DNA of 64,000 nt from a virus (IMGVR_UViG_3300025131_011243:32001-96000), one strand, 5' to 3'; positions 1 through 64,000 are shown, counted from the first letter of the stretch. Notes: a model not told the origin generated them from the sequence alone. Numbers and translations are program-made.

Positions 1-33
1 GATTTTCTCCCTGCCCATTGCGGACTCCCCAAG

Positions 34-759
34 TCATATAGGCTTCTTTCCAAGAATCTTCCATTGCTTATGATGGGAAGCTTTGCCTACAGATACGCTC
101 CACATATGTCCAGCATTCAACCCATGTTCCTTGCAAAACGACCATAGATTATCCGTGATGTATTCTACCTCATCTGGACCCACAATTTCATAAATGAACT
201 TCCTCTTCTTTTTGCTCATCTTAGACTTTGACTCTTTGCTATACTTTTTACCGGTATTGGAATTGCGTATTTTATCCCTATGTTCATCAGACAACACCTT
301 GCCAAGATTCGCCTTAGACAACTTCTTCTTTGTTGCGTCGGACATTTTATATCCCAGGTGACTTTTTCTAAGTTTCTCAATAGTCTCTGGGCTTGCCTTC
401 TTGCCGGTGTTTGCTATTGAAATCTTTTTTCTGGTCTCGGCTGAAAGAATACCAGACGATTGTCCCGCTCTTAGGTTGTAACCATTGGGAGAGAAGCTGT
501 CTAATTTTTTGACCCAATATACCTCCCTACTGTCTACCTCCGTTTGGGAACACCCATCTTTAACTTCTTCAAGCAATTCTACTTTGAAATGACGCTCACC
601 ATATTTGGATATAGCGAACACTATTGGCATTCGTTTTTTAGTTTTCCACCTAGCTTCCGCACAATGCCTTTTGAATCTATTGTCTATCCCACGTCATGTT
701 TGTCCAACGTAAACCTTGCTGTTTACGTCATTCGTGATTTTATATATGCAAGCTTTCAT
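34..759 (-). pseudogene. GIY-YIG homing endonuclease with NUMOD3-like repeats, interrupted by an in-frame TGA at 694-696
   Basis: Reading from ATG 759 gives MKACIYKITNDVNSKVYVGQT*RGIDNRFKRH..., in frame with ORF 34..630 (GYNL motif, SAETRKKIS/SDEHRDKIR repeats). Confidence 0.8.
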
Positions 760-807
760 ACTTACAAATAACCACTTTTCTACCGATCTCCTCTTTAATT
801 ACCCTCA

Positions 808-1440
808 TTACTTCCTAACATAAAATGTAAGGTAATCATGTATACCTGACCATTGAGGAATATCTATATCGTCTGTCTCTTCCCAATTTTCAGCCAACGT
901 GCAGAAGAAGCTATCATCCCCCGTGCATCCGTACCCACCTTCTCCAACAAATATCAACTTGTTGCCTAAGAATTTCTTCAATGTATTGTTAGCCATGGGA
1001 TCGTCGTATGGGGGCCAGACAAGCATAAGAACTCCATGAGTTCCGTATGCCGACATGGCCGCTTCATTACTCATGTCCTTCACATCGATAAACGGATCTC
1101 TTGACAATTCCTCTTGATGAGACGAAAGGTTGTCAGTAACGGTAACGTTTATACCTTCGTCTCTCATTAGTTTTGCCCAAAGCCCCAGACCGCCTCCTAC
1201 CTCAATAACCTTATCGTTTTGTACGAATGCTTTAATCTGTTCAATAGCCTCAATGTTAGGGACGGACCATCCGTAGTTATTGATATACTGCCTGCGTCTA
1301 TAGTGTTCTTTCATGTACCTGTCGATATCATCGCCCGCATCGCCCTCATACCTCTTGGCATTAGGGTCTATCCAATCGGGTCCATCGGGTCCAAAGCGTG
1401 AAAGCTCGTCGTACAGATTGGCGAACTTGAACCAGTTCAT
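808..1440 (-). CDS. SAM-dependent methyltransferase-like protein with MNWFKFAN leader
   Basis: VIEVGGGLGLW SAM-binding motif; LMLVWPPY and GCTGD motifs. Confidence 0.7.
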   Translation of the reverse strand: MNWFKFANLYDELSRFGPDGPDWIDPNAKRYEGDAGDDIDRYMKEHYRRRQYINNYGWSVPNIEAIEQIKAFVQNDKVIEVGGGLGLWAKLMRDEGINVTVTDNLSSHQEELSRDPFIDVKDMSNEAAMSAYGTHGVLMLVWPPYDDPMANNTLKKFLGNKLIFVGEGGYGCTGDDSFFCTLAENWEETDDIDIPQWSGIHDYLTFYVRK

Positions 1441-1513
1441 CCCTCATAATTCAAAAAAACGACAAGATCTACCTCTGAAAGGATTCAATACCGACCTTTT
1501 GCCCACTCTGCCT

Positions 1514-1873
1514 TTATAATCCAAATCCCGCCCGGCACCATCTGTGTATTTCCTGCGGAATAGCCATCCACGCCTTCCTCGGACTTATCGCTTGCTGACG
1601 TATCAACGCCCATAGGTCCTCAATGACCGTTCCCTTGTTATGAGCTACCAACCATCCAACAACGTTTCTGTCCCTCCAGTCCCCGCTTCTCCATGGCTGA
1701 TCCGCTCCCTTAATGTCAGGATTAACCTGTTCAAACCATGAATGAGTCTCAGGCGAAACAATGTCCGCACCAGTTGGACCAATCTTGTATGGCTGAGATG
1801 TATGCCAATGATTAGCATCAGCACGAACAAATCCAAAATCTTCATCATCTCCAGCAAACCATACTGGCTTGCG
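1514..1873 (-). other. Start-less 119-codon open frame (probable disrupted gene)
   Basis: Manual translation RKPVWFAGDDEDFGFVRADANHW...WCRAGFGL*; preceded by in-frame TAA at 1874-1876 and TTG at 1924. Confidence 0.45.
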
Positions 1874-1924
1874 TTACAGGGAAACAACCCTTCGATACCC
1901 TTGAAGGGGTAGTCCTTGAGGCAA

Positions 1925-2674
1925 TTAACGTATGCTCGCCATCTTAGCCCCTGATCTAAGAAACAGAGCGTCAATTCCCACAGCTATAAAGCGATACCCT
2001 TGATTCACCGCTTGTTGGACGGCTCCTCTGTCGGGCTCAACGACATGAATGCCAGCAGGTTTCTTGTGATACGAACATGTCTCCATGTATTCTCTCAAAG
2101 CCTTCTCAACGATGGGATGATCAAAGTCCCCGCAATGTCCCAACGTTCCGCTTAGATCGTACGGACCTACAAATGTAGCATCAACATCGTCCATCGCTAC
2201 GATGTTATGTAGATCCTGAAGAATGTCCTTATGTTCTACTTGAAGGATAACAGCGATCTCGTTGTTAGCTCTTTCGATGTAGTCTTTGAAGTTGTTTCCA
2301 TACATATTAGCAACGCTGAATCCGAACCCTCTATCGCCATGCGGAGGATACTTGCATTCGGCAACAGCATTCCTAGCTTCCGAGCAATTCTTGATCATAG
2401 GCACTATGATCCCGCCCGCACCGGCATCCAAGGATCGATGGATCCAAGTAGGATCGTTGTACGGAACTCTTACAACAGGCGATACGTCGCATCTATTGAG
2501 GATGCGGAATATGTCTGCTAATGACTCGATATTGATTGCACCATGTTCCAGGTCAACGCATACCCAGTCGAATCCTATGTCTGCCAAAATTTCGGCAATG
2601 GCGACATGAGGAATCTGCATCCATGTTCCGAATGTCAAACGCTCTTCTCTAATGAGACGCCTTAGATTTTTCAT
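1925..2674 (-). CDS. HpcH/HpaI family aldolase
   Basis: GFDWVCVDLEHG, VVRVP, LDAGAGGIIVPMI, YPPHGDRG, FVGPYDLS motifs; start likely ATG 2674 overlapping the iscA stop. Confidence 0.9.
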   Translation of the reverse strand: MKNLRRLIREERLTFGTWMQIPHVAIAEILADIGFDWVCVDLEHGAINIESLADIFRILNRCDVSPVVRVPYNDPTWIHRSLDAGAGGIIVPMIKNCSEARNAVAECKYPPHGDRGFGFSVANMYGNNFKDYIERANNEIAVILQVEHKDILQDLHNIVAMDDVDATFVGPYDLSGTLGHCGDFDHPIVEKALREYMETCSYHKKPAGIHVVEPDRGAVQQAVNQGYRFIAVGIDALFLRSGAKMASIR

Positions 2675-3000
2675 GCTGAGAAACTCGATCCACAACCGCA
2701 AGTGCTAGTAGAATTTGGGTTCTCGAATACAAAACCTTTACCCATCAATCCCTCTGAGAAATCAACTACTGTCCCGTTGAGGTAAAGATAACTTTTAGGA
2801 TCGCATATCACTTTAAGACCATGTTGAGAAAACTCTTCATCACTGTCATCCTTATCTTCTGTAAGATCAAGCAGGTAGCTAAAGCCTGAACATCCTCCGC
2901 CTTTGATTCCTACCCTAAGATGTATTCTGGCAATATCGATCTCTTCTTTCAAAGCAATATCTTTGACTTCGTTCGCCGCTATTTCTGTTAGTTCTATCAT
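2671..3000 (-). CDS. iscA: A-type Fe-S carrier, IscA/HesB family
   Basis: GGGCSGFSY and NPNSTSTCGCGSSF signatures. Confidence 0.95.
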   Translation of the reverse strand: MIELTEIAANEVKDIALKEEIDIARIHLRVGIKGGGCSGFSYLLDLTEDKDDSDEEFSQHGLKVICDPKSYLYLNGTVVDFSEGLMGKGFVFENPNSTSTCGCGSSFSA

Positions 3001-3245
3001 TCTTCGGCTTCCCTACCTACATAGTCGTCAATTGCTTCATGATTTCTTGCGTACACCATAACCATTGCTGTAAAACGATCAAGAGAGACGCCCTCTGGGA
3101 GGTCCCCAACAGAGGCAATTTCTCTTTGCAATTCTTCAAAAGAAGCTGTTGCGGGATCTATTTTGGATGTATACCGCAAGAACATCAAAGCCGCTTTTAC
3201 TTGACGAAGTCTTTCTTCGTTATCGATTTGATTAAACCAATTCAT
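2997..3245 (-). CDS. Hypothetical protein with MNWFNQ leader
   Basis: ORF with coupled stop/start overlaps at both ends. Confidence 0.7.
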   Translation of the reverse strand: MNWFNQIDNEERLRQVKAALMFLRYTSKIDPATASFEELQREIASVGDLPEGVSLDRFTAMVMVYARNHEAIDDYVGREAEE

Positions 3246-5647
3246 TGATCATCCGGCTTGGGCTCAAGAACATGAAGTTCGTTTTCCGCCCTTGTGTACG
3301 CAACGTACTTCAGGTTCCCTTCCTGAACCAAGTCTTCAGAATTTTTGGCATTAGGATGTGGGAATAACTGGTCTTCTACGATAAAGACTCTCTTGAATTG
3401 CATTCCCTTAGCCTTGTGGGCTGTGGTAAGTAGAACAAATGTTCTGGGGTCTTTCTTCTTCATGTCCTGAACCTTCTTCGCAGAATCTTCATCAACACCC
3501 CTAAATCTTTCCACTAAATATGTTCTTAAATCTCTTGTGGTATTTACCCTGATATTCAATTCCTGATCAAAGAAATTCATTTCCCTGAGATGGCTTACAA
3601 CACTTGTTAACGCCTCGGTAGCCTCTGTTACCTTACTCAATGCTTCGCTCTTAGCTATACGACCCTTCCATTTCTTTTGCTTGTCTTCTGAATATCTAAT
3701 TAATTCAGACATAAACTGATCTATACCCATCACTCTCTCGTTTTTGTTTTGGTCTTTGCCAGCTACGCTTGAGATATGCTTGGTCAGTTCTTCAGAAAAG
3801 TTCTTTCCAAGAACGACAAAATTCATTCCTCTTTTCAGTAGATCCATAGCGGCTGATGTGAGAGGTGCATTAACTCTAGATATGAATGCCGTCTCCTCTT
3901 TCAGCTTACCCCCACCATCCGTCCACTCATCTTGCAAACCCATAATAGCGTTATCGTACGACATGCCTTCTGTAACTTCTCCATCATGTTGCAAACCAGC
4001 TTGAAGGTCGTGTACGTTTGTGTTCTGATTAACGTAGTCAATGATATTCTTACCGCTTCTGTAGTTGGTTGGAAGCTCGTGCTGAGCCCCTCCTGTGTTT
4101 TGCGTTATCGTATCAAAAGTTTCATTTTCTCCCCCACGGAATCGATAAACAGCCTGATTGGGATCCCCCACTGCAACTATCCTAGCCCCCTGTTCCTCCA
4201 GTTTTTGAAGCATAAGAACTTGGCATCTATTGAAATCCTGAACCTCGTCTGCCAAGACGACATCATACCTCGGCCAACTTATTTGGTCTGCATAGATAGC
4301 GGAATACCAAAGCGTATCATCCTGATCTCTTAAACCTCGGAATAGATTCCTATTTGGATCTGGCTCTGGAAGAGGATTATCCGGAGTAGAATAATGGAGC
4401 ATATCCATGGCCTTATCTATGATTTGCGGAGTCCAATCTCTAGCATTTGGTGAAGGAACCCCATTTTTGTTATCTTCTAATGTAACATCAATAGTAAAGC
4501 TCTGAATCAACCCCTTTAGGAGATCGGTAGCACCTGGATCGCTTGGGATGACTGCAAAGTTTTTAGCCAAATTGGCGAGCCTTGATATGGAAATTTTTGC
4601 AGGCCAGTTAAGATGCCTGGGGAACGTACTGTCGTTTTTCATATAAGCATCAACCATCCTAAACATCCTAGATCCACCATATCCTTTCGGAATTAGACTG
4701 GAACTATCAATCAAATCCATTTTAGCACTCTTGCCCAAAATATTTCCTAAGAACGAGTGGCTTGTTTTTACCTCAACACCATTGGGAAATTTACCCTTAC
4801 CGGAAGATGCTTCTGTTTGATTCTTTTTGCCGAATACGATGTATATCCACTTCTCGGCAGGATCTTTGAATGACGCCAAATGCTTAAGCATAGTAGTCTT
4901 GCCTGCCCCAGCAAGAGCATTCATCATAATATTGTCATCAGATTGAAGGAACGAAACTTCTACGCCCTTCTGTTCAGGACTTATCCTGTCGTCGGGTATC
5001 CTACCTTTGACTGCATTCGGATCATCCGGCTGTTCGTCTTCCTGTTGAGCATCGCCATCTTGACCAGACGGTTGGGAAACCACCTTCGGCTTAATGATTC
5101 TGATCTGATCTCTACCATTGTAGTTTTCCCATTTAACGATACCGCTGATTCTTATAACGTCTCCGGCGACGAAACCTTCATCGTCCATGAAAACAGCCAT
5201 CTTAACTCCAGAAGCCTCTTCCAAAAGATAGTAATGATTGTATTTTGAAGGCTTGCTTACTAGAACTGTGAAGTCTTCCTCTATAGCATCTCCTTCATTG
5301 TACACCGTGGGAGCAACGGCAGGAGTCGCTGGTGGCTGAGGTTGAGCAACCGGTTGTTGAGGTTGGGGCTGAGTCCCAGGAGTTGCGGTCAGGGGCATTA
5401 GATCAACGCCCATACTTTGTTCAAGATAGTCTTTAGCTCTTTGATTGGCTGTAATGTGAGTTACTTCTATGGCCCACGCTCTGGGAACTATGCCATCCCA
5501 TCTAAATCCCATCTTACTAAGATCTTGCCTAAAGTCGTAGGTGGCCCCACCGGTTAGGGTAAAATAGGGGGTTCCTTGGACGTCAACCACATTAGATTGG
5601 ATGCCTCCAGCGGCTAAAACGATATGAGTATACCAGTTACCAAACAA
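3242..5647 (-). CDS. UvrD/Rep-like SF1 helicase with long N-terminal extension (NWY leader, P/Q linker, OB-like segment)
   Basis: ALAGAGKTT Walker A, LADEVQD, VGDPNQAVYRFRG, TNYRS, TAHKAKG, YVAYTRA. Confidence 0.9.
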   Translation of the reverse strand: MFGNWYTHIVLAAGGIQSNVVDVQGTPYFTLTGGATYDFRQDLSKMGFRWDGIVPRAWAIEVTHITANQRAKDYLEQSMGVDLMPLTATPGTQPQPQQPVAQPQPPATPAVAPTVYNEGDAIEEDFTVLVSKPSKYNHYYLLEEASGVKMAVFMDDEGFVAGDVIRISGIVKWENYNGRDQIRIIKPKVVSQPSGQDGDAQQEDEQPDDPNAVKGRIPDDRISPEQKGVEVSFLQSDDNIMMNALAGAGKTTMLKHLASFKDPAEKWIYIVFGKKNQTEASSGKGKFPNGVEVKTSHSFLGNILGKSAKMDLIDSSSLIPKGYGGSRMFRMVDAYMKNDSTFPRHLNWPAKISISRLANLAKNFAVIPSDPGATDLLKGLIQSFTIDVTLEDNKNGVPSPNARDWTPQIIDKAMDMLHYSTPDNPLPEPDPNRNLFRGLRDQDDTLWYSAIYADQISWPRYDVVLADEVQDFNRCQVLMLQKLEEQGARIVAVGDPNQAVYRFRGGENETFDTITQNTGGAQHELPTNYRSGKNIIDYVNQNTNVHDLQAGLQHDGEVTEGMSYDNAIMGLQDEWTDGGGKLKEETAFISRVNAPLTSAAMDLLKRGMNFVVLGKNFSEELTKHISSVAGKDQNKNERVMGIDQFMSELIRYSEDKQKKWKGRIAKSEALSKVTEATEALTSVVSHLREMNFFDQELNIRVNTTRDLRTYLVERFRGVDEDSAKKVQDMKKKDPRTFVLLTTAHKAKGMQFKRVFIVEDQLFPHPNAKNSEDLVQEGNLKYVAYTRAENELHVLEPKPDDQ

Positions 5648-5683
5648 TATTCTGCCCTTTGCATGGGATTATACCATATACCT

Positions 5684-5707
5684 TCGGGCAAAAGAAGGGC
5701 TTTACCT
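5684..5707 (-). promoter_or_regulatory. AGG-N18-CGAA promoter-like motif, followed by TGGTATAAT
   Basis: AGGtaaagcccttcttttgccCGAA upstream of the helicase. Confidence 0.5.
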
Positions 5708-6037
5708 TTGTCGAGTTAGGTTTTTTATCTCTTGGCGTAATGCGGCCATTTTTGACTTGATTTGTTCATCGGTCCAGTCGTCATAAAGGCATCCCTCGTC
5801 CTCATAAATCTCTACCCAATCTCCATCACCATCCACTGACAATTCGCTGAGAATTTCGGCTATCTTGAATGGGTCTTTGTTATCAATAGCTTTGATCAAA
5901 TCCTCATTACCACCTTCACGACATTCCATACGGTCGATAGCAAGACATTCCATGAACCGTTGTAGTTCTTTTTTGGTTCGCAATGTCTCTTCGGAAACAC
6001 TGTCTACATCGTAATCGTGCATGTGAACTTTGTACAT
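5702..6037 (-). CDS. Hypothetical acidic protein (paralog of 6041..6418)
   Basis: Shared MY..M.D.D.D, IKAI..KD and G..VEI motifs. Confidence 0.7.
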   Translation of the reverse strand: MYKVHMHDYDVDSVSEETLRTKKELQRFMECLAIDRMECREGGNEDLIKAIDNKDPFKIAEILSELSVDGDGDWVEIYEDEGCLYDDWTDEQIKSKMAALRQEIKNLTRQR

Positions 6038-6040
6038 CTT

Positions 6041-6418
6041 CTATCCCTGTTTTTCTTCGAGGATCAATTTCTCTTTTTCTCTGGCTATATTTTCGATCCT
6101 GTCTCTGATTTCCCCATCGGTTAGAAACGCAGGAGCAGGGGCATTCGTAGGATCATATTCTGCTATCTCCACATACTCCCCATTGCAATCTTCGTGAATC
6201 TTATTGTAAATCCTTACTATCTCGTCGATATCCTTGTCTTCTATTGCCTTAATCATGGCATTATCTTGTTCGTAATTTCTGTCTCCCGGTATACTGACTT
6301 CGTCACCTATAGCATCTAATGCTATTTCGGCCAAGAAGCGAAAGGTCTGATTTCTATCCTCAAAATCTTTTTCATAAACGAAGTCAGGGTCATGGTCATA
6401 CATCTTCAGATGATACAT
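6041..6418 (-). CDS. Hypothetical acidic protein (paralog of 5702..6037)
   Basis: Similarity to its neighbour, seen by eye. Confidence 0.7.
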   Translation of the reverse strand: MYHLKMYDHDPDFVYEKDFEDRNQTFRFLAEIALDAIGDEVSIPGDRNYEQDNAMIKAIEDKDIDEIVRIYNKIHEDCNGEYVEIAEYDPTNAPAPAFLTDGEIRDRIENIAREKEKLILEEKQG

Positions 6419-6738
6419 AAGTCATCTCCTTTGTCTTTTGCCCAAGCTACATCGAACCATGGACTTCCACATTCTCGGTATGTCCTGTTCATGGGGAATG
6501 GGGGACTACCTTGACCCTTATCGAACTTCTCTTTCTGTTCGCAAAACTCAAGAAATTTATCAAGATCATTACATTCATAAAGCTGGATGATTTCTGCCCA
6601 CTCCATCCAACGCCATTCATTGTCTATCTTTTTCGGCAAGAAGAGGAACCTCTTGATTGTCCGTATCTTCTCTCCTCTGGGTCCAGGTTTAGGTGGTCTG
6701 GCTGCTACTCTCATGGTTGTAATCCCGTTTAATGACAT
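6406..6738 (-). CDS. Hypothetical phage protein
   Basis: ORF in operon context; FLFLPKKIDNEWRWMEWAEI. Confidence 0.6.
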   Translation of the reverse strand: MSLNGITTMRVAARPPKPGPRGEKIRTIKRFLFLPKKIDNEWRWMEWAEIIQLYECNDLDKFLEFCEQKEKFDKGQGSPPFPMNRTYRECGSPWFDVAWAKDKGDDLCII

Positions 6739-6803
6739 GAGGGATTACTATAGCATATTTACTATCACTTCAAAAACGTCTAGCAAACTGGTCTAACCAG
6801 CCT

Positions 6804-7256
6804 CTATGTCATATTTGCGTTGAAATATTGAGGATCATCAGTCACATCACGAAGAACCCAAGGCGGCAATTTGAATTGATGATCTACATGAGGAAGCTCA
6901 ACCTCAGCAATGACAAGGTCACGATCCAGGAATTCATCAACTTCCCAAACCATGCCATCGAATTCAACAACGTACCTATTCTTGCGTATGATGGGAGGAG
7001 GACATAGCCAAAGCATTTCGCTGGCATCGTTTATTGGAATCTCGTACTCGAACTCTAGAGATGAAGCGTTCTCTTTCAGTCCCTTGACAGTAATAAATCC
7101 TCTGTTCTTTCCATTATGTCCTACTGTACGAATACGCACGGTTCTCTCGGGATCTCGACTAAGATACCCCTGAGAAATAGCATGACAACCGCTCGACATC
7201 TTGATGACGTCTTTTATGCCCAAGATTTTGAATTTACGTTCGATTTCTACAGCCAT
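6804..7256 (-). CDS. CYTH-domain (triphosphate tunnel) protein
   Basis: EIERKF start, QGYL, TVRIR, EFEYEIP, WEVDEF, AEVEL. Confidence 0.9.
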   Translation of the reverse strand: MAVEIERKFKILGIKDVIKMSSGCHAISQGYLSRDPERTVRIRTVGHNGKNRGFITVKGLKENASSLEFEYEIPINDASEMLWLCPPPIIRKNRYVVEFDGMVWEVDEFLDRDLVIAEVELPHVDHQFKLPPWVLRDVTDDPQYFNANMT

Positions 7257-7276
7257 TGCTACATCTTACTCAAATA

Positions 7277-7654
7277 CTACCACTTCCGATGCCATCTGCT
7301 GCTGCTGCTGCTGCGCTCACCATGTCGCCTGTTGCCCATATGTCTACTATGGGGCATGTGACGCCTACGATGACTGTCTCTTATGACCATATAGCCTCGA
7401 TTGTCAGGAAGGATAATAACTATTCTGACTCGTTCCCTATTGAAGGCAGGGCGGTAAGAAAAATCAGGACGATGCCACTGATAGCGGTCTTTGCAGCCCC
7501 TTCTTCCCAAGTCATTGGATCTGTGCTGCCTTAGCTGAGTTTTGCCTTCCCGGTCGTAGCGATGTCCTCGATCTCGTCTGCCGTCCTTAGCCATGGCCGG
7601 AGATGTAAAAGCCAAGGCCATGATGGCTACTAAAACTATAATCCATTTTGTCAT
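7277..7654 (-). CDS. Signal-peptide-bearing Arg/His-rich small protein
   Basis: MTKWIIVLVAIMALAFTSPAMA-K Sec-type signal; AGGAG RBS upstream. Confidence 0.6.
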   Translation of the reverse strand: MTKWIIVLVAIMALAFTSPAMAKDGRRDRGHRYDREGKTQLRQHRSNDLGRRGCKDRYQWHRPDFSYRPAFNRERVRIVIILPDNRGYMVIRDSHRRRHMPHSRHMGNRRHGERSSSSSRWHRKW

Positions 7655-7879
7655 ATTTGCTCTCCTTTCTATCTATTATAACGTCCAAAAGCTCTAAAAG
7701 TTGCCAGAATCCGGACATGACGCCGGATATCTGTCCCGATAGCCCATAATTGGCCTCAAATCTACCAGATTAAATCCCTTCTGTCCGGATTAAGCAGAAC
7801 CTCTGCAAACCCACCATGCCCACAAATGGGCTTCAGGAGCTTTGTGAAGAAGATGTTTTCTATCTGTCGATATTAAGGC

Positions 7880-8554
7880 ATGAATACAGTAGATACCCCA
7901 TGCCGTCTATGCCACTCTTTCGGCTTCTGTCAAAAATACGAACAAGACTACGCCAACCATGTAGACAAAAAAGGTGTATGGCAAAAATGCATGTCCCCTA
8001 TCCGTAAATGTCAGCATGCCATCGCCGATTTCCATTTAGACAAACTCCAAGGAGTCGATATCCTAGAAGTAGGATGCGGAAGCAAACGAAAAGGCGAATT
8101 CATCAAGAACTTGGTTACTCCCCATTGCCAATGGCGAGGTATGGATATTAAGAAGACTGACCTAACAACTGACATAGGAAGAGTCGAGAACATGCCATTT
8201 AACGATGAAGAGTTTGACATTGTTATCGGCAATCAGACGATGGAGCATTGGGACGACATCCCCAAAGCTTTGAGCGAGATCTACCGAGTCATGAGGCATC
8301 CTGGCGAATTGTACCTCAACGTTCCTATCTACCTTCATGGGTCAGAATATTTCGTCACTGGCAACTTGGAACCTGTAGCCAAAATGCTTAAGGAAGCCGG
8401 TTTTCACAACATCGTTGTGGAAACATGGAGAAAGGGCCATGAAGGTCTGGGAAGATACTTCCCCGGCGAATCGAAGAAGCATTGCAAGAAATTCGGCATG
8501 AAGATAGAAGATACAACTTCAGCCTATATCGCAAACTTCACCTGCGATAAATGA
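7880..8554 (+). CDS. Class I SAM-dependent methyltransferase (type 11-like)
   Basis: ILEVGCG, MPFNDEEFDIV, MEH, ALSEIYRVM.PG. Confidence 0.85.
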   Translation: MNTVDTPCRLCHSFGFCQKYEQDYANHVDKKGVWQKCMSPIRKCQHAIADFHLDKLQGVDILEVGCGSKRKGEFIKNLVTPHCQWRGMDIKKTDLTTDIGRVENMPFNDEEFDIVIGNQTMEHWDDIPKALSEIYRVMRHPGELYLNVPIYLHGSEYFVTGNLEPVAKMLKEAGFHNIVVETWRKGHEGLGRYFPGESKKHCKKFGMKIEDTTSAYIANFTCDK

Positions 8555-8980
8555 TCACGATACAGAATCAGCAAACTCAATCGCATACTGCTTCGCCTGA
8601 TCCAATGTCTTAGCAGGACCGTCATACTGAGTCTCATTGCCGCTAGGCGTAGCTGCCACAGGTTCATCTCCGATTCCAAAGTTACTCATAGCTCTATGGC
8701 TCCACCCCCACCAGTTCTGACTTTCCTCTTCGAACCCTATCGAGCAAACATCATGATCATCGCATGAAGCCTCTGGAGCTATACCCTTTTCTTCGATAAG
8801 CATCTTGGCTGTTTCCACATCCCCTATGTAGCACCCGCTGTCAGCGTAGGCGGATTCCATTTCCACCCTTCCATCTTCGTCATTACCCACCTGAGTATCT
8901 TCGGTACGAACTTCATAGCCGTCGAATTTTTCTACGTTGAGCACCTTCTTCTTTAACTGAGCTTGTTTATACCAGTTCAT
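8555..8980 (-). CDS. Hypothetical protein with MNWYKQAQ leader
   Basis: ORF; CSIGF...WWGWSHRA motif. Confidence 0.75.
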   Translation of the reverse strand: MNWYKQAQLKKKVLNVEKFDGYEVRTEDTQVGNDEDGRVEMESAYADSGCYIGDVETAKMLIEEKGIAPEASCDDHDVCSIGFEEESQNWWGWSHRAMSNFGIGDEPVAATPSGNETQYDGPAKTLDQAKQYAIEFADSVS

Positions 8981-9506
8981 TGAGATCCTCTTGGGCGGGC
9001 CTTAGACCTTCGCCTTTTACCAATAGTTCAGATTCAGCATACCCACGTTGGAATAGATCTATGACAGCTACAACATCCTGCTTATTAACTACATAAGTAT
9101 CTGGATCAACCCCTTTCTGGGTAGCAAAGAAATTGGCTGTTGACATATCTAAAGTAACAGGAACAACAGGCCCCTTAGGAACCCCTCCTCGATGTACGGT
9201 TATCCACTCTGGCATACCTTGCAATGCCTGCTGAGATAATCTAACAACTTCATCTCTTGCTGCCAAAATTTCATTCCTGAATTCAGGACCATGCATATTG
9301 GCCAGATCTTCCTCGTTTATGCCTAAATCTGAAAGAGCATCATACATATCAACATCATCATCAAACAGATTTGCTATTACATCTGAACCAGATGACGTAT
9401 CCATAAAGTTACCCTGAACATTCAGTAAAGCCTTAAGCCCCCTACTATTAACCTGTTCAGGCCCTAGCTTGCCCGGAAGTTTAGAAGTTTCTTTATACCA
9501 ATTCAT
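8967..9506 (-). CDS. MNWYKETS-leader protein, ADP-ribosyltransferase-like C-terminal domain
   Basis: True start ATG 9506 (overlaps upstream stop); TVHRG...ANFFA...ESELLV resembles the R/ExE pattern of the ART fold. Confidence 0.55.
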   Translation of the reverse strand: MNWYKETSKLPGKLGPEQVNSRGLKALLNVQGNFMDTSSGSDVIANLFDDDVDMYDALSDLGINEEDLANMHGPEFRNEILAARDEVVRLSQQALQGMPEWITVHRGGVPKGPVVPVTLDMSTANFFATQKGVDPDTYVVNKQDVVAVIDLFQRGYAESELLVKGEGLRPAQEDLNELV

Positions 9507-11395
9507 TCTACAACCCCAATCGGTTCGAGTACCGTTCCATCCCAAGTTCTCCATTCGCCCAAAGACGATACCTGATATCCCATAGCATTGGGCTTGGGAA
9601 CAAACTCCATGATCGAAACCTGTTCTGGATCTACCTTCGACAGCCCTACGGCATCGCTCAAAAAGAACAAAGGATTTAAAGGACCACCAGCCTCTTCCCT
9701 GAACGTTATCCACTCTTTGTACAAATCAAAACGCTTGTCAATCAATTCATCCGAAGTAAGCCTTCGACGGAACCTTGTATACTTAGTCTCCACCCCAGTG
9801 CCATGGGGCCATGCTTCTCCCACAGGTTCCCACTCCCATTCGTCCTTCTCATTCTGTTCTTCAACTGTTTTGGGGAAAATGAAAGCGTCTGTATATTCAT
9901 ACCCTTCAAGAGTAGCCTTGATGTCAATTGGCATTTCGTCTGTATCTTTTCTGCTGTGGTAGTAGTAGATATTTTTCAACCAAGGTCTATCCGCATCTTC
10001 CCCCTTTGCTGCCATATCTAACATTTGCTCGATTGAGATTTTATTCTTGGCTACTTTCACGCCATCCAGCAACGAACTCTTGATAGCCCTGGCGACATCG
10101 ATGTCGGTCGTAAAGCTGATCGTATCGCTTGCTCCTCCGCCAAGACCTAATCCAAGACCCTGAGATAATTCTTCTCTGGTCTTCAGACCGCTATTGATAA
10201 CTTCATCTCTTGCTGTCGTTACATGGTACAATCTCTGCGGCAAAGGCTTAACTGTTTCGATATTGCCTACGTTAAGAAGGAGACCTCTGTCCCTTGCAGT
10301 TTGGGGATTTATTTCTCCCCTTCCTATGGCACGTTGCATTTGGCCCTTCCATTCTCTCCTTTTGTTCCACCATTCTTTATAGGCATCCTCATCGTCGCCA
10401 TAGCGTTCATCCCATGGACCGGCATAATCCTTTTCAGACATATCCCAAAGATTGGATTGTGACTCTTTATGCCAGTTCATCTTGTCCGCTTCCATTAGGT
10501 CGGCTGACAGGTCACGCCACGCCAGGTCGATCCACGCCTGTTCATGGGTTCCAATCAGAGCATGGTCCACGCCACTGCCATGGATGCCGCTCTCGTGATC
10601 AGAGATGCGGACCTCGATCACTTCATCGCCCCGATCCAGCGTGACGTATTGGCTGAAGGAGCGGGACGAAGGCTCGGTGTACACACTCCAGCCGTGCGAC
10701 CTTGCCGTGTCCGTGACCGCCGCAACGGCCTGCTCGACCCATTCAACTCGGGCATCGTCATCCGCCAAGTTGGGGTCTATCGCCGGAGGCAGATCAATGG
10801 CTTCCGGCTCGGCTACTTCGGCCTCCTCATCTCCAGGTTGATTGGCTTCTTCGACAAGCTGACGATAATATGATCTAGCCAGACTTTCTCCAGCAGGCGT
10901 CATTTGCCCTAAAATCTGATCTGGTTTTCTATTCTTCATCCATTCAGATAATAGATAAGTACCTATCCCCATACTTTGCATTTCATCCACAACCCACACG
11001 CCAGGAACTCCCCATTCATCAGATACTAGACCCACAGCCTCGCCTTGCTCAAAAGCTACAATAGTGTTATTGTATAAATCCTTGCCTTGCAATCTTATTT
11101 CTTCATCAGTTAAATACAAAGCCAAGCCCTTTTCATCTCTAACTATTTCATCATTATCATCTGTTCGCACGTATTTGTTTTTCTCTCCATTCTGCCTAAA
11201 CTCAATAGGCATATCTCCAAATACCTTTTGGGAATGTAAAACAGGATACCCTTCTATCTGCATCCAAGACAGGCCCTCTCTATCCGCATAATCTTCATAA
11301 GCATCAGACGAGATATCTCCTGTACGATGATGGTCTATGAATTCATCCTCTGTCATATCTGTTACATTTTGTGCAAATTTATACCAGTTCATCAA
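9503..11395 (-). CDS. Multidomain MNWYKFAQ-leader protein: GNAT-like domain, GC-rich insert, internal MNWHKESQ leader, ART-like domain
   Basis: VWVVDEMQSMGIGTYLL (GNAT motif A); LYHVTT..V..SGLK, ISFTT, GEWR (ART-like). Confidence 0.7.
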   Translation of the reverse strand: MMNWYKFAQNVTDMTEDEFIDHHRTGDISSDAYEDYADREGLSWMQIEGYPVLHSQKVFGDMPIEFRQNGEKNKYVRTDDNDEIVRDEKGLALYLTDEEIRLQGKDLYNNTIVAFEQGEAVGLVSDEWGVPGVWVVDEMQSMGIGTYLLSEWMKNRKPDQILGQMTPAGESLARSYYRQLVEEANQPGDEEAEVAEPEAIDLPPAIDPNLADDDARVEWVEQAVAAVTDTARSHGWSVYTEPSSRSFSQYVTLDRGDEVIEVRISDHESGIHGSGVDHALIGTHEQAWIDLAWRDLSADLMEADKMNWHKESQSNLWDMSEKDYAGPWDERYGDDEDAYKEWWNKRREWKGQMQRAIGRGEINPQTARDRGLLLNVGNIETVKPLPQRLYHVTTARDEVINSGLKTREELSQGLGLGLGGGASDTISFTTDIDVARAIKSSLLDGVKVAKNKISIEQMLDMAAKGEDADRPWLKNIYYYHSRKDTDEMPIDIKATLEGYEYTDAFIFPKTVEEQNEKDEWEWEPVGEAWPHGTGVETKYTRFRRRLTSDELIDKRFDLYKEWITFREEAGGPLNPLFFLSDAVGLSKVDPEQVSIMEFVPKPNAMGYQVSSLGEWRTWDGTVLEPIGVVE

Positions 11396-11856
11396 TACCT
11401 CACCATATGAGCAGAACCATCTGAATTCGTTGATTCAATATCAAAACCAAAACGATCCTCCAGAACGTGGACTAACCTTGGATTAATAACCCATAATCTC
11501 ATCATCGTTTTCATATCATACTGACTGCTGAAGCTTTCGTAATACTCTATGGCCTCTTTGATCAGCTTGATTCCTACCAATCCTTTCCCTCTAAATTCCG
11601 GCAAAACAGAAATGTCAAATGAAAACACAGATACGTCATCCTCATTACCCCATCCGCTGGAAATCGCACCAATCACACGACCATCCTCAATAGCCAGATG
11701 AGATAAGTCCTTGGTAGAATCCGGCCTTACTCCACTGTCTTCAAAGACCTTATCAGCTTGATCGGCCAGGTCGTAGATATCCTCATCAAGATCGATGTCT
11801 ATATCATCTTCCAATGAGAACGGAACGATATTCACAGCTTGCTTATACCAGTTCAT
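11392..11856 (-). CDS. GNAT acetyltransferase with MNWYKQAV leader
   Basis: ISVLPEFRGKGLVGIKLI; FGF near C-terminus; start ATG 11856. Confidence 0.8.
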   Translation of the reverse strand: MNWYKQAVNIVPFSLEDDIDIDLDEDIYDLADQADKVFEDSGVRPDSTKDLSHLAIEDGRVIGAISSGWGNEDDVSVFSFDISVLPEFRGKGLVGIKLIKEAIEYYESFSSQYDMKTMMRLWVINPRLVHVLEDRFGFDIESTNSDGSAHMVRY

Positions 11857-12391
11857 CTTTGTCCTCATTCTGATCTAGAATCATAACAGCATTCGAATCT
11901 GGGTACTTGTTGACGAATCCCATGTCCTCGTACCATTTTCTTAGCTTCTTGGAATTCAATCCAGGTTTCCCTCTGCCAACTTGGCCATGAATGGGAGCCG
12001 GTTCGATAACAACCTTAACTCCAATCTCTTTAGCAACAGACAATAATTGCTGCATAGCTTCATTTCCTCTGCCGGATTTTCGTTCCGAAGGATCGACAAT
12101 AATACCGGAAAGAGTGATTTGATCATCCCTAGCAGAGTAAGAGTCTCCTACCATGACATAGTTCTTATGGGGATATAGATCATTACGAGACAGACCCAGC
12201 TTAACCTTGCCGTCTTGACTGACTAGCGTAGGATAAGTGTAGGATCCAATGTTCATAGCATTGGGGTTCATGCTCAGGTCTTCCATGTTCATGGCTTCTT
12301 CATAAGTCCAGCCATATTCTGCCATTTTATCAGCAATCATTTGGACCAGGTTGACATTGGACTCGGTCTGTGATTCTTTATACCAATTCAT
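11843..12391 (-). CDS. GNAT acetyltransferase with MNWYKESQ leader
   Basis: IIVDPSERKSGRGNEAM; LRKWYEDMGF. Confidence 0.8.
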   Translation of the reverse strand: MNWYKESQTESNVNLVQMIADKMAEYGWTYEEAMNMEDLSMNPNAMNIGSYTYPTLVSQDGKVKLGLSRNDLYPHKNYVMVGDSYSARDDQITLSGIIVDPSERKSGRGNEAMQQLLSVAKEIGVKVVIEPAPIHGQVGRGKPGLNSKKLRKWYEDMGFVNKYPDSNAVMILDQNEDKDELV

Positions 12392-12439
12392 AGCTTATCT
12401 AATGTTCTATAAATGGGGGTCATTATCCTTGCTGATAGA

Positions 12440-12464
12440 AGGTTATGCTATCCTTATTGCCGAA
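12440..12464 (+). promoter_or_regulatory. AGG-N18-CGAA promoter-like motif; a divergent partner AGG-N18-AGAA lies on the minus strand at about 12405-12429
   Basis: AGGttatgctatccttattgcCGAA, 12 nt from C to the ATG at 12473. Confidence 0.55.
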
Positions 12465-12472
12465 ATTGAGGT

Positions 12473-13228
12473 ATGAACTGGTTTAAGAAGATCTCGTCCG
12501 TCACCTTCTCCCCTTCCGGGACCCATGGTATAGCCCAACCCATGAGCCTGCTGGATCTATCTTCAGACCTATTTAGATTCGCAATTAAGAACAAAATAAT
12601 ATCAGGAAAACACAATAGCGTAGACGTAGATGGAGACAGCGACTGGATGTCAGGCTTGGGCATTATTAACTTCTACCTGACAGACGATGCTACCCTAGAA
12701 GATGTTAAAAGAGTCGTAGATGCCTATAACGAAAGCCAAGCAGGACAGGTCTATATTCAGGTGGGAAGGCAAGAACAATCCGGTATGATGGCTGGAGATG
12801 TTGTTCGACTGAACGTTATCAAAAATACTACATCAGACAGAGAAGAAGTGCCAGAAATGAACTTGGCTAATGCCAATGCCTATAAAATGATGCAAGTACT
12901 CAAAAGGTTTGGACTAAATATTGAAGATATCAATAATGGATGTATCGATGTGGACGACTACATGGGGGCAAGACAGTTGATGACCGATCAAACATTAAAA
13001 GAACATGAACAAAAATTCGACATGAATAGAGACTGGGACCAAATGATGGGGACATATCAAGAACCAGAACCATGGGAACAATCAGAGCCAGAAGAACCAA
13101 CGCCAGAGAATGTTCATGGTCCTGACTTTGACTTGAATAGAATAAACCAATACCTGTCAAGATTAGACGGTATCGCTCAATGGACCATTGACAACGATCT
13201 TCCTGATCGCAGAATTTGCTGGAGCTAA
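12473..13228 (+). CDS. Hypothetical protein with MNWFKKIS leader
   Basis: 251-aa ORF, divergent from 11843..12391. Confidence 0.75.
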   Translation: MNWFKKISSVTFSPSGTHGIAQPMSLLDLSSDLFRFAIKNKIISGKHNSVDVDGDSDWMSGLGIINFYLTDDATLEDVKRVVDAYNESQAGQVYIQVGRQEQSGMMAGDVVRLNVIKNTTSDREEVPEMNLANANAYKMMQVLKRFGLNIEDINNGCIDVDDYMGARQLMTDQTLKEHEQKFDMNRDWDQMMGTYQEPEPWEQSEPEEPTPENVHGPDFDLNRINQYLSRLDGIAQWTIDNDLPDRRICWS

Positions 13229-13494
13229 CAGAATATAGACGCCTTTACGATCTTGTCGTTTTCGATATGAACACACATTCGATTGGGAATGGCACAGTAA
13301 TCCAGATGCTCCTCAATAAACTTCCCATCAACACTCAAAATGCTAACGAACAACGGCTTGCCCTCTCTGTCCCTCTTGCCCTTAAGAGCAAACTTAGCCT
13401 CCCTGTGCGTTAGACCTATAATGGACTGCTGAAGAGCCTCTCGTTCTTCTGTCGGATTCATATTAACTCCCCAATACCATAGGATATTTACCAA
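13225..13494 (-). CDS. Hypothetical protein
   Basis: ORF; start may be MNPTEE. Confidence 0.5.
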   Translation of the reverse strand: MVNILWYWGVNMNPTEEREALQQSIIGLTHREAKFALKGKRDREGKPLFVSILSVDGKFIEEHLDYCAIPNRMCVHIENDKIVKASIFC

Positions 13495-13885
13495 AACCTA
13501 TCTTCTCGCTGTCGATGGGGTCTTGAGGTTTATCAAACGCTGACGGAACAAGATATCCAAACAAGCAACTTCCTCCCCATCCTTCTTCGTAAGCATTGCC
13601 ATCATGAACCCATATACTGACTCGCATCCAACCACTTTCTGCCCAGACTTCGAACAACTCGTCAAAAACAAGCTTCTCTCTGAAAGCAATGTATTCTTCT
13701 TGGTTTTCGTGCGGGATTGCAATGCAGATGTTAAGTCCGTACAACTTGTCTTTGTCTTCACAGTCTTTGGGAACAAGATTAAAAGGCATGGCAGCTAGAC
13801 ATGACATACTGGATATGGGAATACTATCACGCTCTCCAGTCTTCTGATTTACGAAGAACATTTTCTTCATGGCATTCCTACGCAA
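13463..13885 (-). CDS. Hypothetical protein
   Basis: ORF in operon context. Confidence 0.6.
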   Translation of the reverse strand: MRRNAMKKMFFVNQKTGERDSIPISSMSCLAAMPFNLVPKDCEDKDKLYGLNICIAIPHENQEEYIAFREKLVFDELFEVWAESGWMRVSIWVHDGNAYEEGWGGSCLFGYLVPSAFDKPQDPIDSEKIGFGKYPMVLGS

Positions 13886-14232
13886 AAAGGAGGCTCTCTA
13901 AAAGCCTTAAACACCAAACCATTGCCGATTACAAGTGGAACTACTTTAGCAATCATGTCAATACACGATTGCTCGTCATCGAACTTGCAGAAAGTGCAAT
14001 CCCCAGTCATGACTTTCTCCATACCGTCAGCACGATATGGAGGAGTTCTCATAGGGTTAAAATATAATCCCCATTGTTCGGTCTGGGAAAAGAGCATGAA
14101 TTTAGCATCGATGCCGTAGATCTCTCCAAGATCCTCATCGACCACGAACCTAGCCATGAAATCTTCAAAACTATTGATCTCTTCTGGATTAAAATAATCT
14201 CTGATACTCATGCAATATAGATCGTCACACAA
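13867..14232 (-). CDS. Hypothetical protein
   Basis: ORF in operon context. Confidence 0.55.
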   Translation of the reverse strand: MCDDLYCMSIRDYFNPEEINSFEDFMARFVVDEDLGEIYGIDAKFMLFSQTEQWGLYFNPMRTPPYRADGMEKVMTGDCTFCKFDDEQSCIDMIAKVVPLVIGNGLVFKAFREPPFCVGMP

Positions 14233-14249
14233 ATTGCCAGATCTTGAAC

Positions 14250-14630
14250 CTAGAACATGAAGCCGTCTTCGTCGTCTTGTCTTTCTCGCTCAACTATATA
14301 GGGCTCCTCTACCTCATACGCTTCACTACCATAGGCTGGATCTATAGTATGAAAAGAACTATCACTCTCCGGGGTCCACCCTTTATCAGCCTTAGCTTGA
14401 TACTCGGATGCTTTCTGATCGGAAGAATTCTGATCTCTGGTTCCAAGGTCAGCAGCCCAACGAGATCCATCTGTCATTTCGGCAACAATATAAAAGGATT
14501 CTCCATAGATGTGACCACTGGGATTCTCCATATCAGCTAACTCTGGATCTTGTCCAATCACCCCATAATCTGATCGGGCAAAAACTCGAACGACCCTATC
14601 TTTGTACCCTGAAGTTTTAACAATCCTCAT
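14250..14630 (-). CDS. Hypothetical protein with MRIVKTSGYK leader
   Basis: ORF; AAGGA RBS. Confidence 0.7.
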   Translation of the reverse strand: MRIVKTSGYKDRVVRVFARSDYGVIGQDPELADMENPSGHIYGESFYIVAEMTDGSRWAADLGTRDQNSSDQKASEYQAKADKGWTPESDSSFHTIDPAYGSEAYEVEEPYIVERERQDDEDGFMF

Positions 14631-14641
14631 AACGATATCCT

Positions 14642-15271
14642 TTATATGTACTCTACCTTGGCTACTTTCAGTGGACCATTGAACGCAATACTACCACCTC
14701 TTCCAACAAATTGCAACAAATCCTCTTGACTCATGATGGATTTCATCTTACGAGCAACATCCTTGACCATCTCTGAATAAGAGGCGTCAACATTATCAGA
14801 CCCCTCCATCATCTCGTTTGTCGCATGAAATCCATCAAATGCCTCGTCCATCGAAACGTTGCCCCACTCCGGATTACGATCCTCTTGGATCATTCTCCTG
14901 TAAGCCTCCCAGACCTCTTTGACCCCCGGCTCGCTAGAAGAAGGATTTGTATCAGATAAATAGTCTGCAACCTGATCTTCATCAGGCATAGCTAAGTTGT
15001 AGTCAGGAACAGCATGGATAACAGCTACACCTTGAGCCTTGGTAATGCTGGAGATCTCTTTAGCATACTTAATTGCTGCGTCTTTTGAAAAGAAACAATA
15101 AACGCTATCCGGGTCTGAGGGGTTTCCGCCAAAAAACCCTCCGCTCCAATTGCCTGGTCCCGATCCTCTGGGAGAGATAATTCCATCTTGCTCAATCTTT
15201 TGGGCAAGAGAAGCTATCGTTCCATGATAAACGATGTTGGACAAAGATTGGGAAGTCTTGTACCAGTTCAT
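14642..15271 (-). CDS. MNWYKTSQ-leader protein, ADP-ribosyltransferase-like (YHGT)
   Basis: IVYHGT....AQKIEQDGI...SVYCF....AIKYA pattern typical of HYE-type/KptA-like ART folds. Confidence 0.6.
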   Translation of the reverse strand: MNWYKTSQSLSNIVYHGTIASLAQKIEQDGIISPRGSGPGNWSGGFFGGNPSDPDSVYCFFSKDAAIKYAKEISSITKAQGVAVIHAVPDYNLAMPDEDQVADYLSDTNPSSSEPGVKEVWEAYRRMIQEDRNPEWGNVSMDEAFDGFHATNEMMEGSDNVDASYSEMVKDVARKMKSIMSQEDLLQFVGRGGSIAFNGPLKVAKVEYI

Positions 15272-15360
15272 ACAGTTCGATATATCGCTCTAAAGTTCCT
15301 GGATCACGACGCTTTAAGCGACAAACTGTCGGGATTCAGAGTGTCTGATTATCAGATATC

Positions 15361-15576
15361 ATGAATTGCGACATGAAAAACATATCCACCTACGTCTCTT
15401 GGGAAGTTTGGCAAATGATGCGACCAGCATTCAGGGCGGTCTCTGATAAGTACGGAAACCAATTTAGGCAAAGTATTTGTCGAGGATTTGATAAAGGAAG
15501 AAACCCTTCATTCCTAGCACAGAGGATACAACAAAGAATGTTAAAAGACCCGCAAGGAACCCAATATGAGGATTAA
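15361..15576 (+). CDS. Small hypothetical protein
   Basis: ORF overlapping the next gene. Confidence 0.4.
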   Translation: MNCDMKNISTYVSWEVWQMMRPAFRAVSDKYGNQFRQSICRGFDKGRNPSFLAQRIQQRMLKDPQGTQYED

Positions 15577-16111
15577 CCTTTTCGGAGCCCCAGGCAGTGG
15601 TAAATCAACAACTGCCGCATGGCTGTTTTCAGAACTCAAAGTAGCTGGATATAACGTCGAACAAGTCACAGAATATGTCAAGTTCTGGACCTACATCCCC
15701 AGAGAAGTAAAGCCTTGGGATCAAGTCTACATCTTAGGCAAACAAATCCATCAAGAAGCGACGATCTTAGCCGGAGGAGCAGACCATATCGTTTCTGATT
15801 CTCCGCTGCTTATAGCTGTGTTCTACTCTTTCTATTATAACAACCCAATGCAATACGATCTACTGAACATAGCCCTTAGATTCGAAATGCACTATCCATC
15901 CATCAACATCTATCTCGAACAAGATGATATTATGGAATTCTCGGATACCGGCAGATATCACGGTAAAGAAGAATCTGCAAAAATCGATGCAGATATGAAA
16001 GACTATCTTACGATGTGGACTAATGGGAAGTTTACAAGATTAAAAGCAACGGATAGGGAAAATATAATATCCAATGTAGTCGATGCCTTGTCTAGTCATC
16101 AAAAAACCTAA
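15566..16111 (+). CDS. P-loop nucleotide kinase / NadR-like AAA protein
   Basis: INLFGAPGSGKST Walker A; IVSDSPL. Confidence 0.8.
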   Translation: MRINLFGAPGSGKSTTAAWLFSELKVAGYNVEQVTEYVKFWTYIPREVKPWDQVYILGKQIHQEATILAGGADHIVSDSPLLIAVFYSFYYNNPMQYDLLNIALRFEMHYPSINIYLEQDDIMEFSDTGRYHGKEESAKIDADMKDYLTMWTNGKFTRLKATDRENIISNVVDALSSHQKT

Positions 16112-16478
16112 TCTTGTGACCAGGATACATGTTGATCAAATTCAATGTAGCGTCCTCAACAAGTGGCCTACTCCACCCTTCTGATGACAATAGTTTGGCA
16201 GACCCAAAATCTATTACTCTCATCGATATAAACCTTCGTCCTATGCGACCGTAGGAAAATATCCTGCCCAACTTCTTCTTCATAGAAATGTTTTGATCTT
16301 CAAATGTCCGATGATCGGTCTTGACTTCTTCTTTACTCAAGACGATAAGCTCATTGTTCAGAGAAGACCACCACCAATAAGATACACAATCTTCTTCATG
16401 ACCTATTGAACAATAATTAAACGGAACCCACTCATCTAAACTTATCTCCATATTACTATCGACAAAATTTCGGCACAA
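16092..16478 (-). CDS. Hypothetical protein
   Basis: ORF; start probably MEISLD. Confidence 0.5.
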   Translation of the reverse strand: MCRNFVDSNMEISLDEWVPFNYCSIGHEEDCVSYWWWSSLNNELIVLSKEEVKTDHRTFEDQNISMKKKLGRIFSYGRIGRRFISMRVIDFGSAKLLSSEGWSRPLVEDATLNLINMYPGHKIRFFDD

Positions 16479-16503
16479 AAAAAGCGACCCTAATAGGTCG
16501 CTC
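16476..16503 (-). terminator. Rho-independent terminator
   Basis: AGCGACC-stem hairpin followed by a T-run on the minus strand. Confidence 0.75.
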
Positions 16504-16523
16504 TACCGCACATGCCGGGAGGT

Positions 16524-16910
16524 TTATCCAAGATATGACGTTATTTCGTATTTGCCCGAAGGCATAACACACCAAGATAACGTTAGCATAGCATTCTTAA
16601 CAGGAGATCTCTGACCGTCTACTTCCCATACCAAATCAAAGTCTGCCCGTTGGTCGGCAGCTTGAGGGTCTCCACATTCCTTACCCCCAAGTAACATGCC
16701 ATTCCAATTCGACCCCTCTTCATCTATGGGGTAAACATCGTGGGCTTTGAGGATATCAAACAAACCCTGAAGCGGGATTTGCTCGAAATACTTGCCTGTC
16801 AAAAGATCGTATATCTTCCGGCTTATGCTACGCTTCACCTGAGGAGGCAAAACTTTTGGCATTGGCAAGGCACTTTCATTTTCCCATCCCGCTGTCCTGA
16901 TTACCCTCAT
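16524..16910 (-). CDS. Hypothetical protein with MRVIRTAGW leader
   Basis: ORF; ATGA overlap. Confidence 0.75.
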   Translation of the reverse strand: MRVIRTAGWENESALPMPKVLPPQVKRSISRKIYDLLTGKYFEQIPLQGLFDILKAHDVYPIDEEGSNWNGMLLGGKECGDPQAADQRADFDLVWEVDGQRSPVKNAMLTLSWCVMPSGKYEITSYLG

Positions 16911-17410
16911 GCCCCCATTCTCCTCTCAGCCATCATCTCCTGATGAGATTCCCAAGCACTTTGAGACCTCTCTTCTAGATACTTAATGAACTCTTCGTCC
17001 AAAGGTTCCGGAACAACTCTTTGACCCTTACATTCGTAACATTGAACGTCATATCGCCCGCTTGTGTATTCTTCTGCAAAATCTGGATCTTCAGCAAAAT
17101 CCTCTCCCGTCAATCCACCCGCATCAATGGATGGATTGACATGAGTACCCTTGCCTTGGCAAGTTTCACAAACCACCCATTTGAAAGGAATCATTTTCCG
17201 TTCCGTTGTATCGTAATCCAGAGACCCGTCAGGACCCACAGGGGCTGGCATCTCTACCAAAGCTTGCATGTTCTTGATATCAAGCTTTTCGTACCAACTG
17301 CCTTTGTTGCCAGCCATGACTCGACTGTCGCCCATGTAATTGAGGTCGTCCATGATAGCTCTTGCATCTGAGTTAGACATCTTGTATCCTTTTGTTCTTA
17401 TGGTTCTCAT
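16907..17410 (-). CDS. Protein with MRTIRTKGYK leader and DnaJ-type CxxCxGxG zinc finger
   Basis: CETCQGKG and CYECKGQR. Confidence 0.75.
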   Translation of the reverse strand: MRTIRTKGYKMSNSDARAIMDDLNYMGDSRVMAGNKGSWYEKLDIKNMQALVEMPAPVGPDGSLDYDTTERKMIPFKWVVCETCQGKGTHVNPSIDAGGLTGEDFAEDPDFAEEYTSGRYDVQCYECKGQRVVPEPLDEEFIKYLEERSQSAWESHQEMMAERRMGA

Positions 17411-17413
17411 GGT

Positions 17414-18373
17414 TTAATATCCATCTGGGTAGTCATTGGGATTATAATCTCTGTCCCAAGCTTCTTGTCTTTCTATTTCATCCATAGGATCATATTCTGG
17501 TTCATCATATCCAACGTCACTCGTATCCAAGTCATCGTCGTCTATGGCGGGACCCCATCTCTCTTCTATCGTTTGGAACAATTCTTTTGGCATTTGGATT
17601 TTCGTTTTGCCGTCTATGATAAGAGTTGCTCCATTAACAAGCCTTTCATCAGATCCCTCTGGGGGATATCCGGGATCTCCATTCGATAGGGTATGAACAC
17701 CTGGATCATAGTATCCTGAGCTTTCGTAATCAATAGATATTTCCATCGTATGATCGGAAGGGTTCGCTCCTAATGAAGAGAAATGTTGCATGATAAATGC
17801 AGAGACATCATCCGGTACGGCTGTATCGTTTCCTTCTTCTATAATCTCGTTCGTCTCTTCGGGTATGTATAATTCAACTGTGATGCTTCCGTATACTCCG
17901 CTCCAAGATTTGGAGCGTCCAGCACTCTTAAGCCATCCAGACCTTCTGCCGACTCTTATCCAATCTCGCTGATCCATCTGAAGCTTGTTCTCAACGGGCT
18001 GTTCTGGTTGCGTTGGTTGTTCTGGTTGAGTTGGTTGCGTTGGCAAAGGGCCATATTTAATCTCGTCTTCAGACGTCACGTTGAATCCCTTACCCTTAAG
18101 TGAAGCGATTGCCTGTTGTAACTGTTCGGCAGGCATAGGAACCCTAAACGATTGTCCTGTAAACATCCTCTCATTAAAATTCTGTGGCTTAACACTCTTA
18201 AGGTATTGTTTGGCTCTATTGCTTACAAATTCCAACACCACAGGACCACTACCAGGACCTCCATCATGCAATAATATATCCGCTTCTCTACGGCGACGAG
18301 AGGTCTCCATTTGAGCAGGAGTTCTTTCGTCTTCCCATGCCGTCTTCCATCCCGATGTTCTGATTACTTTCAT
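17414..18373 (-). CDS. Two-part protein with MKVIRTSGWKTA leader and internal WIRVGRRSGWLKSA motif
   Basis: ORF; AGGAG RBS; QPTQPEQP linker. Confidence 0.75.
   Translation of the reverse strand: MKVIRTSGWKTAWEDERTPAQMETSRRRREADILLHDGGPGSGPVVLEFVSNRAKQYLKSVKPQNFNERMFTGQSFRVPMPAEQLQQAIASLKGKGFNVTSEDEIKYGPLPTQPTQPEQPTQPEQPVENKLQMDQRDWIRVGRRSGWLKSAGRSKSWSGVYGSITVELYIPEETNEIIEEGNDTAVPDDVSAFIMQHFSSLGANPSDHTMEISIDYESSGYYDPGVHTLSNGDPGYPPEGSDERLVNGATLIIDGKTKIQMPKELFQTIEERWGPAIDDDDLDTSDVGYDEPEYDPMDEIERQEAWDRDYNPNDYPDGY
17996..18042 (-). repeat. Short 9-nt tandem repeats encoding a QPT/QPE linker
   Basis: gttctggtt/gcgttggtt units. Confidence 0.6.
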
Positions 18374-18421
18374 ACTGAATTCTCCTGCTTAGAACTTATC
18401 TATACCCTTCTGCTCAAATCG

Positions 18422-18691
18422 TCAGTTTCCTTCAATGCTATCGAATAAAGTGGAATCAGGTTTATTCTTGACGGAAGTTTTCTTGGGTTCAGGAACCTCT
18501 TGATTCAAGGATTTCAATATCCTGAATACGTCAGAAAATTTACTGTACTTGATGCCCCACTTTAATCGCTGTAGCAAATGAGAATTAGATCCAGTATAAA
18601 CATACCGTTTGCCATCAATATAGACTACAAGCCTGCCCGTAGAGTCGTGAGCCGCAATTTGGACTTCAGTAGCAATCTTAAACCAGTTCAT
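18422..18691 (-). CDS. Small protein with MNWFKIAT leader (weak KTSC-like resemblance)
   Basis: DSTGRLVVYIDGKRYVYTG. Confidence 0.6.
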   Translation of the reverse strand: MNWFKIATEVQIAAHDSTGRLVVYIDGKRYVYTGSNSHLLQRLKWGIKYSKFSDVFRILKSLNQEVPEPKKTSVKNKPDSTLFDSIEGN

Positions 18692-18817
18692 ACATTATAT
18701 TCGATTATTTCATATGATGAACCTGGAAACAAAAAAAAGGCCCCTCCGTCCATGCGTAGGGACGAAGAGGCTAGAAACATGAAGCATTTACTCTATCTAT
18801 ATCGTCATATTGACGGA

Positions 18818-19018
18818 TTATACATCATCGTCAAAATCATCTTCTATAGGAGCGAACTCAATAAGATAAGTCCCACCAACAATGATCTCTTGACCCTTTT
18901 CGGTCATGAAACATGCTCTCTCTTTTGAATATGAAATATTAGTGACATTTTCCCAAGCAAGGAAGGGCTCCTTGGGATTAGGGGTATATAACACTACTCT
19001 ACCTTTTCTGTCTGACAT
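18818..19018 (-). CDS. Hypothetical protein
   Basis: ORF with AGGAG RBS. Confidence 0.6.
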   Translation of the reverse strand: MSDRKGRVVLYTPNPKEPFLAWENVTNISYSKERACFMTEKGQEIIVGGTYLIEFAPIEDDFDDDV

Positions 19019-19077
19019 GTTTGTTCTCCTATGTATTACCTATCGACAGAACTCAAATTGTAATTGAATTTTTGGCA

Positions 19078-19102
19078 CAAAAAAGCGGCACGAATGCCGC
19101 TT
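19078..19102 (-). terminator. Rho-independent terminator
   Basis: AAGCGGCA-TTCG-TGCCGCTT hairpin followed by a T-run on the minus strand. Confidence 0.8.
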
Positions 19103-19122
19103 GGAAAGGCGTGAAAGTAATT

Positions 19123-19548
19123 TTATGCCATCTGCTGTTGCTGAGGTTGCTGAGGTTACTGTTGTTGCTGCTGCCCTTGTTGCTGTTCCTGCTGTATCTC
19201 TTGGATCTGCTGTTGTATGCCCTGTAGCCTTTGCTGTAATGTCTGCTGTAGTTGTTGCAATTTCTGTAAATCAACCTGCTGATCATGCGAACCCACGCCA
19301 GCAGTTTGCGGACCAGAAACTGGTTGCTGGGAAAAAGTACCAGTGTCCTAATCTACCACTTCTTCCATTTCCTGTTGAGGCTGTTGAGGCTGCTGAGGCT
19401 GTTGTTGAGTCTGAGGCTGAGTCTGCTTGTTCCACCACCCCGCCTGCTTACCTATCCGCCTCCACTCATTCTTGCTCATCTTAAACGTATAACCACCATC
19501 GTCTTTCAAGATGAGTTGGGAACCTGATTTGCTAGATAGTTTTTTCAT
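19123..19548 (-). pseudogene. Gln-rich protein interrupted by in-frame TAG (19348-19350) and TAA (19156-19158)
   Basis: Frame continues ...EEVVD*DTGTFSQQP...QQQQQ*PQQPQQQQMA*. Confidence 0.6.
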
Positions 19549-20095
19549 TATATTCTCCTACTGGACCTCGATGGGGTGCCTCTTCTTTGCGAAAATCCCA
19601 ACTACGATCTACATGTTTATTTTCAGCCAAACCACTTTCATATGGCTGATGTTCTTTGATTATGGAAATAAGGTAATCCGCATACCCCACTTCTTCATCA
19701 TGAGTAACTATGTCTTTCCTGGAATTGAATGGAATACCTCTTAGCTTGAGCCACCCTTCCATCAACTTAACAGCCCCAGGTTTCCCAGCTTGCAAAAACT
19801 GAGTATAAAGTTCTTCAAAATCTGTATCGCCTTCAATGATATCAGCCTCTTCCTCTTCCGTAGGGAATTTGTCATTCCATTGCCAAGATTGGGCTAATTT
19901 CCTTTCTGCTACGTTTCTCACCTCTTCCTCTTTGGCCGGAATTCCCCAACCTCCGCAAGGTATGCAAGACTTAAGATCAGGAAGAGGAGGAACCTCACTC
20001 TTTGGATAAAACATCAGTCTATCACATTCAGGACATCTGATATATTCAATCATGCCTTGATCCCGCTTGTATCCCGCTGTCCTGATTGTTCTCAT
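19532..20095 (-). CDS. Protein with MRTIRTAGYK leader and zinc ribbon
   Basis: CPEC...CIPC; internal KLAQ. Confidence 0.7.
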   Translation of the reverse strand: MRTIRTAGYKRDQGMIEYIRCPECDRLMFYPKSEVPPLPDLKSCIPCGGWGIPAKEEEVRNVAERKLAQSWQWNDKFPTEEEEADIIEGDTDFEELYTQFLQAGKPGAVKLMEGWLKLRGIPFNSRKDIVTHDEEVGYADYLISIIKEHQPYESGLAENKHVDRSWDFRKEEAPHRGPVGEYNEKTI

Positions 20096-20160
20096 CTATC
20101 TACTTTCCCCACAATTGGGTAGATTCCTTTGGGATTCCTATTTGATTTGGAAGAACCAGT

Positions 20161-20862
20161 TCATGCCGCTTGACCCATCTGGTTCAAAACATTACCTATG
20201 TAAGTCTCTATCCACCTGGCTACTTGTTCTTCATTATATTGACCTGACTCAAGATATTGTAAAGCATACTGCGACATTGTATTCGATACGTTCTGTCCCC
20301 AAGAAACCTTTTCCTTATCGTCAGCCCCCAACGAATGAGTCCTGTTTCCAAAAGAGATACCATTCGCACTTGCCCACTGCTGAACTGCCACCTGAATGTC
20401 GTTGACAGCTTCTTTGTTGCTAAAATGGATAACTACTCTGTCATTGTGACCCAAATAAGCAGTCGCCGTTGAAGGAACCTTGTAATCTAAATTAGATTGA
20501 TAAGATGAAGCTATTGGCTGTAGGTATTGAAATAAACCTCCTATGCCTCCAATGACTTTTTCAATGTCTTCATCACTTGGTGTGAAATATAGTTTGTAAT
20601 TGCCGGATTCTTGAGGCAAACCTTTTTGGACATCCCATTGAGCCCAAGCAGGATTGCTAACACTAGAACTATTTACCGCAGCTATGTATTGTTGCTTAAT
20701 TTCCGTAGACACATTGGCTGCCGCCTGTTGCCAACCAGGATGAGTCGTTATCGCTTTATACAAAAATCCAGACAACTGGGCCTGATCTTTACTTGACAGT
20801 ACAGAAACTAGACCAGAGTGGGATATCTGTATGACTTGATTAGCTTGTTTGAACCAGTTCAT
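20161..20862 (-). CDS. MNWFKQAN-leader protein
   Basis: ORF; YKLYFTP...YKVP...HNDRVVIHF. Confidence 0.7.
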   Translation of the reverse strand: MNWFKQANQVIQISHSGLVSVLSSKDQAQLSGFLYKAITTHPGWQQAAANVSTEIKQQYIAAVNSSSVSNPAWAQWDVQKGLPQESGNYKLYFTPSDEDIEKVIGGIGGLFQYLQPIASSYQSNLDYKVPSTATAYLGHNDRVVIHFSNKEAVNDIQVAVQQWASANGISFGNRTHSLGADDKEKVSWGQNVSNTMSQYALQYLESGQYNEEQVARWIETYIGNVLNQMGQAA

Positions 20863-20880
20863 ATGTATATTTCGGCAACA

Positions 20881-20914
20881 AAAGAAAAAGCCCTCCGGCG
20901 AACCGGAGGGCTTT
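20881..20914 (-). terminator. Rho-independent terminator overlapping an AGG-N17-CGAA motif
   Basis: AGCCCTCCGG-cgaa-CCGGAGGGCT hairpin with T-run. Confidence 0.8.
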
Positions 20915-20931
20915 GAAGGCTGCCTGCCGCT

Positions 20932-21834
20932 TCAGTCGTCTTCAGGGAAAACAAGTTCCGTTTCACCCTTAGTGGACGTAGACGGAGCCCTCTTCATCTC
21001 TCTTCCTTCAATCCATGCATTCCAACTACGAATACAGACAGCAGTCAACTCGCTCATAGAGACCTTAAGCAAACCTTTGCCAGGCGTGTCTCCGACCCTT
21101 GATGAATTCAAAAGATCTCTAAGACGGAACCTTGGATCGTTTGCATGCAACAGTTCGCCTTCTGCAACTGCTGTCCAAAATTCAACCGCTTTAGCTGAAG
21201 ACTCTACAAGAGTCTTGTACATCACCGCCAAAACGCTCATGCGTCTCAGATGTTTTTGCGACCACCCTATCTCGTAGCATTTGTTTACGGCATCAGCGTC
21301 AGCGGTTGAGAAGCATTCATCCAGCTTAACGCTTCTGGGTCTGTTGCTGTTCTTTTTGAAATCGTTACCAGCCAGTTCGACGGATGAAGACATGGTAGAG
21401 GCAAACTTTGCCCCCTTGCCTGCAAAAATGCCAATACTTGTATAAGGTTTGGCAATTTCCAAAGCACTTCTAGAAGATGCAGAATTATCAAAAGAGGCAA
21501 AGCATTTCGCAAGCTCTTCTTTACTGCTGACATCAACATACATAATTGGCATAGTCAATGTACATTTGCGATTACGCATTACTGTCAACGTATGCTGAGA
21601 ATTCATCAGGACATGAGAGTGACTGCTTTGGTCCTTGGCTATGTAAACAAACCCACCTACGCATCTGGCTATAGCCACTATATTGGTATGAAAATCTTTT
21701 GACTCCATAAGATCGTTTATGAAAACTAAACGTGCGTCCTTGCAAAAACGCTGGTCTTCGTAAATGTTCATTGTCAGGAAATGATCCACTTGTACCGGGT
21801 CAACTTCTACGACTTCAAGACTTGACATTTTCAT
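20932..21834 (-). CDS. Hypothetical protein with possible ParB/Srx-like N-terminus
   Basis: VLMNSQHTL resembles the lidGqHRl ParB motif; has its own sigma70-like promoter. Confidence 0.5.
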   Translation of the reverse strand: MKMSSLEVVEVDPVQVDHFLTMNIYEDQRFCKDARLVFINDLMESKDFHTNIVAIARCVGGFVYIAKDQSSHSHVLMNSQHTLTVMRNRKCTLTMPIMYVDVSSKEELAKCFASFDNSASSRSALEIAKPYTSIGIFAGKGAKFASTMSSSVELAGNDFKKNSNRPRSVKLDECFSTADADAVNKCYEIGWSQKHLRRMSVLAVMYKTLVESSAKAVEFWTAVAEGELLHANDPRFRLRDLLNSSRVGDTPGKGLLKVSMSELTAVCIRSWNAWIEGREMKRAPSTSTKGETELVFPEDD

Positions 21835-21878
21835 CTTCGGTCCCTTTCTAGGAGGCTTGGTTTCGTACTTCAGTCCAA

Positions 21879-21906
21879 ATTATCCCAGATTTTGCCAGAA
21901 TGTCAA
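21879..21906 (-). promoter_or_regulatory. sigma70-like promoter
   Basis: TTGACA-N16-GATAAT. Confidence 0.6.
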
Positions 21907-22034
21907 CCCCTAAACCCGCTATACGGGCTAAGTAAGGACAGATAAACGACGTAACCCCATGTAGTTTATGTAGTTACGCCGTTTATTTTCTTCTAGATGA
22001 GTCGGATTCTAGCGGACTTAGCAACGATGATGAG

Positions 22035-23669
22035 TCATTCGCCTACAAGAATGCGTAAGTTATTCGACAAATCCATCTTGAACTTGATTATTGTTTCTAT
22101 GGGATCAACAGAGCCTTCTAATTCATCACATACCCCATACATATACCCTACCTCAGCACTAGCCATGGCGTGGACCATAAAATCCAAAATACGCATCATC
22201 TTTTTGTCCCTTGATGCGTCCAGATAAACCGGATGCTCCGAGTTCCATATCACAACCAATTTTCTGTCAACCTTATCAGCTTCGTAAAGCTGCCCACCTC
22301 TGCCCATCTTGGCAGATTGATACTCTACTTCACCCAATTTTCCGCTTTGCCTATTAACCCCCAACCCTCTTGACCTTCCGGTGTTTTTGGGAACTACGGT
22401 TCCCTTGCCATCTCCCGTATCTCTTTTTTCTTTCGATTGCGGTAGCGTGGGCAAAGCTAACCCTTTGGATTTTTCCCTTATCCTTTCTGATGCCGCATCA
22501 TGAACCTCCTGAATGCCATCTGCGGTATTCTCAAGCCTTTCAGTAACACAGGCTTTGTATACTTTTGATGCAAATGGACGGAAGATTTCCTCAGACAATT
22601 TATCCTTAATGCTTTTAGATATCTTGTCTGGATCAATATTGGACTTATTGTTATTTGTACCTATACCAGAATCAAGTTCATGTGCCTTGAAGTAGATAGC
22701 CATCCTCATGCTATGGTGAGTGGTGTGCTTCTGATAGCAATCAAGCGTGGTCCCATGAGCTATTTCCCTGTTATTGCGATAAACATAGATGCCACAGGTT
22801 CTATTGTTGGTAGGAAGAACCTTGTCTCGCCTCACTTTATTAGGATCAATCTCATCTCGTTCTGGGAAAGACATACACCTGTAATGTATGGTGCCAGTCT
22901 TCTTTTCCCCGTCGTATTCAAACTCTACTTCAATATCTCCCTCTTCTGGTTCAACTCTAGGCGTTGCTATTTTCTTTAGTACCCAATCCTCCCATTCAAG
23001 AGGATCATACGCCTCCACTTCATCTCCATTGATTTGAATTTTAACTCCATCATAAATCTTTTTCCAGAATATACGTGCCATTCGTTTTTTTGCTATATCG
23101 GCTGTTTGAGTTGTGACAGATATGGGGAACTTATCCAAATCATCAACCACTACAATGGTCCCATGATCGCTTATGCAACTCTCTTCTATAATCTCCACAT
23201 CCTCCCAGTCGGTGGGGGGAGTCGATATAACCCATTGATCTAATTCCACGATTTTGTTTATGTCCAAAACAGCCTTATGCCATTCCCCTCCCTTTTCCAG
23301 CGTCAGTATGGATAGCTTTTTACCAATAGCAAAGGATGCTACTTTCAACCCCATGCCGAAACAACCTAAGTCAGATATCTTGTCTTTTTCCAGATTCGAA
23401 CCAAGACGAAGAGCTTCTTGCAAAGTGTCCTCATCCATACCGTACCCATCATCCGCAATGACAATTTGCGATTTTTTGTTTCTCTGCCTTATGAATATTC
23501 TTATGTTCTTACATTCGGCATCAATGCTGTTGTCTACTAGGTCCGCAAGCACTGTATACGGATTGTACCCAGCAGTCTCCCTTAATGCCAAAACAAGACG
23601 ACCTGCATTTGGGGTGTTGTCTTTAAGATATGCGACCTGGGATTCAGACACTAGTTCTTGTGCGTTCAT
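22035..23669 (-). CDS. GHKL (MORC/HSP90-like) ATPase
   Basis: LADLVDNSIDA, IADDGYGM, LGCFGMGLK, GTIVVV motifs. Confidence 0.85.
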   Translation of the reverse strand: MNAQELVSESQVAYLKDNTPNAGRLVLALRETAGYNPYTVLADLVDNSIDAECKNIRIFIRQRNKKSQIVIADDGYGMDEDTLQEALRLGSNLEKDKISDLGCFGMGLKVASFAIGKKLSILTLEKGGEWHKAVLDINKIVELDQWVISTPPTDWEDVEIIEESCISDHGTIVVVDDLDKFPISVTTQTADIAKKRMARIFWKKIYDGVKIQINGDEVEAYDPLEWEDWVLKKIATPRVEPEEGDIEVEFEYDGEKKTGTIHYRCMSFPERDEIDPNKVRRDKVLPTNNRTCGIYVYRNNREIAHGTTLDCYQKHTTHHSMRMAIYFKAHELDSGIGTNNNKSNIDPDKISKSIKDKLSEEIFRPFASKVYKACVTERLENTADGIQEVHDAASERIREKSKGLALPTLPQSKEKRDTGDGKGTVVPKNTGRSRGLGVNRQSGKLGEVEYQSAKMGRGGQLYEADKVDRKLVVIWNSEHPVYLDASRDKKMMRILDFMVHAMASAEVGYMYGVCDELEGSVDPIETIIKFKMDLSNNLRILVGE

Positions 23670-23857
23670 AATAGGTTCTCCTATTGTACGCCTTCAATGC
23701 TCGCCAGCACCAAAGACTGGTAAAGAAACTTTTGGTTCAAACCTCACATTGAGATCCAGACCAAGACGTAACTATAGCAAACTTTTAGACACAAAATCAG
23801 CAAAAGATAGATAGCCTACAAAATTGTTGGGGGAATTATGCTTTGTCGATAAAGATA

Positions 23858-23983
23858 ATAGGCCCGCCATCGGAGTGGCTGGGCCTATGAGCCGCCAAGG
23901 AGGGGCTTAAGTTCTTCGAGAAGAACCAGTCTAGTTTCGGGGCTTCGGAACTTTCGTCTGGGGTTCGAATCCCCACGGCTCCA
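23858..23983 (+). ncRNA. Structured RNA with tRNA-like T-arm and acceptor end
   Basis: TGGGG-TTCGAAT-CCCCA-CGGCTCCA 3' end pairing with GAGCCG (23889-23894); several further hairpins. Confidence 0.55.
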
Positions 23984-24045
23984 TTTTACTATCGACATTT
24001 CCGGACAACTTGTCAGGAAAGCAATACCTCAATTTTAGAAACAGC

Positions 24046-25035
24046 TTAATCCATCACAGCCTTAACAGCCTCTATATGCTCAGGCAAAAACCTTGGACGA
24101 CCCTTTTCGCTGGCACGATAGCAAGGAACAGCCCCAATCTTGACCAAATGAGCTAAACGCTGATAAGGAATACCTAACTCCTCAGCTACATCCTTCATTC
24201 GCTTTGCCTCAAATCGCCACTCAGGTAACTTGAACTTGTAACCGTAACACTTGATCGGAGACTCCCGACCAATGAAGTCAAAGAATACAGGTATCCCCCT
24301 AGCCTTGATGTAAACCCGATTATCATTGTTTCTATGACATTGTATTCCGACGCCCTGAAGCCTCTCTGCCAAGAACTCTACTCGATCAGGAGCAAACCCG
24401 TCTGTAGACAACCGAAGCGACACAGAGTCTCCTGATTGAACTACAGAGCCGTCACCGAGATACCAGAGCATAACAGACTTGGGAGTAATGCGAACATCAT
24501 CAGGCGGCTGCTTGATCCTTTTGCCGGAATTGTCGGCGGGATACCAACGTTGTTTCTGGATGTATAAATCAGGATGAAACTTAGTTTGTCCATGCCAAAT
24601 AATTCCTGATTTCATACTAGCATGCTTTCCATCCCAGAAACGAGACTGATAAGCATGAAAATATGACATCATATATTGGCAAAACTCCTCATGTTCAACT
24701 CCGCAGGTAATCCTAGCACTTTCTATAGACGACTTATTGTCATATTGAATATTGCCATCACCCAGTAGAAAACCATCTACCGCTTCCATCGTAGCCTCGC
24801 ACATATAGGATATGCCATAATGCAGAGGATTGGGATCTCTGTTCCTTTTTGCCTCTGAACAGCTTCTGCCGATTCCCAGACGCTTGGCGTACTTATGCAG
24901 GGTTCCTATAGATATGCTATGCCCCTGGTCCTTGAGCATTGCCGCTATTTTGGGATAAGACATGCGTTCTGCTACATAGTGTTTGAGGAAAAATGCTTCG
25001 GTTAACAGGTCGGTGTGGTGTGGTTGTTCTCTCAT
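24046..25035 (-). mobile_element. Free-standing LAGLIDADG homing endonuclease with HTH domains
   Basis: DGFLLGDG and LWYLGDGS motifs; C-terminal excisionase/MerR-like HTH. Confidence 0.85.
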
Positions 25036-25123
25036 AATAGTCCTATTCTAGCTAAAAACCAGGCACTTACTACTATAACTGTCGGCATATTCCATAACTT
25101 TCCTTTAACCTTTTTATGTAGGC

Positions 25124-25158
25124 AAAAAATAAGCCCCGCCGAAGCGGGGCCTATTTTA
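25124..25158. terminator. Terminator after the major capsid gene
   Basis: GCCCCGC-cgaa-GCGGGGC flanked by A/T runs. Confidence 0.8.
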
Positions 25159-25182
25159 GTTCTTAGATGTTACCTAAGTCTA

Positions 25183-26055
25183 TTAGGTAGCAGCAGTTAC
25201 TTCTATCTTTGAGACTGCGTAATCATTGACGATTACGATGCCTACTTCTTCGTAGATGACCCAGCCGAGACGTAACTTTTTCGGATCGTCAGCAGGGAGT
25301 ACGGTGATATCCTGACGGATCGGGAAAGCACCGACTGTTTCTGGCGAGGCGACGACGAGAACGACTGTCGAGGTCATACGAGACGATACGTGAATGTCAG
25401 CGGTCCACAAGTGACCATAAAGGCCGGTGGTGATGATTTCACGCTGAGTGGCTTCGTCAAAGAAGTCTTTGCCGAAGACACGGATCGTTGCATACTGGTT
25501 AGCATGGCAAACGATCTTAGCACTGACGAGGTCATGCTGTTCGATCAAACGGAAAGCCGTGTTGAGCGAAGCAACAGTCAAAGCGCCAACGTTGGTGACG
25601 ATCTGGTCGCCCTTGGTGTCGGCAGCGGCGATCAGTGCGTTGAAGATATTCGTATCTTCTTCCTTCTGAATTGCTTCTTTGGCCTTGATCTGAGCACGGT
25701 CAACGATGAAGAATCTACGTGCCTTGATTTCGGACAAACGAACGGTTGGGTTCGCAGCGATTTCGAAGGTTGGGACCAGAATTTCTTCGCCTTCCTGAAT
25801 CTGATCAGGAACGGCACCACGACGAGCTACGACGTGAGCGATAGCTGCAACGTCACGCTCGTAACGAGCGAGAGCACCCTGTGGCAGTTCGTCAACCATG
25901 AGAAGCTTACGACCGACCGCTTGGTACTCAAGAGCACGACGGATAGGCTCTACCATAGCCTGGGCAAGAGCGGTACGACCTTCGTCGGTCTCTAGTGCCT
26001 GGGCGATGACCATTTCCTTCTGCTCATCAGACAGATTGTTTTTCAGAAAACTCAT
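25183..26055 (-). CDS. Major capsid protein (HK97-fold, jumbo-phage type)
   Basis: EPIRRALEYQAVGRKLLMVDELPQG, EIAANP, KEED, GWVIYEEVG; biased codon use; position after scaffold and cement. Confidence 0.8.
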   Translation of the reverse strand: MSFLKNNLSDEQKEMVIAQALETDEGRTALAQAMVEPIRRALEYQAVGRKLLMVDELPQGALARYERDVAAIAHVVARRGAVPDQIQEGEEILVPTFEIAANPTVRLSEIKARRFFIVDRAQIKAKEAIQKEEDTNIFNALIAAADTKGDQIVTNVGALTVASLNTAFRLIEQHDLVSAKIVCHANQYATIRVFGKDFFDEATQREIITTGLYGHLWTADIHVSSRMTSTVVLVVASPETVGAFPIRQDITVLPADDPKKLRLGWVIYEEVGIVIVNDYAVSKIEVTAAT

Positions 26056-26140
26056 TTGTTTTCTCCCTTTCTTTTTAGCAAGTATTCGCCCTATGCAAAC
26101 CTTGCAAACTAGTTTTTGCCTAGTCCTATGTCAGTGTTGC

Positions 26141-26713
26141 TTACTGCAAGCTGAGCATGAACTGGAGGTAGTTACCGAGTGACAAGCTGCCATCGGTCGT
26201 ATCGGTTCCGGGAACGCCGGATGGATACGCACGTGGACCAACAGTCACAACGCCGACGATCTGGCTGTTCGCCGAAGCGACGTCAGTCAGGTTACCGTTG
26301 CCGGATACGTAGAGCGGTTCACCGGGTTGATAAACAATCGGTGTTGCGCCATTGAGGGTCTCGTACTGGTCGGTTTCGAAGAGACCGCCTGCGATGTAGA
26401 TAGTGATCTTGCCGGAAGCGGCAGTTTCATTAAATGCATCGGAGACACGGTTTTGTGTCGAGCGGGTTCGAGCCGTTGGGCTAGGACCGTGAGCGCCAAT
26501 GACCAAGTCGGCGGCATAAGCCGTACCGGCAGCGGTCGTTGAACTGGTATCGCCGACAGGACCGATTGCTCGGGTTCCTGTAGCGCCAGCAGCTACTTGG
26601 GCCTGTCCGAGACTGTCAAGCTGAGCCCAGTCACCCTCAGTAAAGTTGGGGTTCGTGGACGGATCAACGGGTACGCTGATCGGGATCACATGATGCAGTT
26701 CGATAAGAGCCAT
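26141..26713 (-). CDS. Capsid cement/decoration protein
   Basis: ASGKITIY..GG.FETDQY, YQPGEPLYVSGNGNLT; lies between scaffold and MCP. Confidence 0.65.
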   Translation of the reverse strand: MALIELHHVIPISVPVDPSTNPNFTEGDWAQLDSLGQAQVAAGATGTRAIGPVGDTSSTTAAGTAYAADLVIGAHGPSPTARTRSTQNRVSDAFNETAASGKITIYIAGGLFETDQYETLNGATPIVYQPGEPLYVSGNGNLTDVASANSQIVGVVTVGPRAYPSGVPGTDTTDGSLSLGNYLQFMLSLQ

Positions 26714-26731
26714 AATTCTCTTTCCTTCGTT

Positions 26732-29700
26732 CTATTGGCGGTTATACGCCTGTTTCCATTGAGCGTCGTCGTCGGCTTGCGCCGCAGCCACACGCTGTCC
26801 GAGCGTGAACAACTGCTGGAGTTGTGAGCTAAGCTCATTAGGCTTGGAAGCCTTATACAACTCGTCGCCAACTTCGCTACTAATTACAGGGGCCTTACCT
26901 TCGATTCCCCTCGACGCCGTGTCGAATCCCTTTTGGCTTGCGAACAAAGACTTTTCATAGTCTTTGATCTGAGCAGGTTTGTAAGCCTGAAGCTCTGCTA
27001 CTTTTTGCTGAAGTTGTTCGGACTGGATAAGTCCAGCCTGAATCATTTTTCCAGCTACTCGATAAGCTTCATTCATACTTGCCTCGGATTCCTGTGCATC
27101 GCTACTAGCGATGACGGTGCCTTTGTCTCTAGTTTGTTTCTCAGGGTCGATGTCATTTTCATCTTCATGCCCCAAGAGTTGGTTATCAGCCGGAATTTCC
27201 GGATGATCTTCAGGAGAGTCAGGTTTATCGCCCATACTTTCCTGTTCATGTCCCATCATCGAAACATTACCTTCGCCCTTCACTCCTTCGAGTGCTTCTT
27301 CGTCGCCGTCGCCTCTTGGCTTACGCTTCGAGCCTTCGGGGATACCGGCCAAGTCCTCATTTTTCTGGACTGGCTGAATATCTTCATCTTCATCAACGGG
27401 CTTAGGAGCTTCGAGTTTCTTATTTTGTGCCTCAAGGATTCTGTTTGCCAAAGCATTCATTCGATCCTTGGGGTTTCCAAATCCGTTCATTGCGGCCAGT
27501 TCAGCTTCTTTCTGTAGATCTTCTTCGGATGCAGCCTGTGAAGTACCGGCTCCATCTTCGCCGCCTGTGTAGCGATCATCGCCGCCTGTGTATCCCTGTT
27601 CCTCTTCATGTCCCATGGATGGGGAACCGACAGGAATTTCGGGCTGAGGCTTATCCTGAGGATTCAGGTCTGAAGGCTCTTGCCCGATAGTGGCGTTATC
27701 TCTTGGGACTTCAGGGTCGTTGGCCTTAGGAGGATCTTCATGCCCGATGGTTCCGGCATCTTCTCCGCCCGTATAAGGCTTAACTTCCTCTGAGTCTTGT
27801 ACGTTTTCGTGTTGAATCTGAGTAACTTGAGCTTCTTTATTCTCGCCTTCGATTGCGGCGATGACATCTGAAAGATCCATATTAATCTTTCCTGTTTGTC
27901 CAAAATCTGATCGCATGTTCATGGCTTGAATAAACTCCTGTTCCTGTTCTTGTTCTTCTCCGAACAATCCCGTCTCTGCGGGACGTGCTTCTTCTTCCAT
28001 CAAATCATCGTCGCCTTCTTTGAATTCATCGCCTACAGGAACTTCTGGGTTATCTTCTTCAATAACCTCATCTTCGATTCCTTCTTTTTCTCCAACAACG
28101 TCATCAATTACATCTTCAGCGGCATCTTCTACGACGCCATCTGGGTGATGATCTTCTGCTGCGATATCTTCAGGAGATTCGCCAAGAGCCTCATCGAGAC
28201 CTCGGTCTACTTCTTCAGTTACGCCAGGTTCAGCCTTCTCAAGTTCTGTGATAAGGTCGATGACCTTTTGAGCAACACCTTCGCCTTCCATCATTTCCAC
28301 ACCTTCGCCGCCGACTTCGTCGCCGCCGAATGGATCAACTTCATCATCCAGATCATCGATTCCGCCAACTTCGACTGGGATATCTTCAACTTCGTCAGTT
28401 TCCATCAATCCTGCGAGGTCATCGGCAAATTTATGAACTGGAGAAGCAAGAGCTTCCTTGAGGGAACCGCAACGAGAAACTGCTTCTCTGATTGCGTAAC
28501 CGCTGCGAACCTGATGCTCGACGCACTCTTCGTCGCCGTCTCGTTTGTCCTGCCAGATGCTGGCAAGCTTGACGGCCAATCCATCGGTATAAACGTCTGC
28601 GTTCTTCAACGAACTGCAAACGCAATCGTAAATTGGCTTACCTTCGCAAGGACCACTGAGGGCCAATGCATTTTCGCCAAAACGACGAGCTAGTTTTTCT
28701 CGGCAACTTTCGATTGGAAAAGTACCGGATACTGAGAATGCCTTCTTGTAATCGTCAACAACTGTACCAACCTTACTCGCCAGCTTGTTAAGGCCGGAGT
28801 TCTTGTCGGCTTTAACCTTCATGATGAGATCCGTCTTTTCACGGATGCTCATCTTATCGAAGTCAGCTTCAGCAACATTAAGGGCTTCTAGACCCTTGAG
28901 CAGTTCTTTGCGTGCTCTGCTGCAAGACGGGCATTCATCGCCAGCGATCTTAGGAACCCAACGCCATTCGGCGTAGGCATTCTTAGGATTCTTGGCATCA
29001 ACGGCATACTGAACCATATACTTGGTTCCGGTATCCATGCACATTCTCAAGCCATTTTCAAGCTTAATGGTGTTATTCTTACCTGTGGCAGGGCTAACGC
29101 TGCCAAGTTCGATTTCGCCTTCGGCCAATTTCTGAAGAGCTTCAGGAGTCAGACGAGTTGAGGCAGCGACCGGGATCTGAGGACCTTCGCCCTCTTCCGG
29201 AACCTCAAAGCCTTCGCCTTCGAATCCTTCAGCTTCTTCGGCACCCTTTTCATCAGAGGTAGTACCAGACCATTCCCAAACCTCGACATCGATCTTGATC
29301 GTACCCTTCGAACCGCAGTTATTGCATTCGAACTTGCCGCTGATAACATCAACGTCTTCCGAACCGCAAACCGGGCAGATGGATCCAGGAGGCAGTGGGC
29401 TAAGGTCGCCTTCAAGACCTTCTTCGCCGCCCAATTCATCCGGAGTAGTGCTCAGGCTTTCGACAGGAGCAGCACCGGCATCAGGAGGCTGAGGTAGGGA
29501 AGCGCCAGCACCAGGTGCTTGTGCGGCTCCGCCTTGTCCACCCATTTCGCCGCCGAACATTTGAGCTTCTTTAGTTCGTTCTGCTCTTGCGGCGGTCTTG
29601 GTTTCGGCGTCGTCAGAAGCTACGGGCATTGCCCCACCGGCTCCGCCTCCGCCAGCGACTCCCGCACCCATCATGGGCTTGGGTTCGCCAAGAACATCAT

Positions 29701-32700
29701 CAACAACATCATCGGCAGCGTCTTCGTCGCCAAGGTCGATGTCAGAGCAAGGGCCTTCGTCTTCGCCCATGAATTCAGGACCATCAACACCATCGATAGC
29801 GAGCGAGCCTGCGGCTCCTTCGGGATCGATTTCGATAGTAATAACCTGAGCTTTCTTGTTACCAAGCTGAGCTTGTGCGAACTTGTTGCATGCTTCGATG
29901 AACGGAGCCTTGTCGGCAGGATCAGCACCTACTTCTTTGATCGATGCGTAGATGCGAAATCGACCGTCAAGACCTGAGATAGCGTCGTCCAACGCAGAAA
30001 ACTTGTCAGTGATCGGTTCATCTTCATGAACTTCGCTGAGCTTAGTTTTGACAATTGTGTCAACTTCTTTCATGGCTTCCTTGGAACGAAGAACATGTGA
30101 TACTGATTCGTAAACGTCTTCGACCTTAAGGCCATGCTGAGCGTTGTCGGCAACGGCGAAGATCATGGCATCGAGACTATCTGGAGTTTCGACGCTCTTT
30201 GTAGCCATCTTACGGAAGTAAGAAACATTATTGGCTACGGCAATGCGGTCTTCGCCCTTATGAGGAAGTGCGTTAATCAAGGTTAAGTAAGCGGCCTTTT
30301 CTCGCATATCGTCGTTGTCCTGAATCTTGGAAGCGACTCTGGTCAACTCTGCGGGAGTTCGGTTGTACTTAGCGATTGCATCGGAGATAGCTCCGACAGC
30401 GACCTTAACAACGGCTTGAGCATATTCTCTTGAAGCCCAACGCTTGATGCCGTAATCCTGATTACGCAATTGATCTTCGGTAATCGTTTCATAGGTTCCG
30501 ACAAAGCGGTGGCTACTGAGCAGATCTTTAAGCTGAGCTTCGGTAATCCACTCTTCTTGATCTGTAGAAAGTTTAGAAGCAACGGCACGAGAAAAATCGT
30601 TCCATTGCTTTTCAGTGATGACATCTTGCATATCTTTCCAGCGAACAATGTAGCCTTCAGAGACTACGTCAAGCTGGTCTTCGGTAATCGTTTCATACGT
30701 ACCTCGACGAGTTTGTGGACTTTCGCTGGTTGTGTCATTGACGGGTTCGTTATCTAGACCGAGTTGTTGATCACTCTCGGTAATACCTTCATAGGTATCG
30801 CCTGTTCTTGGGTGAAGGTCTAGGTCATTGGCATCTCGTATTTGTTTTTCAGTAATAACTTCGCCTTGCGAAGCGTCGTCATCTGACGGATTGCCAATAG
30901 ATGCTGTTTTTTCCTGATCAGACATTGTTTCTGACTCCTTGGAATTCCTATTTTCTAATACTGTTTGGGCTGCCTTTTCGACATCCTGCCCAAACAGGCT
31001 TTGGATGTCCTCTGATAATTCAGAAAGGTGAGAGACCTTAAGGACCTCCTCACCTTTAGCTTCTGTTACATATGATCCGTCGAAGGTAACGGAATACCCG
31101 TTATCTCCAGAAACTGTTGTTGTTGACATATTCTTGTCTCTTAAGTTAGAAACAGTGTTACGGACCTCTTCGATCCTTCTTGTGACTTTCGATGCTGCTT
31201 TTATAAATTCCTTCTTTGAATTCAGTAATTCGTTTGACAATTTCGGTTTAGTGATCGTACCGACCCCACCCAAGTCGCCCGTTTCTGACCCTGGCATAGA
31301 TGTTGCCACAGGCTCAGGAGGTGCTTGCGGAGGTGCTTCAGGACCCGCTGGATCTATTAAAGCAGGACCTTCGGATTCGCTAACTACATCTGGAGAAGGT
31401 AGTTGTGAATAACCCATTTCGTTTAATTCGTCTACAAGATCTTGAACTTTCTCCATAGCTTCAACCAGGTCAGACACATACGCCATCGAGATATGTTCTT
31501 TTTGAGACAACATAGAGCGAGTAACTTCTTCCATATTGGTCATTGCATTTTTTAATGCTTCAAGTTCATTAACTCCGGCCTCTTTTTCCATAAGTTCAGA
31601 GTTTACTTTGACAAAACCCTCATCATTAACATTGGATGCCATCTTGACTACTTGAGCACTAAGTTCGGCAACCTTCTGCTGTACCGAAGGTTTATGAAGG
31701 ATGCAATCAACCAAGCAATCATGACAAGCTGGATTAACAACGAACGAATCCTCAATGAACTTGAGTCCGAAGTTATGCTCAAATGCTTGTTGAGCCTGGT
31801 GAACCAGAGTTTTCTTATCGCCCTTTTCTGTTCCGCAAAGAGGGCAACTATCAGTTGGCTTATTGTTACTCTGGTGATATTCGCACTTGTAGTTACCGCT
31901 GAGTTTACGATTCTTCTTCTCTCGAATATGCGAGCAATAGTCTTCTGCTGTATGAGCATGGTTGTGGCATACTGAGCAGCAGCTATAATCCACTGCGCAG
32001 TTGTGTACAGCAACTCCCTCAACGATAAACGAATTGTCCTCGGCCACTTCTAGGTTAAAAACTGGCTGATCATTGGCTATGGTTTCTATTGCTTTTACAG
32101 GCATCACCATAAAGTTATCAGCATGCCTAAACCATGACTGCCTATAATTGCCCTCCACCACTTTTTGGTCACATGTATATCCATTGAGCTTTTGAGACTC
32201 ATTAGAACCTATGGATATGTGATATGATGTTCTGCGATTACTCGTTTCTTTTACATAAAGCGATGAATATATACCCAGTCTGGCAAGAACGAACCTTAAT
32301 TGATGAGCCAGTTTTTCAGAACATGTCGATGCTGACAAATTGTCATATTGTTTCCCGATTCTCCAGTGGGTTATTCTCCTGCGGCACCCATCTCCTGCAA
32401 AATATGCTCCCAACAAATGAGCTTGAACCTCTTTATCCCAATACAGAATAGAACCAGACAGTTCCTTGCCATAAGAATATTCTCCACAATTCATCATAAA
32501 CCAAGCAGCAACATCTTTATCATGGAATTTGACTGTTATCGTATTTTTATTTGGTCTTTCGTAAATCTTGGCCGATTTTCCGGTATTAGAGAATTCCTCG
32601 TCCAGAAGATTCGATACTTCCTGTGCTAATGTTTTTTCTTCCAATCCGAATGTAAGTTCTACACCAGTCTTAGACCCTTTGTATTTAACATAACTACCTT

Positions 32701-33652
32701 CGGCCAAGAAATACCCAATAAGGCGAGACTTGTTTACAGAAGCGTGTCGATGAGGAACAACCCTATTCGATACTGGAAAGCACAGCATATCGTCAGAAGT
32801 AAGATCTTCAGCCTTTTTCCACTCGAACTCAAAATCTGATTCTTTTTCTACTAATGCTGTAGCATATGATTCGGTCTGATACGCCCCACCTTTTTGACGT
32901 TTTTGAAATCTACCATACCCCTTAGGAACCTGAATGGGATCTTCAGTTACCCAGCATTTATCTTGTGTTTTTAAGGTCAAAAATGGATGTTCTTTTGTAA
33001 CCTTGATATCAACAGGGTTGTTTTCGACACTTACTTTAAGTATGTCTTCATTCTCTTTGTCTAAGTGCCGTTGAACATTGATTACTTCTCGTATCTCTCC
33101 AGTATGGGAAATAACGAAATCACCAGCTTGCATTTCCGATATGGGGCGATAAGTTCCATCATTCATCAATACTCTCATATCGGGAGTAAAGCAGCCCATC
33201 GAAGAGCCATTGATATAGCCTTCTTCGATACCTCTGGCTAAGCGTGGATAGGCCAATTTGTCTATGCGGGATATAATGAAGATGCCATCTTTTTCAGTGT
33301 CATACCAAGCGTGAACGCATTCTCCCTTGGCTTTTTCGATGTCGTCATTCTGATGATTTGTGAACATCGGAACGCCGATAAATGTTTGATAAGACTTCTT
33401 CAATTCGGCAGTTGAAAAGAAGTCTCCATTATCATTGATTTCATTCGCCTTGATCGCAAAGATCTTGACGAACAGGTGATCTGGATGTTTTGCGATTGCC
33501 TCTTTAAGAGAGAACCCGCCCAGTTCTTGGTCCTTCTGGACGGAGGCAAACTTAACATTACTCATGTTGAAGATTTCCCAGCCTTCGGGTTTATTGAGAG
33601 CTTGGATATCTACTTTGGTATTTTCAGTTGTCGCCGTTTTATAAAAGGCCAT
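26732..33652 (-). CDS. Giant prohead protease/scaffold protein with intein
   Basis: N-terminal NDNGDFF, MFTNH, GSSMG-C protease-like motifs; zinc-binding Cys clusters; acidic scaffold-like C-terminus. Confidence 0.75.
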   Translation of the reverse strand: MAFYKTATTENTKVDIQALNKPEGWEIFNMSNVKFASVQKDQELGGFSLKEAIAKHPDHLFVKIFAIKANEINDNGDFFSTAELKKSYQTFIGVPMFTNHQNDDIEKAKGECVHAWYDTEKDGIFIISRIDKLAYPRLARGIEEGYINGSSMGCFTPDMRVLMNDGTYRPISEMQAGDFVISHTGEIREVINVQRHLDKENEDILKVSVENNPVDIKVTKEHPFLTLKTQDKCWVTEDPIQVPKGYGRFQKRQKGGAYQTESYATALVEKESDFEFEWKKAEDLTSDDMLCFPVSNRVVPHRHASVNKSRLIGYFLAEGSYVKYKGSKTGVELTFGLEEKTLAQEVSNLLDEEFSNTGKSAKIYERPNKNTITVKFHDKDVAAWFMMNCGEYSYGKELSGSILYWDKEVQAHLLGAYFAGDGCRRRITHWRIGKQYDNLSASTCSEKLAHQLRFVLARLGIYSSLYVKETSNRRTSYHISIGSNESQKLNGYTCDQKVVEGNYRQSWFRHADNFMVMPVKAIETIANDQPVFNLEVAEDNSFIVEGVAVHNCAVDYSCCSVCHNHAHTAEDYCSHIREKKNRKLSGNYKCEYHQSNNKPTDSCPLCGTEKGDKKTLVHQAQQAFEHNFGLKFIEDSFVVNPACHDCLVDCILHKPSVQQKVAELSAQVVKMASNVNDEGFVKVNSELMEKEAGVNELEALKNAMTNMEEVTRSMLSQKEHISMAYVSDLVEAMEKVQDLVDELNEMGYSQLPSPDVVSESEGPALIDPAGPEAPPQAPPEPVATSMPGSETGDLGGVGTITKPKLSNELLNSKKEFIKAASKVTRRIEEVRNTVSNLRDKNMSTTTVSGDNGYSVTFDGSYVTEAKGEEVLKVSHLSELSEDIQSLFGQDVEKAAQTVLENRNSKESETMSDQEKTASIGNPSDDDASQGEVITEKQIRDANDLDLHPRTGDTYEGITESDQQLGLDNEPVNDTTSESPQTRRGTYETITEDQLDVVSEGYIVRWKDMQDVITEKQWNDFSRAVASKLSTDQEEWITEAQLKDLLSSHRFVGTYETITEDQLRNQDYGIKRWASREYAQAVVKVAVGAISDAIAKYNRTPAELTRVASKIQDNDDMREKAAYLTLINALPHKGEDRIAVANNVSYFRKMATKSVETPDSLDAMIFAVADNAQHGLKVEDVYESVSHVLRSKEAMKEVDTIVKTKLSEVHEDEPITDKFSALDDAISGLDGRFRIYASIKEVGADPADKAPFIEACNKFAQAQLGNKKAQVITIEIDPEGAAGSLAIDGVDGPEFMGEDEGPCSDIDLGDEDAADDVVDDVLGEPKPMMGAGVAGGGGAGGAMPVASDDAETKTAARAERTKEAQMFGGEMGGQGGAAQAPGAGASLPQPPDAGAAPVESLSTTPDELGGEEGLEGDLSPLPPGSICPVCGSEDVDVISGKFECNNCGSKGTIKIDVEVWEWSGTTSDEKGAEEAEGFEGEGFEVPEEGEGPQIPVAASTRLTPEALQKLAEGEIELGSVSPATGKNNTIKLENGLRMCMDTGTKYMVQYAVDAKNPKNAYAEWRWVPKIAGDECPSCSRARKELLKGLEALNVAEADFDKMSIREKTDLIMKVKADKNSGLNKLASKVGTVVDDYKKAFSVSGTFPIESCREKLARRFGENALALSGPCEGKPIYDCVCSSLKNADVYTDGLAVKLASIWQDKRDGDEECVEHQVRSGYAIREAVSRCGSLKEALASPVHKFADDLAGLMETDEVEDIPVEVGGIDDLDDEVDPFGGDEVGGEGVEMMEGEGVAQKVIDLITELEKAEPGVTEEVDRGLDEALGESPEDIAAEDHHPDGVVEDAAEDVIDDVVGEKEGIEDEVIEEDNPEVPVGDEFKEGDDDLMEEEARPAETGLFGEEQEQEQEFIQAMNMRSDFGQTGKINMDLSDVIAAIEGENKEAQVTQIQHENVQDSEEVKPYTGGEDAGTIGHEDPPKANDPEVPRDNATIGQEPSDLNPQDKPQPEIPVGSPSMGHEEEQGYTGGDDRYTGGEDGAGTSQAASEEDLQKEAELAAMNGFGNPKDRMNALANRILEAQNKKLEAPKPVDEDEDIQPVQKNEDLAGIPEGSKRKPRGDGDEEALEGVKGEGNVSMMGHEQESMGDKPDSPEDHPEIPADNQLLGHEDENDIDPEKQTRDKGTVIASSDAQESEASMNEAYRVAGKMIQAGLIQSEQLQQKVAELQAYKPAQIKDYEKSLFASQKGFDTASRGIEGKAPVISSEVGDELYKASKPNELSSQLQQLFTLGQRVAAAQADDDAQWKQAYNRQ
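32000..33193 (-). mobile_element. Intein with LAGLIDADG endonuclease (398 aa)
   Basis: G|CFTPDMRVLM...VTKEHPF...LIGYFLAEG...LGAYFAGDG...VFNLEV...VHN|C. Confidence 0.92.
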
Positions 33653-33740
33653 ATGGTTTTCCTATTCCATGCGGTACGGATACATACTCTCCTAGAAGAA
33701 TGTTCAACAATGCTTTTCAATTATCCTGCAAAGAGTTACA

Positions 33741-34157
33741 TCAACCACGAACGTGGCGAGGGATTTCAACGTTTTCTAAATCTGTGACTGAAAAATTGGG
33801 CTGCCCCTTGGGGAACGGGATGGCCCATTTAGTGGAAGCATGAGACAATGCCGCCGTCAACGTGCTGAAATATTCTCCATAGGGAGCGTAAATTTCAACC
33901 TTCTTATCTTTAGGATACCGCTTAATACCAGCGAAAAATCTCTTTTTCAACTCTTTCGTACGAGCAGGGCCAACAACCACAAAATAATCACCATCAGAAG
34001 TATAATCATGACCTTCCCAACGGCGATAAGCCCCTGGCAACTGCTTGTCAAAACGGTTCTTCAACTTGACTGAACGTTCGTGATAATACTCTTTCCAGTT
34101 AATACCACGGTCTTTAATGCGTCGAGGACCGGCCTGTTTAGACAAGTTGAAAACCAT
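33741..34157 (-). CDS. Hypothetical head-module protein (MVFNLSKQAG)
   Basis: ORF between portal and protease. Confidence 0.7.
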   Translation of the reverse strand: MVFNLSKQAGPRRIKDRGINWKEYYHERSVKLKNRFDKQLPGAYRRWEGHDYTSDGDYFVVVGPARTKELKKRFFAGIKRYPKDKKVEIYAPYGEYFSTLTAALSHASTKWAIPFPKGQPNFSVTDLENVEIPRHVRG

Positions 34158-34165
34158 ATCAGTTC

Positions 34166-36439
34166 CTATTCAGTATCAAAAAATACAACTTCGCCTAAAC
34201 CATCTGGCATAGGCAGATAAGTAATGTTCAATCTATTCATGTCAATTTCCTCGAAAAAGTCTTCCGTCGATGAAACCTTGATGAACGGATTGTCAGATTC
34301 TGCCGCCTTGCGATATCTTTGCTTATGCTCTTCAGCCGCTTCGACGACATTCTCATAGACAATGTCCTGAATCATGTTTGCCTTATCCGTAATTGCATCT
34401 TCTCTGAACCTTAAGATACGCCATCCTGCCCCAGCTAACTTGTTGTCCCTCTCATCATCTCTTTGCTTCATCTCTGCATTCTCATGCCACATCTGTCCGT
34501 CAGCTTCAACACCAACGCCAACTTGAGGATAAGCAAAGTCAATAAGGAATGGCTGCTGTTCTCCCGGAAGAGCTACCTTGTATTGGGCAAACAACCCGTA
34601 AGGTATGGGTGAAGACTGAAGCATCTTCATCATCTTTCGTTCCAATGATGTTAACTTAACAAGCTGAACTTGCGGAGACTGTTGCTCGTCTCCGGGCGCA
34701 GTACCTTTGCCTCTCTTGGAGATAAACGGAGGCTGACCACCAGCGGCTGCTCCCATGCCTCCGCCCATTCCTCCACCTGGGGCTCCGCCCATGCCCATGT
34801 CGCCACCGGGGGCTCCGCCCATGCCCCCCATACCCATGTCTCCGCCCATGGCTCCCATATCTCCCGGAGGAGGGCCTCCGAAGCCGCTCATGCCTCCCAT
34901 GCCTCCGCCCATGCCCATATCGCCCATACCACCTTGGCCCATAAGCCCGGCAGCACCTTGAACGACTTGTTCTTCTCTTATTCGCTGAATTTCTGTGTCG
35001 TAATCAAGATTCATTTCCTCAAGAATAGACTGAGCACTAACCATGCCCTTGTCATATCCCTGCATCATGATCTGAACCTTGTTGCTGTTGTCTCGAAGGT
35101 TGAGGTCATTCCATTTGATGGTTGGATACAGGAAGACGGGTCTTCCCATCATGTTGGATTCTTCTTCATCAATGAAACCTTGCATCATAGCAATAGGCAA
35201 AAACAGATGTTTATGTACCCATTCCGCCAATTGATCTCGCCATGAATCCAAACGACTGATCAAGATTTCAACACCAACTGCTGCACTATTGTATCCAGGT
35301 GCTTCGCCGTTCAGAATTGCTTGGTTAAGCATCAAACCGTCGAGTATCTCTTTGCCGATTTGTTCCAGTTCAGTCGTGATGTTATGAATCTTGCCCGTTG
35401 CTCCGTACCATTCATAATCAAATGCATGGTGAGTAACAAGCGTTAAGTTCGGATCATTAGCAATCGTTGCCAATTGGTTCTGGATGTCAGCAATATCATC
35501 ATCGGTTGCTGGACGATCTTTTTCACCAACCTTAACGACACGAATAGGCAGGATCATTCTTTCAGCCACGATCCAATTCGCCGTCATTAGTTTTGTTTTA
35601 TAGGCAAGAATCGTAAACAAACGACGAAGAATAGAAGTTCCAAACGTACCATATGGACTTGCGTTAAGTCTTATATGACTAACGCTACGATTAGACAATT
35701 GGATCGGATGACCCATCTGAATCAAGTCAATGATATGAGGTGGAATCTTTTCGAAAACTTCGGCTGGCCAACGTCTACTAATAACTGACTTCAGTTCTTC
35801 GTCGGGAACCAAACTGATTGTCGGATCGTTGCCAAGAACTGCGCCTTGAGCATCGATGTAATCAGGGTTGAGAATTACGACTCGATTGAATGTGCCATCT
35901 GGATGGTTGCATTGGTCGTTAGTATCAGTATCGATGCCGCCGCCATGACATTTTGGACATGTGATTTCCAAGAATGGAAATACATCTCCAAGCAAAAAGT
36001 ATTCATGAGCGATGTATCTAAGAATCTGCGACAGGTTAATGTCTTTGACGAATTGTTCGTAATATTTGAGGATGCGTCGGTTTTTACATTCAAGAGTGAA
36101 CCCATTGAGTGGGAACTGGGCGTAGAAATCTACGCCTGCTGCAACTTTTGGTTCGTTCTCATAATAAAACCTTGCCCATTGATAAATTTCACGACGCTTG
36201 GATGCAATTTGCCAGTTCTGGGGAGTATGCAGCGGCGAGAAAAACATTGGCTGCGTCATGATGACGTTCGACCCTGCTCCTAAAAGCTGAGCCGTCTTAC
36301 TGAATGTATGTGAAATGGCGGTACTTTTGCCGAAAGAGCTACCGCTACCATCTGAGGAAGGAACGATACCTCCAGAGGCTATAGCCTTCAAACGTCGGAT
36401 CTGTTCCGACCCATCTCCACTTGTGAAGCGCAATACCAT
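34166..36439 (-). CDS. Portal protein with Gly/Met-rich linker and C-terminal DUF559/Vsr-like domain
   Basis: RFYYENEPKVAAGVD, EYFLLGDVFPF, GTSILRR, PIRVVKVG; C-terminal IDFAYP..VGVEADG..WH...RDNKL..AGWRILRF. Confidence 0.8.
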   Translation of the reverse strand: MVLRFTSGDGSEQIRRLKAIASGGIVPSSDGSGSSFGKSTAISHTFSKTAQLLGAGSNVIMTQPMFFSPLHTPQNWQIASKRREIYQWARFYYENEPKVAAGVDFYAQFPLNGFTLECKNRRILKYYEQFVKDINLSQILRYIAHEYFLLGDVFPFLEITCPKCHGGGIDTDTNDQCNHPDGTFNRVVILNPDYIDAQGAVLGNDPTISLVPDEELKSVISRRWPAEVFEKIPPHIIDLIQMGHPIQLSNRSVSHIRLNASPYGTFGTSILRRLFTILAYKTKLMTANWIVAERMILPIRVVKVGEKDRPATDDDIADIQNQLATIANDPNLTLVTHHAFDYEWYGATGKIHNITTELEQIGKEILDGLMLNQAILNGEAPGYNSAAVGVEILISRLDSWRDQLAEWVHKHLFLPIAMMQGFIDEEESNMMGRPVFLYPTIKWNDLNLRDNSNKVQIMMQGYDKGMVSAQSILEEMNLDYDTEIQRIREEQVVQGAAGLMGQGGMGDMGMGGGMGGMSGFGGPPPGDMGAMGGDMGMGGMGGAPGGDMGMGGAPGGGMGGGMGAAAGGQPPFISKRGKGTAPGDEQQSPQVQLVKLTSLERKMMKMLQSSPIPYGLFAQYKVALPGEQQPFLIDFAYPQVGVGVEADGQMWHENAEMKQRDDERDNKLAGAGWRILRFREDAITDKANMIQDIVYENVVEAAEEHKQRYRKAAESDNPFIKVSSTEDFFEEIDMNRLNITYLPMPDGLGEVVFFDTE
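34740..34960 (-). repeat. Low-complexity GGMGGDMG repeats within portal
   Basis: Repeated cccatgcc units. Confidence 0.7.
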
Positions 36440-36457
36440 AAGTCAATCAATCTCCTA

Positions 36458-37030
36458 TTAACCATCAATGGCAAGTGCTTCGGCTGCATCTTTGGTTTCA
36501 TCGTCTTGACGCCCACCATGAATGGGATCCCATGTCCTATCTATATCTCGACTTATTTGGGTATCTTCCCTTGATTGGGGGCGTGCGTTTTTCAAATCCT
36601 GTTCTTCACTTTCAACTTCAGGATTCACTTTAGGAATTGCATCCAACTGATCTTCAGCCAATGGATTCTTCTTTTTCCTCTTTGCTTCAATAAACCGTTT
36701 AGTTTTGGCGTCATACAATTCGCCAGAAGCAGCGACGGGAGCGTTTTTGCGTACAAACAGATCCTTAGGCACATAGCGATTCGTCGCCTGACCTGGAGCA
36801 TTCGGTTGATTGGGATGTATCTTGCCTGGTTCTAGCGTCTCATCTCCCCTGATAGGCATGCCACACTGACATACTGATCCGGGGTTTTTGTCGTCTAGAT
36901 TAGAACCGCAATGAGGACATGTGCGAACAGCGGAAGAAATATCTTCGCCTCCGAAGAGGTCTTTTTTAGGACGCCCACCGATAGCGTTGTCTTCTCCGCC
37001 TTGATTAAGGTAAGCTTCTTTTAGCTTACT
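36458..37030 (-). CDS. -1 frame extension of ORF 37021..38361, with zinc ribbon
   Basis: Open from the A10 run: SKLKEAYLNQGG...CPHCGS...CQCG-MPIRGDE. Confidence 0.6.
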   Translation of the reverse strand, partial: SKLKEAYLNQGGEDNAIGGRPKKDLFGGEDISSAVRTCPHCGSNLDDKNPGSVCQCGMPIRGDETLEPGKIHPNQPNAPGQATNRYVPKDLFVRKNAPVAASGELYDAKTKRFIEAKRKKKNPLAEDQLDAIPKVNPEVESEEQDLKNARPQSREDTQISRDIDRTWDPIHGGRQDDETKDAAEALAIDG

Positions 37031-38361
37031 TTTTTTTTTGACCCTTGAGCCTCTTTCCAGTTGAACGGTTCCCCGCTGGTTTGAGGACCATAGCCTCGCT
37101 CATCCTTTTCTCTCATGTCTTCGAGACGAGCTTCAGTTGAGGCGTATTCGGCCAAATAGGGCCTGCGACGTTGCCCAGGCTTGAGTTGAATATTATTAGT
37201 TTCAGGTATGTTCTTATCAGTTTCGAAACGTTTCTGAATGTATCCGCCAACCCATTCGCCGCTTTTATTACGATATGGGCGGCTATACTTATCCATGATC
37301 GTGGAACGCCAGATGTTTTCCCAGTCAATGTTCCAGACATCATCAACAACAAGACCAAAGCCTTTGTTACGTTCAATGATATGCCAATCGGAAACAGGCT
37401 GACGAAGGAACGGATCGATCTTAGTCTGACCTGGTCCCCATAGGAAAGCGTTGTCCAAAGTCTTATGTTGAGCGGTCTTGCTCAAGTTGAACGACTTAGG
37501 CGAATCCGGCTTATGCTTGTTCACCATGTCTTGAGCAATTTTCTTAATTGTGTCGTTTGGTGTTTGCATGGTTACTTTCTCTCGCATTTCAAAAGTGTCT
37601 CTATCGTTAGGTTGCTGTACTTTCAATGATTCTGCCAAGGCGTAGTCATACACTGCTTGGGCGATACGCATTCTATCTTCTGAAGATTCTGGATCCGACG
37701 CCCAATATTTATCCAACAACGTACCCAGTACATCGGTCTTATTATGTGTCTCACCTTCCATTTCGACGATTTCTTCTGGTCCGATTGGATCAAGCAAAGC
37801 ATTTTTCGCATCTTCCGGATCTTGGCTTTTCCCTTCAAGCCAATCTCTAAGCTCGCTGGAATCATTAAACGCTACCGGCTCTTCTTGTATAAACTGGTCT
37901 TGTGCTAGTCCCTTTTCTGATTGCAATCCTTGCATTTCTATCTCATCTCCACCACCATAGTAGGGATCTACTTCATGAGCCTGCTTCAGGTTGAATGACT
38001 TTCTTGATGCCGTTGCCGCTGGCTGCATAGGTTGTATTGGAACTATTTGTTCCACATCTCCTTGTTGAATATTTTGAGCATTCACAAACTGCTGTACTGC
38101 CTGCACGATAAACTGCTCATACTTAACCGGATTCGTCGTCACTCCTGGAGGAGCACTGTCCAAAAGTTCTCTAATATTTTCAACTATGTTTTGTACATCT
38201 GATGGTGTTATCGTCGCCTGCATTTGGGACCCAAGGGTCCTAACTTTTTCAGCAATATACTTGGGATCGAACGGGCCTGTAGCCGGTGTCTGCCCTGGCA
38301 TTGTTGCAGGGTTTACATTCGAAGGAGCTACATATCCAGTTTTCGTCCCATAGGTTTTCAT
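37021..38361 (-). CDS. Head-module protein with repeated FNL(S)KxA motifs
   Basis: FNLKQAH, FNLSKTAQ, FNWKEAQ. Confidence 0.75.
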   Translation of the reverse strand: MKTYGTKTGYVAPSNVNPATMPGQTPATGPFDPKYIAEKVRTLGSQMQATITPSDVQNIVENIRELLDSAPPGVTTNPVKYEQFIVQAVQQFVNAQNIQQGDVEQIVPIQPMQPAATASRKSFNLKQAHEVDPYYGGGDEIEMQGLQSEKGLAQDQFIQEEPVAFNDSSELRDWLEGKSQDPEDAKNALLDPIGPEEIVEMEGETHNKTDVLGTLLDKYWASDPESSEDRMRIAQAVYDYALAESLKVQQPNDRDTFEMREKVTMQTPNDTIKKIAQDMVNKHKPDSPKSFNLSKTAQHKTLDNAFLWGPGQTKIDPFLRQPVSDWHIIERNKGFGLVVDDVWNIDWENIWRSTIMDKYSRPYRNKSGEWVGGYIQKRFETDKNIPETNNIQLKPGQRRRPYLAEYASTEARLEDMREKDERGYGPQTSGEPFNWKEAQGSKKKVS

Positions 38362-39155
38362 TTATCCTCCTGTCCAACGAGTCCGTCGAACAGTTGACTA
38401 GTCATACCTTTTGTCGTTACAGGACCGCTTGCCATTCTGTCCTTTTTACCACGCTGTTCTCGTCTCGCATCAACCGCAAGTTCTCCTTCAGTCTTTTCTG
38501 GAACTTCGTTAAAGTCCATGTTGCCAGCCAATACATCAAATACGCTGATCTGAGATGGGCCGGTTCTACGACTTTCCTTACCAAGAGCAGGACTGGCGGG
38601 AGCGATGCTGGATGGATTGCGAACATCAGTCGAAGCTTCAATTTCGCTGATTTCGTTTTGCTCTTTCACCTTTGCTTCTGCCCTGCGATCCTCAATCTTC
38701 CTCTTGCTGTCTTCGACCTGTTCTTTACTGGTTGGCTGTTCGGCCAGACGCTGTAGTTGTCCAGAGTCCCAGATCGAGTTGCCAAGACCGACGCCCATCT
38801 CTCTTTTGGTTTCGCCATAGTGAGAGACGTTGCCGTCGTTGATTCTGCCAATGCTAGAAGCTTGAGACATGGCATTTTGATGACCGGAGCTTTGATCGAA
38901 ACGATGAGGTCTTTGCGATTCCGCATCGGTTTCAGGACTGGCCTTCTTATCAGGAGCGGGAACTTCATTATCCAGGAATGGAATCATATTCTCCATAGCT
39001 GCTTTATGAGGATTTCCCGTCCTCTGAGGAACAAGGTCAATCTTTTCAGGTGGTCGGGCGTTATATTTCTCGTCGATGGATTTCACCTCTTCGGCGAGTT
39101 TTTCGTAATCGGCTTCTAGGAATCCGATCTTTTTCTCTCCAGATGTTCTATGCAT
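38358..39155 (-). CDS. Hypothetical protein
   Basis: ORF with overlaps at both ends. Confidence 0.7.
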   Translation of the reverse strand: MHRTSGEKKIGFLEADYEKLAEEVKSIDEKYNARPPEKIDLVPQRTGNPHKAAMENMIPFLDNEVPAPDKKASPETDAESQRPHRFDQSSGHQNAMSQASSIGRINDGNVSHYGETKREMGVGLGNSIWDSGQLQRLAEQPTSKEQVEDSKRKIEDRRAEAKVKEQNEISEIEASTDVRNPSSIAPASPALGKESRRTGPSQISVFDVLAGNMDFNEVPEKTEGELAVDARREQRGKKDRMASGPVTTKGMTSQLFDGLVGQEDK

Positions 39156-39813
39156 GTTTTTCTCCCAGCGATTTGAGTATTTTGATGATCATTTGGCTCT
39201 TATTCTCCTTGATCATCTCTTTGAAGGAAGCGGCTTCAAGCTTTAGGCTGTTGTCGCTACCCTTTGGGGTGCCATATACCTCATCGAGCACATCTTGCTG
39301 AACAAGCTGTTCCTCATCTTGAGGATTCGATGATGTGAAGTCGAGTTCCACCTCTTTATTAGATCGACGGAATTTGAGAAAGTGCATTCCTGCGGTTGAC
39401 TCAATGCCTTTAACTAGCCCTTTGAGTTTACTTTTAGGAATGGATTCTCCCGTATTTCCCATAGAGTCGGGAATCTTAACCTTGATGGTAGATTCCCCGT
39501 CTGCCGATCCTTCTTCAGTTACAAATTGAGACTTGAATTCATGAAGACGTCTTGGTTCAAATCCCATCTGAGTAAGAAAGTCAAACACGACCTTAGTAAT
39601 ATTGACATCTCCCGGCTCTTCAGCTTCTTCCTCACGTAACTCATGATCAACCTCATTACTGAGTTGATCTAGTTCAACAGCATCGGTATCCTCGGCAACA
39701 CCAACCCCGCCTTCGCCATCGTAGGGGACAGCTTCCTGCTGGGGTTGAACCATAGGATCGTTGAATTGCTGAGCGAACACCGAACGCAGTTTACCGCTGG
39801 GGACGATAGCCAT
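39148..39813 (-). CDS. Hypothetical acidic protein
   Basis: ORF; GGAG RBS. Confidence 0.7.
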   Translation of the reverse strand: MAIVPSGKLRSVFAQQFNDPMVQPQQEAVPYDGEGGVGVAEDTDAVELDQLSNEVDHELREEEAEEPGDVNITKVVFDFLTQMGFEPRRLHEFKSQFVTEEGSADGESTIKVKIPDSMGNTGESIPKSKLKGLVKGIESTAGMHFLKFRRSNKEVELDFTSSNPQDEEQLVQQDVLDEVYGTPKGSDNSLKLEAASFKEMIKENKSQMIIKILKSLGEKHA

Positions 39814-39840
39814 AGTTTATCTCCGAAAGACGTAGGACAA

Positions 39841-40515
39841 TTATTTGTCTTGCAACATTGCGTCTACGTAAGCATCAGGATACAGTTGACCCCAATACGT
39901 TCGAAGTCTGGTCTCCTCCTCATCGGTAAGGTTGGCGATCTTCTTGAAGCGTCCTGAGGACAGCTTCTTCTGATCATCAGCCTCTTCATCGATGCAATCA
40001 GTACCAGGGCCTTGGACTAGCTTTTCTTCAGCCTTGGACTGACCGTTGTCCGGACCTTCTTCGTCTTCCTTCGAATCGGCTTCCTTGACTTCAGCTTCTG
40101 CTTCGGCTTCACAAGGCTTGCAAGCCTTGCCGCACTCCTTGCAGTTGCCGTTGCCGTCTTCTTTTGCGTCATCGCAGGTGCAGCCAGAAGCTTCTTCGTC
40201 TTCGTCATCGTCTTTCTTCTCTTCGTCATCTTTTTTACCGAAGAGTTCTGCCTGATTGCCGCCGAAGTTTTCGACGCCAGCAGCTTCCTTTTCCTTATGG
40301 GGCTTAGGTGTAGACTCGCCCTCTTGGTGGAGGGGCTCTACATCAAGCTGACCACTGGAATCGGCCTCATCATCTTCAGCGGCTTGCTTAGGATGGTCAT
40401 TGGCCTGAGCGGTTTTGACTTCTTGCTTCGGTTGGGTAAGCTTTTCAACGTAATCGTTGAATGAAATACCCTTTCCAACGTGGATCGAGTTCGTAACGAA
40501 CTTGGGTAGCGACAT
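39841..40515 (-). CDS. Highly acidic hypothetical protein with Cys cluster
   Basis: KTAQ, KQAA, KEAA, KKIAN motifs; AGGAG RBS. Confidence 0.7.
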   Translation of the reverse strand: MSLPKFVTNSIHVGKGISFNDYVEKLTQPKQEVKTAQANDHPKQAAEDDEADSSGQLDVEPLHQEGESTPKPHKEKEAAGVENFGGNQAELFGKKDDEEKKDDDEDEEASGCTCDDAKEDGNGNCKECGKACKPCEAEAEAEVKEADSKEDEEGPDNGQSKAEEKLVQGPGTDCIDEEADDQKKLSSGRFKKIANLTDEEETRLRTYWGQLYPDAYVDAMLQDK

Positions 40516-40573
40516 ATCTCTTTCTCCTATTGAAAGAAAAGAACTTTACATAAGTTCTGTTTATTTATGGAGT

Positions 40574-42472
40574 CTATACCGAAACTCCTTTGACTTTTTT
40601 AAGGAATTTTGCAGCAGAAACCTTTTTACGAAGATCCTGAGTGCTTGCTACAACCTCTTGATCGGAAAATTGGGTTCGATATCTTTTGCCGGTTTCCTCT
40701 TCGGCTGGAGCACCCTGCATCATCCCTAATATTTGATCTTTTAACGTAAGCAAAATAGGGCCACACAACCCCTTCTTTGCGGGATCTGAGCAAAAATCTT
40801 GTAACACTTTAACAAAACTTCCTCCAAACTGTTTGGGATTTCTCACCAGTTCCCTAGTCATTAATTTTTCAATACCTTCATTAGGGCTCTTCTTATCTTC
40901 CTCGACAACTTGCTGTTGCTCAGCATCAGGATTCCCGTCATTATCGTCATCTACGTCAGTGGCGTTAGGAACTCCATCTCCGTCTGGGTCTGCTTGAGGA
41001 TCGGTAGCCGGATCTGCCGCCTGCGGACCAGCAGCCTGAATACCAAGTCCCTGCTTAAGAATAAGTGACGCTTCCGGGTCTTGCATCAACATTTTTACTC
41101 TCTTGTAAACCAGATCTAAGAATTGCTTCTTAGTAGTGTTGTCAAGACCTGGAGTATTAAAAAGACCGTTAAGATCAATAGCCGCTGTCTTGGTGTAATG
41201 TGTATTGAAACTTGCAGTTGCAGGTACTGATAGTTTTTGCACAAATTGGTTTTTGATAGCTTCGGGTTGAGCATTGATAAAAGCAACCAAAGTTCCGGCA
41301 TCAGCTTGATTAATCTGTGCCATTTCTGACTGACCGAGTCCACCACTTGCAGGACCTTTTTGTTTCTCCTGATCCCCCTCTCCCTGAGGAGCACCTTCTG
41401 GAGCAGCCTGAGGAGCTTGCGACTCTTCCTGTTGTATTTGAGGTAAAGCAGAACTGATTGAAGTTACGAGTTGATTCAAGATTTTCTTTCGAAGATTTCC
41501 GCTTCCTATTTGATTTGTAACTTGGGTATTAGATGCCTGTTGCATAACGCCGGAAACTTGATTAAAAAGTTTCTTTGCACCTTCACTTGCTCCCAAAAAA
41601 CCACTACTGTTTGCAGAAGCATATAAATCAGTAAATTCTGTTTGAAGATCCTGCATCGTTTTGTTAAATGTTGCAGCAAGTGTATGATTCAATGTCTGAT
41701 CAACTTGACCATTAGCACCAACTAACTGGTCGTATTCAGAAAGACGTTGCTGCAAAACAGACACAGTATTCTGGAGACGATTTGCTATGTATCCTTTTTT
41801 GCCTCTGACCTTATTGGCCATATCTTTGACGCCGCCCCAAAAACCCTTATCTCTTCCAGTCTGAGCTTCATGAACAAGATGATTAGCGATATCAACTGCC
41901 TTCGCACTCATCTGTTCTTGACCAGCTTCTTTAAGGCTTTCAGCAACATGCATCATGCGATCTGCATTATCGATCAAAGCGACGGAATATCGTTCCATGC
42001 CCTCTTGTAAAGATTCGTGTACCGCATTTTCAAAAGGCATGCCCGCATCAACGTTCTTAGCAACTGCATATCTAAACACCTGCTCTTCATGATCAACCAT
42101 CTCTTTGTTTTCAGCAGTCTTGACAAAAGAGTTCTCGTCCGCATACTTGTTCCATGCGGCATCATCGTTGTTGATAGCTTCCGTATATTCTGCTTGGCAT
42201 TCCCACCAAATGTCATGCACAGGTCGCTTGGGTTCACTCGCCCGTTTCTGACGATAACAATTCTGCCAGCATCGGCTGTTGCGAATCCAATATCCTTGAG
42301 CACCAACGTATTGGGCCTTCTTAACCCAAAGTGTTCTCTCGGCGACCTTGTCTACATTAGCCGCAAGCTTGGAAAGAGAAGCTCCCTCCATCTCGTTGGC
42401 TAGTTGCGACAATTCTTGAATAACATTTTCCATTACGGTTCCCCTGTCATTTGACGGCAAACTTAGGTTCAA
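40574..42472 (-). CDS. Large hypothetical head-module protein
   Basis: CWQNCYR..WWECQ; DPDGDGVPNATDVDDDNDG Ca-binding-like repeat; start may be MENVIQ. Confidence 0.7.
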   Translation of the reverse strand: MNLSLPSNDRGTVMENVIQELSQLANEMEGASLSKLAANVDKVAERTLWVKKAQYVGAQGYWIRNSRCWQNCYRQKRASEPKRPVHDIWWECQAEYTEAINNDDAAWNKYADENSFVKTAENKEMVDHEEQVFRYAVAKNVDAGMPFENAVHESLQEGMERYSVALIDNADRMMHVAESLKEAGQEQMSAKAVDIANHLVHEAQTGRDKGFWGGVKDMANKVRGKKGYIANRLQNTVSVLQQRLSEYDQLVGANGQVDQTLNHTLAATFNKTMQDLQTEFTDLYASANSSGFLGASEGAKKLFNQVSGVMQQASNTQVTNQIGSGNLRKKILNQLVTSISSALPQIQQEESQAPQAAPEGAPQGEGDQEKQKGPASGGLGQSEMAQINQADAGTLVAFINAQPEAIKNQFVQKLSVPATASFNTHYTKTAAIDLNGLFNTPGLDNTTKKQFLDLVYKRVKMLMQDPEASLILKQGLGIQAAGPQAADPATDPQADPDGDGVPNATDVDDDNDGNPDAEQQQVVEEDKKSPNEGIEKLMTRELVRNPKQFGGSFVKVLQDFCSDPAKKGLCGPILLTLKDQILGMMQGAPAEEETGKRYRTQFSDQEVVASTQDLRKKVSAAKFLKKVKGVSV

Positions 42473-43016
42473 ACCTGTCGCCCATAAACATGTGGTACAT
42501 TATGTTCGGGACGATGAAGGCTCTAATATCTCCTACCGTTCTATCAAACGTAACCAAAATCTGGTTACCTGTCGTTTTTGCAAAAAACTCTCCATGCGGT
42601 TCTACTTCTCTTTCTACCGTCACTCCACCCTTCGTTTGGTAGTAGATCCTGACGGCTTCCTGATTCTGTTCTGCCCAAGCAATTGCTTCGGCAGAGTTTT
42701 CAAAATCTGGATAGTCTTTATCAGCTTCTGGTACGTCGGCTTCCGGGTCATGTGCCGGAACGGGTTCTTCGATGGGTGGCGTCTCTATCGTTGCTTCTGG
42801 AACTTCTTGTATATCCGGGAGTTCTTCTTCTCCCAAATTGTCTTCTAACACTTCGTCAAATTGGTCTTTACGAAAAATGGGTAGTTTTTCGTTCAACCAG
42901 TTGAAAAAACGAGACGATTTGTCTTTAAGCCAATCCTTTATCTGGGATTGCTTCTCCAAACGGCTCGCTAATCTAGCGACATCTCCTACATATCCGTGCG
43001 TATAAAACGTCCTCAT
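42447..43016 (-). CDS. Protein with C-terminal WYL-like domain
   Basis: VRIYYQTKGG...REVEPH...LVTFD....IRAFIV.NI. Confidence 0.6.
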   Translation of the reverse strand: MRTFYTHGYVGDVARLASRLEKQSQIKDWLKDKSSRFFNWLNEKLPIFRKDQFDEVLEDNLGEEELPDIQEVPEATIETPPIEEPVPAHDPEADVPEADKDYPDFENSAEAIAWAEQNQEAVRIYYQTKGGVTVEREVEPHGEFFAKTTGNQILVTFDRTVGDIRAFIVPNIMYHMFMGDRFEPKFAVK

Positions 43017-43054
43017 CTAACTCTATCACCCTTAAGCTTATAGGAAACGTATCG

Positions 43055-43429
43055 CTATTCCTTCTTTTTGAAGTTCAAAGTGCCTTTCTTATTCTCCTTA
43101 TTTACTTCTCCCAACTCGACCGCATCGCCTGCTTTTATGCCATGACGTTCAAAGAATCCTTGATTGGCTTCAATCGCAGCATGACAGGGATGGTCGCTGG
43201 ATACAGTTCTTTTGTCGAATCGATCTATCTTGGATATCTTCTGGATCTTCCCGCTTTCGCCGATAAAGGCGATATCCAAGGGGATATAAGTGTTCATTCC
43301 CCAGAAGTTAAGGACCTGAGCGCCGCCGAATACGAACAGCATACCCTCATCGTTTGCCAACGATTGACGGTACATTAAACCCCTCTCTTGGCTTGACGGA
43401 GTGTTCGCTATTTCGACCTTCAATTTCAT
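43055..43429 (-). CDS. DUF192 family protein
   Basis: VEIANTP...RGLMYR, GMLFVF, MNTYIPLDIAFI. Confidence 0.9.
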   Translation of the reverse strand: MKLKVEIANTPSSQERGLMYRQSLANDEGMLFVFGGAQVLNFWGMNTYIPLDIAFIGESGKIQKISKIDRFDKRTVSSDHPCHAAIEANQGFFERHGIKAGDAVELGEVNKENKKGTLNFKKKE

Positions 43430-43839
43430 CCTGCCACCTCATGTCGAAAACCTTTTCTACTCATGTTGTAAGTAAGATCTTCTAGTTCGTCTTCCGGAAC
43501 GATGAAATACATTGCTGCATCAGAGCTTCTAACATCGTCTAAAACCGCTCTCGTATTGTTGTAGTTCTGATACTCTTCGAACCATTGATTGATTTCATTC
43601 ATATTGCTTTTCGGTACGGTTTTTACTTCGTACAGGTCTTCGACTGTTGGCATCATGCGATAGTTGCGAGTATAGGGATCAAACATGTACTTCATTTTTA
43701 TCTGACCACCTCTGAATCGCCACATGCGTTTGATTTCAGAATCGTAATATGACAGGTCTCTCTCTACACGTTCCTTAACTCTATTGTTAGACGAATCCAC
43801 ATGGACTACAACATCTATCATTTGAATTGCCCCCACCAA
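43426..43839 (-). CDS. Hypothetical protein
   Basis: ORF in operon. Confidence 0.65.
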   Translation of the reverse strand: MVGAIQMIDVVVHVDSSNNRVKERVERDLSYYDSEIKRMWRFRGGQIKMKYMFDPYTRNYRMMPTVEDLYEVKTVPKSNMNEINQWFEEYQNYNNTRAVLDDVRSSDAAMYFIVPEDELEDLTYNMSRKGFRHEVAG

Positions 43840-44252
43840 AGATCTTCAGTTTTTTGAGCGATCTTTGCCTTTTTGACGGTCTTGATCTTGGTGTTAGCCA
43901 ACGCCTGTTGGAAGTTGACTTCAACCTGGATCTTGTCTAAAGAAGAAGAGTCGTCACCTAAGATCATAACTTTGATGACATCAGTTCCCTTCTTGGTTAT
44001 TTCAATACGATCACCAATAGCCCGAACAAGATCCGCTTTCTCCAATGACTCAACATCGGATGCGGAGACTGTTACAGGACGACGATACGACTTTTCGCTA
44101 ATGCGATTGTTTTCATCTCTCCATATGGAAAATAGCTTGCGAGCAGTTGACTGGGGTACGGTTTCTTTCTGATGTATTTGAAACATGACGCCAGGCATTT
44201 GCGGCAAAAGATAATCGATCAATGATTGTGCATGTTTTTTCATAGGACGCAT
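43818..44252 (-). CDS. Hypothetical protein (MKKHAQ)
   Basis: ORF in operon. Confidence 0.65.
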   Translation of the reverse strand: MRPMKKHAQSLIDYLLPQMPGVMFQIHQKETVPQSTARKLFSIWRDENNRISEKSYRRPVTVSASDVESLEKADLVRAIGDRIEITKKGTDVIKVMILGDDSSSLDKIQVEVNFQQALANTKIKTVKKAKIAQKTEDLWWGQFK

Positions 44253-44254
44253 AG

Positions 44255-44360
44255 TTAATTCCCCGTAAGCAATTTTCTTTCTGCGTATGGAGATTCGTTT
44301 CCTCTGTCATACCAACTAAACGACTCGTTCCTTAACTCTCTCCAATAATGGCATTCGCCA
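44255..44360 (-). repeat. Diverged direct repeat of the 3' end of gene 45163..45942
   Basis: GECHYWRELRNESFSWYDRGNESPYAERKLLTGN* vs GEGHYWRELRNEPFSWYDRASESPYAERKLLTGN*. Confidence 0.9.
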
Positions 44361-45092
44361 TTAACCGTCATCGAACTCCATATCATTGTCTTTACTTCTA
44401 TCTTCGTGCAACCAATTCCTGTCCATTTCCCATCCGTCAATATGCTTTTCTAAATAATGCAGATGTTTATGGCAATTACCACACAGCACAACACACTTAT
44501 TGATTTCTCTTAGAATAGCCGTCCAACCATAACCTTGATTTACAGAATTTGCTATCCCGAACTTCTTCTGAGATGGATCAATATGATGAAATTCCAAGCA
44601 GAACCATCTTATTTCTCCACACTTTTGACAACAGGCAGACTTCTTATATTCGATGATTTGCATCCTCTTTTGCTTCTTCCTGAACCTGTCCTTCTCGTTA
44701 ACTTTACTGCGATTATTCTTTCTGTATCTTTTGCTTGTTTCTGCTTCACGCTTTTTGTTGCGTTTTTTGTGGTTCCTGCTATAGTACCTTTTGTTGGTCA
44801 GCCTACTGCGACGGCGTTTTTCCTTTTCCACGCATTCTTCTTGGCTACAACATTGTGCTTTATATAGTTTGCTAAAAGCATGCTTGGCACCGCAATGTCT
44901 ACAAGTACATCTTTGATCGTATCTATCTTGCTGCTTCTTGTGTTGGTCGGCTTTTCTCCATAACTTAAAACAGTCATCACTACAGTAAATCCTGTGCTTA
45001 TGACTACTTATAAACTCTTTCTTACAATACTTACACTCCCTGTGTCCATCCTTAACAGACATAAAACAACCCTCCAAATATAGATTACACAC
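44361..45092 (-). mobile_element. Free-standing HNH homing endonuclease
   Basis: CQKCG...LEFHHIDP...EINKCVVLCGNCHKHLH; N-terminal zinc fingers. Confidence 0.85.
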
Positions 45093-45162
45093 AATCTAAT
45101 TCGAAGGGCATCCGAAAAACACCTCTTTATTTTAAGCATAATTTTTGAACTATTTTGGATAA

Positions 45163-45942
45163 TCAATTTCCCGTAAGTAACTTTCTTTCTGCATACGGGG
45201 ACTCTGAAGCCCTGTCATACCAACTAAATGGCTCATTCCTTAACTCTCTCCAATAATGCCCTTCACCTGTCCTTCCGTCATTGTTATAGTTCTCAAGACC
45301 TCTTCGATACCTACGTTGACGACGAATGTCTCTGTCTCTACCTCTTACTTCTTCATCGATAGACGACCATGGAAATGTTCTTTCCAACAAAGGCAAATCA
45401 AGGTTAGCCCAAGGGCCGGAAATCCCCCTAGCCATTTTTATGTTCATGCGATCAATAAGACGAGGACCAAGACTTGCGAATCTCAAAAGCTTGATAACAT
45501 ATTGAAGGCGACAGATGGATCTAAAAATCCAGTCGATAGATATCTTGTAATTAGGAACAGAATGAATAGTGTAATTTGGGTAAACCGATATGTCTTGATT
45601 CAATGCGTCTTGTACAAGATTGGTTAGAACCGAATCGTCAAGATCTTCAAACATCCTGCTCATTTTGGCAAGATCTTTCAGAGCGCACACAAACATGGTG
45701 GTTGAGCCAGCGTCTGAGACGTTGTCTCCCCGATCTTGGAGAACCTCAGACATCTCGCCCCATAGTTCTCCGAACAGTTTTTTCCTGATTGTAATTTGCC
45801 CTTGGATTTGCTTAGCAGCGGGAATGACGGGCGCAGTCTCTAACTGACCATCCTTGTTTTTGAATTGACAAGTCTTGGAATCAATCAGGCGAATGCCATA
45901 GAAAGCAAGTTCTTTCTTTAGGGTATCCCAAACTTCAGCCAT
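45163..45942 (-). CDS. Hypothetical protein
   Basis: ORF; KMARGISG. Confidence 0.7.
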   Translation of the reverse strand: MAEVWDTLKKELAFYGIRLIDSKTCQFKNKDGQLETAPVIPAAKQIQGQITIRKKLFGELWGEMSEVLQDRGDNVSDAGSTTMFVCALKDLAKMSRMFEDLDDSVLTNLVQDALNQDISVYPNYTIHSVPNYKISIDWIFRSICRLQYVIKLLRFASLGPRLIDRMNIKMARGISGPWANLDLPLLERTFPWSSIDEEVRGRDRDIRRQRRYRRGLENYNNDGRTGEGHYWRELRNEPFSWYDRASESPYAERKLLTGN

Positions 45943-46970
45943 TATTCAATTTCGCTGTTGTTCTTGGCGAGACGAGAGTGCTGAGATAATCTTTCTGCAT
46001 CCTGCTCGTGGTCAACAAACGAAATAGCATCAGGGTCGGCAAGCCCGGTATCGATCATATCGATTGGACCAGACTCGTTCGGTAACTCTACTAAAACTTC
46101 ACCGCCATCAGCGGTAGGAGCAGGTCGTCTTCGCCCAACAGGCGATAATCCTTTCGCCTTTGGTTTCGATTTTTCAGAAGCTGCTACCTTTGTTGTTTTC
46201 TTAAAGACTTTTTTTTTGACTGGTCCTGATTTCTTCTTCTTAGCCTTTGGACCGGGCTTTTTCTTGGGTCCAGGCTTCTTGCCCGACTTCTTCCTTCGTG
46301 ATTTGATTGTCTTCTTCGGACTCTCTTCTTCGGGTTCTTCGGTAAAATCGATATCACCTACCTTGATACCCTCAACTGAAGATTTGACGAATCCTTCATC
46401 TTGACGATTTGTTTGCTGCCCCGTAGCTTCCATGCTCTCGTCAATATCCAGATTCTTTCTGTGATGGGGATCCCATGACTGCATCGTGGTCTCCAGATCT
46501 TTCTCATCAGATTCAACCGGCTCTACATTCTTGACGTTTGTCTTTTTCTTACCTTCTTTGGGGGCGGGGGCCTCTTCAGCTTCTACTTCCGCCTCTTCAA
46601 CCTGAGGAACGCCTTCGGCGTCATAGACAACGACCAAGTTCCGTTCGATAGCTTGCTGAAGATGGTCGTCATGAAGCAAGTCTGAAGTGATGTATCCTGA
46701 CGAGCCTGTAGTGATGTTAAGTCCGACACTACCAATAGAGATGGGACCTCCGCTGGTATTGCTTACTCTGTGAACGATCTTGGATGGGGGCTTAACTTCC
46801 GGAGCTTTGCCTACGAGTTTCAAAAGGCCCTTCTTGATAGCCATTTGGACATCGTCTGTATAAAACTCTTCATCGCTAACATCAACCTCTGTCTTGGCGA
46901 CAAGATTGCGAGGAATAGAGGGGAGCATAAGCTCTCCCTTGAAGGATTCCGGTACTCTAAGTTTAGGCAT
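45942..46970 (-). CDS. Hypothetical protein with Lys-rich segment
   Basis: KKPGPKKKPGPK. Confidence 0.7.
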   Translation of the reverse strand: MPKLRVPESFKGELMLPSIPRNLVAKTEVDVSDEEFYTDDVQMAIKKGLLKLVGKAPEVKPPSKIVHRVSNTSGGPISIGSVGLNITTGSSGYITSDLLHDDHLQQAIERNLVVVYDAEGVPQVEEAEVEAEEAPAPKEGKKKTNVKNVEPVESDEKDLETTMQSWDPHHRKNLDIDESMEATGQQTNRQDEGFVKSSVEGIKVGDIDFTEEPEEESPKKTIKSRRKKSGKKPGPKKKPGPKAKKKKSGPVKKKVFKKTTKVAASEKSKPKAKGLSPVGRRRPAPTADGGEVLVELPNESGPIDMIDTGLADPDAISFVDHEQDAERLSQHSRLAKNNSEIE

Positions 46971-46983
46971 GGTATTTTACCCT

Positions 46984-47559
46984 CTAAAGTTGACTTTGGA
47001 CTCTGCCAAATATATCGACAGATTTACCCCGATTTCGCCTGTGAACTCTGCTGGCCGCAGATTGCTCACTAAGGTCGCCTCGGGGGCTCACTCCTCGGTC
47101 CAAGTCTCTTTGAGGATTTTGGTCATTAGCATCAGCCAACCAATTGCTGTCAATTCCTTCTTCTGAAACATTTTGATCGCCTTCATATTCTCTGAATATT
47201 TCTCTTTTATTCTTCTGCTGCTCTTTTCTATTATCCAAATCTGTTTCTGTTCCGTAAAAGTCTCCACCTACAACAGAGTCATCACGATCTTTAGGGCCAA
47301 ATGCACTCTCTCCCATACCCCCTTCATCGCCTGGTCTGACTCGATGGAGATTCTTCTCCTTATACGGGTCAGTACGGTTGGGGCTATCGGGATCATCTAT
47401 CGTAGGAGTAAGAGTTCCTCGATAGGATATTTTCATGATTGAGCCACCGCATAGAGAGCAGCCTTTGGATGCTAATCTGAAGTTGGTTTCACGACCACAA
47501 TGATCACAAATGAATGCAACCTGATTATCGAATTGATTCAGATTGAATGTTTGCGACAA
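46984..47559 (-). CDS. Zinc-ribbon protein (MSQTFNLNQF)
   Basis: CDHC...CSLC. Confidence 0.65.
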   Translation of the reverse strand: MSQTFNLNQFDNQVAFICDHCGRETNFRLASKGCSLCGGSIMKISYRGTLTPTIDDPDSPNRTDPYKEKNLHRVRPGDEGGMGESAFGPKDRDDSVVGGDFYGTETDLDNRKEQQKNKREIFREYEGDQNVSEEGIDSNWLADANDQNPQRDLDRGVSPRGDLSEQSAASRVHRRNRGKSVDIFGRVQSQL

Positions 47560-47562
47560 TTG

Positions 47563-48501
47563 TTATTCTCCAGGCATTGAGAACTCAAGTTCATCGATAG
47601 GAATAACTGCCGATGGAGTCATTGGGCCAGCTATTGCTGACTTAGCCTCTTCGTCTTCGTCTACATCTTCCTCATCAGCCTCTTCTTGCTCTGCTCCATC
47701 TCTCATCTCTGCCATTGCATCTTCGAATGATTCGTTTCTGCCTAATTCTTCCAGATCATCCGGCTCATCGGCTATAAAATCTTCTTCTCCCCAATGGGCG
47801 AAGATCTTCTTTTTTCCATCTTCAATTTCAGCCAAAATCTTGATCTCTTGTTCGTTTAGCTCTCTACCGGCGTTAGCAGCTACGGCATAAACATGGAAGA
47901 TCATGGCGTCTGCATCCTTCAAAGATGCCATAACCATCTCAGGGATTTTGTCCTTTTTATTCTGGGCCTTCTCGTTGTCCGCTCTGTCTACAGAAACAGG
48001 ATAAGTCTTATCTAGCCCCTTCATGCGGCTAGGATGGTTATGCAACTGACTACCTTGCTCGGGCACATTTTTGGGCACTCTCGTTCTCTTCTCATCAAGC
48101 TGTTGTCCAACAGAATTACTCTGAAGAGGAGTCTTGTCCTGATCTCCCTTTTGGGCTTTACGGAAAGCTTTAAGCTTTTCTTGGAAGAAAGCTTCGGCCA
48201 AGATATCTAGCGGCTTAGCGTCCACATCCCAGTATTTACTCAAACGCCTTTCGTTATAGCCCTTTTTAGCACTATTCATAGACGCTTCGGTTGTCTCTTC
48301 GTATGTACCGGTTCGAGCTTCTTCAAGCTGACCTTGGTACAGAACGGTATTGTCTTTGTTCTTCCGATTCTTACTCAACATCCAGTCGATGTTGCCAGGA
48401 TCGGTTTCTGTATGCCATCCCCTGTCATCCCGATTGTCTATGAGATTGTTCTCTGGAGACTTAGGGGTATCTTCGGCATGTTTCTTTAGGTTAAAGGTCA
48501 T
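47563..48501 (-). CDS. Hypothetical protein (MTFNLKKHAE)
   Basis: ORF downstream of the terminase. Confidence 0.7.
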   Translation of the reverse strand: MTFNLKKHAEDTPKSPENNLIDNRDDRGWHTETDPGNIDWMLSKNRKNKDNTVLYQGQLEEARTGTYEETTEASMNSAKKGYNERRLSKYWDVDAKPLDILAEAFFQEKLKAFRKAQKGDQDKTPLQSNSVGQQLDEKRTRVPKNVPEQGSQLHNHPSRMKGLDKTYPVSVDRADNEKAQNKKDKIPEMVMASLKDADAMIFHVYAVAANAGRELNEQEIKILAEIEDGKKKIFAHWGEEDFIADEPDDLEELGRNESFEDAMAEMRDGAEQEEADEEDVDEDEEAKSAIAGPMTPSAVIPIDELEFSMPGE

Positions 48502-48531
48502 AGTTAAAGGCTCCCTTATGATTAGCTCTTA

Positions 48532-50472
48532 TTATCTTTGGCTAGGAGGATACAAATTCCTTCTTTCCATCATACGAGTTACTTGTTTTGCTCCGCCCAC
48601 AGCTACGCCAGATCCTATCTGCCACATCTGGTTTCCGCTGCTAGGGACGACGCCAGTTTCCACTATCCTGCCATGAGGTAAACTATGAACAGCACTGGCA
48701 ATAGTATTCCAAACGGCCCCAGCCAAGGCATCGCACAAGTCATCGGTTGTTACGCCATCTTTGTTCTGAGGCGGATAGACCTTGAATCCTGTTGAGTCAT
48801 ACTTGCGTTGCAGATGAAGCATTTCGTTTCTCAACTGCTCACAGGCCCTGTCCGTCCGTGGAATATGAAGACGACCGGAGTTAATCATGTGTTCCAGTTC
48901 TTTATAGATCGTCATCTTGTATTTTCTGGTATACTTCATTTCCTTGGCTCTGAGTCCTGCCTTCCTCATTTTCTGAATACTGGCAGCAGAGTTCATTTGG
49001 TCATAGGTTACTAAACCAAGATAGAACCTTCTCTTCAAACCTATTACATAGTCATCTATCTCTTCAATAGATATTGGCGTGTCATCATCTGGTTGCCAAA
49101 ACTTAACATGATCAACAATAACAACAGGCTCAGCCTTTTTAGTTTCCGGATTGATTGCGTTCTCTCTATGTGTAATAACCAGTGCATAATTATTGCTTGA
49201 TGTAGCGGGGTCAAGGTGAGCAAAATATATCTTACCTGGTTCTCCGATTGTCCTGTTGTTAAGTTCTGGAAACTTGAAGCAAGATTCAACCGAGTCTCTA
49301 TCAAAACAACTTTCACCGGCAGTACCTGAAAACATGGCTCCAAATTCCATCTGGAACTCTTCGTCATTCATTTCTGAATTAGCTTCTAACAGCGAGTATT
49401 TTGTTTGTTGAGTATTAACGTCCCAAGTAGGAAGGCGACACATCAATCTATGCTTGATGTTATGAGCGTTCTCATACATATCCCAGAAAACACCTTCCTT
49501 ACCTCTGGGGGATGAGATGGATAGAATCTTACTGTCGAATATTCGGTTTATCTTTTGATTGCCTTCGTCGTCTAAAATCGGATTTCCGTCTTCGTCGAAC
49601 GCATCAAAGTTACGTCCATACGTATTCAAAGAAGGGGTCAAGGCTGAAAGGATACGCTCACCCGATGACGAGCTTCCGGTACTCTTGTAAGACGCAACTT
49701 CATCAAGAATAAGAACAAAAACACCCTTACCCAACAAGCCGTCAGAGTTACTGTTACCGACTTCGATAACAACTGACCCCTTCTTGGGTGGCAGCCTTTG
49801 TTCATTCATCTGTTTGTTGAATTCTACATCGGAAGGAGTTAGTAGATAAATAGCTCCTTCTTCAACACCTTCGGGGCCTATCTTGTCTTTGAAGTAAGGA
49901 CTGAGCATTAGCTTATCACGAATTTCCTGGAAAGCGATACGAGCCTGATGCCTGGCTGAGGCTACCGTTAGGATACTAATTGGCATACCAGAAGCGATGT
50001 TATACAAAGCGTAAGGGTCTCCGCCCTCGCATTCCAACAGACGCATTGCTTCGTATAGAGCGACAATAGAAATCAGGAAGTCTTTCCCGCTACGACGCCC
50101 CCAACACAAGACAAGCTCTCTAAAGATATCTTCGGAGTTGTATTTCCCCAGGATATCTCCGTTCTCTACCCATTCGTTTTCCTTTGCTTGAAATAGACCC
50201 AAACGTTCGCACATTTCTATCTCTTCAGGATTCAGTTTTAGGGTCTCGTTACCCATCGATCCTCTGTAGAAAACCTTGAGGATCATTTTTTGGACAGGAT
50301 AAAGCAAAACAGGACTTGGTCGATGCGGCAAACCTAAATAAAACGGATCTTCCACAAATGCAATGATATCAGGTATATAGCCTCCGCCTTCGCCTGAAGT
50401 AATCTCATTTTTCAGGTCAGAAAGCAATGAGTTAACAGATTCTATTTCAGCAGACTTCTTCTTGCGGGCCAT
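48532..50472 (-). CDS. terL: Terminase large subunit
   Basis: LYPVQ, GRRSGKD Walker A, VLILDE Walker B, ISSPRG, AHLDPA and DDLCDALAG nuclease motifs. Confidence 0.9.
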   Translation of the reverse strand: MARKKKSAEIESVNSLLSDLKNEITSGEGGGYIPDIIAFVEDPFYLGLPHRPSPVLLYPVQKMILKVFYRGSMGNETLKLNPEEIEMCERLGLFQAKENEWVENGDILGKYNSEDIFRELVLCWGRRSGKDFLISIVALYEAMRLLECEGGDPYALYNIASGMPISILTVASARHQARIAFQEIRDKLMLSPYFKDKIGPEGVEEGAIYLLTPSDVEFNKQMNEQRLPPKKGSVVIEVGNSNSDGLLGKGVFVLILDEVASYKSTGSSSSGERILSALTPSLNTYGRNFDAFDEDGNPILDDEGNQKINRIFDSKILSISSPRGKEGVFWDMYENAHNIKHRLMCRLPTWDVNTQQTKYSLLEANSEMNDEEFQMEFGAMFSGTAGESCFDRDSVESCFKFPELNNRTIGEPGKIYFAHLDPATSSNNYALVITHRENAINPETKKAEPVVIVDHVKFWQPDDDTPISIEEIDDYVIGLKRRFYLGLVTYDQMNSAASIQKMRKAGLRAKEMKYTRKYKMTIYKELEHMINSGRLHIPRTDRACEQLRNEMLHLQRKYDSTGFKVYPPQNKDGVTTDDLCDALAGAVWNTIASAVHSLPHGRIVETGVVPSSGNQMWQIGSGVAVGGAKQVTRMMERRNLYPPSQR

Positions 50473-50530
50473 AAAACAGTCCTTGTCAAAACTTTCGTTA
50501 CAACATATGTGTTCAACAAAAGTTAGAGAA

Positions 50531-50896
50531 CTACTCTATATTTCCAGCATTAATTTCGTATCCTGCCGTCGCAGACAAGGTAGCGAACGTTTGTGGGACC
50601 AATATATTGTTGTCTGAAAGAAAGGCATTCACATCACCATAATGATGAACAACATGAACTTGAAGAGCCTCAATTAGGCTTAACACCGTTTGGGCTTGAA
50701 CGTATTCTCTTGTTATGGTCTGGCCCAATTTCTCAAGCCCTCGATCAAGATTGGTTCTTTCGATATCGGTCGCAGTCAAACTGGACGTAGCGATAGTATT
50801 ACGCATGGCGGTTACTCGACCACCTGCACTGACTGAAGCATCTTCTGCCTCTGCTATCGATGAAACGATCACGCTATATTCGCTGGGACTAATCAT
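50531..50896 (-). CDS. Hypothetical protein
   Basis: ORF with ATGA overlap. Confidence 0.65.
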   Translation of the reverse strand: MISPSEYSVIVSSIAEAEDASVSAGGRVTAMRNTIATSSLTATDIERTNLDRGLEKLGQTITREYVQAQTVLSLIEALQVHVVHHYGDVNAFLSDNNILVPQTFATLSATAGYEINAGNIE

Positions 50897-52659
50897 GTAT
50901 ACACAATATCGCTTAATGAGGTATAGTCATACCAAATCCCGCTCGCATCTCTTTGACGATAACGAACATAATATTCTTGACCCCTTACTAGATACTCATC
51001 ATCCTGACTTATGTATCTTACTCTTTTGCCAACAAAACCAGACTGCACCCCACCTGCTGGCATGTCGATAAACTCGTCGTCGTCTTCCTCTACCATCCAC
51101 CCTTCTTGCGACGAAAGGTTATTTACAGTGACAGTAATATCCGAAAAGTCCGATTCGGTGGAAATATCAATCTGGAAATGGTAGTTCGTAAACGCAACTG
51201 CTTCGTCCGTGATCGTAAACTCAAAATCCCAGAACCCTTCGTCCAAGACATTAGCAGATGAGATGTTGGAAAAAGCTTCATTCAGATTTTTCAGCAGAAC
51301 GCTAACTTTGAATTCACGATCTGTCAAATATTCATCCAACGTCTTAAATAGACTTGTGATACTTTCTGTCTTGAAGAAATTGACAGGGAATCTGAAAAAA
51401 GCCCCAGCAAATGGGTTGAACAATGCAGTTATTCTTTCCGAATTATTGTGACCAATCAAATCATTGACTCTTGACATCATATCAACTGCCGTGGCAACAT
51501 CTGTTGAAGAAACAACCGTATTCCTCACATTTGATATGGCATCAGATCTTACATTCATATATGCTACAGAACGTGCAAAGTCTCCAGATATCAACCTCCA
51601 CATTTCGTCTTCGCCTATCTTTGTTTCATCTTCAGCAACTGCATCAGGTTTTGGGAAGTCGAACGTTACCAACGGATCCCCGAAGAACGCTAGTGTCCAA
51701 TCAACGTGAGGAACGCTGAATATATACGCCTCGCCAATTGTCGCTCCTCTTCGCAAAGCTTCAAAGAAAGGTTTAGGTCTAAGAAACCCGTCTATCGTTG
51801 GATCAGACATAGCTCCAGCCAACCCACTGTATCCGGCAGATATAGCCAACGGAACCCATCGTCCTTCTGTTGTGGATCTAACCAAACCGGCAGCGTCATA
51901 ATCTGCATTATAGAAAAACGCACGCTTCGTATTGGTTACCCTAAAGAACGAAGAAGTAGTTCTGTCAGTAAACCACGACCACACAAACGAATCTCCCTCA
52001 ACCGAAGGAAGGACGGAATCAAAGTATGGATCTATAAATTGGGTTGTAAAGACATCAAGATTAAGACTGCCAAGAGTTGAGTTTAGGAATCCCACCAGAT
52101 CATCAGTATATCTATCCGCATCAGGCCCTGCTCGATCAGAGTATGGATCAATGTAGAATTTTCCGTTGACGATAACCTGTTTAGAAAGTTTATCTCCTTG
52201 ATTCATCATGTTGACTACGGCGGCACTATTGGGGCCATCCATTCTTGCTGTAATCAAGCCAAAGTCAGCATCATCTCCGTCGTATCTGGCGAAGATCTGT
52301 CGGTTATACAAATAGTTTTCTGTTTTCTTGGAGAACGTGTGGTTAATTCTAGAGATTCGAGAGGAAGCAGATATGATGTCTGTCCCCTCCATAAACCCGC
52401 CAGGTACGGTGAAACCCAGAATAATAACCCAAATAGTTCTGTTTGAAAGCGGGGCAGTAGCTAGAGCGGTCTTCAGAGGCGTCAGAACTTGGGTATTAAA
52501 TTCATCCTCATCGTTCAGTATATCTACATCAGAACAAGGGACGCCTACTAGCTGCTCGTCAGCTAAGCCATGAATTGTTTGGTATCTATTGGCAATATCC
52601 AGACTAGCACCATCGCCAGACCGGTAAACAAAGACTACATTTTCACTTGATAACGCCAT
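50893..52659 (-). CDS. TIGR03790-like protein
   Basis: NVVFVY...S..IANRY, ARMDGP, GATIGEAY..S.P..W....GDPL. Confidence 0.7.
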   Translation of the reverse strand: MALSSENVVFVYRSGDGASLDIANRYQTIHGLADEQLVGVPCSDVDILNDEDEFNTQVLTPLKTALATAPLSNRTIWVIILGFTVPGGFMEGTDIISASSRISRINHTFSKKTENYLYNRQIFARYDGDDADFGLITARMDGPNSAAVVNMMNQGDKLSKQVIVNGKFYIDPYSDRAGPDADRYTDDLVGFLNSTLGSLNLDVFTTQFIDPYFDSVLPSVEGDSFVWSWFTDRTTSSFFRVTNTKRAFFYNADYDAAGLVRSTTEGRWVPLAISAGYSGLAGAMSDPTIDGFLRPKPFFEALRRGATIGEAYIFSVPHVDWTLAFFGDPLVTFDFPKPDAVAEDETKIGEDEMWRLISGDFARSVAYMNVRSDAISNVRNTVVSSTDVATAVDMMSRVNDLIGHNNSERITALFNPFAGAFFRFPVNFFKTESITSLFKTLDEYLTDREFKVSVLLKNLNEAFSNISSANVLDEGFWDFEFTITDEAVAFTNYHFQIDISTESDFSDITVTVNNLSSQEGWMVEEDDDEFIDMPAGGVQSGFVGKRVRYISQDDEYLVRGQEYYVRYRQRDASGIWYDYTSLSDIVYT

Positions 52660-52702
52660 CCCTTTACATTATCGTCAGATGGCGTTTTTACCTTCCCGAA
52701 AG

Positions 52703-53206
52703 TCAGGTTCCGGTAGATCCCAAACCAGCCTCGCCTCGCTGGGAATCTTCCAGTTCACTAACAACCATGATATTGAAATGCTCGGTTTTCCTCATAAGGA
52801 TTTGACCGCACCTGTCGCCAGATTTGTATAAATCATACTTGAACTTCATCCATGAACAATCGACATCAGTAAGATACTTGTCGGGCATGAATCCCAAAAA
52901 GTCTATTAGCTGGTATCGAAAAAGGATATCGCCCCTATATCCTTCGTCAACCAATCCTATGGAATTGCACAGCAACAAATCCTTCTTGGAATTGCTTGAC
53001 CTTGGCATGATTTCAGTATGGTATCCAGGTGGCGGCTCTATTGCCCACCCAGTGCTATACTCTATGTAAAGAAGTTTTCCATTTACAAATTTGAACTTAC
53101 CATCATCGATAGCATACATATCGTACGCTGCATCTTCTCCGGGATGTCCTTGGGTTGGTGCAATCGCTCTTCCATCAAGCATCTTCATCTTCAAAACAGG
53201 CTTCAT
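52703..53206 (-). CDS. dut: Trimeric dUTPase
   Basis: AAYDM, PRSS, GLVDEGYRG, GDRCGQ, RGEAGLGSTG. Confidence 0.92.
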   Translation of the reverse strand: MKPVLKMKMLDGRAIAPTQGHPGEDAAYDMYAIDDGKFKFVNGKLLYIEYSTGWAIEPPPGYHTEIMPRSSNSKKDLLLCNSIGLVDEGYRGDILFRYQLIDFLGFMPDKYLTDVDCSWMKFKYDLYKSGDRCGQILMRKTEHFNIMVVSELEDSQRGEAGLGSTGT

Positions 53207-53227
53207 CTTTCTCTCCTTCGAATTGTA

Positions 53228-56200
53228 TTAGAGACATTTGCTCCAGCCGCAGGATTTACAAGTAGAGCAACCTTGGTTTCTTTCTAAAGCTCCACCGCAA
53301 GTTGGACATTCCTCTCCCGTCACCGAAGTTCCATCTTCAACGTACTTTTTCAAAACTCTTGCCAAAGCTTTGGCTGGCGACTGAAGGTCACCTCTTGTCT
53401 TCTCAAGTTGATGGACAACAAACGCCACGTCAGCACCGTGCCTAAGGCTTGTCGATATCATCCTTGTCAGCGATTCTTCTTCTTCAGTACAGAATTCGCC
53501 TACGTTTTCTACTTCAACTTCGGTATCATGGTCACGGAATATACCTCGATACTTACCTCTACCTACTCTAGACATCTTTCCTTGAAGAATGGCGTTCCTT
53601 TTATGGAACCCGTTCTTACCAATAAAGATTTCGTATGGATCGGAACCAAGTAATCCGACAACGATCAAATACAATTGTCCGGTCACTCTGGTAAAATGAA
53701 GTTCTGCGTCAAGATCTTCAGGTCGTTTGGGAGCAACAGTCTTCGTAATGTGGTTTCCATTTCTTTCGTCTTCTTTTTTGTCTTCAACCAACACGCCAGT
53801 ACGACAATTCTTACGATACACAGTAATGCCTTTGCATCCTTGTTTCCATGCAGTCTCATAAATCTCGGCTACTTGTTCAACCTCAACGTCTTCGGGAAGA
53901 TTGATCGTACTACTAATGGAATGATCAACATGTCTAGTAGCGGTTGCTTGCAGATGGACCCTTTGTTTCCAATTTATATCTTCGGCGCAATGCCCAAACC
54001 ATGGGGATTCTTCTACATTGTCTTTGCCGGTGACTTCCATCCATTTCTGTATTTGCGGATGGTAAACCGTAAACTCTTCCCAACAATCTCCGTTAGGATC
54101 AGTGAAGTCAACTCTCACGTTTTCATCATTGGGGTTGATCTTCTTGCGCCTCTTGTATCCGATCATGAACAGAGGCTCAATGCCAGAAGTTGTTCTTGTA
54201 AGAATACTAACGCTTCCTGCCGGGGCGGTTGTTAGGATAGCGATATTGCGACGACCGTATCGCTTCATATCTTCGTACAGTTTGGGATCTTCGTCCTTAA
54301 TTCGGCGAAGGAAAGGATTGCTCTTTTCAAACTCATGGTCCCAGATTGGGAAAGGTCCCAACTCTTTAGCCATATCAACAGAACTTCTATAGCACCCTAG
54401 TTTCAAAGTGCGATAAATTTCGTCTACGACTTCAATACACTTCTTGCTACCATAGGCATATCCCATAGCCGCAATTGTATCGCCAAGCCCAGTAATGCCT
54501 GTTCCCGTTCTTCGTCCCTGCTCGCACTTCGTACGTATGCCTTCCCATAATTCCAGTTCTCTCTGTCTGACATGAGCAGGTTCAGGATCGTTTTTGATCT
54601 TGGATATGATGCTGTTAACTTTCTCCAATTCGAGATCAACCATATCGTCCATAAGACGTTGGATAATCTGAGCATGTTTGGAAAATAACTCAAAATCAAA
54701 GTAAGCTTTTCTTGTAAACGGATGAACAACATAGTTCAACAGGTTAAACAACATCAAACGACAAGAGTCATTGGCACACAATGTTAATTCGCTGCACGGA
54801 TTTGTGCTGATTGTCATGAAACCAAAATCAGCGTAACAATCGGCTGGGGACTCTCGCAGGATATTGTCCCAGAACAATAAACCTGGCTCAGCCATAGCGT
54901 GAGCGTTTTCAACAATCTTCATCCAAACTTCTTTTGCATTTACTTTCTGAACGATGGTTGGTTTTTCTGCATCGATTGGCCATCTCTGTTCATATTCTTG
55001 GTCATTTTCAACAGCTTTCAAAAACTCGTCCGACAAACGTACTGAGATATTAGCTCCCGTTACTCTTTGAAGGTCTTTCTTAACATTTGCAAAATCCAGA
55101 ATTTCAGGATGATGCACAGATAGAGTCACCATCAAAGCGCCACGACGACCCGCTTGCCCAACTTCACGTATGGAGTTGGAATACCTTTCCAAGAAGGGGA
55201 TAATGCCTGTCGAGGTTCTGGCTGCGTTGCGAGTAGCTGAGCCACTGGGGCGTAAATGAGAGATGTCCATCCCGGTTCCACCACGACGCTTGGATATTTG
55301 TACAAGATGCTCGTCTGCTCTTGCAATATCTCCATAGCTGTCTAAAGGAGAGTCAACAACGTAGCAGTTCAGGCTGACAAGGCCCTCTACAGGGTATGAA
55401 TGATGGTTCTCTACCCCAATAGTGTATACATATTTAGGAGAAGATGTATTTAGAGTCTTAGAATCTATGCGAACAAACTTCCGTCCTCCTATGTCTTTTA
55501 CATGCCATTCTACCTCTTCTTTCTCGGATAGCGAATGTATCCTGTTGTCGTCGTAATGTTTTAGACTAGAAGATATAAAACTAGAGCATTTTGGGAAATC
55601 CAGACGAGCATAATAATTCTTCGCCAACTCAACATTAACACTTCTAGTTATGCCAATTGGTATATTGAAACTACGAAGAAGATGGTAGAAAGATTCAACC
55701 AATCCATGATTAGAAAGAACCACTCTCAAATCGCCATCTTTTGTTATAGTCCCATCAGAGTCTATCAAGCCTTGTGTAAGTGCGAGTACGAGTTCCTTGC
55801 TCCAGGTGAACATAGTATCATATATTTTTTTACCTTCCGATTTTCTTCCGAACAATTTTTCAAAAGCCATACCGATTAACGTGGAATGATAGACTATTTG
55901 CACGGTCCCATCTATGTGCTCGTTGTTATTGACATCCGGTTTAATGCCGAATATCTTTTCACCATACGTTGTTACATAGTCGATGATTTCTTTTTCATCT
56001 GATCCAAATGTAAAAGTTATACCTCTCACTTTGGGTTCTGTAGTATGTTTTCTATTTCGCAGACCCTTAGCACCGTAATTATCAAAAACGCAACCGTCGC
56101 CATACCAGAGGCCGACAAAATAAGCAAAATGTTCATCTACTGTCCAAACAGACTTTACCGCTTGATGGGATCTTGTTAACAATTTCGTAGTTTGTTTAGT

Positions 56201-57040
56201 TCGATATTGAGTGGCAAGTTGAATAGACGAATCGTCTCTACTAACTGTATAAATATGCTCTCCCCTTTGGTGCATATCTTCTGGAAAAAGTTCATTCAGA
56301 TCAATACTGGGGGTTTCGTTATCCCAGTCAGAGTCATGATCGGGTATGGCGATATAATCACCTTCTCGGAGATATTCAACAGAATTCCACTGAGGTTCTT
56401 CTTCCCATTTTTCTTGTTCACTGGATAGGGATAGGAATTTATGATTATCCGTAACTGTTACGTTAGGAGTACGAAAGCATTTCAAATCAAACATACGCCT
56501 GTTTCCGAGCAAGTTCTTATGCACTTGGGAAACCAACTCAAATGTACCATTGTGAGTAACAACCCTATCCCCCACACATACACCTTCTATGTTCTTAACA
56601 CCATTGTCAGTCAAAACTCTCGTTCCTGGAGAAAAGCAATTGGATAGGGTAATAAATTGATGATTATTCCCAATCCCATACATCGGACTGCCTTGGGGAA
56701 CGACGTATTTGAAATGATCTAGATAGTTGAATATATCTTGAGCGGAAAGGGGTTCTTTGAACTTACCGGCCTCGATACGGGCGAATTCGTTGGCCAGACG
56801 CCAATGCATCTGATCGGGAGTTTCTTCTAGAAGATTCTTTTCATTGTCTCTGAGAGCGTACTTGTCAAGGAATACTTTTGCGGCTAAATCGTCGCCGTCA
56901 AAGTAGTCCGTGCATTTCTCTAATGATTGATCGTAGTCGTAAAATACGGATTCGGAAACTGGTTTCTCGCCATTATCTTCCTGTTCTTTGGTTTTCTCTA
57001 TCGTTACTGATTCAGGGGGCATCCCTTTCTCCTCTCCCAA
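53228..57040 (-). CDS. nrdJ: Class II (B12-dependent) ribonucleotide reductase with intein
   Basis: PQGSP, SNC, GRRGALM, TNPCSE, APAGS, SSTINLP, KGITVYR, C-terminal TSCPD-like domain and zinc ribbon. Confidence 0.92.
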   Translation of the reverse strand: MGEEKGMPPESVTIEKTKEQEDNGEKPVSESVFYDYDQSLEKCTDYFDGDDLAAKVFLDKYALRDNEKNLLEETPDQMHWRLANEFARIEAGKFKEPLSAQDIFNYLDHFKYVVPQGSPMYGIGNNHQFITLSNCFSPGTRVLTDNGVKNIEGVCVGDRVVTHNGTFELVSQVHKNLLGNRRMFDLKCFRTPNVTVTDNHKFLSLSSEQEKWEEEPQWNSVEYLREGDYIAIPDHDSDWDNETPSIDLNELFPEDMHQRGEHIYTVSRDDSSIQLATQYRTKQTTKLLTRSHQAVKSVWTVDEHFAYFVGLWYGDGCVFDNYGAKGLRNRKHTTEPKVRGITFTFGSDEKEIIDYVTTYGEKIFGIKPDVNNNEHIDGTVQIVYHSTLIGMAFEKLFGRKSEGKKIYDTMFTWSKELVLALTQGLIDSDGTITKDGDLRVVLSNHGLVESFYHLLRSFNIPIGITRSVNVELAKNYYARLDFPKCSSFISSSLKHYDDNRIHSLSEKEEVEWHVKDIGGRKFVRIDSKTLNTSSPKYVYTIGVENHHSYPVEGLVSLNCYVVDSPLDSYGDIARADEHLVQISKRRGGTGMDISHLRPSGSATRNAARTSTGIIPFLERYSNSIREVGQAGRRGALMVTLSVHHPEILDFANVKKDLQRVTGANISVRLSDEFLKAVENDQEYEQRWPIDAEKPTIVQKVNAKEVWMKIVENAHAMAEPGLLFWDNILRESPADCYADFGFMTISTNPCSELTLCANDSCRLMLFNLLNYVVHPFTRKAYFDFELFSKHAQIIQRLMDDMVDLELEKVNSIISKIKNDPEPAHVRQRELELWEGIRTKCEQGRRTGTGITGLGDTIAAMGYAYGSKKCIEVVDEIYRTLKLGCYRSSVDMAKELGPFPIWDHEFEKSNPFLRRIKDEDPKLYEDMKRYGRRNIAILTTAPAGSVSILTRTTSGIEPLFMIGYKRRKKINPNDENVRVDFTDPNGDCWEEFTVYHPQIQKWMEVTGKDNVEESPWFGHCAEDINWKQRVHLQATATRHVDHSISSTINLPEDVEVEQVAEIYETAWKQGCKGITVYRKNCRTGVLVEDKKEDERNGNHITKTVAPKRPEDLDAELHFTRVTGQLYLIVVGLLGSDPYEIFIGKNGFHKRNAILQGKMSRVGRGKYRGIFRDHDTEVEVENVGEFCTEEEESLTRMISTSLRHGADVAFVVHQLEKTRGDLQSPAKALARVLKKYVEDGTSVTGEECPTCGGALERNQGCSTCKSCGWSKCL
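55367..56638 (-). mobile_element. Intein with LAGLIDADG endonuclease (424 aa)
   Basis: N|CFSPGTRVLT...VTDNHKF...VGLWYGDG...QGLIDSDG...VYTIGV...SLN|C. Confidence 0.92.
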
Positions 57041-57202
57041 TGAATTGCCTAAAGACTATCGGTTAAGCTTACTCACATTACTTAGGCAATCACATCTTCC
57101 TCCTGCCTTAAATCGGGAAAACATTTCTTGTCTTGTAAGATGTTGGTCAGCATCAATTTCGCATCAATTCCGCATAAGAATATTCTTGCCAATCCGAAGC
57201 GA

Positions 57203-57922
57203 TTACTTGCTTCTGTTGACAATTTTCTTATGCAACATCGCACGAGGATAGGCTTTCTCGCCTCCTATTTCGTCCAATGCTTCTTCTAAAGTATAACAAT
57301 CATCGAACACTTTGCTGGGAGAGCAATTGATGATTTTCTTTTCTTCTGAGAACGTCTTGATCCATTTTAGTCCCTTGCCGCAATTTCTTAAGGTGTGTGG
57401 GTAGTGGAAATGATTTACGCCATAGAAGTCGGTTTTACCTTCTCTGTAACAACAATCCATGCCTACCAAAACGATGGGATTGCAACCCATTTTGTAAGCT
57501 AGTTGAAAGGCCAGAGGCCCGGTTGACCCCCGGCCATGCAAAACGGCTGGATGAGTAGGAATCTTATAGTCGCCAACTGTTAATCTATAATGATAGAAAC
57601 GACCTTGGGTCTCTGCGTTTTCACGACAAAACTTAATAGCTTTGGTTCGTACGATATGTTTTTTCTCAGTAATCCAAGTCTGTATATCCTGCCACATGAG
57701 TATGGTAGGATCTATTCGCATAAAAGCCCGGTTCATCCCTATAGTAAAATGGTCCCCCAAAAGACTGACATCAACGTCGTCTAATGAGGGACCATTCCCG
57801 ATCAAAAAGCATGGCACGTCGGTGAAAACGCCATTCCAACGTTTTGCACCCCAGTGATTCCCATACTTGTATGCTCTAACCCTTTTCTTGATCATCAGCG
57901 AGTTATCCAGCCGCCAACGCAA
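57203..57922 (-). CDS. DUF115/Maf-like glycosyltransferase-related protein
   Basis: CFLIGNGPSL, IGMN, GCNPIVLVGMD, IINCS. Confidence 0.7.
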   Translation of the reverse strand: MRWRLDNSLMIKKRVRAYKYGNHWGAKRWNGVFTDVPCFLIGNGPSLDDVDVSLLGDHFTIGMNRAFMRIDPTILMWQDIQTWITEKKHIVRTKAIKFCRENAETQGRFYHYRLTVGDYKIPTHPAVLHGRGSTGPLAFQLAYKMGCNPIVLVGMDCCYREGKTDFYGVNHFHYPHTLRNCGKGLKWIKTFSEEKKIINCSPSKVFDDCYTLEEALDEIGGEKAYPRAMLHKKIVNRSK

Positions 57923-58514
57923 GCTGCATACCTCGCATCAACTTAACGTCGCTGTCTCTCAAGAATTTCATCCACTCGTCAGGCATACTTCTCAACCTTC
58001 GAGCAAACAAAGGACTCCAAGAAGGCTTGAAAGGCTTACGAATAAGCTTCAATCCCATCTCTTCGGGAGTTTTATCTCCCTTTGCGTGGTTTAGACGTTT
58101 ACTGGTCCAAACAACGTTCTGCCAGTCGTTTCCTCCGCCCCTGGACGTTGGGACGACATGGTCAACAGAACCATCTCTAATAGGAAAGATGTCTCCCGTA
58201 TACTGGCATACACGGTCTCGCAAGTAGACGTTCCTCTTCGAGTACTGAATCTCGTAGATAGGAATGTCTCGGTAATTGATAGCCATGGCCACCTTAGGAG
58301 CCCTGGCCTTCCTGTCTCTGGTCAGACGAATGAAGGTTTTATCTCCGACCGGAAGAGTTTCCCATGTCTCCCAATCGTAGGTAGTGTAATTATCCTCATC
58401 AACGAATTGCATAGTGCCGATGAAAACTTTGGTAATTACGTCTTCAACGTTCATGACAGTTACAGGTGTGAAGTTTCTGTTCAGAATCAATACCGGATCT
58501 TGCAATACAGACAT
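57903..58514 (-). CDS. HNH endonuclease (McrA-like)
   Basis: VLILN, RNVYLRD..CQYTG, DHVVPTSRGG..W.NVV, N..KGDKTP. Confidence 0.9.
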   Translation of the reverse strand: MSVLQDPVLILNRNFTPVTVMNVEDVITKVFIGTMQFVDEDNYTTYDWETWETLPVGDKTFIRLTRDRKARAPKVAMAINYRDIPIYEIQYSKRNVYLRDRVCQYTGDIFPIRDGSVDHVVPTSRGGGNDWQNVVWTSKRLNHAKGDKTPEEMGLKLIRKPFKPSWSPLFARRLRSMPDEWMKFLRDSDVKLMRGMQLALAAG

Positions 58515-58542
58515 TTTACTACTCCATTTCTCAAGGTTCCCC

Positions 58543-59058
58543 TTACAAATATTTGTTCCATTCGCTAATCATCCTTGGATTGATGTCAACGAACCTGATG
58601 TCAATTAGATGGGTGTAGTTTTTAGCTATCCCCATCATTATCCTTGCTACCGAACTTGCCTCTAATCCTCCGATGCCAGTCCCCAACCCAGGAAAAGCAA
58701 TACTTTCCATCTCATCTTTAATCGCTTGGTTCAACACTTTTCGCATTGCCTTGTCTACAATATCAAGACTGGTAAAGCCTCCGGGGTATTTCATCGTTAC
58801 CGCATGGTACACCCTTTTTACCCCTCGTCTTTTTAGCCGATGAGGTTCAGTCGAGTAACAGTCTCCTGGTTCGAACGGCTTACCATGAACATCTACCTTG
58901 CCTTTTGCTTCTCTGCGAAAATTCTGCCCTCCTGCTTCGGCTATCGCTCCTGCCGCACCGGCTCCCATTATACCAACCCCATTCGCTGGACTGACTAAAG
59001 CGTCGGTCTTGGGTTTGGTAATATTTGCTTTATCGCCTTCAACGATTTTAATCGCCAT
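58543..59058 (-). CDS. Macrodomain (ADP-ribose binding/hydrolase)
   Basis: IVEGD, DALVSPAN...MGAGAAGAI, VYHAV, SIAFPGLGTGIGG. Confidence 0.9.
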   Translation of the reverse strand: MAIKIVEGDKANITKPKTDALVSPANGVGIMGAGAAGAIAEAGGQNFRREAKGKVDVHGKPFEPGDCYSTEPHRLKRRGVKRVYHAVTMKYPGGFTSLDIVDKAMRKVLNQAIKDEMESIAFPGLGTGIGGLEASSVARIMMGIAKNYTHLIDIRFVDINPRMISEWNKYL

Positions 59059-59101
59059 GCCGGTCTCCCAATTGTTTATAGGATATCGAGAGAAAAGGCA
59101 C

Positions 59102-59947
59102 TTAATACGGCTGTTCTGCGCCTGTCTGGTCTTCAAAGATGCGCATAACATCCGTCCCGAAATAATCGGGGTTGCGCTCTATCTTATTTCGCAACCTTGA
59201 AAGGATATCTTTGTGCATCTGACTAACCCTCGACTCTGAGAGATTTACCTTATCAGCTACCTGACCCATTGTCAGGGATTCATAATAGTAATAGTAAACG
59301 ATTTTTTGTTCAACCCTAGAAAAGCTTTTTCCCATTAATTTTGAGAAAAATTCTCGCCTCATCAGACCATTTCCGGGCATTTCCGTATGAGTGTCCTTGA
59401 GCATATCGTTGTAATCCGAATGTCCCTCCCCCATACCCTCGCTCCCAGCTTCCTGAGAATGATTGTTGGAATGATCAAGACTAGCGACATAAACAGAAGA
59501 AAACTTCTTCAAACTATGATTGAGATTCTTATCCTCGATCCCCATCTTTCTAAGAACTTCGATGTCGGATACAAACTCTCCACTTTCCGTTTGCATATGC
59601 TGCTTGGTTCTTTCGAACACGGATATATTCATTCTAACCGTACGAGGAACGATATCCTCCCGCCTCAATCCATCGATCATGGCACCTTTGATTCTAGGAC
59701 GGGCATAGATTTCGAACTTGACGTTGCGATCAGGGTCGTAGCCATCGATGGCATTGTATAGACCGTCTACTCCGAATGAAGCCAGTTCAGTAGGATGGAC
59801 TTTCCATCTCATTTTGGCCGCAAGTTTACCAGCTATCTTCTGGACATAGTTAAAGTAAAAGTCAACCAATTGCTGTTTGACTTTATCGTTCCTGGTCTCA
59901 AAATGCTGATCCCATAGCTGTTCAATTGAAACTTCAGTTTTCACCAT
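59102..59947 (-). CDS. fliA: FliA/WhiG (sigma28)-family RNA polymerase sigma factor
   Basis: GLYNAID.YDPDRNVKFE.YA..RIKGAMID.LRRED.VPR; LTM..VA....LSESRVSQMH. Confidence 0.9.
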   Translation of the reverse strand: MVKTEVSIEQLWDQHFETRNDKVKQQLVDFYFNYVQKIAGKLAAKMRWKVHPTELASFGVDGLYNAIDGYDPDRNVKFEIYARPRIKGAMIDGLRREDIVPRTVRMNISVFERTKQHMQTESGEFVSDIEVLRKMGIEDKNLNHSLKKFSSVYVASLDHSNNHSQEAGSEGMGEGHSDYNDMLKDTHTEMPGNGLMRREFFSKLMGKSFSRVEQKIVYYYYYESLTMGQVADKVNLSESRVSQMHKDILSRLRNKIERNPDYFGTDVMRIFEDQTGAEQPY

Positions 59948-60043
59948 TGTCTCTCCCTTCCATCCACACACACTAGCACCGATATAAACACTATCGGTTT
60001 TATGGGCGAAATATGTCAAGGTTTTTAGTTGAAAAAAAATAGC

Positions 60044-60072
60044 TTGGCATCCTCTCCCATTTCTGGTATACT
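60044..60072 (+). promoter_or_regulatory. sigma70-like promoter for pncB-nadE
   Basis: TTGGCA-N17-TATACT with TG extension; a divergent TTGACA at 60014-60019 faces the sigma gene. Confidence 0.65.
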
Positions 60073-60164
60073 CCCGTTGGATACATGGAGTTCGCCAGCC
60101 ATTAATTTAGTCCCAAATGGCAGGATTCCTTTGATAAACTTAGGTTTTTTCAGGAGTTGCGACT

Positions 60165-61367
60165 ATGGCGATCATCCAGAGCATCATTGATGACGACCTG
60201 TATAAACTGTCGATGCAGGCGGCTATCATGGCCCTTTACCCCAGAAACAAGGTTCGGTACAGGCTGTTCCTTAGAGACGACGTAGAATTCCCGGATGGGT
60301 TCGCAGCAGCACTCAGAGAAGAAGTCAACGCCATTGCGAAACTCGCATTGACTGATGATGAGAAACATTTCCTTTCTTTGTCATGTCCGTATTTTCCGCC
60401 GCCGTACCTTGACTTCCTTCATGGGTACAGGCACGATCCCAACGAAGTCAAGATTTCCCAGAGCGATGGAAAACTCTCGGTAGAAATCGAAGGCTACTGG
60501 TATCGAACGGTTCTTTGGGAAGTTAAGCTCATGGCTTTGATCAGCGAGTTGTATTTTGATCTCATTGGCGGCGACATCAAAATGACAAGGAATTGCATTG
60601 ACGGACCCGGCTTCTGGAAAGAACGTGCCGAAGACAAAGGTACGATCATTTACGACAACCAACTTCGTACCGCCGAGTTCGGTTCCCGCCGACGACGCTC
60701 ATTCCGATGCCAAGACATTGTTGTCGAGAATCTCAAAAAGATGTCTGGAGAATACTTGATCGGGACATCCAATGTTTATCTCGCAATGAAGCATGGGTTG
60801 AAAGCCATTGGAACGCAGGCTCATGAATGGTACATGTTCCATGCCGCTAAGTACGGCGTCCTCATGGCTAACTCAATGGGCATGGGGAAATGGGTAGACT
60901 TCTACCACGGAAGCTTGGGCATCGCTCTGCCCGATACATTCACGACTCAAGAATTCTTGCGAGTCTTTGATGGGTTCTACGCCAAGCTGTTCGATGGGAC
61001 TCGACAGGATTCCGGAGATCCATATGGATACGGCGAGACTATGGTGAAACACTACGAAGGTTTGGGTATCGATCCCATTACCAAATCTGTCGTTTTCAGC
61101 GATGGCCTGACCCTTACTGAAGCGATTCAGATCAAAAACGTTTTCCACGATCAGGTCAAAGATTCCTACGGTATCGGAACCCATTTTTCCAATGACGTTG
61201 GCGTCGTTCCTTTGAACATGGTGATCAAAATGGTTGGCATACATACCAATGGAGTCTGGGTTCCGACTTGCAAACTCAGCGATACCCCAGGCAAGCATAC
61301 TGGTGACGAAGACACGATCAAACTCTACAAAGAAGAGATCCGGAGGATGAATGGTGTCGCCACATGA
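60165..61367 (+). CDS. pncB: Nicotinate phosphoribosyltransferase
   Basis: DDDLYKLSM, EFGSRRR, GTSN, GTQAHEW, RQDSGDP, VFSDGL, GIGT, KLSDTPGK. Confidence 0.95.
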   Translation: MAIIQSIIDDDLYKLSMQAAIMALYPRNKVRYRLFLRDDVEFPDGFAAALREEVNAIAKLALTDDEKHFLSLSCPYFPPPYLDFLHGYRHDPNEVKISQSDGKLSVEIEGYWYRTVLWEVKLMALISELYFDLIGGDIKMTRNCIDGPGFWKERAEDKGTIIYDNQLRTAEFGSRRRRSFRCQDIVVENLKKMSGEYLIGTSNVYLAMKHGLKAIGTQAHEWYMFHAAKYGVLMANSMGMGKWVDFYHGSLGIALPDTFTTQEFLRVFDGFYAKLFDGTRQDSGDPYGYGETMVKHYEGLGIDPITKSVVFSDGLTLTEAIQIKNVFHDQVKDSYGIGTHFSNDVGVVPLNMVIKMVGIHTNGVWVPTCKLSDTPGKHTGDEDTIKLYKEEIRRMNGVAT

Positions 61368-63412
61368 AAATTGCCCTCATTCAGCTTGATGTCAAAGCTG
61401 GAGATCCTGCTCGCAACGTAAAGCGGATGATCAAGTATATCGATAAAGCCAAAGCAGGCGGCGTCGATATAGTTGCCTTCCCTGAACTTTGCATAGGCGG
61501 ATATCTCGTAGGCGATATGTTCAAACACCCATCGTTCTGCCAAGACTTAATGAGCTACAACGAAGATATCCTCAAGGCATCCGAAGGTATCGGAGTCATT
61601 TGGGGAAACGTCTACATGGACGAAACCAAACGGGGAGAAGACGGCCAACCCATGCTTTTCAATGCCGCCTTCTTCGCCATGGATGGCAAGTACGTTCCGA
61701 TGGTTGGCGGATGCGACTTCCTTCCCGGCATCATGTACATCAAGACGCTTCTTCCTAATTATCGGTTCTTCGATGACAAGCGGTACTTCACCAGTTCACT
61801 GACATACGCAAGACATGTAGGATGTAAACTTCCTTCGCTGATTAAACCTTTCTTGTTTGAAGCTCCATCTCAAAAGGGATTGGGACTCAAGCCATATCGA
61901 ATCGGCTTACAGTTGTGCGAAGACCTTTGGTGCGCCGACTATCAAGAAAGAAGAGAGTCCATCAACCCTGCTGGCATATTAACCAAACAAGGCGTTGACC
62001 TTATCATCAATCTATCTGCCTCTCCTTGGACCATGGGCAAGAATGAAGCCAGGGATCGGCGGATCGCATTCATTGCTAAGGAATGCGGCGATGAATTTGT
62101 ACCCTACTACTATGTTAACGCAACTGGCGCACAGAACAACGGCAAGAACATCGTGACATTTGACGGAGGATCAACCGTCTATGGAAAAGATGGAAAGCCA
62201 CGATGCCTCGCATCTGCTAACTTTGAAGAGAGTGACCACACCTATGTTCATGGATGTTTGATCGAGAACTCAAAAAGACTCGACATCATCAATACGCTTC
62301 CCGCTGTTCCAAGGGACAGCGACGAAACTTCGATTGAACAAAAGAAAAACGCTATCGTTCGAGGACTTCGTCACGTTCGCCATATGATGAGGTCCCCAAG
62401 CAATCCCAATGCGGTCCTCGGTATCAGCGGAGGTATCGACTCTGCCCTTGTTGCCTGCTTGCTTGTTGAAGCTTTTGGCAAAGATAAAGTCATCGGCGTT
62501 AATATGCCGACTGTCAATAGTTCTGAAGAAACCAAAAACGTATTCAATACGTTGGTTGATAATCTGGGCATAGAACATGCGATCATTCCTATTAACGAAG
62601 TTGTCAAACATGTAAATCTCGCCCTGCGCATTACAGTGAATTCCAGGATTACTCGTCATCAAAAAGATGGAGAGATCATTCCTCCCATTGTTCAAGAAAA
62701 CATCCAAGCCAAGATCCGTTCGACAGACATCCTTTCTAATCTCACCCAATCGATTGGAGAGGACAGAAAACAACCCACGATCTTCACCTGTAACGGCAAC
62801 AAGGTTGAGATCGCTTTGGGTTACGCTACTCTGTACGGAGACTGGGGTGGAGCGGTGGCCCCTATCGGAGATCTGACCAAAGCTGAAGTCTACCAAATGG
62901 CTCGTCTGTATCAAGCTATACCTCATCAACTTCTTCCGGATGATATTTACAAATTCGGCAAGGGAAAGATTCAACCCAGCGCAGAATTACAACCCCTGGC
63001 AAACAAACAAGTTGATCCCATTAAAGTAGGCTATCATTGTGCTATCATCAGAGAATTGACCAACTATACGATCTCAACGCCTGAGAATCTGGTTGAATGG
63101 TGGCTGGACGGAACGTTGCATGAAAAGCTGGATATCCCCATCGAGTTGATGAGGCTCCACATGGTTGATGATCCAGTCGTCTTTATTGAAGATCTACAAT
63201 GGTTAATGAAAAGAATCAATGGAGCGGTATACAAGAGAGTTCAAAGCCCTCCGATTATCATTACAAGCAAGACGGCTTATGGATATGATCGCCGGGAATC
63301 TATTCCTCTGGGAGTCCCGGTGACTCGCCGTTTTAAACAAGATCTGGTCCCAACTCTGATGGACTGGCCTCGCCGTTATCAGGAAGGTAAAGCTGAGGAT
63401 CAGAATCAATAG
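61364..63412 (+). CDS. nadE: Glutamine-dependent NAD+ synthetase
   Basis: Nitrilase domain (FPEL, KTLLPNY, CEDLW) plus LGISGGIDS, ENIQA, GNKVE..LGYATLYGD, PSAEL. Confidence 0.95.
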   Translation: MKIALIQLDVKAGDPARNVKRMIKYIDKAKAGGVDIVAFPELCIGGYLVGDMFKHPSFCQDLMSYNEDILKASEGIGVIWGNVYMDETKRGEDGQPMLFNAAFFAMDGKYVPMVGGCDFLPGIMYIKTLLPNYRFFDDKRYFTSSLTYARHVGCKLPSLIKPFLFEAPSQKGLGLKPYRIGLQLCEDLWCADYQERRESINPAGILTKQGVDLIINLSASPWTMGKNEARDRRIAFIAKECGDEFVPYYYVNATGAQNNGKNIVTFDGGSTVYGKDGKPRCLASANFEESDHTYVHGCLIENSKRLDIINTLPAVPRDSDETSIEQKKNAIVRGLRHVRHMMRSPSNPNAVLGISGGIDSALVACLLVEAFGKDKVIGVNMPTVNSSEETKNVFNTLVDNLGIEHAIIPINEVVKHVNLALRITVNSRITRHQKDGEIIPPIVQENIQAKIRSTDILSNLTQSIGEDRKQPTIFTCNGNKVEIALGYATLYGDWGGAVAPIGDLTKAEVYQMARLYQAIPHQLLPDDIYKFGKGKIQPSAELQPLANKQVDPIKVGYHCAIIRELTNYTISTPENLVEWWLDGTLHEKLDIPIELMRLHMVDDPVVFIEDLQWLMKRINGAVYKRVQSPPIIITSKTAYGYDRRESIPLGVPVTRRFKQDLVPTLMDWPRRYQEGKAEDQNQ

Positions 63413-63716
63413 CGTTGAGAAACTCAACTATTGTCCAAGTGACTCCTAAAACAGCAAATCCGGATATGGGCCACAAGAAATAGAAGCCCGAACAGGCATA
63501 TAGGATAGAATCGACTATCAGAGCCGCCCAGAATGAGGAACAGACCGTACAATCCAGCATTCTGGGCAATTTCCAATGAAGCTTATGAAGGGCTATTTTA
63601 AGCCTTAGTTTTATAGGTCGAATAGGCCATTCAGAGCCCTTCTCAGCGATTGCTATAGCTAACCCATAAGATGCCATCATGGATATGATGAAATAGATTA
63701 GGAGCGATCCTAGCAT
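63333..63716 (-). CDS. Membrane protein with CxxC (DUF1360-like)
   Basis: Three hydrophobic segments; LDCTVCSSFW. Confidence 0.6.
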   Translation of the reverse strand: MLGSLLIYFIISMMASYGLAIAIAEKGSEWPIRPIKLRLKIALHKLHWKLPRMLDCTVCSSFWAALIVDSILYACSGFYFLWPISGFAVLGVTWTIVEFLNAIDSDPQLYLPDNGEASPSELGPDLV

Positions 63717-63718
63717 GG

Positions 63719-63979
63719 TTACAGCCCCTTCTCCTTAAGCCTCTTCTGTACAACCTCCCATTTAGAGGGCTTTTTCTTATCTTCTTTCCTCTGAGACGAC
63801 AATTTCTGGTATCGATGCATGGCGAGCATCAATCTAGTAGCGTCTTCTCCTGTCCCGCCATTTTCAAAAGGAAATAACTCAAACCACCCCCAAGATTCCA
63901 AAAACTTGTACAACTCAAGTTCGTCTTTATCCAACCTATGAGCGGGAGAAGAAGCCGCCAGGCACATGCGATGGTACAC
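63719..63979 (-). CDS. Hypothetical protein (may extend past the window edge)
   Basis: ORF at the window end. Confidence 0.5.
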   Translation of the reverse strand: MYHRMCLAASSPAHRLDKDELELYKFLESWGWFELFPFENGGTGEDATRLMLAMHRYQKLSSQRKEDKKKPSKWEVVQKRLKEKGL

Positions 63980-64000
63980 GCCTTCTGCCCAGTCTTTGAC

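Follow-up and report, generated by a model that had tools for sequence, protein, structure and literature searches.

An N-terminal peptide shared by unrelated proteins of a phage-G-like megaphage: a candidate address for virion cargo

Why should a methyltransferase-like protein, GNAT domains, a Thoeris inhibitor and several proteins of no assigned family begin with much the same eight residues? The question is raised by a 64,000-nucleotide stretch of viral DNA (IMGVR_UViG_3300025131_011243:32001-96000; hereafter the window), which is part of a 122.6-kb fragment (G000; CheckV completeness 26%) of a phage-G-like megaphage. A sequence-only reading of the window had listed 12 such starts and proposed that they load a set of enzymes into the virus particle.

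Two families of tags in one gene interval

All 12 starts are present, on the minus strand at 1440, 3245, 8980, 9506, 10480 (internal), 11392, 11856, 12391, 15271, 18691 and 20862 and on the plus strand at 12473 alone, and each opens an ORF of 82–629 codons. Their consensus, tag-1, is the eight-residue M-N-W-[YF]-K-x-[AS]-[QNK]; a sister form, tag-2 (M-[RK]-x-[IV]-[RK]-T-[AS]-G), constitutes a second family inside the same interval. The tagged genes of the window are:

808–1440, minus: tag-1, MNWFKFAN; methyltransferase-like, 210 aa (Methyltransf_23, E 1.8e-4, below cut-off; phrog_19090, 1e-29)
2997–3245, minus: weak tag-1 variant, MNWFNQID; 82 aa, no family
8555–8980, minus: tag-1, MNWYKQAQ; 141 aa, Tad6 (type I Thoeris inhibitor) from residue ~11 (PF25188, 4.5e-35)
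8967–9506, minus: tag-1, MNWYKETS; 179 aa, its ATG overlapping the upstream gene's stop codon (ATGA)
9503–11392, minus: tag-1, MNWYKFAQ; 629-aa ORF, N-terminal half weakly GNAT-like (10481–11392, E 0.005), carrying another tag, MNWHKESQ, inside the ORF at residue 305 (window 10480)
11392–11856, minus: tag-1, MNWYKQAV; GNAT, 154 aa (Acetyltransf_1, 26.2 bits, cut-off 20.7)
11843–12391, minus: tag-1, MNWYKESQ; GNAT-like, 182 aa, just below the Pfam cut-off
12473–13228, plus: tag-1, MNWFKKIS; 251 aa, no assigned family
14250–14630, minus: tag-2, MRIVKTSGYK; 126 aa
14642–15271, minus: tag-1, MNWYKTSQ; 209 aa, ART-like by motif only (Y-H-G-T directly past the tag)
16524–18373, minus: three consecutive tag-2 genes, MRVIRTAGWE (128 aa), MRTIRTKGYK (167 aa) and MKVIRTSGWK (319 aa)
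18422–18691, minus: tag-1, MNWFKIAT; 89 aa, similar to the C-terminal part of a relative's tagged PcfJ-like protein
19532–20095, minus: tag-2, MRTIRTAGYK; 187 aa
20138–20164, minus: orphan tag, an 8-codon ORF, MNWFFQIK, its ATG overlapping the preceding tagged gene's stop codon
20161–20862, minus: tag-1, MNWFKQAN; 233 aa, no assigned family

The genes starting at 12391 and 12473 are divergent, with a spacer of 81 bp, and the 629-aa ORF resembles a fusion of two tagged cassettes. The general form [ATG/GTG/TTG]-AAY-TGG has 19 matches in the window: the 12 real ones, all within 808–20862, the orphan at 20164, and six elsewhere that are without the aromatic-K continuation or lie in ORFs of 3–96 codons. 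The strict DNA form ATGAAYTGGTWYAAR has 10 matches, as against 0 in every one of 100 dinucleotide-preserving shuffles of the window. Beyond the tag the proteins part company, as had been proposed: BLASTP of 29 tagged proteins without their first 12 residues returned no pair at E<0.01, the three consecutive tag-2 genes show no relationship outside the tag, and the 51 tagged ORFs of three genomes have no conservation beyond residue 8.

Some particulars of the earlier list fared less well. The start at 3245 exists but is a weak variant, because K5 and A7 are missing; the GNWY variant reported for the helicase is indeed there (MFGNWYTH) but follows a TTG-called start and is without K-x-A. Three GNAT domains had been counted, one of which lies above the Pfam cut-off, one just below it and one of which is weak. 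Three ART-like domains had been counted too, but no tagged window protein matches a Pfam ART family even at E<=5, and only the protein at 14642–15271 has an ART-type Y-H-G-T start.

Spread, portability and selection on the peptide

A scan beyond the window showed the count of 12 to be correct as a list but an undercount: the contig carries 23 tag-1 starts, 10 of the further 11 upstream of the window and one downstream, in addition to the tag-2 family, and complete relatives of 460–550 kb bear tag-1 starts as well. The strict pattern has 10, 3, 10 and 1 matches in four complete relatives, and a reversed control pattern none. The capsid proteins of tag-keeping genomes have just 72–92% identity to that of the window, and tandem arrays occur, as in L171 with four tags within 1 kb. 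Phage G has its own tag dialect, M[KR]RLI-x-K (MKRLIKK), on 11 start-proximal ORFs; it is found on gp38, gp126, gp213, gp251, gp345 and gp610 and, next to the portal, on gp13 and gp17, with three F/Y-H-G-T proteins among the labelled ORFs. A literature search found no paper containing the tag strings. Separately, multigene families with a conserved N-terminus are common in these genomes, for example the MKIR[TN]GFVSNSSSSSF arrays, and the supplementary table of the phage G paper uses the label "gp336 multigene family".

The tag is selected at the peptide level. As the sequence-only reading had argued from synonymous variation, its codons vary, and they do so along each genome's own usage: AAC is used in 13/23 tags in G000 (46% genome-wide) and in 3/14 in G001 (16%). 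Amino-acid replacements within it are conservative (K to R, Y/F/H, A/S) and can need two or three base changes, e.g., K to R as AAA to CGT. The tag is also a portable add-on, which most homologues elsewhere do not have. Among 68 Tad6 homologues, 58 start straight at the domain, three with MNWYK and seven with MWYR-x-A; similarly, an untagged homologue (P0070) of the 14642–15271 protein has five residues ahead of Y/W-H-G-T versus 13 in the tagged form. In the AlphaFold model of the Tad6 protein at 8555–8980 the tag is flexible, with a mean pLDDT of 61 at residues 1–10 versus 96 over the next 20, the domain beginning at residue 11.

The head polyprotein and the readings of the tag

The head module of the window holds sequences that resemble the tag. 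Its relevant genes, all on the minus strand, are:

25183–26055, minus: major capsid protein, 290 aa, 53% identity to phage G gp27
26732–33652, minus: head polyprotein, 2306 aa, with prohead protease domain and scaffold; starts MAFYKTAT
33741–34157, minus: 138-aa protein between portal and polyprotein; MVFNLSKQAG, its K-x-A-G kept in orthologues
34166–36439, minus: portal protein with C-terminal DUF559/endonuclease insertion
43818–44252, minus: 144-aa head-module protein; starts MRPMKKHAQ, with an N-terminal K-x-A-Q
47563–48501, minus: 312-aa protein adjoining the terminase; starts MTFNLKKHAE, with an N-terminal K-x-A

At its N-terminus the polyprotein bears a prohead protease domain that an intein interrupts and that has 47% identity to phage G gp19 (the head maturation protease in the supplementary table of the phage G paper); scaffold-like, acidic and repeat-bearing stretches come next. 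Its start lies in the same register as the tags, and its K-x-A-[STQ] sites number 14. The core [FYIVLWMH][KR].[AS][QGTSNK] falls at residues 4–8 in 12/152, 12/638 and 9/739 proteins of G000, G003 and G001, as against means of 0.3, 1.0 and 1.4 at 40 internal offsets; in G000 the bearers are seven tag-1 proteins, four tag-2 proteins and the polyprotein. A narrower core pattern, W-tags aside, matches the polyprotein in 3/3 genomes and one other protein.

The motif also recurs inside the polyprotein. K.A[STQ], which was defined after the polyprotein alignment had been seen, occurs 14, 14, 10, 13 and 12 times in five orthologues versus 2.0–3.4 expected, ranking 1, 1, 1, 1 and 2 within the proteomes; 0/500 shuffles matched the count in each of three orthologues tested. 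Six of these sites keep their position, permuted control motifs have 0–5 matches, and the next-best proteins belong to the head module. The core derived solely from the N-termini is found 24–32 times versus 11–17 expected (ranks 1, 1, 1, 2 and 1), and 76% of K-x-A sites have a hydrophobic residue at -1 or -2, versus 45% in the background.

Thus, the tag is non-random, peptide-selected, an add-on to unrelated domains and in common register with the head polyprotein. On our best reading of these sequences, tag-1 and tag-2 may mimic the polyprotein's N-terminus and its internal K-x-A-polar repeats, and since the motif they resemble is repeated in the head protease polyprotein, the tag may be a virion-loading address. 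Such an address, comparable to the capsid targeting sequence (CTS) of T4, is predicted with about an even chance of being right. The label would bring separately encoded anti-defence and host-modifying enzymes into the scaffold core while the prohead assembles. A phage protease, either the HK97/gp19-type prohead protease or the S8 subtilase of the clade, would then trim it at K-x-A or close by, much as happens to the T4 sequence, and the effectors would exit along with the DNA when the next cell is infected. Core binding, packaging, cleavage and injection are thus steps that we infer.

On the tagged proteins lie Tad6, GNAT, SLT, PcfJ-like, HicA, kinase, methyltransferase-like and Pol-beta-type CCA/polyA polymerase domains and, in relatives, ART-PolyVal; this repertoire speaks for cargo, being of the kind that PMC5512222 predicts to be packaged and injected. 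Several tagged proteins are unexpected as cargo, namely a 553-aa CCA-adding/HD enzyme, a DnaJ-domain protein, a HAD nucleotidase, HTH regulators, the kinase and HicA, and wall hydrolases with an apparent membrane anchor. The tagged proteins are mostly acidic (pI<6 in 87.5% of 24 versus 56% of 119 untagged) and as such not obviously suited to lying in packed DNA. It also counts against the address that ribosome-binding sites are weaker ahead of tagged genes than ahead of the others (-3.0 versus -4.2 kcal/mol, p 0.04), those of structural genes being strong, and that in complete relatives they are dispersed genome-wide, outside the head module as well. The internal tag at 10480 would have no free N-terminus. 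Further, the proposal of packaging is supported in part, by a tag that is real, peptide-level, portable, clade-wide and linked in sequence to the head machinery, but K-x-[AS]-[QN], the a-priori motif of the sequence-only reading, is enriched in the polyprotein of G000 only (7 versus 2.15, p 0.007) and not in those of four relatives (ranks 15, 78, 79 and 101), and the post hoc definition of K.A[STQ] counts against it likewise, as does the fourth motif position, which is mostly S or T in the polyprotein versus Q, N or K in the tags.

It is unlikely that the tag is instead a processing signal without packaging, its K-x-A N-terminus being recognised or cut by a cytoplasmic phage protease, an S8 subtilase or the released prohead protease domain, such that cleavage times the effectors on or off. 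Subtilase-type sites prefer a hydrophobic P4 and a small P1, and a hydrophobic residue, K-x-A and then S, T or Q resembles such a site; one S8 subtilase is present in each of five tag-bearing genomes and none in phage G with its other tag, and that of G000 lies directly after two tagged genes on the same strand (contig 26261–30300). This co-occurrence is not independent, however, because it sets five related genomes against one, and the clustering of the motif in the head polyprotein and the proteins around it points to the prohead. A docking label for some other hub likewise has a small probability: through its aromatic and basic N-terminus each effector would attach to a shared partner or site away from the prohead, for instance a host machine, a phage chaperone or the membrane interface, and would accumulate there. 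Interfacial anchors typically combine W, Y or F with K, and the flexible, exposed tag of the AlphaFold model, the very broad span of tagged functions and three tagged wall hydrolases, in which a hydrophobic, anchor-like stretch (by eye) immediately follows the tag, would all suit this; yet it comes without a candidate partner and leaves the shared polyprotein register and the internal K-x-A-polar enrichment unexplained.

An N-terminal degron, by which early effectors would undergo timed destruction through a host AAA+ protease or the N-end-rule pathway, appears quite improbable. The polar-aromatic-aromatic-basic order resembles ClpX N-terminal signals and ClpS-preferred residues. Phage G encodes ClpX and ClpP, according to PMC12484599, but searches of the five tag-bearing genomes found neither ClpP nor a ClpX zinc-finger domain, the internal repeats of the polyprotein are left unexplained, and the tagged enzymes would seem of use all through infection. 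We hold it comparably improbable that the feature acts in the nucleic acid, with 5' codons aiding initiation on messages poorly led by Shine-Dalgarno sites or providing microhomology for cassette swaps. Weaker Shine-Dalgarno pairing, a mild A-ending bias of tag codons and tandem arrays would fit, as would the orphan tag and the double-tag ORF, from which it follows that rearrangements end at tags; but 7/22 tagged genes have good Shine-Dalgarno sites, synonymous sites follow genome usage while conservative replacements bear the multiple base changes noted above, and the peptide is retained across genomes of sharply different synonymous usage and shares its register with a polyprotein of different DNA. 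Very improbable is a relic of one ancestor's 5' end kept by chance or weak constraint, the remainder of each gene having diverged or been exchanged and the tag serving no particular function: families with a conserved N-terminus are common here, but divergence cannot explain tagged domains from different Pfam families, the tag is missing from homologues outside the clade, and it is retained despite the capsid divergence given above.

Comparison with known systems

If the tag is a cargo address, several systems can be set beside it. In encapsulins, short terminal peptides send unrelated cargo inside an HK97-fold shell, and the capsid protein here, which we take to have an HK97-type fold, is likewise small (290 aa) and homologous to the phage G major head protein; encapsulin peptides, however, bind the shell protein directly and stay uncleaved, whereas trimming is predicted for the tag.

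The T4 peptide ends in a prohead protease cleavage motif that is used also in scaffold proteins. Shared and short, it directs internal proteins into the scaffolding core, as described in passages of PMC3012670 and, for Alt, of PMC5512222. As with the T-even CTS (IPI-III, Alt), a short N-terminal peptide here sits on unrelated, fast-evolving anti-defence or host-modifying proteins and has a motif in common with a protease/scaffold polyprotein. The differences are that the lineage is that of phage-G-like megaphages and the motif is another, the likeness to T4 being one of description; that the protease is an HK97/gp19-type domain fused to the scaffold; that far more genes are involved, 23 or more on a fragment put at 26% completeness (CheckV); and that one genome holds at least two tag dialects, packaging and cleavage being here predicted.

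The Dar/Ddr proteins of phage P1 are also accessory, defence-countering proteins built into the head in morphogenesis, and DdrB is processed ahead of packaging; the passages of PMC5512222 on them describe no common short N-terminal tag, and no homology with the tagged proteins was found.

A parallel in content can be drawn with polyvalent proteins (Iyer et al. 2017, PMC5512222), for which the relevant passages list ART, GNAT, Pol-beta NTase, methylase and lysozyme domains and predict that phage-encoded forms are packaged in the capsid and injected. The tagged set has ART-PolyVal, GNAT, methyltransferase, Pol-beta nucleotidyltransferase and muramidase domains, and the same role, pre-made effectors delivered with the DNA, is predicted for it. 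Polyvalent proteins combine 2–15 domains per polypeptide, often with MuF or portal-linked modules; the proteins here, in contrast, are mostly of a single domain and each separately tagged, and no MuF domain was found in any of five genomes. If the cargo address holds, the megaphage set may be seen as an "unbundled" version of polyvalent proteins.

The tagged genes and their setting

The window's parent is a single viral contig of 122,591 bp (CheckV completeness 26%). Its major capsid protein (window 25183–26055) shows 53% identity to gp27 of Bacillus phage G, and a search of IMG/VR with this protein recovered 114 relatives (72–92% identity for the best 80 of the 114 loci), among them complete genomes of 461–548 kb; hence, the window is part of a phage-G-like megaphage. 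It also encodes a portal, a large terminase, an intein-bearing ribonucleotide reductase, a dUTPase, a sigma factor, NAD-salvage genes and a macro-domain protein. The portal (34166–36439) has a C-terminal DUF559/REase-like insertion at about residues 628–704, LAGLIDADG inteins split the prohead protease domain of a large head polyprotein (26732–33652), the ribonucleotide reductase (53228–57040) and an S8 subtilase (15466–18300 of IMG/VR locus L082), and free-standing homing endonucleases are frequent (window 34–630, 24046–25035, 44361–45092 and 57903–58514). Tad6 (8555–8980), the macro-domain protein (58543–59151), and NAPRTase and NAD synthase (60165–63412) appear to form a set of tools for countering defence that depletes NAD. 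A megablast of window 8000–21000 against the phage collection gave no match.

The sequence-only reading had proposed that a short N-terminal peptide, M-N-W-[YF]-K-x-[AS]-[QN] (tag 1), shared by otherwise unrelated proteins, loads them into the virion. All 12 of the tag starts that it named are present. A start codon followed by AAY-TGG occurs 19 times in the window, and the 12 matches with an aromatic continuation open ORFs of 82–629 codons confined to 808–20862; the pattern ATGAAYTGGTWYAAR has 10 matches in the window versus 0 in 100 shuffles. When the scan was widened to the whole contig and its relatives, as that reading had called for, 23 tagged ORFs emerged on the contig (10 upstream of the window, 12 inside and 1 just downstream) and further ones in the relatives. 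The counts vary widely by genome, with the window's fragment alone exceeding every complete relative; two of these, G002 and G004, have the same motif and fewer tags and thus provide no contrast for a co-variation test. A scan of IMG/VR with one 15-mer gave about 30 real tags among the matches listed, mixed with chance matches. The latter include an unrelated conserved element, ..MNWYKPA[RH]SSP.., which lies in a reading frame bounded by stops at either end and is found in many viral contigs of 20–45 kb (L126, L128, L139 and about 25 further loci listed).

The proteins are indeed unrelated after about eight residues, as had been claimed: no BLASTP pair at E<0.01 was found among 29 tagged proteins stripped of their first 12 residues, and across 51 tagged ORFs from three genomes the consensus is M-N-W-[YF]-K-[QK]-[AS]-[QK], with conservation ending at residue 8 and similarity beyond the tag in only 12 pairs, one of them a self-overlap. 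In the window, the tag is carried by a methyltransferase-like protein, Tad6, GNATs and seven proteins without any family. Three GNAT domains had been named, of which one scores above the Pfam cut-off, one falls just under it and one is weak; the three ART-like domains are not confirmed in it, with no tagged protein of the window matching an ART family (Pfam at E<=5, 15 unexplained tagged proteins). Upstream on the contig, the products of the tagged genes are a CCA/polyA-polymerase protein that also has an HD domain (E 1e-21), a protein with a DnaJ domain and one resembling HAD-type nucleotidases, and the downstream gene codes for a cell-wall hydrolase in which a membrane segment follows the tag. 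The relatives add ART-PolyVal (8e-15, 1.6e-6), PcfJ-like (2), DUF5661 (2) and HTH (3) proteins, SLT transglycosylases with a membrane segment (2), a GNAT, an AAA_33 kinase and HicA. Most tagged proteins have 63–250 aa and at most one Pfam domain, the exceptions being a fused ORF of 629 aa and PcfJ-like proteins of 568–596 aa. The tagged proteins are acidic (median pI 4.9; pI <6 in 87.5% of 24 vs 56% of 119 untagged). The tag is missing from all clearly housekeeping or structural genes in the window, among them those for the reductase, dUTPase, terminase, portal, capsid protein, sigma factor and NAD enzymes.

Add-on character, turnover and further N-terminal families

The add-on nature of the tag is most visible in Tad6 (PF25188 at 121.3 bits vs a gathering cut-off of 27, E 4.5e-35). 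Among 68 homologues, 58 begin directly with the domain, three with MNWYK (the window's own and two others, one on a 473-kb contig) and seven with a variant, MWYR-x-A. An AlphaFold model of the window's protein (49 sequences) has a mean pLDDT of 88, with residues 1–10 averaging 61, a one-turn helix at 3–6 and the domain beginning at residue 11. Similarly, an untagged homologue of the ART-like protein at 14642–15271 begins 5 residues before the W/Y-H-G-T motif versus 13 in the tagged form; the AlphaFold model of this protein (5-sequence alignment, mean pLDDT 52) is of too low a quality to support a fold search. Two further ORFs bear on turnover:

window 20138–20164, minus strand: orphan tag, an 8-codon ORF (MNWFFQIK) with an ATG overlapping the stop codon of tagged gene 20161–20862
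window 9503–11392, minus strand: double-tag ORF of 629 codons, with a tag at its start and another at residue 305 (10480)

The former resembles what is left of a tagged cassette that was lost or replaced, and the latter is apparently a pair of tagged genes fused by stop-codon loss. Together they show that rearrangements end at tags, a pattern that fits swappable cassettes and does not thereby identify the function of the tag.

An unbiased comparison of N-termini uncovered a second tag, M-[RK]-x-[IV]-[RK]-T-[ASK]-G-[YW], in the same interval as the first, and phage G (NC_023719.1), which lacks the MNWYK tag, has its own recurrent start, M[KR]RLI-x-K, at 11 start-proximal ORFs:

window starts 14630, 16910, 17410, 18373 and 20095, minus strand: five mutually unrelated tag-2 ORFs
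NC_023719.1 11937, 16055, 28218, 73330, 147654, 179204, 254652, 446709 and others: recurrent starts of phage G

The tag-2 ORFs are interleaved with the MNW genes (window 14250–20095, minus strand) and keep the residue 4–8 register of tag 1. In phage G, eight starts are strictly MKRLI (gp13, gp17, gp38, gp126, gp213, gp251, gp345 and gp610), with gp13 and gp17 flanking the portal gene; the three further M[KR]RLI-x-K ORFs are at contig positions 67732, 103932 and 245994. The 11 ORFs include members annotated as 'gp336 multigene family', and three of them continue with F/Y-H-G-T, matching the diphtheria-toxin/PARP-type ART only below threshold (E 0.01–0.04). Separately, tandem arrays of 6–7 genes with unrelated remainders share the start MKIR[TN]GF[VI]SNSSSSSF in two complete relatives (L086 11857–16348 of G003 and L114 8790–12625 of G001). 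The phage G multi-omics study (PMC12484599) mentions N-termini zero times, and its main text is without data on the tagged gps, which its searched supplementary files list in an annotation table that lacks a detection column. Literature searches on the tag strings MNWYK, MNWFK, NWYKQA and MKRLIKK and on gp336 returned no relevant paper in the collection searched, and one on huge phages and N-terminal motifs nothing relevant.

The head polyprotein and the possible meaning of the tag

A relationship with the head machinery is suggested by a single large ORF:

window 26732–33652, minus strand: polyprotein of 2306 residues, between the portal and the capsid gene

The intein-split N-terminal domain of this ORF has 47% identity to phage G gp19, listed as a head maturation protease in a supplementary table of the phage G study (PMC12484599), and also matches phrog_18299; the remainder is scaffold-like, acidic and repetitive. 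Repeats of TYETITEDQL/VITEKQ at about residues 950–1100 (window about 30350–30800, minus strand), conserved in three orthologues, may serve a structural role or act as alternative protease sites (I-T-E). The polyprotein starts with MAFYKTAT, and M-[AS]-hydrophobic-x-K-x-A-[TS] is conserved among its orthologues. Besides the W-tags, the pattern hydrophobic-x-K-x-[AS]-polar at residues 3–8 picks out the polyprotein in all three genomes examined and one other protein, with no match at an internal control offset in the same genomes. A core at residues 4–8 is likewise concentrated at N-termini:

Proteins with the core [FYIVLWMH][KR].[AS][QGTSNK] at residues 4–8, compared with 40 internal offsets
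G000 (the window's own contig): 12/152 proteins; internal mean 0.3 (maximum 2)
G003 (complete relative): 12/638 proteins; internal mean 1.0 (maximum 3)
G001 (complete relative): 9/739 proteins; internal mean 1.4 (maximum 4)

The set from the window's contig consists of 7 tag-1 proteins, 4 tag-2 proteins and the polyprotein itself.

The motif also recurs within the polyprotein. K.A[STQ], which was defined after the alignment had been seen, occurs 14, 14, 10, 13 and 12 times in five orthologues versus 2.0–3.4 expected from composition, a count that none of 500 shuffles reached in any of the three orthologues so tested. Six of the sites are conserved in position, the counts for twelve control or permuted motifs stay at 0–8, and 76% of the sites have a hydrophobic residue at −1 or −2, versus 45% in the background. 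The polyprotein tops four of the five proteomes by the K.A[STQ] count and is runner-up in the other, with its head-module neighbours coming next. The core defined earlier from N-termini is also enriched in it (24–32 vs 11–17 expected; ranks 1, 1, 1, 2, 1). The form implied by the sequence-only reading, K.[AS][QN], fared unevenly, being enriched in the window's own polyprotein (7 vs 2.15, p 0.007) and not in the other four (ranks 15–101); in two relatives, the top proteins for K.[AS][QN] or K.A[QN] are head-module proteins adjoining the portal. Further K-x-A starts in the head module are MVFNLSKQAG, adjoining the portal and kept in orthologues, MTFNLKKHAE and MRPMKKHAQ. In phage G the K-x-A enrichment is weak.

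These patterns are best accommodated by reading the tag as an address akin to the capsid targeting sequence (CTS) of T4, mimicking the N-terminus and repeated motif of the polyprotein, an interpretation to which we would give an even chance. Such a tag would admit effectors to the prohead core and would be trimmed inside the prohead, with binding, packaging, cleavage and injection all being predicted steps. A broader proposal, on which we would lean a little less, is that megaphages of the phage G lineage use a portable N-terminal code with lineage dialects to load dozens of effectors for co-injection, with turnover at the tag boundary, as an unbundled counterpart of polyvalent proteins. The code would be an aromatic-capped copy of the K-x-A-polar motif repeated 10–14 times in the polyprotein, with MNWYK.., MRTIRTAG.. 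and MKRLIKK.. as proposed dialects. The candidate cargo would comprise separately encoded anti-Thoeris, ART, GNAT, methyltransferase, tRNA nucleotidyltransferase, transglycosylase and regulatory proteins, and such an unbundled arrangement would be programmable.

Among the alternatives, the tag might be a cytoplasmic processing signal, possibly for an S8 enzyme, which we consider unlikely:

L082 15466–18300 (contig 27466–30300), plus strand: intein-containing S8 subtilase of 944 aa, with a lamin-tail domain at its C-terminus

Each of the five tag-bearing genomes has one copy of this enzyme, which on the window's contig comes directly after two tagged genes and which phage G lacks. No greater probability attaches to the tag docking effectors at the membrane or at some hub other than the prohead; a membrane segment follows the tag in three wall hydrolases. 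A role as an N-terminal degron appears distinctly improbable, with neither a phage ClpP nor a ClpX zinc finger being found in five genomes.

The same low standing is given to an expression or recombination feature. The synonymous codons of the tag track each genome's own usage, e.g., AAC 13/23 vs a genome share of 46% and TTC 6/11 vs 51% on the window's contig, and AAC 3/14 vs 16% in G001, with a mild A-ending bias. Its replacements are conservative yet multi-base (K to R, Y/F/H, A/S). Thus, selection acts on the peptide, as had been argued from the sequence. Ribosome-binding sites are weaker at tagged genes, by a marginal difference (p 0.04). A promoter and terminator scan of window 801–20800 found fewer promoter-like sites than in shuffles (28 vs 39) and is therefore uninformative on the timing of the tagged genes. 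The string TTG(T)GCCGAAAT lies upstream of two tagged genes and one other (window 12459, plus; 16474 and 20876, minus), just after terminator-like hairpins and 6–25 bases ahead of the start codons; it may be a phage promoter element, with three sites being too few to interpret. Least probable of all is a relic of common descent.

If the tag is a cargo address, then the arsenal that uncultured megaphages inject could be listed by reading just their N-termini, and, since most tagged proteins lack a known family, many new anti-defence or host-takeover proteins would be indicated. It would also offer a short, portable peptide with which foreign proteins could be loaded into very large capsids, represent the reuse of a scaffold/protease motif as a general sorting signal, and explain the fast-turnover arrays of small genes in these genomes. 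As phage G, the sole cultured relative, carries a dialect of its own, the idea is directly testable.

Comparison with known systems

Sec, Tat and lipoprotein signals combine a charged N-region, a hydrophobic core of about 10–20 residues behind it and a motif for cleavage or a lipobox, whereas conservation of the tag stops at residue 8 with no common hydrophobic core, and a membrane segment follows it in just three wall hydrolases. A closer parallel might be struck with the polyvalent proteins, whose described classes include ART, GNAT, Pol-beta nucleotidyltransferase, methylase and lysozyme, and whose phage-encoded forms are predicted to be packaged in the capsid and injected (PMC5512222). This domain repertoire is shared with the tagged proteins. 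However, polyvalent proteins as described there combine two to fifteen effector domains per polypeptide, unlike the tagged proteins with mostly at most one, and their usual companions are MuF/portal-linked modules, whereas MuF (PF04233) is found in 0/5 genomes here. With the T4 CTS, the tag shares the form of a short N-terminal peptide on otherwise unrelated proteins. In T4, the peptide carries the cleavage motif of the prohead protease, which also recurs in scaffold or core proteins; here, the register core stands at the N-terminus of the polyprotein, K-x-A-polar is enriched inside it, and cleavage at the motif is putative. The protease domain here matches phage G gp19 and phrog_18299.
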